In this document: positions 1 through 64,000 of the stretch, one piece after another
How positions within the stretch are numbered: position 1 is the first letter of the stretch
How the letters are laid out: the number at the start of each line of letters is the position of its first letter
Assembly: GCA_951406725.2 (NCBI GenBank)
Contig: OX597824.1
Span: forward strand, 86,490,001 to 86,554,000
Direction of reading: 5' to 3'
Length of the DNA stretch: 64,000 bases
Origin: Octopus vulgaris
Taxonomy: Eukaryota
Notes under the pieces: model-generated
Told to the model about the DNA's origin: nothing
Database searches by the model: none
Seen by the model: only the letters and a program-made list of their open reading frames with translations
Translations under genes and position numbers: made by a program

Positions 1-15250: not shown

Positions 15251-16276
15251 CCCTAATTGTAGGTAGTCCGTAACATCCTCGCCAACATACGGTAAAGAGC
15301 GCTCACATCATAAACAGTTGGTAAAAACTAGCAGTTAACCGTAATTACAATAGAGCTTTGTATCAGTTCTAAGGAAGTGTGTGCGACTGCACGGATTTTT
15401 TGTTTAGGCACTCCATATAACCCCACTTGGCTTTTTAATTTTTTGAATTTTCAGAAAAGTTGGATCTTTTCGGTTTGACCGGCAGTTTTTTTTTAATAAT
15501 TTCCCCGTAACTAAAAAATTTTAAACTTCGTATACTGGTAGAATGTGTTTATAAAACATCTTTTTCTCTAGGCTTTATTGAGAAAATTCTATAGTTTGTA
15601 AGATGTTTGTTGTTGTTTTTTTTCTTCAATTTCTGCTATTTCAACCAATCAATGATGTCTATTGAGGTGAAAACATTCTGTGCCGTATGAATATGTCCCT
15701 CGTTTAAGAAACAGATTGGGTTTATTTACATTTCTGAAGAAAAAATGATACCCTTCCTCCCACCCCTAACCCTAACCCTAACTAACCCTAACCCGAAAAC
15801 AGATTGAAATGCAATAGATCGACACTAGGGTCATAATTATGGGTGAAAATTTCATATGACACCGCTAGAAAAAACTGCCGGTCAAACCGAAAAATCCGCC
15901 AGTTTCAATGGAGTATAAGTGACCTGGGCACCTCCCCTCACCGAACGAGACGCCAGTCCATTGTAGGGTTCAATGCCAACAGTCTTTTAGGGGACATGCC
16001 GATTACATCGAACCAGTATTTGACTGGTGCTTAACTGTCTCCCCTTCGTAAATATAAGGACACAGGAAATGTGTCAAAGCCGACAGGAAGAGTCGATGCT
16101 TCCTAGGGCTAAATAGTGGTCGTGTGATTCCCTTTACGGGACTGTCACGTTAAGTTGACAGTATACAACCGCTATATATACATTAGTTGTAAAAAAAATT
16201 ATTACCTTTGTATGGTATTTTTCCCATGCTGGCCACTTGATAATATCGATATTTAAATATCGATATTATCCTTATT

Positions 16277-16315
<39 letters not shown>

Positions 16316-17012
16316 AAAAAAAGAAGTTTGAAAACGCCACTATATTAGATAAATTTTAATTTTCTTATGAATTTTACATGTTTCGGTTCTTAAAAAAACG
16401 AACCTTATCAAAAATATTATAAAAAGTGCAATAGAAAAGTTCATAATCGTTTCTTACTGTTCTCAATAGAATCCATGTGGTGGTGTTTTATCGGTAGTTG
16501 GTATAATTGTTATATTACAGTTGAGTGTAATGAAGAAATTCATTATTGTTTCTTGCTGGTATCAAAAGGAACCGCTTTTTTGTTACCTTGTGTTCCAATG
16601 GTAGCAACAGTAGTGATTGTTGCTAGTGATATATATATATATATATATCGTAACATATAATTGCCAACCAAGTGTGGCGTATATATATATTTACCCCATT
16701 TCTACAATTAAAAAATCTTTATTACTTCTAACCTTATAGCAGTTAGGAACAGCCATATCTTGGTCAGTCAGTGGAAGGACTTCACTACCTCATATGTTCT
16801 TAAAATTTTAATCTACATCTTTGTCTGTATAGCTACCTTCTCTATAATGTTGCCACTTGATTTGAAAACTTTTGTATTAATGGAAAACCTCTATAATTGG
16901 CTGATGAATGTTCAGCATTTTAAAACTGTTGTAATACTTACAACATTTAATAAAATGATGTAGTACGAAACGATTGTACCAAATAACCGGAGTCATTTTT
17001 GTTGCTTATTTT

Positions 17013-17067
<55 letters not shown>

Positions 17068-17446
17068 CGTGCGTATGTGTGTGTAAGGATGAAAGATTAA
17101 TTTTGTGTAACGGTTGGAATTAATTTGTAACGGCAAGTTGTAAGATGTGAAAGATGAACAATGCATGAAGTTTTAAGGAAATATTTTTACCCGTTACATT
17201 ATATAATACCTTACCTCGACGAGCAGGTGATAAAATCGTAAAGCATGCGAAGTAAACCTTGATTTTTCTTGTATAGTGTGTGTACACATTGTCTTAGCAG
17301 TAATCCACAGAAATAGATAGAGTGATGTTGTAAGAGTGATGTTGTGAACTAGCGAGAGAGTGTGGGACGAAATAACTGCTTCGTTTGCGATATACCATAG
17401 TTGTTCTTTATATTTGCATTTTATATTTTTACAATTGTACTTTATA

Positions 17447-17572
17447 ATCTCTGACGAGGCCTTGGGATATATATATAAGTAACTCATTTTTAAGTGCATA
17501 TTACCACAATACATATGACTAATATAGGCACAATGAGATATTTTTATCTACAGGCTGAAACAGCTGTAAGAT
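17447..17572 (+). ncRNA. Type I hammerhead ribozyme, minimal Penelope type with canonical core
   Basis: Stem I ATCT/AGAT; CTGACGA at 17451-57; stem II GGCCT/AGGCT with a long insert; GAAA at 17557-60; palindromic stem III CAGCTG; GUA cleavage triplet ending at 17568. Confidence 0.75.
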
Positions 17573-17895
17573 ACATTTTATTTTTTTTTTTATGGTATTA
17601 TCTTACTTATTGATGTATATTGTTTTATTCTGTTGGATTTGGATGTTCCTGTTTATGTAGTGAATAAATAATATGAATTGGTAATATCTGTAAGTTGATG
17701 ATTGAGAGGAATCTGTTCCTCCGTTTTCTTATTTGTATTATGATTTTGCGGTAAAACATCTTACCTTCGCACATATAATACAATAAATGAAATAATTGCA
17801 TTGCAATTGTAAGCATTTATGTATTAGCCTTTTGGGTACTTCACTGGCAGTATATTGGATAACTGATATCCCACTCATAACCCCTATCTCACGTT

Positions 17896-18019
<124 letters not shown>

Positions 18020-18229
18020 CATATACATACCCCACTTGGCCTTACTTGAGATTCGAAATCGAATCTAGAAATCCTCCTTAGCCATACAGCCTATTGTCAA
18101 GCACGAATGTGTCTTCCACTTGACTCTTTTCTATGCCATGAAAAGTTGAAATAAATAATGAGTGACCTACATTAATTTAACCATTGTTACAACGGTATAC
18201 CTCTTTTCCTAGCTAGTCTGCACAATTAT

Positions 18230-19156
18230 AAATACTAGAATTCCGTGGTGAAATATCACTTAGTGAGAATCGACCGACATGGACCTGGCCTACGCAGATG
18301 ACATCGCGCCCTTGGGCTCTAACCGGGCAGATGTCCAAGATGCTTTCGAAAAGTGCATGCGGCAACGGCAGCTGTTCGTCTTCGGATCGATGCTGGCAAA
18401 ACCAAAGTGATGACGTCTCTGATCGCAGCAGATGACTGGCGGCCAATCGTTCTCGAGGGCGTGAAGTCGGAGGATGTGGAGTCCTTCGTCTATCTGGGTT
18501 CAACGGTGGTTCCAACGGGCCAGGGTGCAGCCGAGGTCGAGCGTCGCATAGGTGCTGCCAGATCTGCATTCGTGCGCCACCAGCGGTGCCTCTGGGACAG
18601 AAGAGAGATCTCCTCGGTGACCAAAGGGCGAATCTACCAGGCCGTCGTTCGTACTATCCTCCTCTATGGTTGTGAAACATGGCCTATGGGGGTAGTCGAC
18701 CAGCGAAGGCTGGAGGTGTCCGACAGTGACTGTTTCCGCCGCATTCTTCGCTGTCGACGCATTGATCGGGTTCCTACAGCCGGTCTTCGTCATCGTCTGA
18801 ATCTCCGGCCCCTCCCTCCGGTGCTTCTACAACGGCGCTTAAAGTGGTTCGGTCATGCGGCCCGGTGTCCAGAGGGTGAGCTGATTCGCGATATCCTCCT
18901 CTTACCTCCACTTCCCAACTGGCGCAAACACACGGGCGGGCAGCTGAAGACCTGGGCAACGACGATAAAGGAGGACCTCTCCGAACTGTCAGGTCCACAG
19001 GTGGTCGTTCTGTGCAGATGGAACCGCGAATGGCTCGCTATCTCCAGTGACCTCGTACAGGACCGTCGAGCATGGCCCGCCATGGTTCGTGATGCCGTCA
19101 GGACAAGAGAAGCCGGCTCAACCCGCCCTGGGAGAACGCCGTCACAAGTACAAGAA
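18230..19156 (+). mobile_element. 5'-truncated RTE-clade LINE (RT C-terminal half)
   Basis: DLAYADDIA, FVYLGS, YQAVVRTILLYGCETWP, RRLKWFGHAAR; CAAGTA-type tail; markedly GC-richer than its flanks. Confidence 0.9.
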
Positions 19157-20115
19157 CATGACCCACATGGGAGTAGGCTGACAGGCTCAACGAAACGCCG
19201 TCTCAACTGAAGTAACGTCACAGAAGGACGACTATGGGAACTCACCAACAATACAGTTGTCTCGTCCCACCTCTTACTGTCTCACTAGCTCATCTTTCTC
19301 TTCTACAACATCACTCTGACTCTCTCCATCTGCTGCTTAAATTACCCGAGACATACTCTTTATTCTTTTACTCTTTTACTTGTTTCAGTCATTTGACCGC
19401 GGCCATGCTGGAGCACCGCCTTTAGTCGAGCAACTCGACCCCGGGACTTATTCTTTTGTAAGCCCAGTACTTATTCTGTCGGTCTCTTTTGCCGAACCGC
19501 TAAGTAACGGGGACATAAACACACCAGCATCGGTTGTCAAGCAATGCTAGGGGGACAAACACAGACACACAAACACACAAACATACATATGTATACATAT
19601 ATACACACATATATACACATATATACGACGGGCTTCTTTCAGTTTCCGTCTACCAAATCCACTCACAAGGCATTGGTCGGCCCGAGGATATAGTAGAAGA
19701 CACTTGCCCAAGGTTCCACGCAGTGGGACTGAACCCGGAACCATGTGGTTGGTAAACAAGCTACTTACCACACAGCCACTCCTGCGCCTATGTAGATCTT
19801 ACGCTATCCATTTATACACGAAACGATAACTCTCTTTACTTCGCATGCTTTCCGGATTGCTTTCATACACACCTACCCGTCGTGGTTAGGAAACGATTAT
19901 ATGTAACAGCACAAATATGTTATCTACAACTTGGACCACTGTCCTTATTCCTTCAAGCCCAACACAACGACATTTACATCATCTTTCTCTTCTTCAACAT
20001 CACACCAGCTACATTTTGGTAACCGCTCCGCTACAATTGATGACTCCGGTGTCTAACACCGTTAGAATTGGTGACCCCACCGTCAAAAGCCGTCACACAC
20101 ACACACACACACACT

Positions 20116-20149
<34 letters not shown>

Positions 20150-20187
20150 TGTGTTTGTCTGTGTGTGCGTGTGTGTATACACACACA

Positions 20188-21064
20188 TAGAGGGTGGATG
20201 GAAACTATCTTGGCATTAGAAATTGCTTATAAAATTTTTAGTATCACTGCAGTCATGATGAAAAGATTTTCTAAACAGACGACCCTAATGGAGATTTCTT
20301 ATTTTCGTATTGTCTTATTTCTTATTTTCCAGATGGCCAGTCGCTTGGCTGTTCAGGAGCGAGCTAAGATAGCAGTACGCTTATGAAGTGTGGAATCCGA
20401 TTATTTTAGTTCAGAGACGGGGACGCGCATGGAAAGGTAAGCATGCAACACTATGTCCGCAGACAATAAAAAGTTGTCATGTAAATCTGATGACCACGGG
20501 CTCTGTGAACGATGCAAGAAGAAGTGGCCGTCCAGCCACATCCTGATCAGTGGAGACCGTGGCAACAGTGCAAGAAATGTTTAATCGAGGCCCGCAAAAA
20601 TCAACGTCAAACAGCTCGTGAAAGTGGACTAACAAGACACACAATACGCACGGTCTTGCATAAAGAATTGCATTTTCATCCGTGGAGACCCCATTGCTTG
20701 CAGGAGCTGAAACCTGAAGACTGTGACCGCAGATGTCCAGAACTCCAAGACGTCCAAATCTCACTCCTTGTGATTTTTACCTGTGGAGTTACATAAAACC
20801 TTGCACACTGGAGGACTTGGAGACACGGATTCAGGAGGTTCTCAATGATATCCCAGGCGACACTCTTCAGAAGGTTGTTCATTCCATCCCTGGCCCTTTG
20901 AGGAAACTAGTTGACGCTACCGATGCTGCCGTTAAAATATGAAGATTTACTTTCATTTTCTCGAGTAATAAAAGAACATGTATCATTTGTCTCAATAAAT
21001 TTGTAAACGGAATATGGGTTTTATTACCGATTTTTAATACCTACTTACTTTTTACCCACCCTGT
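20188..21064 (+). mobile_element. Internally deleted Tc1/mariner-superfamily transposon
   Basis: Termini TAGAGGGTGG.. / ..CCACCCTGT; remnants TGSVNDARRSGRP and PRRPNLTPCDFYLWSYIK. Confidence 0.75.
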
Positions 21065-21532
21065 GTATATATACTATTGTCTGGTATATTCGGGTGGGAG
21101 TTGCACCTGATGGGGATATTGTCGTACCTTTTTAGGGTTGGTCCGCCCACCTTGGTACCCACTTGACTTCCAGCTCTCATTTCTGGTTCCTCGTAGATGT
21201 TTGCATGCAAAAGTGGTCACACCCCAGGCAACAGCATTGACAGGCCAACTAAAGTAGGTGAGGGTAGCTATCGGGTTTGAAACCTTCGGTGATAAACCAG
21301 GGTTTGCATACCCTTAGCATGTGAAGACTGGTTGCGGTGGTCTGGGCGACCGAGACCAAAAGTGGTCCAACGGCTATGAAGGCGGTTCTAGCATGTGTTG
21401 TGGAGCCATCCTCGGTCTGTCTCTCTTGGCTGTTTTGTTTGTTTTTTTTAGTCTCGGCTCGCTCTGCTTTTGCTAATTCGAGCCTTCCATTTTCCTTTTG
21501 TTGTTTATTTTTTCCTTCAGTCTCTCTCTCTC

Positions 21533-21599
<67 letters not shown>

Positions 21600-21699
21600 T
21601 CTTCACCGTCCTATTTTTCTTCACCTTCTTTACAATAATTTTTAATGTGACCCAGTTGGCCACACTGGAAACATCGGGGCGTACGCCCCTCAACAGAAA

Positions 21700-22560
21700 T
21701 ATTGAGAACTTCCTCCCCTACTTCTACTGTTTCTGGGAGCTGTTCTAAAATGTTTCTGCTCTGCCTGCAGTAACAGGATGAGCGTTTGTCCAGTCCAACT
21801 ATGTATTCTCTGTGACGGTTGCCTGCAGGAGGTGAATATTATCCTCCCTGTTTGCCAGGACTACCGCCATCAAGTACATAGGGTTTACTCCGGGTGGAAT
21901 TCTTGGTATTCTAACCTTAAATGTTCTCATTCCCATGTAAATTGGGATTAATATTGTGTCTTCCCACTCTAGTGATTTTACAGAGTGTTGTTGTGTCGTT
22001 TCTGCGTTCTTGAACCTCACCACGATGGTTCCAAACTTCTTCTCTCTGGCTAGATATGTAATGTCCTGCCAGATGGGTTTTAGACATTTTTCAATTTTTT
22101 TTGCTCGCATATCTTGTCGATGTTTCGAGCTTTTAAGCAGAATGTCTTAAAAATAATAATTTTCCTTTTTTTCCACCGTTAATTGTTCTTCTGGCATTTC
22201 CACTTTTACCACTCCATCTCGTACTGTTATCATTTCTTTGTATTTTAGTAATTCTTCTTTGTCAGTTGACAGCTGTCGCGTTCCACTTCCAGCTGCTGAC
22301 GCAAAACTTTTTCTTTCTTCATTTTGAATGTTCTTTGTTTCTTTTGGTACCCGTAACTTTTGGTAATGCAGAGAATTCACTTTCCGAAACACGAGAAATG
22401 TTATCAAAAATTAAACTTTCTATCTTCCTTGCTTCCCGCTCGGTCGATGAATCATCACCCGACGAAGACACACTTTTCGGCATCTTGCCGGCAATTGTTT
22501 TCCCCCACAGAGGAAAACCACAGATAGCTTTCGAGAGAAAACTATAATACAATTTTTAAA
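21700..22560 (-). mobile_element. Decayed ORF1/gag-like region, probably of a non-LTR retroelement
   Basis: Successive - strand ORFs (22319-22552, 22147-22407, 21799-22110) without splice structure; SFASAA motif, KVRIPRIPP segment and a possible decayed CCHC knuckle. The family assignment is weak. Confidence 0.4.
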
Positions 22561-23165
22561 CAATAAGTCCAACAATAGGCACAACAAGTGATATAACAAT
22601 TAACAGAAACTTACTTTACGAACACACTCCAACAATAAATTTTCAATAACAGACAGACGAAATACCTATTTCTTTACTACCCACATGGGGCTAAACACAG
22701 AAGGGACAAACAAGGACAGACAGACGGATTAAGTCGATTACAAGTTCCGCCGTTTCGTCTGCCGTTACGTTCTGAGTTCAAGTTCCGCCGAGGTCGACTT
22801 TGCCTTTCATCCTTTCGGGGTTGATAAATTAAGTACCAGTTACGCTTGCCTTTCATCCATCCCCGAAAGGATGAAAGACAAAGTCGACCTCGGCGGAACT
22901 TGAACTCAGAACGTAACGGCAGACGAAATACCGCTAAGCATTTCGCCCGGCGAACTAATGTTTTTCATAGATAGAAATATTAAAAACTCAAAGACACAAA
23001 TAATAAACTTATGAAATCGTTTATTTTGAAACACAAAAAAAAAAATTTGAAAAATATTAATTTTCTTTACAATTTTCTTTACAATTTTTTTTTTTTTTTA
23101 ATAGTGCAAATTAAACGGGAAAAAAACGTTGTACTTGGTTTGGCACCTTGGAAATGGAAATATTC

Positions 23166-23317
23166 TCATTCGAAGACTGTTCTTTTAACATCAACTATGT
23201 GCAAACTACCAGCAACTATAGACAGGATTCCCGCCAATAAACCTATGAATAACGAATAGCTTGGAGCAAAGCCTACAACATTGACGCCAAAAAGTGGACC
23301 GACAGATGCAAATATAC
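23166..23317 (-). CDS. PMP22/claudin-family tetraspan, terminal exon
   Basis: Acceptor ttcttgctttcag, with phase 1 matching exon 2. Translation GIFASVGPLFGVNVVGFAPSYSLFIGLLAGILSIVAGSLHIVDVKRTVFE* has a GYS-like motif before TM4. AATAAA on the - strand at 23025-23020. Confidence 0.82.
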
Positions 23318-25205
23318 CTGAAAGCAAGAAAAATACACATTTTGTTATGTAGTGTGAACAGTTGAGATTAGAGTGAGAAAGATAACTGCATGATAATTGA
23401 CTTTTCATAAATCCTATCTACAATAGGCACAAGGCTTGAAATTTGTGGGGAGGGGACTATTCGATTATATCGACCCCAGTGTTTCACTGGTACTTAATTT
23501 ATCGACACCGAAAGGATGAAAACCAAAACCAACCTCGACGGAATTTGAACTCGGAACGTAGCGACGGCGAAATAATGCTAAACATCTCGTCCAGCTCGCC
23601 GCTTTTGACTTTTCATAAATCGTTCTGTTGAACAGGTAAAATAGCATCGCCGAATGGATATGTGGGACCATACAAACATAGTGCATGCTACAAGAGCATA
23701 CTACCATGTACCATACGTTCACTAAGTGTCTTAAGTGCCTGTGTAGTTACAAGTAGGCAACCACAGCTTCTTGGACCTCCCACACTGGATACAGCAGAAA
23801 ACCAAAGATGTGACCGTTAAAAAAGAACTGCAGAACGGATATATACATACTTTTCTATTCTAGGCTCAAGGCCCGAAATTTTTGGGGAGGGTGCCAGTCG
23901 ATTAGCTCGACCCCAGTACGCAACTGCTACAAAATTTATCGACCCCGAAAGGATGAAAGGCAAAGTCGACCACCGCGGAATTTTAACTCAAAACGTAAAG
24001 ATAGACGAAATACCTATTTCTTTACTACCTACATGGGGCTAAACACAGAGAGGACAAACAAGGACAGACAAATGGATGGAGTCGATTATGTCGACCCCAG
24101 TACGCAACTGCTACTAAATTTATCGACCCCGAAAGGATGAAAGGCAAAGTCGACCACGGCGGAATTTTAACTCAAAACGTAAAGACAGACGAAATACTTA
24201 TTTCTTTACTACCTACATGGGGCTAAACACAGAGGAGACAAACAAGGACAGACAAACGGATGGATTCGATTATATCGACCCCAGTGCCTAACAGGTACTT
24301 ATTTAATCGACCCCGAAAGGATGAAAAGCAAAGTCGATCTCGGCGGAATTTGAACTCAGAACGTAGCGGCAGACGAAATACCGCTAATACTGATCACGAG
24401 CAGAAGTAGTGGAGGAGCATCACAGCCATGTGTTGAGAGGAATTCTTTGGGGTTTGAATAATTCACCTCTCTAACATGGGTGTTTCGTTTAACATCCTCA
24501 AACAAACTTCAGGGACCTTTTGAGCGGGATGGGCTACTCGACCTGAAGAAAATTCTAACTGGGCCTCATCTGCAAGGCCATGCGCTGTTTATTCACAATG
24601 TCGCGCACATATAGTTGTGATGCATGTGCCTGGTGTGTCCTTATCAGACAGGTGGTCATGGTGGGTGTACTGGGCTTCGTATATTTTACCCCAGTGTCGC
24701 TTAGATTGCATGCACTGCTCTCTCACTCAATAATAATAATAATAATCCTTTCTACTATAGGCACAAGGACTGAAATTTGGGGGCAGGGGTCCAGTTGATT
24801 AGATCAACCCCAGTGCGCAACTGGTACTTAATTTATCGACTCTGAAAGGATGGAAGGCAAAGTCGATGGAATTTGAATTTAAAACGTAAAGACAGACGAA
24901 ATACCTATTTCTTTATTACCCACAAGAGACTAAACATAGAAGGGACAAACAAGGAGAGACATAGGTATTAAGTCGATTATATCGACCCCAGTGCGTAAAT
25001 GGCACTTTATTTATCGACCCCGAAAGGATGAAAGGCAAAGTCGACCTCGGCGGAATTTAAACTCAGAACGTAACGGCAGACGAAATACCGCTAAGCATTT
25101 CGCCCGGCGTGCTAACGTTTCTGCCAGCTCGCTGCCTCAATAATAACAACAATAATAATAATAATATTGTCTTAGTCAAAATCAACTTAAAATTTGGACA
25201 CTTAC

Positions 25206-25358
25206 CTCCTAATAACACCAGTATTGCCACTGCCCATCGATATCTTTTATTAGCTCTCACATTTTGTTTGAATATATACACAGTTGCCATAATGACAGCA
25301 ACTAATAGCAGGATGAACCCAAGACAGGCCGCACCCTGCATGGTCTTCAGTCTCCCAG
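25206..25358 (-). CDS. PMP22/claudin-family tetraspan, coding exon 2
   Basis: Acceptor ttttcag, 153 nt, phase 1 to 1, donor G|GTAAGT. Translation GRLKTMQGAACLGFILLLVAVIMATVYIFKQNVRANKRYRWAVAILVLLG gives TM2 and the start of TM3. Confidence 0.82.
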
Positions 25359-25555
25359 CTGAAAATATAAATTCGTATTAAATAGCAATGTGTGTGTGTG
25401 TGATTAGTTCATATATCAGAAAAAAGGGACACTCAAAAACATTAGAGAAGTAGCAAAGTTACAGGTGTGATTGTTATGGCCGGTCAGAGAGTGACCATTG
25501 ATTCCGCACCTATAATGTGCTGAGACTCAAATAGTCAGAGGAATATAAGTTCTCT

Positions 25556-25946
25556 GGAGACGCAATGGCCCAGTGGTTAGGGCAGCGGACTCGCGGTCGT
25601 AGGATCGCGGTTTCGATTCCCAGACCAGACCGGGCGTTGTGAGTGTTTATTGAGCGAAAACACCTAAAAGCTCCACGAGGCTCCGGCAGGGGATGGTGGT
25701 GATCCCTGCTGTACTCTTTCACCACAACTTTCTCTCACTCTTACTTCCTGTTTCTGTTGTACCTGTATTTCAAAGGGCCGGCCTTGTCACTCTCTGTGTC
25801 ACGCTGAATATCCCCGAGAACTACGTTAAGGGTACACGTGTCTGTGGAGTGCTCAGCCACTTACACGTTAATTTCACGAGCAGGCTGTTCCGTTGATCGG
25901 ATCAACCGGAACCCTCGTCGTCGTAACCGACGGAGTGCTTCCATCA
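25556..25946 (+). mobile_element. SINE family C copy with TSD, in tetraspan intron 1
   Basis: TSD ATAAGTTCTCT at 25545-55 and 25947-57. Confidence 0.88.
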
Positions 25947-27274
25947 ATAAGTTCTCTACAACTGGAGAGAGAAAGAGAGAAAGGAAAACGTCATGGTCAG
26001 TTAATTTCATAAACAAAGAATTTCCGGACGGAAACCCTATAGGTGCATTCGTTACAATTTCGAAAATCTGCTCCCTTGAAATGCTTCGCTTGGGAAGAAA
26101 CTATATTGAAAAAGAAGAGAGCGTTTTATCAATACACCGAGCAGAATAATCGACCGATTACAAGGTCTCCCGTATGTCTGAGATCGCAACATACCTATTT
26201 CTTTATTACCCACAAGGGGCTAAACACAGAGGGGACAAACAAGGACAGACATAGGTATTAAGTCGATTACATCGACCCCAGTGCGTAACTGGTGCTTAAT
26301 TTATCGACCCCGAAAGGATGAAAGGCAAAGTCGACCTCGGCGGAATTTGAACTCAGAACGTAACGGCAGACGAAATACCGCTAAGCATTTCGCCCGGCGT
26401 GCTAACGTTTCTGCCAGCTCGCCGCCTTGCAACATACCACTGGACGCAACATACCACTGGACGCCTGTCAGTTGTGGGATTCAAGGCCAGCGATTATTGA
26501 AGGGAGATGACAAGTCGATTACATCACCCTCAGTAGCTGATTGATGTTTCATTTTATTGAACCCCAAGGGATGAAAGAGAAAGTTGACATGGGCGGGATA
26601 TGAACTCGTAACACAAACAGCCGAAAGAAATATCGCTAAGCATTTTGTCCAACGTGCTAACTATTCTGCCAGCTCGTTACCTTCTCACATTGCATGGAAA
26701 GCTAAAGATTACTGTTTTAAAACACACAATACTGCAATAGTTTCCACGGGGGAGTCGCGCATATTTTTCGCAGTATACTGTTGTAAAAACTAACACTCCC
26801 TTTTTCCGAGCTGAGATTCGAAACCGAATTTTAGGATTCTCACTCGTCTGATCCACCACTTGCCAAACGGGCGCGAAAGAAATTTCTTTCTCCTATCAAA
26901 AAGTGATGGATGGATTCTTCTTCGACCTCTGACCTGAGCTGTGTCATTTAAGGTTCAAGTGGATAGGAGGCGACCTACGTAGGTAGAAATTATCCCTGTG
27001 GTATGTCTGTCCTAGCTGAGATAACCATTATAAATACAGTCAGATACGCGACAGATAATCAGACAGCCAGCAAAGGCAAACAGTCGATAGACAGCAGTTA
27101 ACTTGCACCAGCCAAGCAGCCAACACATAACCACATATTCAGCAAGAACGACCCAGCACAGTAGCAATCACAGGACATAAACAGACACGACCGAATAACC
27201 AACGCACACACAGGCACAAAACATGCCCGGTTCTACCTCATCACATCGACACAGTATTTTTCCTGTTCATTTTT

Positions 27275-27720
27275 TACTTCTGTTGTGTCTGGGGAGAGTC
27301 ATTTTCTTTTTTTGCCTTATAATGTAACACACGCACCGGTAAAATTTCCACTTATTTTTATTTTCCTAAAATTTTCGTTGCATCTTGCAACCTTTTCAAT
27401 AAGGCACAAAAAGAAAATTACTCTCCCCAGACACAACAGAATATGCTTCAACACACGAACTCATATAAAGAATCTTGCAAACCAAATCCAAAAACGAAAT
27501 ATTTTTACTTCGCCAACTCGAAGCAAGTTGGTAATGTCATGTAGCGAATTTCCATTTGTAGACAACACGTAAATGCAAGTGTCGATTAAATAAATCATTT
27601 AAACCACAATCCGATGCTTTCCCATTGTCTAACTTTGATGTCCACATGCCTATTTCATCTGCTACGTCAACATCTTTTCCTACACATCCCGCTACACTGT
27701 GTTCTATAATACAACGGCCA
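27275..27720. mobile_element. Penelope-like remnant with inverted pseudo-LTR arrangement
   Basis: 27277-27320 is inverted relative to 27400-27440. It shares sequence with 14635-14752, 14290-14350 and with 45630-45747, which follows a GIY-YIG ORF. Confidence 0.6.
27365..27404 (-). ncRNA. Second copy of the U3:A8 hammerhead-like motif in a Penelope pseudo-LTR
   Basis: The - strand reads CCT(T)A-TTGAAAA-G-GTTGC-aagat-GCAAC-GAAA-AT-T-T-TAGG. Confidence 0.55.
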
Positions 27721-29117
27721 CTTGTTTTCTTTTTTTTTTCTTTACTACCCACGAGGAGCTAAACACTAAGAGGACAAACAAGGACAGACAAACGGATTAA
27801 GTCGATTATATCGACCCCAGTGCGTAACTGGTACTTATTTAATCGACCCCGAAAGGATGAAAGGCAAAGTCGACCTCGGCGGAATTTGAACTCGGAACGT
27901 AACGGCAGACGAAAAACCGCTAAGCATTTCGCCCGGCGTGCTAACGTTGCTGCCGGCTCGCCACCTTTCAACGTCCACTTTTAAGTGGGAATAAATATTG
28001 TCTTTTGGTATTAATACTGTTTCTCTTTCTCTCTAGTTTCAGCTCAGAGCTGCGACGATGCTGATGCACCGCCGTTTTGCTACACTGTTATTACTAAGAG
28101 CCTCCTCTGTCGCTAATAATTATTTTTAAAGATTACTGTTTTAAAGTAATATGGAAAAAATTTTAGGGTGCTATTGCATACTTGATTTTATAAATTATTT
28201 TTGTGTATAACAAAATTATGAACGATTCGATTTTCTAGATGCACTGGCATAAATAGGGATTTTTAAGTCTTAAATTATATTTTAAAATATCCGCGGTGCA
28301 TACGGACATCCTTTACATTGAGAGGCCCTCTTCGATGACAACAGTTCTAAAACTTTGTGCGTGTATATTATTTGTAGTTTGTAACATGTTTGTTGTTTAA
28401 TTTCTTGCATTTCGGCAATTTCAACCAATCAATGACGTCTATTGAGGTGAATTCAATTTCTCCGTTAACATTTTCTGGCGGCGTCATGTGAAAATGTCCC
28501 TGTTACATATTATATATTCGTTTCAGAAACAGATTGGGTTTATTTACATTTCTGCAGAAAAAAAGATACCCTTCCCCCCACCCCCTAACGTTAATTTAAA
28601 CTCTAACTCTAACCCTAAAACAGATTGAAATGCAATAGATCGATATTAGGGTCATAATTATGGGTGGACACTAAAGAGGGAACGGTTTTGTTATCCAGTT
28701 CTATTTACGAGTGACCCCTCAGTTTATGGCCACAGGGTATCTTTTTTCTCATAAAAAACATGGACATTTTCAAATGACGCCGCCAGAAAATGTTTACGGA
28801 GAAACTGAATTCACCTCAATAGACATCATTGATTGGCTGAAATTGCCGAAATGCAAGAAATTAAACAACAAATATGTTACAAACTACAGAATTTTCTCAA
28901 GAAAGCCAAGAGAAAAAGAGGTTTTATAAACACATTCGATCAGTATACGAAATTTAAAATTTTTTAGTTACATGGAAATTATTTTAAAAATCTGCCGGTC
29001 AAAGTGAAAAGATCCCTCGATTATTTGCGGCAAGCAGTTATAGAATTAGAAATAATATATCACATTTTTAAAATATATATATTTTTAATAATGAATGAAA
29101 TAAAATGCAAAACTTAC

Positions 29118-29272
29118 TGAACGTAACATTTTGAACATCTGAGACTTGTGCACATCTTAAATAATCCTATTTTTCTACCATATTGCGTCAACCAGCCAAC
29201 TGTAGCTAAGGCAATAACATCAGCCACGAACCCGACGACCTGCACACCGTAGGCAATTTGAAGCATATCCAT
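29118..29272 (-). CDS. PMP22/EMP/claudin-family tetraspan protein, coding exon 1
   Basis: Acceptor cag at 29280-78 and ATG at 29272. Translation MDMLQIAYGVQVVGFVADVIALATVGWLTQYGRKIGLFKMCTSLRCSKCYV gives TM1 plus a W-GLF-C-C signature (claudin W-GLW-C-C like). Consensus donor GTAAGT starts at 29117. Confidence 0.8.
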
Positions 29273-29405
29273 TCTCGCTGTTAAATGAAATGAAGAGCAC
29301 AACTGTGAAAACTGTGTACCAACCTCTCCTTAAATACGGTCCTATTTAATGCTGTTCAAATATCGGATATCCGGCACATTAGAAATATTTTTGAAGGAAA
29401 TCAAG

Positions 29406-29436
<31 letters not shown>

Positions 29437-29666
29437 TACCATCATCATCATCATCATCATCGTCATCACAACCACCATCACTACCATCATCATCATTGCT
29501 GTTAGTATTTGGATTACAATTATTTCGAAGAATCTTATCACACAATTTGGATATACAGTAATAACTCGCTTTACGAGACCCCGAATTTTACAAGTTTTAT
29601 TTTTCAAACACAAGATCCAAATTTTGAACGAAGTGCAAAATTTTCTACTACCATAACAAATGCTTC

Positions 29667-30017
29667 GGATCTTTACCTTTCGACCGACAGATTTTTTAAA
29701 TAATTTTTTGTAACTAAACACTTTCAAACTTCGGACACTGGTAGAACGTGTCATACAAAACATCTTTTACTCTTAGCGTTTTTGAGAAAAGCTTATATTT
29801 AGGAAGGTATTTCACGTTAAAGTTCTCGTATTTCGGTAATTTCAACCAATCAATGACGTGTATTCAGCTGAATAAAATTACTGCCGTTGATTCTTTTTCT
29901 CAAAAGTTTTTCTCAAAAGTGCTAAGAGTAAAACATGTTTTATATGACACCATTCTACCAGTGTCCGAAGTTTGAAAGTGTTTAGTTACAAAAAATTATT
30001 TTTTAAATCTGTCGGTC
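29667..30017. mobile_element. Foldback MITE with about 110-bp inverted arms, related to the 2168-2584 family
   Basis: GACCGACAGATTT..CTCTTAGC is inverted against GCTAAGAG..AAATCTGTCGGTC; the right end is cut by (TTA)n. Confidence 0.75.
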
Positions 30018-30018
30018 A

Positions 30019-30092
<74 letters not shown>

Positions 30093-30113
30093 TATACACT
30101 CAACAGATTAGAC

Positions 30114-33100
30114 CAGTGTTTCCCAAACTTTTCGCGTCGAATTGCAATATCGCTCACCTATCAGCCAAAATATGCTCCATCGCTCACCTGTGTAAAAAAA
30201 AAAAACCTGACACAACTCCAACACAAAATCCCCTAGGACCCCTCTGTATCATTTGACGCACACACTATATCGTAGATTTGTTGCCCTGTTAGTGCGGTTT
30301 GGACTAAATATGCGGGGTTTTTTTACAAATCCCTTATTAGTGTGAATAAAATTCTAACGTTAACTCTATATTTTTCAGACAGATTAACTTCTGGAAACTT
30401 GCGCTTTCTTTTACACTGATTTTCATTTTCCCCAAATGAATCATTGATCAGAACTACCGATGCAGAAATAATTAATGATTGTATCATAAAGAAAAAGAAT
30501 AAAACTTTTTAATGAGAACCATGAGTCTGGTGCGATACATTCGGTTTCAAACTTGTCAACTTTAGACGCCAGTCTTCTCATTGTGTCACATCCAGTCCAA
30601 TTCTATTCTGGGAAAGTAAAGTTCCAATATGCCTAAAACTAGATTCAACCAGGTGCGAAGTAGGGAAGGCAAGCAAAAGTAATTTCAGATGTTACCGCTG
30701 ATTGAGGTAGGAATTCAATCTACTTTGATGCTGCTACAAACCTTTGCTATAATGGCGATATCGCATTGTGGCTTCATTGTCATTTTGTAATGCTATCAAT
30801 TCCTCCTGAACGTCTTCCTTACAATCGACTGCATTAACCTTAAACGGATTGCTATACCAATTTGAAATATTCGGCGCAATAACATCTTGAAATCGCTCCA
30901 CCATGTCATCGTGCAATGATTGTAAATAGCTGCGATAAGTATGAAATTTGTAGAAAAGAAAAAAGTTTGCTAATGTTTTATAAATACAAAGAATAATTTT
31001 ATTCATCAAAGTATGCACCCATATTGTCAATACACTTATGCCATTTCAGCGGTAGCTTGTCCTGCCGGGAACTGAAAAAAAGCCTGGCAATCTAGAGTCA
31101 ATAAAATCTTGGAAGGCCTGTTTTATAGCATCGTCGGAATTAATTTTTTTCCCATCAAAAAGTTATCCAAATTCTGAAAGAAGTGTTAGTCAGTGGGGGC
31201 AAGATCAGGTGAGTATGATGGATGATGGAGAACTTCCAACTCCAATTCCTGTAGTTTCGCCAATGTCATTTTTGCGATGTGTGGTCTAGCGTTGTCTTGC
31301 AATAAAATAGGAGTGGGTCTGTTGACTAATCTAGGCTGTTTTTCCTTGTAAGTTTCTGCATCATTTGGTCCAGTTGGCTGCAGTATACTTCGGCCGTGAC
31401 TGATGAGCTAGGTTTAATGAAATCATAATGGATCACACCTGCGCCAGACCACCAAACACACACCATCAGCTTCTTTTGATGAATTTAGCTTTTTGGACTG
31501 TGTTTTGGTGGCTCGTCTTTGTTCAACCATTGTGCTGACGTTTACAATTGTTGTGTTGGATCAAATTCTCATCACATGTTACAATTCGATTCGAAAACGA
31601 TTCAATTTTATGACGAGAAAGTAGCATAATGCAGGCTTCCAAACGTTGCTGTTTCTGATTTTCATTGAATTCATGTGGAACCCACTTATCCAACTTTTTC
31701 ACTTTGCCGATTTGAACTAGGAGAGTCAATATTGTTTGCATGCTAACACCAAACAACAACGATAACTCACAGGCACTTTGAAATGGATCTGACTCAACGG
31801 TGGCTTTCATTTCGTCATTATCCACCTTTGTTTCTGGTCGACCGCGTTGCTCATTTGTGAGGTCAAAGTGACCAGAACGAAATTTTACAAAACAATTTGA
31901 TACTGTCGGCTGTGTAGTAACATTAGAATGAAATGCTCCATTAATATTCCGAGCTGTCTGTGATGCTGTATTACCAAGAAACTGTACGAATTTCCGAATT
32001 ATCCATCTCTAAACAAAAATAGCAAAAAAACGATTTATAAATACTTTTTAAAGCGCAAAATGAGTTAGAATAAAGAAATAGATGTGTCAGCTTTCTAACA
32101 AAAAATAAAGATTGTCAAAATATAATAACGGTGTAAAATGAACAGCTGTCAAGGTTTACCATATACCTTACTACAAATTTCATACTTGACGACCTAATAG
32201 TTAAATCTTCATCAACCAATTATTCATCTTTTAAAGAATCAAGTTGTGGAAATTGATGGAATTGTCGTTTTGAAATGTTAGTCTTAAACAACACAATTTT
32301 GAAATGAAATTAGTGATTTATAATCAACGAGTTTTTTCTGTTTCCTTGCAATAACTTATTCAAATCATTTAATTTTGTGAATATATCACAAAGAAAAAAT
32401 GCAGCCATTAATGAAGCGGATATTGGATTAGCTTCAAAGAAAAAGATATTGTATAAAACAGTTCAACAAAGCGTTTTTTGTTAGCCACCGCACTTTGGTA
32501 TAGTCCTCGTCATTTCTCAGACAGAGTTGATGGAACATTCGATCAGACAAGGGACTGGACTTAAATTTGTTCACAGTCTTGTAGCGCATCATTCAATCTG
32601 CTCTTTCACTCTTTACTCTTTTACTTGTTTCAGTCATTTGACTGCAGCCATGCTGGAGCACCACCTTTAGTCGAGCAAATCGACCCCGGGACTTATTCTC
32701 TGTAAGCCCAGTACTTATTCTATCGGTCTCTTTTACCGAACCGCTAAGTGACGGGGACATAAACACACCAGCATCGGTTGTCAAGCAATGCTAGGGGGAC
32801 AATCACAGACACACAAACATACACACAAACATACACACACATATATATATATATATACATATATACGACGGGCTTCTTTCAGTTTCCGTCCACCAAATCC
32901 ACTCACAAGGCTTTGGTCGGCCCGAAGCTATAGTAGAAGACACTTGCCCAAGATGCCACGCAGTGGGACTGAACCCGGAACCATGTGGTTGGTAAACAAG
33001 CTACTTACCACACAGCCACTCCTGCTGTTCATATTTTTACAACTAAATGCTGCCGGTGTGGCAAGCAATGAAAAGTTAGTATCGGGTGGGATGTTTCACG

Positions 33101-34925
33101 CTTTAGGAGAGATGAAAAACCTCTGTATCTTCCTATCATCGAAGGAGCTCCATCAGGCGTACAGGCAAGAATATTACTGAGCGGGGTATTATGTTCAAGA
33201 AGGAAAGTCTTGAGAATGTGAAAACTAGTTATGCAGAAATGTAAATAAACCCAATCTGTTTCTTAAACGAATATGTAATATGTAACAGGGACATTTTCAT
33301 TTGACGCCGCCAGAAAATGTTAACGGAGAAATTGAATTCACCTCAATAGACGTCATTGAGTGGTTGAAATTGCCGAAATGCAAGAAATTAAACAACAAAC
33401 ATGTTACAAACTACAGAATTTTCTCAAGAAAGCCAAGAGAAAAGGAGGTTTTATAAACACATTCGATCAGAATCTACCTTCCTTAATCAAGTGGCAATTT
33501 CTCTGTGAACAGCATTTCCTCACAAGTTTGAAGGTCTTCGCTGAAATACCGAACATATACCATCATCAAACATTGATTGTCCACAACAGTTGACTCATCC
33601 ACTTGTATAGAAAATTCACAACGCTGGTGAATATTAATGAGCTGATGTTTGACATCGGTGGCCATTTCATCGATGCGTCGAGAAATTGTGTTATTACTAA
33701 GTGGGATCTTCTTCATAATATTATCGGGCTTTTCATGCATAACGGTTGACAAAACCTCTTCGCTAACTGGGCGAAGTAATGTTTCTCCAATTGTTTGAGA
33801 CTTCCCAGACTTAGTAACAAGCAATGCAATGTTATACGATGCAATCAACCCCTCATTCTCCTGTTTACTAGTTTCCTGGAGTAGCATGTTGAATGTTTGT
33901 ATTTGCTTTTTGAAAGAGAAGCTCAGTTGCAAAAAGTATGATAACGGCTTGTCCTTCTTGCCAGAATGCTTTGCTTCAAAATGATACTTCAAGTGTGAAG
34001 GTTTTATTGTTTCGTTGGTCAATGTTTGATGGCAAAGAAGGCACATTGGTAACTGACAGTTCTGAGGAGAAGGGATAAATGCAAACGATAAATAATCACT
34101 ACTGTACTGTAGACAAATTCGCTTGACTGGATGCATCGGTAAAGTGAAAATGTGAAAACGAATTTCTACAGACAGCGTCATAAAGGCAGTATGATATTCC
34201 CAAAGCGAAGAAGTCAACAGAGCAGAGTCAGATGACGCGTCTTTGCTGGAGCAAATACGGATCTAGTTCGTTTGGCTGCCAGTATTTCAAAAATTAAAGT
34301 TTATCGAAAATTTTAGAATTTGGCACATTAATGTGCCTTTCCAAGCTAAATTACTAAAGTTATTCAACTTTTTCCAGAAAAATGTTTTTAATAAGTTATA
34401 GAGGTTTAAATTTTGATCATTTTCACCCAGTCAAGAAACACGATTTCAAAGCTGTCATTTTGTGCGTGACTGTACATTTTGTCAACATCCTGAAAACAGC
34501 ACTTGTGCTTTGATATGAAACCATTTTTCGGAGTTTTCAGAAAATTTTCGCAAATTTGAATTCTATGCGCATGATTTCATACGATTATGTATATAAAAAA
34601 AAACATTTGTGATGGAGTGTGATTTAAGACCTAGGCCTATTTGGCTGCTAATTTTATCACGCGCCACAACTATCTCAATGACTGCGACAAAAATATTCGA
34701 TCGATAAGCAAGTTCGCTTGTTTAATACAAATAGTCAAATCAATAAAAGTGCATTCTTATTCTAGGCATGCCTAGATATAAGTAAATGGAGACTTAATTT
34801 CTAGAAATTCATTGTCACTCGCAAAATGTTCATATCGTCCACCAAAATCTCAAATCGCCCACCGTTTTCTAGAATTTTGCCCATCCCCCACCGGTGGGCG
34901 ATATCGCCTACTTTGGGAAGCTATG
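30114..34925 (-). mobile_element. Buster/Charlie-type hAT transposon with nested insertions
   Basis: Termini CAGTGTTTCCCAAA / TTTGGGAAGCTATG; 8-bp TSD GATTAGAC (30106-13, 34926-33; nnnTAnnn). Transposase remnants: BED finger and FSIQVDEST (33483-34217) and dimerisation motif LLAFPTSHLVESSF (about 30630-30690). Confidence 0.92.
30937..32199 (-). mobile_element. Mariner transposon nested in the hAT
   Basis: WVPHE, RIVTCDE, LLQDNARPH, HPSYSPDLAPTD; TIR remnants AAGTATGAAATTTGTAG / CTACAAATTTCATACTTGACGACCTAATA. Confidence 0.88.
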
Positions 34926-34933
34926 GATTAGAC

Positions 34934-36440
34934 TGTTGGAAAAGAATCCCAACATCGGGCTACAACAAGTAGCCTTAGATGCCAAAAACCCGCCCAAGTA
35001 TCTTAGCTGTCCCTAATAACACTGTCTTCTGCAGTTGTACTAAATTTGGTTTTATGCCTATTCCCTCTATCCATCTGTTCAGATCTTTAGGGATTGTACC
35101 CAATGCACCTATAACTACTGGGATACATTTTTACCTGCATTTTTCATAGTCTCTGTAATTCAATAGCTAGGTCCTGGTACTTTGATATTTTTTCTATACT
35201 TCCCATATTAATTTTTTCATCATTTGGGACTGTGAAGTCAACTATCTGGCATCTTCTATTCTCTTTATCTACTACTACTAAACCAGGCCTTCTAGCTTCT
35301 ATTACTCTGTCAGTCTGAATGTTAAAGTCCCACAGTATCTCGTATTTCTTACTTTCTAGTACTTTACTAGGTTCCTGTTCATACCATTTATCAGTATATT
35401 CAAATCCTAGCTTTCTACAAAGCTCCCAGTACATTGCTCTCCCTAGACTGCCATGTCTTTTCTTGTATTCATTCTGTACCATCATGCTACATTTACTTAC
35501 TATATGAGTAACGCTTTCCTCTTTTGATTTGCATAATCTACATTGGGAATCTACTTGGTTTTTATATATCTTCGCTTTTATCCAATTAGTCCTTAATGCT
35601 TGATCTTGTACTGCTACTAACAAACTTTCTGTCTCCCTCTTCAGCTTTCCCTTCTGCAGACATAACCATGTCTCACTACTACTATTTGCTGAAACTATCT
35701 TTGGGAATCTACCATGCAACACCTTCTCCTGCCAGTCAGATAATTTCTGTTCTTTTTTCTGGTTTTTGAGTTAGTTTGGTGTTTTGGTTTACCTATGTCT
35801 TGCTCTGACTCTATCAGTTTTTAATAAACTTTCTTCACTATTACCACCTACATAGTAGCCTATATCTACTCCAGCTAACTCCATGCAGTCTTCCACTGAT
35901 ATTAACCCTCTTCTACCTTCCTTTCTAGATAGGTACAATATTGCTACTCCTGCTCTTGGGTGGAGTCCTCCATTCATATTGAACTCCTTCCTAGTTCTTC
36001 TGTCTAGTTTTGCTGATTCAGTTTTTGTCCAATCTACAAAAGCTGCCGGGTATCTAAGTAATGATACTACCCAAGTATTTACAGCCTTCACTAGATTCAG
36101 ACCGTTTAGCTTTGATTTCATTACCTTCCTCGTCCTTCTGATGTACTCCTGAATTTTCGCTTTCATTTCTGTAATTAGTACCTTGTCAAATTCTAATACT
36201 CCTAGATACTTATAACTTTCTCCTCCTTTCAATGATTTTAAATATCTGGCCATCTGGTAATTGGATGCCTTCACTGTTGACTACCTGTCCCCTTCTCATG
36301 ACCAATATCACACACTTATCTATGCCAAATTCCATGCCCATATCTTTGCTAGAGAGTCCTACAGTCTGTATTAAGGAACCTATCTCTTTTCATTCTTACT
36401 AAAAAGCTTCAGGTCATCCATGTAAAGCAAAGAATAGTTA
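34934..36440 (-). mobile_element. Degenerate R4/Dong LINE (RT end plus REL endonuclease)
   Basis: YMDDLKL, YKYLGV, CRLCKSKEESVTHIVSKC, ILWDFNIQTDRVIEARRPG. Confidence 0.9.
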
Positions 36441-37029
36441 CATTTTCTCCCTCAGTTACAGCCTCAGGGTGGTGCTTGTACCATTTGTCAGCAGTTTTGA
36501 TTTTTTAATGCCGACGCATTATCGAATGTAGATATTGGCCAACTTTGTCATGTACTTGATTTGTACTCTACAGGTGCTAAAACCTTACATCCGGAGATTA
36601 GATGGTCGACTATTTCTATACCATCGTTGCAGTATGGATCTTCACCGTTTTTCATCACATTGGCTTGATAGTTCCGGGTCAGTAAGCTCTGATCTTGAGC
36701 AACCAAGATAAAACCGTCACTCTCTGCCTTTAGCCATGAGCTCCGTAGCCACTGATGGCTACTGGTCAGCAACACCAAACATCTGCAGGTATTCAACGAT
36801 TCAAGAACGTGGTACCGTATCATATGCCTTCTTAAAGTCAATCCAAGCCATAGACATATTTATATGATGCTTTTCACAATGCCTCAAAACTGTTTTATCG
36901 ACGACCAGATGACCCTTGTTACCCTGAGAACTCTTCCTACAGCCCTTTTTGTCCACTTGGTACTATTTCTTCCTGTGCCAGGAAAGTGTATGTCTTTGCC
37001 GCACAAATTCCAATGAGTATCTTCCAAAT
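36441..37029 (-). mobile_element. Rearranged R4/Dong fragments
   Basis: WIDFKKAYDTVP (RT) is joined to HQWLRSSWLKAESDGFILVAQDQ, similar to the 37270 element. Confidence 0.75.
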
Positions 37030-37031
37030 TA

Positions 37032-37102
<71 letters not shown>

Positions 37103-37104
<2 letters not shown>

Positions 37105-38558
37105 TTTTTTTTTCTTCTTTCAAATTTGCTTCCATTTCTTGCCGAGTGTCTTCCCGACTCCTAGGGCAAAGAAACTCATAGTATACATTGGTAGGCCATT
37201 AAACCAAACTCAGTAGTTCGTTCTTTTTTTTTTTTAAGTTAAATTAAAATACATGAGCAGCAACAGTTCTCACATCGACAATGCTCTTCTCAATACGTGT
37301 GATGTACCAGTTAAGACAATCTTTTGCACTTCTTGCAGGGATGGTAAGCCAGGGATCATTCTCATATAATTTTCGGTTCCCTTCTTGATCATTCCTAGTG
37401 CTCCTACGATCACTGGTATTGTAACCGCCTTGAGATGCCACATTTTCTCAATTTCAATGAGTAGGTCTTTATATTTTCTGAGCTTGTCAAACTCTTTCGC
37501 TGAGATATTATGATCACAGGGGATGCTCATGTCGATCAATAAGTAAACTTTATTGTTTTGGTCTTTCACAACAATATCTGGTTTATTGGCCTTGATGGTT
37601 CGGTCTGTATGTACTGGAAAGTCCCACAGAATGGTTACATTTTCTCCTTCAGTTACAGCCTCAGGGTGGTGATTATACCACTTGTCGGCAGTTTTGATAT
37701 TGTAATGACTTATTAGCCAGTGGAGATATTGGCCAACTCTGTCATGTCTTAATTTATACTCCACGGGTGCTAAGACTTTACATCCAGACATTAGGTGGTC
37801 CACTGTTTCAATCATGTCGTTGCAGAATCGGCATTTTGGGTCTGCTCCATTTTTCATCACATTGGCCTGGTAGTTCCGGGTTAATAGGCTTTGATCTTGA
37901 GCAGCCAGGATGAAACCTTCGCTCTCTGCTTTTAGCCCTGAGCTCCGTAGCCACTGATGGGTTTGCTTCTGGTCAACATCAGCTTGTTTGCTGCGGGTCA
38001 CATATTTGCCGTGCAGAGGTTTCTCCTCCCACCTATCAGCCAATTGCTCGTGCGCTTTTTTCATTGCCATCATTTTCACCTTCTTTGCAACAATAGTTGC
38101 CGTACTTCCCTCGAGTTGTTCAGTTTGGGTATCCTGCACGAGATCAATAGCAAATTTTTTGCTTTCCTTTATGATAGAATGAAGCTTCTTTCGTCTCTCG
38201 TGATTTTCCACGAGCTTTAGCATCCAGTCATTCGATATTTCGAGATATTTGGCCAGTCCAATTGTGGTTGTTTTGTAAGCTAGTTCAAATTGGATCAGGC
38301 CTCGACCTCCTTGGGCTCTGGGAAGGTAAAGGCGATCTACGTCTGCCTTTGGGTGGTGCATCCTATTACAACTCAGCAGCTTGCGTATTTTTCTATCTAT
38401 ATTCTTTACTTCACTCATATTCCAGTTCAACACATTGTAGCTATAAGTAACAACTGGAACTGCTAAGGAATTTATAGCTAACACCTTGTTACGTGCATTT
38501 AGTTCAGATTTCAGGACTGCACGAACTCTCCTATAACATTCCTTCCTGATTTTCTCTT

Positions 38559-38562
<4 letters not shown>
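37103..38562 (-). mobile_element. Young 5'-truncated R4/Dong LINE inserted in a (TAA)n tract
   Basis: Uninterrupted 430-aa ORF (37270-38562) with CRFC..HLMSGC, RHD, KPDIVV and EFDKLRKY; long (TAA)n tracts on both sides (about 37030-37102 and 38561-38622). Confidence 0.93.
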
Positions 38563-38624
<62 letters not shown>

Positions 38625-38639
38625 GAAAACTCAGAGCTT

Positions 38640-40870
38640 ATTTTGCTCGATATTATGGAAAGTGCTAGCTGTCCATTGCCAGCAGACTAAGGTGACACTT
38701 GTTTACTGCTCATGCTTCAAGAACCCTATGAAGAATTCTTGCAGTTTCAAGCAATGCTGATCCACCTTCACACTTGCACCGAACTTTTTCGGTCATGTTG
38801 GTAGTTGAGTGCTGATACTTCCAAGTACACTAATTACTATTGGTGTCACATCTACTCTTTTCATTGACCACAATCTTCGTATTTCCCACTTTAAATCGTC
38901 GTAGTTTTTGGGGTTTTTTTTTAATGTTTTCTTCTTTCACATTGATCCTGTTGTCACCGGGGCATGCTATGTCGCTAATCATACATGTTCTTTCTGTTTT
39001 TATTTACCACAACAGTGTCCGGTTTCCTATGTCTGGTCAAGTGATCGCACTGGATCATTACATCCCACAGGATTTTGCAATTCTCATTTACGGTTACTCC
39101 TGTAGTTTGTCCATACCACGGTCTTTGCTCTTTGTAAGTTGTGATTTCTACAGAGCTCCCAATGGATCATTCTTGCCACATTGTCATCGCATATTTTCTA
39201 TTCGTGTTGTGCCAATTTCGGGCATTCGCTAACGATGAGCCATACCCCCTCTCACCACACAATCTGCATTTGTCGCTATCGGTAGTGTTGTCAATTCTGC
39301 ATTTCACATAGTTAGTCCTTAACACTTGTTCCTGAGCTGCGCATGAGTGCTTGTGTCTCTATCTTCATGTCACTCCTCCTCATCCATATCCACCGCTCCT
39401 CTGTATCTGTCTTGGCGTTCACATCTCTTGCAAACTGACCGTACATTTTTTCCCATCCCTGCTTTTTCTTTCTTTTTTCTTTTCTTTTTTTTTTGTTCAT
39501 CTCTTGTTTAAATTTTTCTTTAATTAGACAATTTTCAGTTTTGATGGCGCCGGCCTTCTTCGTGTGTTTCAACAGTGGCTTCACAACATCTTTTTTCTGC
39601 TTCGATAGAGTCCTGGCAACTATTCTAACCTCTCCCACCCTCTTCTTCAGGACAAGTACAGTCTATCGGTGTCACTCTTAGGGTGAAAGGCTCCGTATAC
39701 TGCCAACATGTTTTCTGGTCTTGGTATCCATTTTCTTCACTTCTCACTTTTGCCATTTTATAATTCCCGCTCCATACCGAAGTGATGCTATTGCCCACGT
39801 ATTAATTGCTTGGATTTAATTGCATCCAGTCACTTTTGAGCGCAGCCCCAACCTCAGTCTTCGGAAATACTCCATCCTCAGTTGCTCTTCCATTTCCTTT
39901 TCCGTTATCTCGTTGCACCCTAGTACACCAAGGTATTTGTATCCTTCCGTTTCAATTTGCTTAACTAAGTCTCTGTTCGATAATTCTATCTCTGCTAGGG
40001 ATTGTGCCTTACTTCTTTTTAGGTGGATTTCTCCGTACTTCTTGAGTCCAAATTCCATTCTAATATCAGTACTAAGACAGTGGCCCGTGTTCATTAAGGA
40101 ACTCACTTGTATCTCATCTTTGCCATACAGTTTCAAATTACCCAGGAAGAGGAGGTGGTTGATTGTTTGGGGTTTTCCTTTAGTTGGTACCCCAGGTTCA
40201 TTTTCCTGAGTACCAAGTTCAGGGGTATCATGCAGAGAACGAAAAGCAACAGAGAGAGGCTGTCACACTGGAAAATCCCTCTTCTAATACCCGGGGTGCC
40301 CGAGGTTTTTCCGTAAAATGTCACTTCAGTTTTCTATCCCACAATACTTCTCTTCGGTAAACACTTTACAGTCCTCGCAATTCCAAACAGATCTAAGCAT
40401 TCGATGATCCACGAATATGGAATCATATCCTAAGCTTTGCGATAGTCAATCCAGGCCGTTCCCAGATTTGTTCTCCTTCGTTTACAATCTTGCATTACCA
40501 TTTTGTCTATCAACAGTTGATCTTTGGTACCTCTGCACCTCCTTCTACACCCTTTTTGTTCCGTCGGTAATATATCGTTCACATCAAGAAATTTATACAG
40601 TTCTTCTGCAATTCCTCCTGACAGTAACTTCCATATTAATGAGAGACAGGAAATTGGTCTGTAATTGTCAGCAACATTTTCCTTTTAATGTATCCTTCAG
40701 GCACAACACCGTTCGTCCTGTTGTCAACCAGCTCGCGATTTTATTTCCATTGATCAATGCATTAAATTGTTCTGCGATCAACTTATGGCAACTACTGAAC
40801 TTTTTTTTTTTTATCTAAGATCCCTATACACCATCAGGTCCTGCTGCTTTCCAACTGCTTATCTTTTTAC
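38640..40870 (-). mobile_element. Older R4/Dong LINE remnant
   Basis: IRRGIFQCDSLSLLLFVLCM, MEFGLKK, YKYLGV, MYGQFARD; frameshifted. Confidence 0.85.
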
Positions 40871-40889
40871 TCATAATCATCATTATTAC

Positions 40890-40923
<34 letters not shown>

Positions 40924-41233
40924 CTTCTTCTTCTTCTTCTTCTTCTTCTTCTTCTTCTTCTTCTTCTTCTTCTTCTTGTTGCTGCTGCTGTTGTTGTTAT
41001 TAAGGCGACGAGCTGGCAGAAACGTTAGCACGCCGGGCGAAATGCTTAGCGGCATTTCGTCTGCCGTTACGTTCTGAGTTCAAATTCCGCCGAGGTCAAC
41101 TTTGCCTTTCATCCTTGTCTGTCCTTGTTTGTCCTTTCTGTGTGTAGCCCTTTGTGGGTAGTAAAGAAATAAGTATTTCGTCTGCCGCTACGTTCTGAAT
41201 TCAATCCCCCACCACACACACACACACACACAC

Positions 41234-41834
41234 AAACCGAGCTTTCGAATTTTTTTTTTTTTTATCTCAGTGGATTCTTAGGTTTTCGATGACAGAAATT
41301 CCGAATATGCAAAAAATTACATTTTCGAAATTCTAAATTACCGCCCTCACACACACACACATTTTTCTTTTATTTTAAAGTTTTTCCGAATTTTTTTTTT
41401 TTTTTTTTTCAAACTACGTGGAAAAATACGGAGATTAACACTATGGCAAACAAAAAATTAATCTATTTCAAATTTTATAGAAAAACTCCAAATTTGATCC
41501 ACACACTCCTTGCCACCCAGCAAAAAAAAGAGTGCGCATGCGCACCAATCTCTACAACTCACTGAAAATGAACGACTGAAACAAGTGATTTTATATAAAA
41601 TTTGAAATTAATTAATTTTTTGTTTGCCATATTGTTAATCTCCGTATTTTTCCACGTGGGTTGAAAAACAAAATTTCGAAAAAAAGTTAAACATTAAAAA
41701 ATTTGTTGCGGGGGTGCGGAAATTTAAAATTTTGAAAACGCGATCTTTTTTTTTTTTTTGGCATATTTAGAATCTCCATCATCGAAAACCTAGGAATCCG
41801 GTGAGAGAAGAAAAAAAATCCGAAAGCTCGGTTT
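41234..41834. mobile_element. Long foldback (palindromic) element with about 250-bp arms
   Basis: AAACCGAGCTTTCG / CGAAAGCTCGGTTT outer arms; ACGTGGAAAAATACGGAGATTAACA..ATGGCAAACAAAAAATTAAT is inverted at about 41610-41658. Confidence 0.8.
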
Positions 41835-42508
41835 TGCCTTCCAGCCTCAACCCTTTCATTACTGTTTATATTTTGAAATGCTCTGTATTTCTTTCAATTA
41901 ATTTTAAATATTACAAAGAATTTAGTAAAATAACTTGGTTATCATTAAGCTGGTGTTAGGAACATAAATTGTGACGAAGGTTTGGTGGAAGATTTTAATT
42001 CAAAACTTTTGAAGACAAGACATTTGAACTACAGAGCCAGAGCCGGTTTCAGCCAGGTTGGTTTCGAAAGGGTTAAGGGGTCGATAAAAAAAGTACCAGT
42101 TGAGCAGTAATCTTGTGCTAAAATTTGAAACCATTCTTATTATTATTGACAGTGGTGGATTGACAGAGTCGTTAAAGCGGTATTTGTCACAGGATTTTGC
42201 ATCTTGTGTTCGAATATCGCCGAAGTCGACTTTGTTTCCAATCCCGACATGGTAAACAACATCATATCCATGAGTGGACAGCATTACTACTACGCCTCAC
42301 ACCTCTTCTGTTAAGAATCTGTTGCCGTGCCAAAGAATCTGTTGTCGTAAGAAAATAATAATTAGCCTCATTGTAAAGATTTTCGCGTAAATTTGTCCGT
42401 TCCACTCCTAGCGAAACATCTTTATCATGAGTCTTGTAAACATTTCCTCCTACTTGAAAATATCAGTCAATCCCTATCACATTCAGCAGATAGGTATGCA
42501 TGCATTCG

Positions 42509-42575
<67 letters not shown>

Positions 42576-42689
42576 CGTTCTGTGTGTGCGTGTATCTATG
42601 TGCAAACTGTTGTTGAACCGCTAAGTTACAGAGGTGTATACAAACAAGCGCTGGTTTTCAACCGGTGGGAACAAATGCACACACACACA

Positions 42690-44470
42690 CGACAGAGTTC
42701 CATATAGTAGTCTGAAGGAGCAAGTTCGGGAGAATAAGGTGGACGAGGAAGTTTTTCCCAACCAAGTTCTTCGATCTTCTGTGATGTGATCTTTGCAGTG
42801 TAGTCACGCATTGTCCTGATGAAACATCACTCCTTTTCGATTCACTAAAGCGGGTCATTTTTTTCTTCAAAGCTTGGTTCAAATGCTCTAATCGCTGACA
42901 GTAGACTTGAGCATTGATTGTTGCATTATGTGGTAACAATTCAAAGTGAATTACTCCTTTGCAATCCCACCAGATAGAGAGAAGAACATTTTTTCCATGA
43001 AATTCCCTTCTCGGGGGTGGTTGAGCTTTTTCCCTTTTACCAAGCCTCTGTTTACGACGTTTAACATTTCGATAGAAGACCCATTTTTCGTCACCAGTCA
43101 CAAGTCTATCTAAAAAGGGTGAAATGAGTTTGCGAGAATGGAGTGAAGAGCAGATGTCAACTCGGGATTTGCGGTTGCTTTCGGACAATTCATGAGGCAC
43201 CCATTTTCTAAGTTTAGGAATCTTTCCGAGTTGTTGAAGATGACGATGAACAGTTGTATGGTTTGAACTAAGCTTTATTGCCAATTCTTCAACTGATAAT
43301 GCAAGATTTTCTTTAAGTAATGCCTCAAGGAGTTTATCATCAAACTCAACTGGACGTTCTGTTCGATCTTTATCTTCAAGGCTGAAATCTCCGCTTCTGA
43401 ATTTTGCAAACCATCTTCTGCAAGTTCTTTCATTCTTTCCCATAAACTGAGTGTATGTTTCGAGTCGCTTTGGCTGCAGTTTCCTTTATGTGTCCCAAAT
43501 GCTCTTTGGATACTTCCATGTTAGAAAGGATTTTAATCAAAGAATGTTTAATTCTATTATTCTGTAAAATAATATTTAATTAGTTTAAATGTACATAAAT
43601 GTGTAGTGGATCTTGCAAGCATGAAGTGGATTCGATCCACCATAGCCAAATTTAAATTAACACTGCAACAGAACTTTTCCCACGGTGGAACAATGTTTTT
43701 TTTGGTTTTTTTCTCTGACAGCAGTTTTACATTTTCCAGATGCCTTTAGCTAGGCCGAAATAATATATTCACCACTTGACCCTTTCTAACCTCTTCTACT
43801 TCGCCAAAGGCTAGAATAGAGATGACAAGACCACCAACTAAATTTATTGTTCTCAATGATATGTCTGTCCTTCTGGATAGTTATAAAAACAAGAACACCC
43901 CAAGCAAAAATCAGTCGGTGACGACTCAATGAGTCCAGTCACATGGCGACCACTCAACCAGGTAGTCACTTCAGGGACAATGAAGTCTGGCCGACCGGCT
44001 AGAACCTTGGTCAAAGGGAGAAATGAAGTTTACCGTCAGCAACTGTGAGACAACACCCTACAATTCTCACTAGCTCTAATTCTGTTCTCTTACATCATTC
44101 TATTTCTCTCTGTAATCACTACTAAACAATGAAGAGGAGACAAACACAAACTTTACTTCGCATGCTTTTGGATTTATCATAACCTGCCCGTCGAGGCAAG
44201 GTACTGTAACGTATCGGTAAATATATATCTCCTTAAAATTTCATGCATTGTTCATCTTTCATATCCTACAACATGCAATTATAACAACAAATTTTTATCG
44301 TTACAACTGCTGACTCCGACATTTCATAATATCGTTTACAAATCAATTTCTCCCGTTACAAATGCATAAAAATAAGTTTTCATTCCATTAGACATTCTAA
44401 AATACTATTAAATTTCATTCAATTTTAAAGAAGGTAAAATCGGACAGAACTTATGGAATGACCTGATATA
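42690..44470 (-). mobile_element. Mariner transposon split by a solo LTR
   Basis: 261-aa ORF with WVPHEL and LVTGDEKW; frameshifted QDNA and PPYSPELAPSDY; TIR-like end GGACAGAACTTATGGAATGACCTGATA at about 44442-44468. Confidence 0.9.
43602..44360. mobile_element. Solo LTR (759 bp)
   Basis: TGT...ACA termini with a 4-bp TSD AATG (43598-601, 44361-64). Related fragments at about 17082-17260 (inverted) and 19790-19910. Confidence 0.75.
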
Positions 44471-44479
44471 TGGCCTGCG

Positions 44480-45747
44480 AAAAGATCATAAGAGCTACAC
44501 AGATCATGTACTTGGGCCACCTACCCTACCTGTTTGTGGTGCCAACAATGCTAACGACCACAAAATATCATATTTTCTTTCACAATTCCTACGACCCTTA
44601 ATAGAGATATCTGCAGATATATGTGATAATACTGAAGACCTCCTGATTAAGTGCCAAGAAGGAGCTTGCGCGACTATCCCAGGGTCATATATTGGCGAGA
44701 CTTAAAGGAGCATCAATGATAGGTTCAAAGAACACCTGGACAACTACATTGAGAAAAAAACGACGAGCTGGCAGACACTTTAGCGCGCCGGGCGAAAATG
44801 CTTAGCGGTATTTCGTCTGTCGTTATGTTCTGAGTTCAAATTCCGCCGAGGTCGACTTTGCCTTTCATCCTTTCGGGGTCGATAAATTAAGTACCAGTTA
44901 CGCACTGGGGTCGATATAATCGACTTAATCCCTTGGTCTGACCTTGTTTGTCCATTCTGTGTTTAGCCCCTTGTGGGCAATAAAGAAATAGGTATTTCGT
45001 CTGCCGCTACGTTCAGAGTTCAAAATCCGCCGAGGTCGACTTTGCCTTTCATCCTTTCGGGGTCGATAAATTAAGTATCAGTTACGCACTGGGGTCGATA
45101 TAATCGACTTAATCCGTTTGTCTGACCTTGTTTGTCCATTCTGTGTTTAGCCCCTTGTGGGTAGTAAAGAAATAGGTATTTCGTCTGCCGCTACGTTCAG
45201 AGTTCAAAATCCGCCGAGGTCGACTTTGCCTTTCATCCTTTCGGGGTCGATAAATAAAGTACCAGTTACACACTGGGGTCGATGTAATTGACTTAATCCC
45301 TTTGTCCTTGTTTGTTCCCTCTGTGTTTAGCCCCTTGTGGGCAATAAAGAAATATAAAACAAACTATATCTTCTATCAGCAAGCTGTAGACTGCCACAAT
45401 GGCTCCTTCGGACGACTTGGGTTAGACATCTTATCTACACATCCCACTGATGCAATGCTGAGACAAGTCACTGAAGCTGTCTGTAGACAAGAATACAAAC
45501 CCACCCTCAACCGTAAATCCGAATGGGGAGACAACACCCAGATTCTGCTTAGGATAACCATCCCTTTTCCCTCATTTACATGTAGAAATCCATACATACA
45601 TGTTGAGATGCTTAATACTGAAATATGAGAGTCAAGCCTATTGAAAATGTTGCAAGACGCAACGAAAAATTTAGGAAAATAAAAATATGAAATAAGTGGA
45701 AATTTTATCGGTGAATGTGTTACATTATAAGGCCCAAAAAGAAAATG
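44480..45747 (+). mobile_element. Penelope-like element remnant (GIY-YIG endonuclease plus pseudo-LTR), split by a SINE B trimer
   Basis: KCQEGAC..SYIGET..SINDRFKEH, then ..RQVTEAVCRQEYKPTLNRKSEWG, followed by the hammerhead-like motif. Confidence 0.8.
45637..45675 (+). ncRNA. Hammerhead-like motif with U3:A8 variant core, just 3' of a Penelope GIY-YIG ORF
   Basis: CCTA-TTGAAAA-T-GTTGC-aagac-GCAAC-GAAA-AATT-TAGG. Confidence 0.55.
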
Positions 45748-47315
45748 AGGATCTTTTCGGTTTGAACGGCAGTTTTTTCTAGCGGTGTCATATGAAATTG
45801 TCACCCATAATTATGACCCTAGTATCGATCTATTGCATTTCAATCTGTTTTAGGGTTAGGGTTAGGAGTGGCGGGAAGGGTATCTTTTTTTTCTTCACGA
45901 ATGTAAATAAACCTAATCTGTTTCTTAAACGAGGGACATATTCATACGGCACAGAATGTGTTCACCTCAATAGACGTCATTGGTTGGTTGAAATTGAAGA
46001 AACAAAAACAACAAATATCTTACAAACTATAGAATTTTCTCAATAAAGCCAAGAGAAAAAGATGTTTTATAAACACATTCTACCAGTATACGAAGTTTAA
46101 AAGTGTTTAGTTACGTGGAAATTATTTTTAAAAAACTGCCGGTCAAACCGAAAAGATTCCATTTCCTTTACTCGTTGGTTAGGGAATTGACTTCAGTGCG
46201 GTTTTGTGTTGAAGAACTCGGGATGAGCCATTGCACAGCTGTTGATTATAACATCTATGTGCAGAGGACTTGCTTCGTCATCCAATTCAAGTTTGTGCTA
46301 AAAATTAACAGCTAAATAACGGTTTTTGGATAAATCTTAAAAGTTGCTGCTATTGCATTAAATGCATATTAAATGCTTAAAACTACAAAAGACGTGTTGT
46401 TCACTCGTTTTCCGCGTGTAGAATATAAATATTGACAATATGTGCTATTTTCAGGATATTGGACGGCAAAACGTACAGTCACGCACAAGATGAAAAATGA
46501 TTTTTATGTGAAAATGATTAATCACACTTTAAACCTCTATAACTTTTTAAAAACATTTTTCTGGAAAAAGTGAAATAACTCCAGTAATTCAGCTTGGAAA
46601 ACTACCTTAATGTGCCAAATATTAAAATTTTCGATAAATTTCAATTTTTGAAATGCTGGCGACCAACCAGAAAAGATCCGCGCCGGGTCTTTCAGTCAGA
46701 TTGCAATATACAGTATCTTTAGCAATCAAAACCTCGTAAGTGAAATTTTGTAGACGGGAACTATAGAAAAAAATGTTCTTTTTCTTTTTTTCTTTTCGAA
46801 GAAGTAGTCCTTACTATTAAACCATAGATCCTGTTACTGGTTTAATACCTTCATTTAATCAATGAGAACCAATAGGGAACACCACGCTGTTGCAAATATT
46901 CGAGACATCTCCAGTCCAAAGGTTACATCCTTCCTACTAGGCACAAAGGCCTAGTACACAAACAGCATTAATTTTATCGATATCAAAAAGATAGACAACA
47001 ATTGCAGTGTGGAAGGTGTTTGTAAGCCATTTAAGAAACACACAAAAGCCGTTCGATTCACTTACAAACACCTTCCACGCTGCAATTGTTTTCGTTTCAG
47101 CACACGATCTCAGATCAAATCACTTGCTATGCAAGTACATCTCCGCAAAAAGATAGAAGTATATTGAAATATAAAGTTTGAAAATAATGTGTGTTTTTCT
47201 GACATTTTTACGTATTTATTTATTCTTCAGCAAATTGGCAAGTTTACTTTCTGTTAAACTTTAAAATGAATTTACTCCCACAGAAACATTTTAGACTTAG
47301 CTTTCATTTTCTCCG

Positions 47316-47507
47316 TACGTGACCGAAATTATGCCTACGTGAGATTTTACAGTTTACAAAATTAACCTACATCTAAAGATTAGATTATTTAAAATACGCA
47401 CACTATGTTTGCCATGTAAACAAATATACATAGATATTTCGGAATTTTATCGCGTTTGTGTTAGTTTAACAACTATATAAGAGGTTAACTCAAACAATTC
47501 GACAGTT
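47316..47507 (+). promoter_or_regulatory. Candidate core promoter of GPx
   Basis: TATATAA at 47474-80 with Inr-like ACAGTT at 47502-07 about 30 nt downstream. Upstream are GTAAACA (forkhead-type, 47416-22) and two TACGTG (47316-21, 47336-41). Confidence 0.4.
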
Positions 47508-47536
47508 GGCTGCAGTAGAGCCTGTCAGTCCAGTTT

Positions 47537-47599
47537 ATGGTAAAGGCACCGAGAAGTGGTGGAACTGAAAAGCTCTCGCACGTTTTTCGTCTTCGGAAG
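47537..47599 (+). CDS. Candidate first exon of GPx (in-frame N-terminal extension MVKAPRSGGTEKLSHVFRLRK)
   Basis: Non-repetitive segment ending in a strong donor AAG|GTATGT (47599/47600). It has 63 nt from ATG and splices in frame to 58721 (AAT AGA ACA ATG). The link to GPx is inferred. Confidence 0.5.
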
Positions 47600-49294
47600 G
47601 TATGTGTGTGTTTTCGGGACTTAAAATTACATCAATTACCTTATTATATCATAGATTACGTTTTTAATTGTCTTGTTTATTATCTATTGATAAACAAAGC
47701 AATGACCATTAAGCAGTGTCGAAGACGTTCGGTGCTATATATCTCCCTGATAAAATGTAATTATAGGGTACCATAAACAGTACCCTTTCAAGTAGTCGGA
47801 CCCTACTTCCTAGCAATTACTTACATTTTTCATTTCTTCTGAACGAAATATGTGAGGTGAAAATCTTAAAAATCTTTAAAAGAATGTGAACTGTACTTCA
47901 TATAAATTTTAGAGGGCCGTTGCTTTTCTTTTTACTTACTCGCATGTATACATTTATCAAACATATGATTTTGAAGTGCCTTCGATTAAAGGAAATTTAC
48001 CGAAATTCCCCCCCCCCCCTACAACACACAACTTGTGGTGGAGGTAAAGAATTCGTACACCACCCGTTTTCGGCGGTTAGGGTCAAGTTTACGGTTAGGG
48101 TCACGCCGAAAACGGGTGGTGTGCGTATTCTTTACCTTCGCCCAATTTGTTACCATAATTTCGAAAAGCTTTCTGCGTGTTCTAAAATATATTGTAGAAT
48201 TTTCTCCTAAAGTATCTTCTTTTGACACTTTGAACTTGATTTACTTTAACCCATAGGCGCTGGGGGGTTGCACTTACATAGCATGGACTGCTAAGCACAT
48301 TTTATGAAAATGAGACCTCCATGCACACACACACAAAAATTAGTTAAAATATCTTCTTAGTATATAATGGTGGCAAGTTTTACATCATCTGAAAAGTCAG
48401 TTAAAATATTAGTCCTCTTGCTTTCTGGTGGGTATCGGAGCATTTGAGTCACATTAGACCCCAACAAATGCTCATAAATGCATCTATCTTGGCCACGATC
48501 GTAGCCTATCGACATGTGTCTGAACGGCCACGATCGTGGCCCGTCACGCTTTATGTGTTAAGCAGTGTTATAAATACTATAATCCCGTGTAATCGGTTTT
48601 GTTCGAAATACTTCACAAACACAGCTAAATTACTGAACCACATAGAAAATGAAAAAAAACCTTTCTTCTCTTTTTTTTCTCTCCTTTTTCTTTTTTCCAC
48701 CCTCCCCGCTTCGGTTTTTCTTTTGTAAGAACATATTACGGTAGAATCGTAACTAGGCACTATTGTTCAGGATTTGTATTTTAATGTGGTTTTGTATTAT
48801 ATATTATATACATGCGCTGTGCTCTTTTGTGGCATAACTACAGAATTGGGCCCCTTCTCCACTTTTGTTTCCACCCACAACTTTGTAAGAAAAATATACC
48901 TAATGATATATTCTAATGATAGTTTCCATAGGTGCATTTTAAATGATACAGATAAAAGTGATAAAATTTGTAAAAAAAAAAAAATTCTTTTTAATTGGGG
49001 GTGGGGGAAACGGGTATGTCCTGTCCCACCATCGACTTTCTTCAACTTTTTTAAAATACGTTTTTTTTTAATGAAATTTTCCGAAGATACTTTTTTGAGG
49101 GCGTAGATTACGATTATCCAGATATTATTTGTAACAAACAAACAAACAAAAAATAACAATAATAATCGTAATCTACACCGTCGAAAACTTAGCTCTCTGG
49201 AAAATTTCATGAAAAAGCATTTTTTTAAAGAAAGTAATGCATGCCGGGAGAGTGAGGAGAGAATTATCCGAAGCCCATCCAAAGAAATTCTTTT

Positions 49295-49715
49295 GGCGAT
49301 CTTTCTTCTCTAGTAGACCTTTCCGTCGATTTCCGTAAAAAACTTTTATTTTTTTACATATGGGCTTGCGGGAATTTTTGAAGTAATGAGAGCGAAAGAG
49401 ACTAAGAGAAAGCGATTGTATGACGAGGGAAGTTCTTTTGAAGTTACCGTGCATGGGACGCATTGATGTACATGTGTGTGTGTGTGTGTTTGATGGGGTG
49501 TGGGAGACAGACAGTATGTTGTGTAAGTGAAGTGCTTCTGTTAGTGTGTGTGAAGAGACAGAGTAATGTGTGAAAGAAAGAGATAACTGAAATTTTTTAC
49601 TCGGTGTATGTGTATATGTATGTATATTACTTCAAAAGCTCCCGCAAGCCCATATGTAAAAAAAAAAATTTTTACGGAAATCGACGGAAAGGTCTACTAG
49701 AGACGAAAGATCGCC
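49295..49715. mobile_element. MITE with about 90-bp TIRs and 8-bp TSD (Merlin-like)
   Basis: GGCGATCTTTC..CTAGTAGACCTTTCCGTCGATTTCCG / inverse; TSD ATTCTTTT at 49287-94 and 49716-23; GG termini. Confidence 0.85.
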
Positions 49716-50107
49716 ATTCTTTTCTTGCAACTTTGACATAATTGTTATCTACACACCTAAAATGTACTTTTTGAAAAATTGTTACAAAAACATGTTTTAA
49801 AGATTTTAAGAAAGTTAATAGGGAACCGAAGTCGTTGGCAGGGGTACTATATTTTTTTTTAGCGTGGCTGTGCGGTTGAAAAGCTTACTTCGCAACCGTG
49901 TGATCTTTGGTTTGGTCCCACTGCACGGCACCTTGGTCAAGTTTTTTCCGCCATAGCCTTGGGCCAGCCAAAGCTTTTATGAGTGAATTTAGTAGGTGAG
50001 ACCTGAAAGAAAAAAGAAACTTGTTGTGTGTGTAGTGAAATCGTCGTCGTGGCTGATCTTTAAATGCTGGGCCTCATGGAGGTGATGAAAAATGACCGAG
50101 ACCTTTG

Positions 50108-50936
50108 TGGAGGCACATGGCCTAGTGGTTAGAGCAGCGAACTCGCGGTTGAGGGATTGCGGGTTCGAATCTCAGACCGGACGAGCTGGCAGAAACATTA
50201 GCACGCCGGGCAGAATGCGTAGTCGTATTTCGTCTGCCATTACGTTCTGTGTTCAAATTCCGCCAAGGTCGACTTTGCCTTTCATCCTTTCGGGGTTGAT
50301 AAATTAAGTACCAGTTACACACTGGGGCCGATGTAATTGACTTAATCTGTTTGTGTGTCCTTGTTTGTCCCCTCTGTGTTAAGCCCCTTGTGTGTAATAA
50401 AGAAACAGATATGTGTGTTTACGAGCGAAACACCTAAGCTCCACTCGGCTCTGGCAGAAGGTAATGACGAACTTCTGCTGACTCTTTCGCCACAACATTC
50501 TCTCACTCTTCCCTCCTGCATCTTGCAGCTCACCTGCGACGGACCGGTGTCCCATCCAGGTGGGGAACCTATATGCCAAGGAAACCGGGAAACCAGCCCT
50601 TAAGAGCCAGGCGTGGCTTGAGAAGGAACAACATGGCCTAGTGGTTAGAGCAGCGGACTCATGGTTGAGGGATTGCGGGTTCAAATCTCAGACCGGATGA
50701 TGTGTGTGTTTATGAGCGAAACACCTAAGCTCCACTCGGCTCCGGCAGAAGGTAATGGCAAACTTCTGCTGACTCTTTCGCCACGACTTTCTCTCACTCT
50801 TTCCTCCTGCATCTTGCAGCTCACCTGCAACGGACTGGCATCCCGTCCAGGTGGGGAAACCTATATGCCAAGGAAACCAGGAAACCGGCCTTTATGAGCC
50901 AGGCATTGCTCGAGAAGGAACAAACAAAAAACAAAA
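50108..50936 (+). mobile_element. Tandem dimer of SINE family C' with a SINE B inside the first unit
   Basis: Two units with heads ATGGCCTAGTGGTTAGAGCAGCG (about 50117 and 50633) inside one 13-bp direct repeat ACCGAGACCTTTG (50095-107, 50937-49). Confidence 0.8.
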
Positions 50937-51547
50937 ACCGAGACCTTTGGCAATATGCTGTGCTTGAGTAGAAGACTTGTGGTGTATGCAAGAGATTCGA
51001 AATAAAGGCACCTACCTTCTCTTCGCTCAGATGGAGACCCTTCAGCGGTAATGGATCCTTCAACACAGCCCGACCCGAACGCTAGAGATAGCAGCTGCTT
51101 CCCCCAACCTTAACGTGATGACCCGTCTTACCCGCTCAGCAACCTGACTCGAAAGGACAGAATCCTGCCCTCGCTGCACGCGCATCACCGCTGTCCCTTC
51201 CGGTCAGCCCCAAGTTCCGGTCAGCTCCCCAGCTGCTGATGTCATCCCACAAGACTCATCAAGCCAAGTGAAATTGTAGTCGTGGCTGTTGCTGGTGTCA
51301 TATAAATGGCACCTAAAGAGTTCCTGTTACACTCTTGGAGTCGTTGGAGTAAGGAAGAGCATCCAGCTGTAGAAACCATGCCAAATCAAACTGGAACATG
51401 GGGTAGCTCTCCAGCTTACCAGTTCCGATCAAACCGTCCAATTCTTGCCAGCATGGAAATCAGACATTAAGTGGTGATAATGATGATGATGGGTGTTTGT
51501 GTTTGCCTGCCCACCTCCACTGCTTGATAGCTGATGTTGGTTTGTTT

Positions 51548-51930
51548 ATGTCCCCCAAGTTGTGGCAACATGACCGGGCAGTGAAAGTGCTACACTGGAA
51601 ACTTTGCAGAACGTTGGAGCTAGAGAGAGGCAAGATATGGTATAAGCACAAACTGCAAAGAGTGGCAGAGTCGGAGACTAACAAAATCCTCTGGGATTTT
51701 CCCAATCCAAATAGATGAGATGCTAGAGCATAACAGACCACACCTAGCAGTGGTGGACAAGGTGCACCACATGTGCTATATAGTTGAAACTGCATGCTCC
51801 TTTGACCCATGAGTAGTCAAGAAGGAAGGCAAAAAGATAGACAGATAAATACAACCCAGCCCGACTATGGAAAATGAAGAAGGTGAAGATAATGCCAGTT
51901 ATTGTTTGATCCTTGAGAACAGTATCAGAA
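51548..51930 (+). mobile_element. R4/Dong LINE endonuclease fragment
   Basis: HDRAVKVLHWKLC..KILWDF..HNRPHL. Confidence 0.7.
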
Positions 51931-53473
51931 GGCAACTTCTTACCACAAAACTAGAGCTGCATTTATAGCCAGTTATAATTAATAAAGCTTATAAACACAG
52001 CAGTTGTTACGTGTCTATATTTCACTACCCTCCCCCAAGGCTTAAATAAACAAAACTATCATGAGCTTACATGCTTTCTTATTTCTTTATTGCCCACAAT
52101 AGAGGGGACAAACAAGTACAGACAAACGGATTAAGTTGATTACATCGACCCCAGTGCGTAACTGGTACTTAATTTATCGACCCCGAAAGGATGTAAGGCA
52201 AAGTCGACCTCGGCGGAATTTGAACTCAGGACGTAGCGGCAGACAGGCTTACATGCTTTCTTATTTCTTTACTACCCACAAGGGGCTAAACATAGAGGGG
52301 ACAAACAAGGACAGACAAATGGATTAAGTTGATTACATCGACCCCAGTGTGTAACTAGTACTTAATTTATCGACCCTGAAAGGATGAAAGGCAAAGTCGA
52401 CCTCGGCGGAATTTGAACTCAGAACGTAGCGGCAGACAAAATACCTATTTCTTTACTACCCACAAGGGGTTGAACATAGAGGGGACAAACAAGGACAGAC
52501 AAACGGATTAAGTTGATTACATCGACCCCAGTGCGTAACTGGAACTTAATTTATCAACCCCGAATGGATGAAAGGCAAAGTCGACCTCGGCAAAATTTGA
52601 GCTCAGAACGTAACGGCAGACGAAATACGGCTACGCATTTTCGCCCACTGTGCTAACGTTTCTGCCAGCTTGCCGCCTTAATCTACTATGGAGATTTATC
52701 AGTAAAAATATTATTTGTAAACAAAATTTTTTTTTTTTAAATTCCAACCCATTGAAAAAGTATAGATTGGTGTAGAAAAAGATATTTTGGAGACAACATA
52801 AACTTGTTTTGGAAAAAGCAAATGAAATATAGACAAGGTGTGTTTACATCCCCGTCACTTAGCGGTTCGGCAAAAGAGACCGATAGAATAAGTACTGGGC
52901 TTACAAAGAATAAGTCCTGGGGTCGAGTTGCTCGATTAAAGGCGGTGCTCCAGCATGGCCGCAATCAAATGACTGAAACAAGTAAAAGAGTAAAGCAAGA
53001 ATCAGTAAGAATGTTTGTAGGTGTTATCAATTATGAAATCATCATTATTTAGTGTCTGTTTTTCATGCTGGCATGGGTTGGACAGTTTGACAGTAACTGG
53101 CAAGACAGAGAGCCACACCAGGTGACATTGTTTTGGTATGGTTGCCCTTCTTAATGCCAACCAGTTTAGAGTGAACTGGGTACTTTTTATGTGGCACCAG
53201 CACAGCATGGCACCACCACTTCCCAAATATAAGAATAATTTTTTTTTCTTATCCATTGTTTTTTTGTAATAAATAAATTAAATAGAAAAGTTCTAATTAA
53301 TTTGAGAATTTATATATCATTGCTATTTTAACATCTACTTTTCCATGCTTTCTTTGAAACTGGCACAGCATTGGTTACAAGGGTTCCAGTTGATGTAATC
53401 AGTGGAACACCCTGCTCATGAAATTAACGTGCAAGTGGCTGATCACTCCACAGACACACATACCCTTAACATA

Positions 53474-53999
53474 CCATAAATCCTCAAGTATAGTCCACCC
53501 TTGAGTATAATATGCAGGGGATTTTAAGAGGAGGTGTACCTCTGGAAAACCTAAACCTTGTGTATAATATGCACCCCTTCTCTAACTTGAGTCATGCATA
53601 ATTAAGCCAGCAGCACCGAGTCGACCAAACACTTCCGCGCATGCGTAATACAATAATAGTGATGTTCTTAACTGTTATATGGGAATGTAAATATGTTTGC
53701 AAATTATTTTTGTTTCATGTTATTCTGTGTTCTGAATACTTTTATTTTAATAAATGTTGCTTACTGCAAGTTATGGATGATTCTTTTATGACTTCATTGC
53801 TTTCAGGCTTAGCTTAAGGTATTTTCACGCCCGACATCACAAAATGCGTCTAAATAAAAACATTGCCAGACAGCAAATAGAGACTCGGACATTGCTTAGA
53901 AAATATTTTTCATTTTTAACCTCATATATAGTATGCACTAGGGATTTTGACCTTTAAATTTTGGAGAAAAAAGTGCGGATTATACTCGAGGATTTACGG
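53474..53999. mobile_element. pogo/Tigger-like MITE inserted in an older SINE
   Basis: TIRs CCATAAATCCTCAAGTATAGTCC / GGATTATACTCGAGGATTTACGG; TA on both sides. Confidence 0.8.
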
Positions 54000-55839
54000 T
54001 AGTTCTCAGGAAGATTCAGTATGACAGAGAATGTAATAGGGCTGGCCCTTTGAAATACAGGTACTACTCATTTATGTTTAGTGAGTCAACTGAAGCAATA
54101 TGAAATAAAGTGTCTTGCTCAAGGACATGGTGCGCTGCTGAGAATCAAACTCACAACCTAACAATCGTGAACTGAATGCCCTAACCACTAAGCTATGTGC
54201 TTTCACTTTCCATTGATAAAGTAGATATCAAAATGTCCAGAATGTTTGTTGTTCAAATAGACCAGGATATTATTTCCCTGCTTGGAAACAAGTTGGGGAG
54301 GAGGTCATGTCAGGAAGGGCAGCATCCAGTCAGAAAACTCTGCCCCATGCAGGCAGCCATTTGATTCTATAATACTTGGAATCATTTGTCCTCATCCCTC
54401 ACTTGTTTATTACCGACCCTCTAATTTATATTTCATGAAAAGAAATGAGGTTTCAAATATATCTTTAAAATAGGAAACGAAATCTTTGTTAAATACTCCC
54501 TCTCTCTACCGAATGTGTGGTGCTTTTTCTGTGGCACCGGCACTTCCCAAATATAAGAATGAATCTTTATTATCTGTTTATTAACATATAGGCGCAGGAG
54601 TGGCTGTGTGGTAAGTACCTTGCTAACCAACCACATGGTTCCAGGTTCAGTCCCACTGCGTGGCACCTTGGGCAAGTGTCTTCTACTATAGCCTCGGGCC
54701 GACCAAAACCTTGTGAGTGGATTTGGTAGACGGAAACTGAAAGAAGCCCATCGTATATATGTATATTTGTGTGTGCATGTATGTTTGTGTTTGTCCCCCA
54801 ACATCGCTTGACAACCAATGCTGGTGTGTTTACGTCCCCGTCACTTAGCGGTTCGGCAAAAGAGACCGATAGAATAAGTACTGGGCTTACGAAGAATAAG
54901 TCCTGGGGGTCAACTAAAGGCGGTGCTCCAGCATGGCCACAGTCAAATGACTGAAACAAGTAAAAGAGTAAAGAGAGTATATACAACAGGCTTCTTTCAG
55001 TTTCCGTCTGCCAAATCCACTCACAAGGCTTTGGTTGGCCCAAGGTTATAATAGAAGACACCTACCCAAAGGTGCCACACAGGCTATAGTGAAGGCACTT
55101 GCATAAGCTACTGCACAGCGGGACTGAACCTGAAACCACATGGTTGGGAAGTGAACTTCTAAACCACACAATCATGCCTGCACCTATATAATTTTTTTCA
55201 AAACACTCACTTTTTCACAAAGGAAGGAGTGTCTTGAAATGGGGTTAGGTTGGCTTCTTACGTCATTTGAGGGGTTCAGTTTATTTGTAAAAGACACTTG
55301 AACAGGAAATTCTAGTGAGGTGCAGTCTTATTAAGTGTTGGTGTAAATGTGAGATATAAGATTGTTTGTTTACATTACATTCTTCTCTTTGTCTATTTAT
55401 TAATATGTAATTCAAAAATTCCCAAAATATGAACATTCCCATTTGTATTACTATCTATGCCAAAATTATTTTGCAGCATGGAAGTGTGTATGTCTTGCAA
55501 ACAACTTGCACATGCAAGTGCTACCAGTTAAAAGCTCCGTATACCGGAAGCTAGCAAGTGTATGGGGTCATCAGGAGAGAATGCGCGCCGTTTCGGGGCC
55601 TACCTCTCGACAGCATCAATGCGCACCAGCCCCACTTACTAATATGAGGCCCCGCTTGCTAGATCAGCTGGTTATGAAGAACTCAATATACTTCTAGCCA
55701 CTGCTCATCGTCTCTTTTTAACCAAATCCAGTGGCTAGCCTTCTCCACTGTAGATTGGATATCAGTCATGGTGGTATTGACTTTACAATGAGTTAAGCCT
55801 ATCAATAACAACAGTCGTCTCACGCTGTGTCCAACAAAC

Positions 55840-56180
55840 CCTCTACATTTAAAAACATAAAAACCATTAGATTCTCTTCAACATTTAAATTTAATTTGTC
55901 AAAATATTTTCATCGCTTTGAAGCTGCAACCTGTTCACTGGCAAAATTCCTGCATGGCACCTTGGGCAGGTGTCTTTTATTACAACCTCAGGCCAAACAA
56001 AATTTATCATTGAACACGTCGCTGTTTCAAAGCTTTGACAAATTAAATTTAAATGTTGAAGTGAATCTAACGGTTTTTGTGTGTTTTTAAATGGCTTATA
56101 AACACCTTCCACACTGCAATTGTTTTTGTTTCAGCACACAATCTCAGATCAAGTCACTTGCTATGCAAGTACATCTCCGT
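55840..56180. mobile_element. Inverted pseudo-LTR-like repeat pair (second Penelope-like family)
   Basis: 55850-55950 is inverted against 56000-56090; it shares sequence with 46998-47145 and carries the G3:C8 hammerhead-like motif. Confidence 0.55.
55896..55944 (-). ncRNA. Hammerhead-like motif with G3:C8 variant core
   Basis: The - strand reads TTGCCA-GTGAACA-G-GTTGC-agcttcaaa-GCGAT-GAAA-ATAT-T-T-TGACAA, the same architecture as the U3:A8 motifs. Confidence 0.5.
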
Positions 56181-57837
56181 AAAATTATTATGCCCAAGTA
56201 CAATTCAATTTAAATATATACAACATAGAGATAACCAATCCGATAGTTCAATATCTTCTAATTGAACATTGGATCAGTTCTTAGGTAAGTTTATCTCTAT
56301 GTTGTATATTTTAATTTTTTGTAAAGGTGTTCCAAACTCTTTTATTCTTTTACTTGTTTCAGTCATTTTGACTGCGGCCATGCTGGAGCACCGCCTTTAG
56401 TTGAACAAATCGACCCTGGGACTTATTCTTTGTAAGCCCAGTACTTATTCTATCGGTCTCTTTTACCGAACCGCTAAGTGACGGCGACGTAAACACACCA
56501 GCATCGGTTGTCAAGCAATGTTAGGGGGACAAACACAGACGCACAAACATACACACGCACATATATATATATACATACATATATACGACGGGCTTCTTTC
56601 AGTTTCCGTCTACCAAATCCACTCACAAGGCTTTGGTCGGCCCGAGGCTATAGTAGAAGACAGTTGCCCAAGATGCCACGCAGTGGGACTGAACCCGGAA
56701 CCATGTGGTTGGTAAACAAGCTACTTACCACATGACAGACTTCCTTCAGTTTCCATCTACTAAATCCACTCACAAGGCTTTGGTCAACCCGAGGCTATAG
56801 TAGAAGACACTTGCCCAAAGTGCCACGTAGTGGGACTGAACCCGGATCCATGTGGTTTGTAAGCAAGCTACTTACCATACAGTCACTCCTGCTAATTTTT
56901 CTAACTGGACCAGGTTCCAGTCTGATTTAGCATGGTTTCTATGGCTGGATGTCAGTCCTAAAGCCAACCACTCCACAAGGTGTACTAGGTGCCATTTGTG
57001 TCACTGGCACAGGTGCGTTTTATATATCACCATCAATTTGTGTTGTTTTTTTATAATTTGCATTGGGCATCCAGCTGTAGAAACTCTACCAGATCAGATT
57101 GGAGCCTGGCACAGCCATCTGGTTCGCCAGTCCTCAGTCAAATCCAGTCTGATCTGGCAGTGTTTCTACAGCTGGATGCCCTTCCTAACGCCAACCACTC
57201 CGTGAGTGTAATGGGTGCTTTTTACCTGCCACTGGCACATCAGCTTAATAATGACAAAATTATTTTAATAAATTCTGCAGTATATTCTGCGCAATGGCCT
57301 AGTGGTTAGGGCAGCGGACTTGCGGTCGGAGGATCGCGGTTTCGATTCCCAGACCGGGCGTTGTGTGTGTTTATTGAGCGAAAAAAACACCTAAAAGCTC
57401 CACGAGGCTCCGGCAGGAGGTGGTGATCCCTGCTGTACTCTTTCACCACTCTAAAGGCGGTGCTCCAGCATGGCCGCAGTCAAATGACTGAAACAAGTAC
57501 ACAAAAAAAAAAAAAAAAAATATTCAAAATTAATTGAAATGAAACCAGTGTACTTCAGCAGAAATTTGGTAACAAAACAGTTAAGAGGGTCTTGTACAAT
57601 TATTCACGTTCTGCAATTTTTGATTTCTGTTATTTTTCTTTTACCTTTAACTAGATCTTCCTGATAGTTTTCCAATTGCTCTTCAAGGAATTAACAGGTT
57701 TCTCTTTTGCAATTCTTTTTGAACCTGTAAGGAGTATAATGAATACATCAATTTTTGCATATGGTCTGTAAGATTCTTGATGTGAACTTGGGCATCAAAA
57801 CATTTTATTGTATCTCAGGAGGTTCATCATGTCATTA

Positions 57838-57911
<74 letters not shown>

Positions 57912-58729
57912 GGAGGTGAGCTGGCAGAGTCGTTAGCACACTGGACGAAATGCTTAGCAGTATTTCGTCTGTCTTTACGTTCTGAGTTCAAATTCCGCCG
58001 AGGTCGACTTTGCCTTTCATCCTTTCGGGGTCGATTAAACAAGTACCAGTTACACACTGGGGTAGATATAATCGACTTAATCCGGTTGTCTGTCCTTGTT
58101 TGTCCCCGCTGTGTTTAGCTCCTTGTGGGTAGTAAAGAAATAGGTATTTTGACTGCTGCTACAGTCTGAGTTCAAATTCCGCCGAGGTCGACTTTGCCTT
58201 TCATCCTTTCAAGGTCAGTAAATTAAGTACCAGTAAAACACTGGGTCGATATAATTGACTTGTGCTCTCCCCAACAATTTCAGGTCTTGTGCCTATATTA
58301 AAAAGGATTAACACAAATACACACTCGTTCTATTTCACTTCTTTATTTTATCATTAGTTAATTAATTAATCAGTTGTTTGATTAATTGTTCAGTCAGTCA
58401 ATCAATCAGCCAGATTGATCAAAATCTTTTATCACTCACAATCTCATCAATGACAGGCCCTCTTTATTCCAGCTCTGCTTTAGTTGATGAAATGACTTTT
58501 ACAAACTTAAGTTGATTGATTGACCAAACAATTACTGTAAATCCTTGAGTATAGTTCGGAGATACAAATATTACAAGTACCAGTTACGCACTGGGATTGA
58601 TGTCATCGACTTAATCCGTTTGTCTGTCCTTGTTTAGCCCCTTGTGGGCAAAAAAAACTAGCCCCAAAACCTTAATTATTATCTTACAAATACCTTTTTT
58701 TTTTTTTTTTTATTTTTCAGAATAGAACA

Positions 58730-58951
58730 ATGACCACAATTGCTAAAAGCTTTTTTGAGCTTTCAGCCAAAACTCTGAAAGGAGAACATATTGACTTCAG
58801 TCGCTTCATGGGTAAAGTTATCCTGGTTGAAAATGTAGCCTCACTATGAGGCACGACGACACGGGATTACGTGCAGATGAACAAGCTGGTCTCTCAATTT
58901 GCTGATAAGCTTGTTGTTCTGGGATTTCCATGTAATCAATTCGGATTTCAG
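58730..58951 (+). CDS. GPX: Selenoprotein glutathione peroxidase (GPx1/GPx2-like), main coding exon A, containing the Sec codon TGA at 58847-58849
   Basis: Acceptor (T)n-cag ends at 58720. Translation from ATG 58730: MTTIAKSFFELSAKTLKGEHIDFSRFMGKVILVENVASL-U(TGA)-GTTTRDYVQMNKLVSQFADKLVVLGFPCNQFGFQ. It contains the GPx motifs NVASLUGTT and LGFPCNQF. Phase-0 donor CAG|GTTTGT at 58951/58952. Confidence 0.96.
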
Positions 58952-59849
58952 GTTTGTAAAGAAACCCTTGCTGTTGCTAACCCTTATTTGATTTCCAAAA
59001 GATGTCTTGTTCTACATGTTTTCAAAGGTTCAATACCAACAGATAATTTTGTTGAGTAAGGAAATGACAGCTATATACGTATGTGTACTTGAACTCACAT
59101 ATGTGTGAGTATATGTATGTGTGTGTATAGATGTAAGAGGTGCATGGCTTAGTGGTTAGGGTGCTGGATTTGTGATTGTAGGATTCATCATCATCATCGC
59201 TTAACGTCCGTTTTCCATGCTAGCATGGTTGGACGGTTCAACCAGGGTCTTGGAAGCCAGAAGGCTGCACCAGTCTGATCTGGCAGTGTTTCTACAGCTG
59301 GATGCCCTTCCTAATGCCAACCACTCCATGAGTGCAGTGGGTGCTTTTTACGTGCTACCGGCACAGATGCCAGGCGAGGCTGGCAAAAGGCCATTATCGG
59401 TTGGCGCTTTTTTCATCCTTTCGGTGTCGATAAAGTACCAGTTACGCACTGGGGTCGATGTCATCGACTTAATCCGTTTGTCTGTCCTTGTTTGTCCCCT
59501 CTATGTTTAGCCCCTTGTGGGTAGTAAAGAAATAGGTTGTGTAGTAAGAAGTTTGATTCCCGACCACATGGCTCTGGGTTCAATCCCACCACATGGCACC
59601 TTGGGCAAGTGTCTTCTACTATAGCTTCAGGCCAACCAAAGCCTTGTGAGTGGATTTGGTAGACAGAAACATGTGTTAGTTGTTTTACCCATGACTGCCT
59701 AGAAGGAGTCCTGGGGCCAATTTGTTTGAGTAAAACTCTTCAAGGCTGTGCTCCAGCATGGCCAGAATTGAATGAATGAAGCAAAAAAGAATAAAAGAAT
59801 ACGACTTTGTATGTTTTTTTTTTTTTTATATTCTCCTTGTTTCTCATAG

Positions 59850-60200
59850 GAAAATGGAAATGGCGAAGAAATATTGCTGTCCCTTCAAAATGTCCGTCCA
59901 GGAAATGGTTTCAAGCCCGATTTTACAATCATGGAGAAAGTGGAAGTCAACGGAGAAAACGCTCATGCTGTGTTCCAGTTCTTGAAAAGCCAACTACCTT
60001 ACCCAAGTGACGATTCTACCAGTTTTATGAAAAGCCCTTCCAGTATTAACTGGGCTCCGGTGAAACGAAATGACATCTCTTGGAATTTTGAGAAGTTTCT
60101 TGTAGCACCCGACGGTAAACCATTTCTTCGATACAGTAAATCCTTCCAAACAATAGAAATCCAAAAAGATATAAAATCCCTAATTGAGAAGTTCTCTTAG
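59850..60200 (+). CDS. GPX: Glutathione peroxidase, terminal coding exon
   Basis: Acceptor ttctcatag ends at 59849, phase 0. Translation ENGNGEEILLSLQNVRPGNGFKPDF...KVEVNGENAH...WAPVKRNDISWNFEKFLVAPDGKP...KFS*. It has the WNFEKFL motif and the tetramer-type insertion of GPx1/2. Spliced CDS is 74+116 = 190 aa. Confidence 0.96.
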   Translation, partial: ENGNGEEILLSLQNVRPGNGFKPDFTIMEKVEVNGENAHAVFQFLKSQLPYPSDDSTSFMKSPSSINWAPVKRNDISWNFEKFLVAPDGKPFLRYSKSFQTIEIQKDIKSLIEKFS

Positions 60201-60365
60201 GATGGGGCCAAGGATCTGGTCTTAAAATGTTTTAGTGTAGCTTAGTTTAGTTTCACACAAAAATTCTTTAGTTTCAATTCTCTGCCATTTATGTGGAAGG
60301 GTAAAAAATAATGACTTATTCCATAAAGACTGATGTTATGAAATTTCTTCCTTCAAAACTGAATT

Positions 60366-60429
60366 AAGTGAACATGACATGGTAACAATAAAGTTAAAAA
60401 CTTGTTATCGTAGATTTTTATTCTCACTT
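60366..60429 (+). promoter_or_regulatory. SECIS element (form 2) in the GPx 3' UTR
   Basis: AUGA at 60374-77; helix II AUGGUAACAA (60379-88) / UUGUUAUCGU (60402-11) fully paired including G:U; unpaired AAA at 60390-92; mini-helix GUU/AAC; 3' AGAU at 60412-15; helix I AAGUGA (60366-71) / UCACUU (60424-29). Confidence 0.9.
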
Positions 60430-60477
60430 TGATAAAGTTTTTCTAGTAAATCATTTCATATAAATCCTTCTTTTTGT

Positions 60478-60483
60478 AATAAA
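60478..60483 (+). terminator. Poly(A) signal AATAAA of GPx (distal)
   Basis: Canonical hexamer downstream of the SECIS, followed by a GU/U-rich tract at about 60503-60525. Confidence 0.65.
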
Positions 60484-60696
60484 AATGCCTATTTCATCAG
60501 CATGTTCTTTTGTTTGTTTGTTATTTGACTGCGGCCATGCTGGGAGCAATGCTTTTAGTCAAACAAATTGACCCCAGGAGTTATTCTTTGTAAACCTAGT
60601 ACTTATTCTATCAGTCTTTTCTGCCGAACTGCTAAGTTATGGGGACATAAACACACCAACATCGGTTGTCAAGTGATGGTGGGGAGACAATCACAG

Positions 60697-60730
<34 letters not shown>

Positions 60731-61174
60731 GACGAGCTTCATTCAGTTTCCATCTACCAAATCCACTCACAAGGCTTTGGTTGGCCCGAGGCTATAGTAG
60801 AGGACAGTTGCCTAAGGTGCCAAACAGTGAGACTGAACCCCAAACCATGTGGTTGGTAAGCAAGCTACTTACCACACAGTCACTCCTGTGCATATTGTTC
60901 TAATTTTTATAAAATGTTTGTATTTTCATGAGTGTTTTCAAATTTTGGGTCTGTGGCCGACCGAATGAAATTGTTGTTGACTCTCTTGGTATGCTTTTGG
61001 TATGGAGAAAGCATGTTGATTGCCAGGTAATTACTCTAGTTAATTACGCTGCCAAGATGTTAATTTTTTTATGTTCCATAATTAATTGCACTAGCAGAGA
61101 GACTGCCCTCCGAGTGATTTTCCGCTAGCTACTTGATAATATTTCCATGTTTGATTCCCATAATCAAATTCGAT

Positions 61175-61703
61175 GACTGGCATCCGTGCTAGCGGGGTGC
61201 AAAGAGCACCATACGAGTGTGATCATTGACAGAGCGGCTAACTGGCTTCCGTGCCAGTGGCACTTGAAAGGTACCATTCGAGCGTGATTGTTACCAGCGT
61301 CACCATACTGCCACTCGAGCCCCATGCTAGTAGGGTATTAAGAGCACCATCCGAGCGTGATCGTTGCCAGAGTGGCTATCTGGCCTCCGTGCTGGTGGCA
61401 CGTAAAAAACATCATTCAAGCGTGATCATTACCAGCATTGCCTTACTAGCACCTGTGCCGGTGGCATGTGTAAAAGATTCGAGCAAGGTCATTGCCAGTG
61501 CCACCTGAATGACTCCATGCTGGTGGCACGTAAAAGCACCCACTACACTCTCACAGTGGTTGGCGTTAGGAAGGGCATCCAGCTGTAGAAACTCTGCCGG
61601 GTCAAGATTGGAGCCTGGTGCAGCCATCTGGTTCGCCAGCCCTCAGTCATATGTCCAACCCATGCTAGCATGGAAAGCGGACGTTAAACGATGATGATGA
61701 TGA
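61175..61703 (+). mobile_element. Retroposon-like repeat (family G) with internal subrepeats and a (GAT)n tail
   Basis: GGTTGGCGTTAGGAAGGGCATCCAGCTGTAGAAAC..GCATGGAAAGCGGACGTTAAACGATGATGAT. Related copies at about 51280-51490, 53040-53210(-), 56900-57240 and 59185-59400(-). Confidence 0.7.
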
Positions 61704-62206
61704 TATTTTACGTTTAATTATCTCTTTGTATAACAGTGCTCACTTGCTTAGAAAATATTGCTTTATTTTATCTCTCACAAAAGAGTCAATCTGTTACATA
61801 TATTTATTATTAATAATTGGTAGAACTTGGATGGATGGATGGATGGATGGACACACTGACACACAAAAGTCTAGTGCTGTGAGACCACATGGGAATGATG
61901 TTTCCTTACTTTTTCAACTATACCCAAATTTAAAATGATCTAATATAACGATATCATTCATTCGGTATGTATCGAAATACACCAAAACAATTTAATTCCA
62001 GTTTAATGATATGAGCTACAGCAAATATTCTGCTCAATAGCACAAGTTTGCTTGTCAGATGTTTGACCTTAACAAGTTGAGCATGTCCCTTAGTGGCTGA
62101 CGATATATGCATCTCTGATCACAAGCTTTCTTGACACAACACACTGGTTGTAAACATCAATCATTTCCAGTCTTCCATGACAAACATTTCTGACCATGGG
62201 GAGGTA

Positions 62207-62770
62207 TTGGGTTGCCCGGAAAGTTTGTGCCGATTTATAGTAGCTTACCTTTCGACTTATTTTAGCACATGGTTGAGTCCATAAATCAGGATTTGACTAC
62301 ACCTCCACTTAGAGCACAGTTTGAGCTATCTTTTTGTGGAAGAAGGTTTACGTTCCTATAACCTGTGTTAATTCTGTAACCCTTTAAAATGGAAGATAAG
62401 AAAGTTCATTTTCGGCACTTGATGCTTTGGGAACCAGACAAAAATTGCTGCAGCTCGGCTGGGATGTGTTACCCCACCCTCCATATTCACCAGATATTGC
62501 TCCTTTGGATTTCCACTTATTCAGGTCTCTATAGAATAGTCTTAATGGTAAAAATTTCAATTCCTTGGATGACGTAAAAAGATACCTTGATGAATTCTTT
62601 GCCATGAAACCACCTCAATTCTGGGAAGATGGTATTTAAGTTAAAGGAAAGATGGAGACACATTGTGCAACAAAATGGTTCATATTTAGTTGATTAAAAA
62701 TGTAATGGCAAGTATTTATTGACCTTTTTCTTTCCTTTAAAAATCGGCACAAACTTTCCGGACAACCCAA
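62207..62770 (+). mobile_element. Internally deleted mariner with intact TIRs
   Basis: TA-TTGGGTTGCCCGGAAAGTTTGTGCCGATTT / AAATCGGCACAAACTTTCCGGACAACCCAA-TA; remnant [18 protein letters not shown]. Confidence 0.9.
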
Positions 62771-62938
62771 TATTTCCTTGCTTGGAAACAGGTTAGAGTT
62801 TGCTACAGGAAGGGCATCTGGCCATAGAAAATCTATCTCAACAAATGTGTCTGACCCATGCAAGCATGAAAAAGTGAGCATTAACTGATGATCCTCAGAA
62901 TAAAGAGCTACATACATATTCACATGCCAAAATATACT

Positions 62939-63229
62939 ATGTGGATCCACATAGCCTAGTGGTTAGCGCAGCGGACTCAGTCAAGGGATTGCAGGTTCGA
63001 ATCCCATACCGGGTGATGTGTGTGCTTATGAGCAAAACACCTAAGCTCCATGCGGCTCTGGCAGAAGGTAAAGGTGAACTTCTGACTCTTTCGCCACAAC
63101 TTTCTCTCACTCTTTCCTCCTGCATCTTGCAGCTCACCTGTGACGAACTGGCGTCCCATCCAGGTGGGGAACCTATACGCCAAGGAAACCGGCCCTTATG
63201 AGCCAGGCATGGCTCGAGAAGGAACAACA
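62939..63229 (+). mobile_element. SINE family C' monomer
   Basis: TSD CAAAATATACT at 62928-38 and 63230-40; same body as the 50108 dimer. Confidence 0.85.
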
Positions 63230-63499
63230 CAAAATATACTTAAAAAAAGAGAAGTAATTACATTAAATTAAATTTCTCAGTTATTTTCTGTTTTATTGGA
63301 AAATCCTATTTTATAAAGGAAAAAAATATTTGTTTCTTTAAATTCAGAGGAAAAATAAATGACTTTAAAACATGCTTATTTTTTGAGGAACTTCTTTACA
63401 AAAGACACCTTCAATTTATTTTTTAAACAGCTAAAAAAATATATATATATATATATCTAAATCATTTCTTAAATTTAATTAGTATTTTCATAAATCTTT

Positions 63500-63620
63500 T
63501 TAAATTTTGTATATCTCATCTTCTTCTTTTGAGCCATCAAGAACAATATATTCTCGGTTCTCGTAAGTCCAGAAGTCATTAAGATCTATAAGAATGCTCA
63601 ACACAGTGTCTCCCTTGCCA
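63500..63620 (-). CDS. Probable terminal coding exon of an unidentified gene entering from the right, convergent with GPx
   Basis: Acceptor ttgttttctgtttatttcag; open frame GKGDTVLSILIDLNDFWTYENREYIVLDGSKEEDEIYKI*; non-repetitive; followed by an AT-rich 3' region with AATAAA on the - strand near 63420 and 63297. Confidence 0.55.
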
Positions 63621-64000
63621 CTGAAATAAACAGAAAACAACAATATAAACGTTTTTGTATTGAGAGAGAGAAGGAAACAAAATGACAAGCAGTGTGTGTG
63701 TGTGTGCTTAAAGGGAGAGAATCGTTTCAAAATTTTTTTTTCCGTTTTCCCTTTTACTTGTTTCAGTCTTTAGAGCATGGCCATGCTGGAGCACCACCTT
63801 GAATGATCTTTTTTTAGTTGACTGAATCAACTCCAGTATTAATTTGTTTTTCTAAAACCTGATAGGCGCAGCTGTGTGGTAAGTAGCTTGCTAACCAACC
63901 ACATGGTTCTGGATTCAGTCCCACTGCGTGGCATCTTGGGCAAGTGTCTTCTACTATAGCCTCGGGCCGACCAAAGCCTTGTGAGTGGATTTGGTAGACG

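Follow-up and report, generated by a model that had tools for sequence, protein, structure and literature searches.

The window analyzed here is a 64-kb stretch of Octopus vulgaris DNA, in which an earlier note had placed hammerhead motifs with swapped pairs at core positions 3 and 8. All four cores are where they had been reported: UUGAAAA at 27399-27393 (minus strand) and 45641-45647 (plus strand), GUGAACA at 55938-55932 (minus strand), and the canonical CUGACGA at 17451 (plus strand). The three swapped-core motifs each have one additional nucleotide, a 5-bp stem II, GAAA, a stem III of A and U only, U17, and a closing stem I. Stem III is palindromic in two of them (AAUU and AAUAUU), the third (AAAU) being nonpalindromic. 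An Rfam scan of the window at E values up to 5 returned no hammerhead and only microsatellite noise.

The first motif is a minimal type I hammerhead of a repeat family that we call A (27365..27404, minus strand), assigned on family counts, with the U3:A8 core at 27399-27393, an extra G, stem II GUUGC/GCAAC, and stem III AAUU; the predicted cut falls between 27369 and 27368. It belongs to a family A pLTR arm (27278..27401, minus strand; 86% in blastn to the long copy L253, and by alignment) that is 5'-truncated at the hammerhead and has no tail. An inverted family A arm on the plus strand (27398..27501) carries the optional tail, which is homologous to the N terminus of an intact sister ORF and encodes the element's ORF start, xTLPRHNRICFNTRTHIKNLANQIQKRN. 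The junction with this inverted arm supplies the outer part of the 5' strand of stem I, the family's own sequence accounting for only 3 bp. The motif at 45641 lies in a solo family A pLTR (45627..45748, plus strand) and is decayed, with both the extra base and stem III changed. This pLTR sits inside the 3' UTR of a fragment of the second family, B, whose GIY-YIG endonuclease sequence (44642..45625, plus strand) is split by a 184-bp tandem repeat into two parts, 44642-44760 and 45356-45625. The fragment was considered as the coding region of the adjoining motif and rejected, since it is of family B.

The third motif is a decayed copy of the family B minimal type I hammerhead (55895..55945, minus strand), again assigned on family counts, with the G3:C8 core at 55938-55932, an extra G, stem II, stem III AAUAUU, and a predicted cut between 55902 and 55901. 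The pLTR arm bearing it (55846..55953, minus strand) matches the long copy L181 at 91.5% in blastn, and an inverted family B arm with a tail (56004..56185, plus strand) retains a core remnant, UUGAACA at 56010, and has an internal deletion. The 55938 copy has a mismatch in stem I, shows G·U pairing in stem II, and folds worse than its shuffles (z, +1.6); the well-kept family B copy L148 folds stems I and II (z, −3.05). The three motifs in the window are worn solo or inverted pLTR copies that are themselves probably inactive.

The motif at 17451 belongs to a family unrelated to A and B, family C (17447..17572, plus strand), with a canonical C3:G8 pair, the palindromic stem III ACAGCUGU, and a loop II of ∼90 nucleotides; no link to a reverse transcriptase (RT) or endonuclease (EN) was found for it in 30 loci. 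The window also holds a further U3:A8 family that the first reading had overlooked, family F (16371..16415, minus strand; core UUGAUAA at 16411-16405), with stem II GGUUC/GAACC, stem III ACAUGU, and no extra nucleotide.

The suggested Penelope RT/GIY-YIG link of the family at 55.9 kb was confirmed by reading frames upstream of the hammerhead in longer copies. The B hammerhead lies within 1.5 kb at 12 of the 29 loci found with family B endonuclease DNA; the RT and GIY-YIG frames are broken in L181-L187, and against Pfam, GIY-YIG scores 22.7 bits versus a cutoff of 22.6 and RVT_1 is weak, below its cutoff. The same link also extends to family A. At 23 of the 30 loci found with family A endonuclease, the hammerhead follows 286 to 1,085 nucleotides downstream, 21 of these having U:A, and the copy L224 has a 665-amino-acid open frame with YVDD and YIGETSR. 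A CX2-5CxxC linker, a Neptune-clade motif as defined in PMC8557442, stands between RT and EN (CTNDNCMVC in A and CQNNCAVC in B). Features of EN+ Penelope-like elements (PLEs) are present as well, namely 5'-truncated and inverted copies and an optional tail overlapping the ORF start. A non-LTR retrozyme was rejected, since what the window holds are solo or inverted pLTRs derived from coding elements and not short noncoding head-to-tail units. Elsewhere in the genome, the B pLTR is also carried by 2.2-kb tandem arrays, which are not coding elements.

The motifs are not chance resemblances. Across the genome, the pattern common to them is matched exactly 10,845 times; of these matches, 6,087 are G3:C8 (family B), 3,659 are U3:A8 (family A), and 17 are C:G; the reversed pattern has 0. 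A structure-aware scan of 1.01 Mb of family-enriched loci gave 92 matches, and the same DNA reversed gave 0. When arms were sampled by an anchor lying outside the hammerhead, G3:C8 was present in 68 of the 71 family B arms having both halves. Positions 3 and 8 are thus complementary at the family level, as had been proposed, with U:A in A and G:C in B. With about 10,000 exact swapped-core copies in one genome, the contention that CUGANGA descriptors undercount ribozymes holds. The argument for selection from three pair variants within one window is weaker than was claimed, because their co-occurrence is a by-product of high copy number.

Tallied position by position over the 71 B arms, the core fits N3 U4 G5 A6 N7 N8 A9...G12 A13 A14 A15.1...U16.1 H17 in type I order, and the G10.1-C11.1 pair and the extra nucleotide after A9 of the minimal type I form are present. 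The short palindromic stem III is AAUU in family A and AAUAUU in family B. Families A and B and a third family, G, share no alignable 3' DNA except a microsatellite and the ORF-start tail, and U4, G5, A6, G12, A13, A14, A15.1, and U16.1 are kept across all three despite the unalignable flanks. Stem II shows paired swaps (GUUGC/GCAAC, GUCGC/GCGAC, and GUCAC/GUGAC), and compensatory substitutions in both stem I and stem II distinguish families A, A3, B, E, and G.

The motifs had been assigned to two different repeat families; two families do carry them, and these are sisters in one lineage. A protein tree of A, its subfamily A2, B, G, and C3:G8 outgroups gave (B,(G,(A,A2))); the bootstrap value is 100 for each of B, A+A2+G, and the whole set. 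Downstream of metagenome relatives, four hammerheads were found, and all four have C:G. With the C3:G8 outgroups, U:A and G:C come out on the tree as two separate departures from C:G. From these sequences we infer that C3:G8 was ancestral; family A would have reached U:A, which takes just two transitions from C:G, via a U·G intermediate that persists in A2, and family B would have acquired G:C separately, through two transversions. Covariation at 3:8 rests on only about three independent double changes, a number that would leave a test such as R-scape with little power.

Selection on the 3:8 pair, proposed from the window, looks real but is not strict, since mismatched cores (U·G and G·G) were amplified too, as was A9C. 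Among the first 100 of 110 matches listed, 41 of the 49 rows with G8 are U·G, the state of subfamily A2, and 7 are C:G; C3 also occurs in 4 of 49 rows with A8, so that compensation at 3:8 within the family was not seen in these matches. Family E carries an amplified U·G core as well, and a G·G core has 79 matches (32 of them on one chromosome) and occurs in 5 of 12 long B copies. In family G (3,325 matches), the youngest of the sister families, the normally invariant A9 is C in 96 of the first 100 matches listed. A3:U8 was rejected as a further pair variant, its 7 matches resembling double decay. Selection would appear to have acted on master elements and not on inserted copies. Contigs from four runs and four organisms cover the B core with other letters at position 3 or 8 in at most 5 of 100, a weak test because reads must be 80% alike.

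Small, dimer-dependent hammerhead variants with a short stem III, those of Lunse, Weinberg and Breaker 2017, are reportedly associated with PLEs; compared by description only, the octopus motifs are likewise small PLE hammerheads with a short stem III. Much of their architecture is already published for Penelope hammerheads, namely U3:A8, the extra nucleotide, and a palindromic stem III, together with low dimer activity (PMC4209133). The minimal type I hammerheads that Cervera and de la Pena 2014 (PMC4209133) describe from metazoans share with ours the pLTR site, the extra nucleotide between 9 and 10.1, G10.1-C11.1, the short stem III, and thousands of mostly solo copies; the U3-A8 variant has ∼1,300 matches in Schistosoma, and Fig. 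S3 includes UUGAAAA, UUGAUAA, and the U·G core UUGAAGA. Unlike the Fig. S3 examples, which include no cephalopod, the octopus families have G3:C8 and an A9C family. Natural covariation of C3:G8 to U3:A8 was also reported by Perreault et al. 2011 (PMC3088659), whose text on core variation names U3:A8 alone; family B adds G3:C8. As described for Neptune/Nematis-type EN+ PLEs (Craig et al. 2021, PMC8557442), the octopus elements have RT, the linker, a C-terminal GIY-YIG, 5' truncation, inverted copies, an optional tail, and TA microsatellite flanks, whereas their 3' UTRs are long (0.3 to 1.3 kb) and microsatellite rich; the likeness to that clade is one of linker motif and description. The PAc (Poseidon) element of Anolis, as presented in PMC11167929, also joins a Penelope hammerhead to a tail corresponding to the interval that separates two RT start sites, but its PLE clade differs, and G3:C8 was engineered there and is the natural family state in octopus B. 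That C3G/G8C exchange partly rescued cleavage in a hammerhead needing protein, and a complete scan of double mutants yielded rescue by the G:C swap alone (PMC9901934). No natural G3:C8 core was found in the literature searched, whose scope did not take in Lunse 2017, Przybilski and Hammann 2007, Nelson and Uhlenbeck 2008, or Martick and Scott 2006.

The reading that we favor, with a probability of roughly 0.7, is that the motifs are decayed minimal type I hammerheads in the pLTRs of two sister PLE families, one U3:A8 and one G3:C8, and that their cleavage is probably slow and probably dependent on a second copy or on the element's protein. A role as efficient ribozymes defining the termini of the element RNA (in circle formation, for instance), as proposed in PMC4209133, would accord with the minimum-energy structure of well-kept B copies, which has 7 bp in stem I and 5 bp in stem II. 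Of 93 family B arms, however, 72 run through the whole core and 1 starts at the predicted cut, and the minimal hammerheads described in PMC4209133 cut poorly even as dimers, making such a role very improbable; the G3:C8 hammerhead of B is itself likely a weak cutter by prediction. The idea that the likeness is accidental, or that the window copies decayed independently from C3:G8, draws on their decayed, AT-rich sequence but is refuted by the counts above, with thousands of copies having U:A or G:C as the majority and empty controls, and we give it practically no weight.

A fold kept for a noncatalytic job, such as binding of the RT or ORF protein, template switching, or a promoter or splice context, with cleavage lost and 3:8 complementarity being structural only or partly drift, is an explanation that we regard as unlikely and that has several observations behind it. 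A9C in the youngest family, the U·G and G·G subfamilies, and 5' ends without a pileup at the predicted cut (also 1 of 32 family G arms) all point that way, as do the catalytic mutants in PMC11167929, which insert unimpaired in vitro, and the anole element, for which the account given there has no RNA ends at the cut. On the other side, G5, G12, A13, A14, A15.1:U16.1, and a non-G 17 are fixed across families with unalignable flanks, and two transversions in family B arrive at the only exchange for which rescue of catalysis is known; monomer cutting is in any case not expected of minimal hammerheads.

If the motifs are indeed slow minimal hammerheads, two pLTRs on a transcript that reads through a tandem element could pair with each other by way of the palindromic strands of stem III (AAUU or AAUAUU) and be cut after U17; taken in isolation, these strands are predicted to lack stability (self-duplex, −0.2 to +2.2 kcal/mol). 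Reverse transcription would start at the tail sites mostly on uncut RNA, which is the main template reported for PAc (PMC11167929), and would leave short, often inverted, solo pLTRs like those in the window. Capped transcripts beginning at the AG ∼20 nucleotides upstream of the B core would account for the pileup of 5' ends.

Neither a new ribozyme class nor a host function is revealed by these families. Relative to the literature searched, a natural high-copy G3:C8 hammerhead would be confirmation by evolution of a tertiary pair whose reversal had been achieved only in the laboratory, and sister families with different cores are material for asking whether Penelope hammerheads must cut. A bolder and rather doubtful proposal is that one Penelope lineage passed through a natural core series of C:G, U·G, U:A, G:C, G·G, and A9C while remaining highly mobile, with more than 6,000 natural G3:C8 copies and with insertions recording uncut RNA whose copying began at a fixed point a short way upstream of the motif. 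Were this so, the ribozyme would be tuned down or protein gated on purpose, and the role of Penelope hammerheads could be tested family by family within one lineage. An extra G stands at the 5' end of 20 of 39 B and A copies and could be a copied cap, but microhomology to the inverted arm is a confounder here.

Re-reading the window confirmed the positions and stems of all four hammerhead cores, at 27399(-), 45641(+), 55938(-) and 17451(+), and the three motifs with a variant 3:8 core pair do derive from two repeat families, as the earlier note had held: family A (U3:A8) accounts for 27399 and 45641, and family B (G3:C8) for 55938. Both families are Penelope-like elements (PLEs). Their copies are 5'-truncated and frequently inverted head to head, and one of the two arms bears a tail in which the start of the ORF is encoded. 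The suggested link of the 55.9-kb family to Penelope coding sequence is borne out by long family B copies, which contain a reverse transcriptase (RT), a C-x3-C-x2-C linker and a GIY-YIG endonuclease (EN) ∼1 kb upstream of the hammerhead. Of 29 loci found through B endonuclease DNA, 12 carried the motif within the 1.5 kb examined (6 G:C, 5 G·G, and 1 G·U at 3:8). For family A, 23 of the 30 loci with EN carry the motif 286 to 1,085 nt downstream; its 3:8 state is U:A in 21 (including one that the script misregistered and that was read by eye), A·A in 1, and C·A in 1. One copy, L224, has a 665-aa RT-EN frame. Protein identity between A and B is ∼47 to 63%, depending on the segment. Inverted family B pseudo-LTRs (pLTRs, the arms carrying the hammerhead) are also present in each ∼2.2-kb unit of tandem arrays at C2:206158697-206186232, C3:26.6 Mb, and C1:156.9 Mb, where no PLE coding match was found.

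In all of their sequence features the window motifs of families A and B are Penelope minimal hammerheads, and they would work as such, with cleavage, the remaining defining feature, being predicted. An extra nucleotide, a palindromic stem III and weak dimer cleavage are described for the minimal hammerheads of Penelope elements in Cervera and de la Pena 2014 (PMC4209133), as is the U3-A8 variant; the cores read from its Fig. S3 include UUGAAAA, UUGAUAA, and UUGAAGA and none with G3:C8. A natural U3:A8 pair also appears in the part consulted of Perreault 2011 (PMC3088659), and the U:A variant is already known. No natural G3:C8 was found in the literature searched, a coverage that leaves Lunse 2017 and some biochemical work outside, and as far as this search reaches the G:C variant appears new in nature. 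It has laboratory precedent for partial activity: according to the sections consulted, a Penelope hammerhead is partly rescued by C3G/G8C (PMC11167929), and a G:C swap is the sole rescue in the motif studied in PMC9901934. Cleavage in PMC11167929 requires the element's protein, and catalytic mutants still insert.

The hammerhead copies in the window are worn, and an Rfam search of the window at an E value of ≤5 returned no hammerhead match. In the copy at 45641, a later insertion into a family B endonuclease fragment (44642-45625), the extra base is altered and stem III is not palindromic; at 27399 the junction with the inverted arm supplies the outer portion of the 5' strand in stem I. The predicted fold at 55938 is poorer than that of shuffled sequence (z, +1.6); in L148, a well-kept copy, stems I and II form in the predicted fold (z, -3.05). 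The insertions at 27.4 kb and 55.9 kb, when folded in full, are predicted to form long arm-to-arm hairpins without the hammerhead fold. Elsewhere in the window are another truncated family A copy at 14632-14753(-), a truncated inverted family B pair without a hammerhead core at 46994-47163, and, between the two arms of the 55.9-kb family B insertion, a short piece at 55954-56003 that by eye resembles SINE repeats. In the canonical hammerhead of family C (17447-17572, +), loop II is unusually long, at ∼90 nt, and is kept in 30 loci. An open frame at 59850-60200(+) with a WNFEKFL motif resembles a glutathione peroxidase exon.

Across the genome, a single hammerhead pattern left free at positions 3, 7, and 8 gave 10,845 exact matches, compared to 0 for the reversed pattern used as a control. 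The 3:8 state was G:C in 6,087, U:A in 3,659, U·G in 138, C:G in 17, and A:U in 7; the other 937 are incompletely split by state and look mostly like single decay, judging from 100 listed of the 502 rows in which position 8 is G or U. A motif-independent sample of family B was drawn by anchoring on sequence 3' of the cut (9,185 matches); the first 100 copies retrieved yielded 93 distinct arms, and of the 71 with both halves, 68 had G3:C8. Complementarity at 3:8 stands at the family level; the three double changes are too few to carry a strong claim of covariation. Among these, C:G to U:A takes only two transitions, whereas C:G to G:C requires two transversions, making G:C the telling change.

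The earlier note had read selected structure from the pair variants; for selection on the fold there is a better argument than the 3:8 count. The only alignable 3' DNA common to A, B, and the sister family G is a microsatellite and the tail, yet U4, G5, A6, G12, A13, A14, A15.1, and U16.1 are retained in all three and stem pairs are exchanged in register, which argues for selection on the fold.

A protein tree (20 rows, aligned on family A, without named references) gave the topology (B,(G,(A,A2))), A2 being a subfamily of A, with bootstrap values of 100 for B, for A+A2+G, and for the whole clade, 82 for A+A2, and 81 for A2. Family G, the youngest of the sister families, is intact and has C3:G8; its copies (L506 to L509; C17:6329500-6338000 and others) are near-identical and stand in tandems, with intact ORFs of ∼1,310 aa. 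DNA behind the ORF was available for 15 of 31 metagenome relatives, and 4 of these showed a hammerhead, in each case C3:G8. Given the tree and these C3:G8 motifs, parsimony suggests an ancestral C:G that changed to G:C in the B lineage and to U:A in the A lineage, the U·G of A2 being a plausible intermediate toward U:A. Family F (16371-16415, -, with its core at 16411) is a fourth hammerhead family in the window, young and with copies 97 to 99% alike. It has U3:A8 in 96 of 100 listed of 685 exact matches. Of 50 loci, 6 have a GIY-YIG-like frame, which makes F probably a different Penelope lineage in which U:A probably originated independently.

Other observations speak against a strict catalytic constraint. 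Most copies of A2 have U·G (41 of 49 G8 rows), as do most of the old family E, and in family G position 9 is a C in 96 of 100 listed of 3,325 matches. G·G accounts for 79 family B matches, 32 of them on contig C16, a cluster that may reflect retrotransposition or local duplication; the C16 copies lie at 1.3 to 11.5 Mb and 42 to 56 Mb, and many are long, with inverted partners sharing the mismatch. Nor do insertion 5' ends mark the cut: 72 of the 93 B arms, a set that includes six copies of one composite repeat, traverse the whole core, and only 1 of 93 starts at the predicted cut, via stem I microhomology, as does 1 of 32 family G arms. This shows that copying from uncut templates was common, although such ends do not prove an inactive motif, since a minimal hammerhead would not be expected to cleave by itself. 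Among the B arms (L312 to L401), 47 of 93 have 5' ends clustered 51 to 66 nt upstream of the predicted cut, some of them limited by the shortness of the reference. The site is often preceded by G and resembles a transcription initiator as well as a 3' splice site.

What the first reader, a model, noticed from the sequence alone, without database searches (positions are those of the whole stretch)
58730..60429. Selenoprotein GPx hidden from the ORF track by UGA recoding, with a complete SECIS
Seen: an in-frame TGA at codon 40 inside ENVASL*GTT, an otherwise intact two-exon 190-aa CDS, and a form-2 SECIS about 170 nt after the TAG stop. Known: GPx1/2 use Sec at this motif and need a 3' UTR SECIS. 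Inference: this is a functional Sec-GPx that automated annotation would probably truncate or mis-start.
Basis: partly seen in the sequence, partly recalled or inferred. Interest (0 to 1): 0.75.

Follow-up and report, generated by a model that had tools for sequence, protein, structure and literature searches.

The report
Octopus selenocysteine glutathione peroxidase gene
This spliced, polyadenylated octopus gene encodes a peroxide-detoxifying enzyme whose internal stop codon is very likely read as selenocysteine with the help of a hairpin in its 3' untranslated region; one public gene model skips that exon, but the enzyme type is long known, so this is an annotation fix rather than a surprise.

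Summary
Real, and ordinary. Exons 58730-58951 and 59850-60200 give a 190-codon GPx1/2-type frame with TGA at the catalytic codon 40 and the rest of the tetrad intact. The GT-AG junction stands in contigs of 4 of 4 runs laid; one ends in poly(A) at 60502. The hairpin 173 nt after the stop matches the published strict SECISearch pattern (15 of 2000 UTR shuffles hit). Rfam SECIS_1 misses it, but also misses strict-pattern elements behind two TGA-bearing paralogues, so that negative says little. The genome holds tRNA-Sec, SepSecS and eEFSec. Close relatives read W under TGA=W or start after the site; none shows Cys. GenBank model CAI9730588.1 skips the Sec exon. Corrections: a further exon probably lies at 47504-47599, and its in-frame ATG would add 24 residues (link inferred); the SECIS core is UGAC/AGAU, one base off the UGAN/KGAW consensus; form 2 is favoured, not certain. 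Sec insertion itself is inferred, not measured. The scan noted this kind of hidden Sec-GPx before in at least 18 other genomes (the 8 shown are bacterial).

The parts
47474..47481 (+). TATA-like box (TATATAAG), 30 nt before an initiator-like CAGTT; probable promoter (inferred)
   Evidence: Sequence; motif scan. Motifs and spacing are recalled consensus.
47504..47599 (+). Probable exon 1 (start inferred). Single ATG at 47537 opens 21 codons, phase 0, donor AAG|GTATGT; in frame with exon 2 it would give a 24-residue basic N-terminal extension (214 aa, Sec at codon 64)
   Evidence: Single copy in G000; first coding exon of GenBank model CAI9730588.1; spliced contigs carry 60-138 extra 5' letters. 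Those letters were not displayed, so the link to exon 2 is inferred.
47600..58720 (+). Probable intron 1 (11,121 nt), ending in a long T tract and TTTCAG acceptor
   Evidence: Sequence; inferred
58721..58951 (+). Exon carrying the conserved start ATG (58730, A at -3), Sec40 and Gln74
   Evidence: (PF00255, 80.7 bits)
58847..58849 (+). In-frame TGA at the catalytic position, likely selenocysteine; 102 nt upstream of the last exon junction
   Evidence: no other letter listed at these places in 4 runs
58952..59849 (+). Intron, GT-AG, phase 0, between FGFQ and EN; holds interspersed repeats
   Evidence: Joint in 4 of 4 runs from 4 studies; spliced ends in 2 more runs
59850..60502 (+). Last exon: residues 75-190 (oligomerisation loop, Trp152, Asn153), TAG at 60198-60200, 302-nt 3' UTR
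   Evidence: UTR single copy in G000
60366..60430 (+). SECIS element: lower helix, UGAC/AGAU core (60375-60378 / 60412-60415), 9-bp helix, AA at 60390-60391, probable form-2 apical helix
   Evidence: no change core-to-core in 4 runs of other organism labels, one pair-keeping A>G at 60366
60478..60483 (+). AATAAA polyadenylation signal; poly(A) added after 60502
   Evidence: 24-A loose end at 60502 in run X2; contigs end at 60499-60504

Best explanation
This is an intact, spliced octopus gene of the GPx1/GPx2 type whose in-frame UGA is likely decoded as selenocysteine, directed by the SECIS hairpin in its 3' UTR, to give a likely tetrameric, glutathione-using peroxidase. Shown: exon junction, poly(A) site downstream of the hairpin, TGA at the catalytic position, Gln74/Trp152/Asn153, a strict-pattern SECIS, and tRNA-Sec, SepSecS and eEFSec in the genome. 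Inferred from family knowledge: the core forms a kink-turn bound by an SBP2-type protein, eEFSec delivers Sec-tRNA to the UGA, the selenol reduces H2O2 and small hydroperoxides and is recycled by two GSH. Because the UGA lies 102 nt before the last junction, the mRNA would be a nonsense-mediated-decay target when selenium is short, if the mammalian rule holds in octopus. The main product is probably the 190-aa form from the ATG at 58730; a 214-aa form from a probable upstream exon is possible.
For: Frame and TGA. PF00255 on both exons. PDB scores for the last exon: GPx1 144.2, GPx2 143.9, GPx5/6/3 97-81, human and mouse GPx4 entries 31 bits or less; the Sec exon is closest to GPx2, 96.7 bits. 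Junction in 4 of 4 runs, poly(A) in 1 of 4. Strict SECISearch pattern from the supplement of PMC3753652 matches; shuffles 15 of 2000; the structure also meets the SECISearch3 filter limits read (stem 7-15, loop 8-30, energy below -4; core-open energy -9.0). Relatives: P0125, P0161, P0162, P0149, P0048 show W at the site, as a TGA=W translation gives; P0004 (Argonauta), P0005 and P0123 start just after it. tRNA-Sec(UCA) at 3 of 4 loci checked, SepSecS, eEFSec. Two paralogues have TGA at the same site and strict-pattern SECIS downstream on the sense strand. Coding changes in other runs: 2 silent, 3 missense (G41D, V89I, A112T), no stop or frameshift.
Against: No Rfam SECIS hit at this site. Hairpin stability not above shuffles by plain folding. 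3' side of the core is AGAU, not KGAW (PMC3753652 passage). SECIS conservation in relatives is not significant on prior boundaries (0 of 14 variable UTR places in 60374-60415, P 0.12; 1 of 14 in 60366-60430, P 0.16), and those relatives are too close to show covariation. Of five basic GSH-binding residues of bovine GPx1 only two Arg and one Arg>Lys remain. The runs are RNA by guess only. No protein-level evidence of Sec. SBP2 was not searched.
Confidence: 0.93

Rival explanations
1. Same selenoenzyme, but the main or a major product starts at the ATG in the probable exon 1 (47537), giving a 214-aa form whose basic 24-residue extension could target it to mitochondria or nucleus, with leaky scanning giving the 190-aa cytosolic form (as recalled for mammalian GPx4). 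Compatible with the best explanation.
For: Only ATG in the exon, phase 0, in frame through the 9 nt before ATG 58730; 7 K/R, 1 acidic, 4 S/T; first ATG a scanning ribosome would meet; the GenBank model starts there.
Against: Exon 1-exon 2 link not displayed by the tool. Weak context (T at -3) against A at -3 downstream. Related proteins P0125, P0161 and P0149 start near the downstream Met. Hydrophobic moment only moderate (max 0.54 within the extension). No octopus protein of 204 aa or more found.
Confidence: 0.3
2. The off-consensus SECIS core (C opposite A) is weak as encoded and is tuned by A-to-I editing of A60412, which would give the consensus KGAW.
For: A60412 lies in UAG opposite C60378 at the end of a helix, the context ADARs prefer (PMC10244592 passages); extensive editing in coleoids is recalled knowledge.
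Against: No A>G at 60412 in contigs of any of 8 runs, though contigs drop minority variants. The strict SECISearch pattern accepts NGAN. ADARs generally need more than 20 bp of duplex, and SBP2 binding would shield the core (inference).
Confidence: 0.04
3. The TGA is a true stop: a transcribed pseudogene or NMD-fated transcript.
For: No Rfam SECIS hit; no protein evidence.
Against: Stop exactly at the catalytic codon and shared with squid-like, oyster and other relatives; frame otherwise intact and 96% identical to a sister protein; strict-pattern SECIS; it is the only GPx1/2-type locus found in G000.
Confidence: 0.02
4. The 137-aa GenBank product (exon 1 joined straight to the last exon) is the real protein.
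For: It is the public model.
Against: All 4 runs and 2 join the Sec exon to the last exon; no displayed loose end shows the skipping joint (many rows were not shown); the product would lack Sec40, Gln74 and the first 67 positions of the Pfam domain. It fits the 'Skipped' misannotation class of PMC12822975 (section 11).
Confidence: 0.02
5. UGA is read as another residue (Trp after editing to UGI, or Cys by near-cognate readthrough).
For: Editing-rich lineage (recalled).
Against: No A>G listed at 58849 in 4 runs; Trp would remove the catalytic residue; SECIS and Sec machinery are present.
Confidence: 0.01

Closest known systems
Vertebrate GPx1 (human 2F8A, bovine 1GP1) and GPx2 (human 2HE3)
   Same: Sec motif, Sec-Gln-Trp-Asn tetrad, oligomerisation loop, length about 190 aa, 3' UTR SECIS, UGA upstream of a last junction; near-equal scores to both. 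GPx2 is reported as vertebrate-specific (PMC3316567 passage), so the octopus gene is best called a GPx1/2 co-orthologue.
   Different: FGFQ instead of FGHQ before the catalytic Gln (shared with P0123, not with Argonauta); bovine K91', R184, R185 are N78, K171, S172 (human GPx2 has Q, R, T); SECIS probably form 2 where mammalian GPx1 is form 1 (PMC2673426 passage); core UGAC/AGAU; probable upstream exon with an in-frame ATG.
Molluscan GPx1/2-type proteins (Argonauta hians GAB1609696.1; Magallana gigas cluster P0009/P0142; unnamed Logan proteins P0005, P0123, P0125)
   Same: Nearest rows in the tree: window + P0123 (97/89), + Argonauta (99/97), + P0005/P0125 (95/88); same site read as W or cut off in their records. 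Cloned molluscan Se-GPx cDNAs with TGA and SECIS are recalled, not checked.
   Different: 66-96% identity; their SECIS elements could not be read here.
GenBank model CAI9730588.1 / UniRef A0AA36BAP3, labelled Octopus vulgaris glutathione peroxidase, 137 aa
   Same: Its last 116 residues are identical to the last exon, and its first 21 are encoded at window 47537-47599.
   Different: It omits the whole Sec exon, so it lacks Sec and the catalytic Gln.
Other GPx loci of G000 (C23:13.94-13.97 Mb GPx3-like; C23:50.58 Mb GPx4-like; C2:54.53 Mb; C28:28.32 Mb Cys-type)
   Same: The two C23 loci also carry TGA at the catalytic site and a strict-pattern SECIS.
   Different: 38-51% identity; their cores are consensus (UGAC/UGAU and UGAA/GGAU).

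Membership tests
Glutathione peroxidase (PF00255) | GSHPx domain above the Pfam cut-off | tested here: met
   80.7 and 33.6 bits on the two exons, cut-off 27
Glutathione peroxidase (PF00255) | Catalytic tetrad Sec/Cys, Gln, Trp, Asn (PMC4204031 passage) | tested here: met
   TGA40, Q74, W152, N153
GPx1/GPx2 subfamily | Closer to GPx1/2 than to GPx3/5/6 or GPx4/7/8 | tested here: met
   PDB scores 144 against 97-81 and 46 or less. Tree separates it from GPx3-like rows (96/96), but the 38%-filled GPx4-like fragment fell in the same large group, so the tree does not test GPx4.
GPx1/GPx2 subfamily | Oligomerisation loop of tetrameric GPx | tested here: met
   Gap-free alignment to human GPx1 and GPx2 over residues 75-187; tetramer itself not tested
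GPx1/GPx2 subfamily | Basic GSH-binding residues R57, R103, R184, R185, K91' (bovine numbering, PMC5952877 passage) | tested here: inconclusive
   R45, R90, K171, S172, N78: three of five basic, as many as human GPx2
GPx1/GPx2 subfamily | GSH-dependent peroxidase activity | not testable with these tools
   Needs an assay
Eukaryotic selenoprotein gene | In-frame UGA at a conserved Sec/Cys position in a spliced mRNA | tested here: met
Eukaryotic selenoprotein gene | Sec machinery in the genome | tested here: met
   tRNA-Sec, SepSecS, eEFSec; SBP2, PSTK and SPS2 not searched
Eukaryotic selenoprotein gene | Selenium present in the protein | not testable with these tools
   Needs 75Se or MS
Eukaryotic SECIS element | GA/GA core, helix 2, unpaired apical AA, helix 1 (SECISearch strict pattern) | tested here: met
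   Pattern read, re-implemented
[quoted passage not shown]
   626 nt from UGA; poly(A) after 60502
Eukaryotic SECIS element | Core consensus UGAN/KGAW (typical, not required by the patterns) | tested here: not met
   UGAC/AGAU: A where G or U is usual; the patterns accept NGAN
Eukaryotic SECIS element | Covariance-model hit | tested here: inconclusive
   Rfam SECIS_1: none here, none at two control elements, none genome-wide with 129 of 47,867 candidates scored; SECISearch3 model not available
Form-2 SECIS | Extra apical helix | tested here: inconclusive
   Pair probabilities 0.50-0.74 at 37 C and 0.73-0.93 at 18 C; competing form-1 pair 0.34 and 0.24

The most novel reading that the evidence does not exclude
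The octopus GPx1/2 SECIS carries its off-consensus A in the ideal ADAR context (UAG, opposite C). A-to-I editing there would restore the consensus core and make selenocysteine insertion an editing-controlled switch, possibly together with a second, organelle-targeted start from the upstream exon. No case of editing inside a SECIS core appeared in one search (the SELENON case, PMC9076623 abstract, concerns a splice site).
Probability: 0.04. Interest if true: 0.7.

Novelty: new member of a known kind. Interest (0 to 1): 0.2.

Why it matters
It corrects the model of the only GPx1/2-type locus found in this octopus genome. The GenBank protein lacks the catalytic half of the enzyme, so proteomics databases, primers and orthology sets built on it miss the active site, and work on oxidative stress, selenium nutrition or mercury binding in octopus would be misled. 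[quoted passage not shown] The small leads worth a cheap check are the probable upstream in-frame start and the off-consensus SECIS core.

Tried and rejected
Rfam scans of the window, the UTR and the 91-nt hairpin: no SECIS; the weak snoRNA, CRISPR and sRNA hits are chance. Genome-wide RF00031: 0 matches, uninformative. Rfam on paralogue loci: only low-complexity miRNA noise, then nothing at gathering score. My first hand-made SECIS descriptor (1 of 116 primary matches passed; 4 of 5000 shuffles) used a recalled pattern and thresholds set after seeing the site and missed the GPx3-like control, so I rely on the published patterns. The 76-nt invariant stretch 60367-60442 (P 0.016) has boundaries chosen after the fact and is not counted as evidence. 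No RNA holder is listed as RNA on record; 8 of 23 listed runs were laid. Searches for a longer octopus protein (3 hits, none cephalopod by name) and for an N-terminal fragment (4 hits, none octopus by name) neither support nor exclude the 214-aa form. A colinear, unspliced 5' end (transcript starting near 58650) fits the contig lengths as well as exon 1 does; I rank it lower because of the strong acceptor, the TATA/initiator/donor set at 47.5 kb and the GenBank model, but it is not excluded. Paper searches for an octopus or cephalopod Sec-GPx or selenoproteome listed none; the library lacks most subscription journals and one supplement file of PMC3753652 was not searchable. A RefSeq record with U for a related octopus may exist; none appeared. 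No structure or complex prediction was run: solved close homologues exist. Earlier notes near this place: none.

Full report
Joining 58730-58951 to 59850-60200 gives 190 codons plus TAG across a GT-AG, phase-0 intron, with one internal stop, TGA at 58847-58849, codon 40. Both exons match Pfam GSHPx above cut-off. The last exon is identical to the C-terminal 116 residues of a public protein labelled Octopus vulgaris glutathione peroxidase, so the window is octopus DNA.

Subfamily. Against solved structures the last exon scores 144.2 bits with human GPx1 and 143.9 with GPx2, 97-81 with GPx5/6/3 and 46 or less with the monomeric types, and aligns without gaps through the oligomerisation loop. The Sec exon is closest to GPx2. 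The tetrad is TGA40, Gln74, Trp152, Asn153 (definition from PMC4204031, passages). A 28-row tree groups it with an unnamed octopus-like protein, Argonauta and two unnamed proteins (95/88), apart from GPx3-like rows; it does not test GPx4, whose fragment was only 38% filled. GPx2 is reported as vertebrate-specific (PMC3316567, passages), so 'GPx1/2' is the right name. Of the five basic GSH-binding residues of bovine GPx1 (PMC5952877, passage) the octopus keeps two Arg and has Lys, Ser and Asn at the others; human GPx2 also has three of five.

Transcript. Contigs of 4 of 4 runs from 4 studies (RNA by the tool's guess) skip exactly this intron; one ends in 24 A after 60502, 24 nt from the start of AATAAA at 60478, so the hairpin lies in the mature mRNA. 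Two more runs under other organism labels show the same spliced end. No other letter is listed at the TGA. Coding differences in the 8 runs laid are two silent and three missense changes, no stop.

SECIS. The element has AUGAC, nine contiguous pairs, AA twelve bases after AUGA, a short apical helix, AGAU and a 6-bp lower helix. I read the SECISearch patterns and filter limits from the supplement of PMC3753652 and re-implemented the patterns. The strict pattern matches at 60374; it gives 9 hits in 128 kb of window, any hit in 15 of 2000 UTR shuffles and none as stable. Results against: Rfam SECIS_1 finds nothing here, plain folding is not better than shuffles, and the 3' core is AGAU where the consensus is KGAW. 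The Rfam negative carries little weight: two paralogues in the same genome have TGA at the catalytic site and strict-pattern elements with consensus cores downstream, and Rfam missed both at gathering score. In four runs of other organism labels, 14 places vary in the 302-nt UTR, none core-to-core and one in the lower helix that keeps a G-U pair; this is suggestive only (P 0.12-0.16). Table 8 counts more gaps in two DNA contigs than table 4 lists, so the list may be incomplete. Form 2 is favoured over form 1 by pair probabilities but not settled; mammalian GPx1 is form 1 (PMC2673426, passages).

Relatives and machinery. Related proteins show W at the site, as a TGA=W translation gives (P0125, P0161, P0162, P0149, P0048), or begin at a Met just after it (Argonauta P0004, P0005, P0123). 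Cys at the site appears only in two vertebrate UniRef rows and in P0001, where the tools write C for U. The genome holds tRNA-Sec with UCA anticodon at three loci, a multi-exon SepSecS and eEFSec.

Annotation. GenBank model CAI9730588.1 (137 aa) joins 47537-47599 straight to the last exon and leaves out the Sec exon: the 'Skipped' class of PMC12822975 (abstract and section 11 read), which reports only 5% of vertebrate selenoprotein genes well annotated in GenBank.

A T-rich acceptor ends at 58720, and spliced contigs run 60-138 nt further 5'. The stretch 47504-47599 is single copy, has a TATA box 30 nt before an initiator-like motif and a strong donor, and is the first exon of the GenBank model. 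It is probably exon 1, but the tool did not show the contig letters, so the link is inferred and a colinear 5' end is not excluded. Its only ATG is in frame and would add 24 residues with seven K/R. Its context is weaker than that of the downstream ATG, and relatives start near the downstream Met, so I expect the 190-aa form to dominate.

Mechanism. Shown steps are listed above. Inferred from established selenoprotein biology: SBP2-type binding to the kink-turn core, eEFSec delivery of Sec-tRNA, a selenol cycle recycled by GSH, a tetramer. With the UGA 102 nt before the last junction, the 50-55 nt rule (PMC4105750, passages) predicts decay of the mRNA under selenium shortage; untested in octopus.

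Novelty. New member of a well-known kind. Five paper searches listed no description of this octopus gene (listings only, subscription journals mostly absent). Earlier scan notes report hidden Sec-GPx genes in at least 18 other genomes; they did not change my reading. The boldest reading left open is editing of the off-consensus A60412, which sits in UAG opposite C, the context ADARs prefer (PMC10244592, passages); contigs of 8 runs show no G there, so I give it 4%. Verdict: real, correctly read, low surprise; interest 0.2.

Noticed in passing
G000:C23:13944694 (L007) and L020:2437 (+): GPx3-like paralogue with TGA at the catalytic site and a strong strict-pattern SECIS (UGAC/UGAU, upper stem -14.3 kcal/mol) about 2 kb after its last matched exon; a second probable hidden selenoprotein.
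   Followed up: partly
G000:C23:50588311 (L009, -) and L021:4530 (-): GPx4-like paralogue with TGA at the catalytic site and a strict-pattern SECIS (UGAA/GGAU, long lower helix) about 1.5 kb after its last matched exon.
   Followed up: partly
G000:C2:54.53 Mb (L003, L024, L025): Divergent GPx3-like locus whose catalytic codon appears to lie at an exon boundary; residue not determined, no convincing SECIS in 10 kb downstream.
   Followed up: partly
L010, L011, L012: Three tRNA-Sec(UCA) loci; two on contig C24 are 57 kb apart, inverted, with equal scores. Most animals are recalled to have one; the pair may be a recent duplication or an assembly duplicate.
   Followed up: no
window 58851: Run X2 reads A here, changing Gly41 next to the Sec codon to Asp; the oyster cluster also has Asp at this position. 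Probably an allele.
   Followed up: partly
window 60387-60392: An AATAAA lies inside the SECIS stem; cleavage after it would cut the element. Run X19 shows a contig break at 60372 with a depth drop, unexplained; no poly(A) end was listed there.
   Followed up: no
window 58951/59850: Unnamed genomic ORFs P0006, P0007, P0013, P0016, P0161, P0162 leave or enter the frame at the same Q^E point, which suggests this intron position is shared beyond cephalopods; PMC2679728 (passage) proposed a vertebrate origin of GPx1/2 and its introns.
   Followed up: no
window 3648-5721: Tandem array of a 119-bp unit, 17.5 copies, 95% matches, next to a 2.7-kb ACAT-type microsatellite at about 6800-9500.
   Followed up: partly
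window 18323-19210, 31523-32008, 33483-40262, 42658-43485: Open frames that look by eye like decayed LINE reverse-transcriptase, mariner/Tc1 and hAT-type transposase pieces; no other host gene was evident in the window. Not scanned against families.
   Followed up: no
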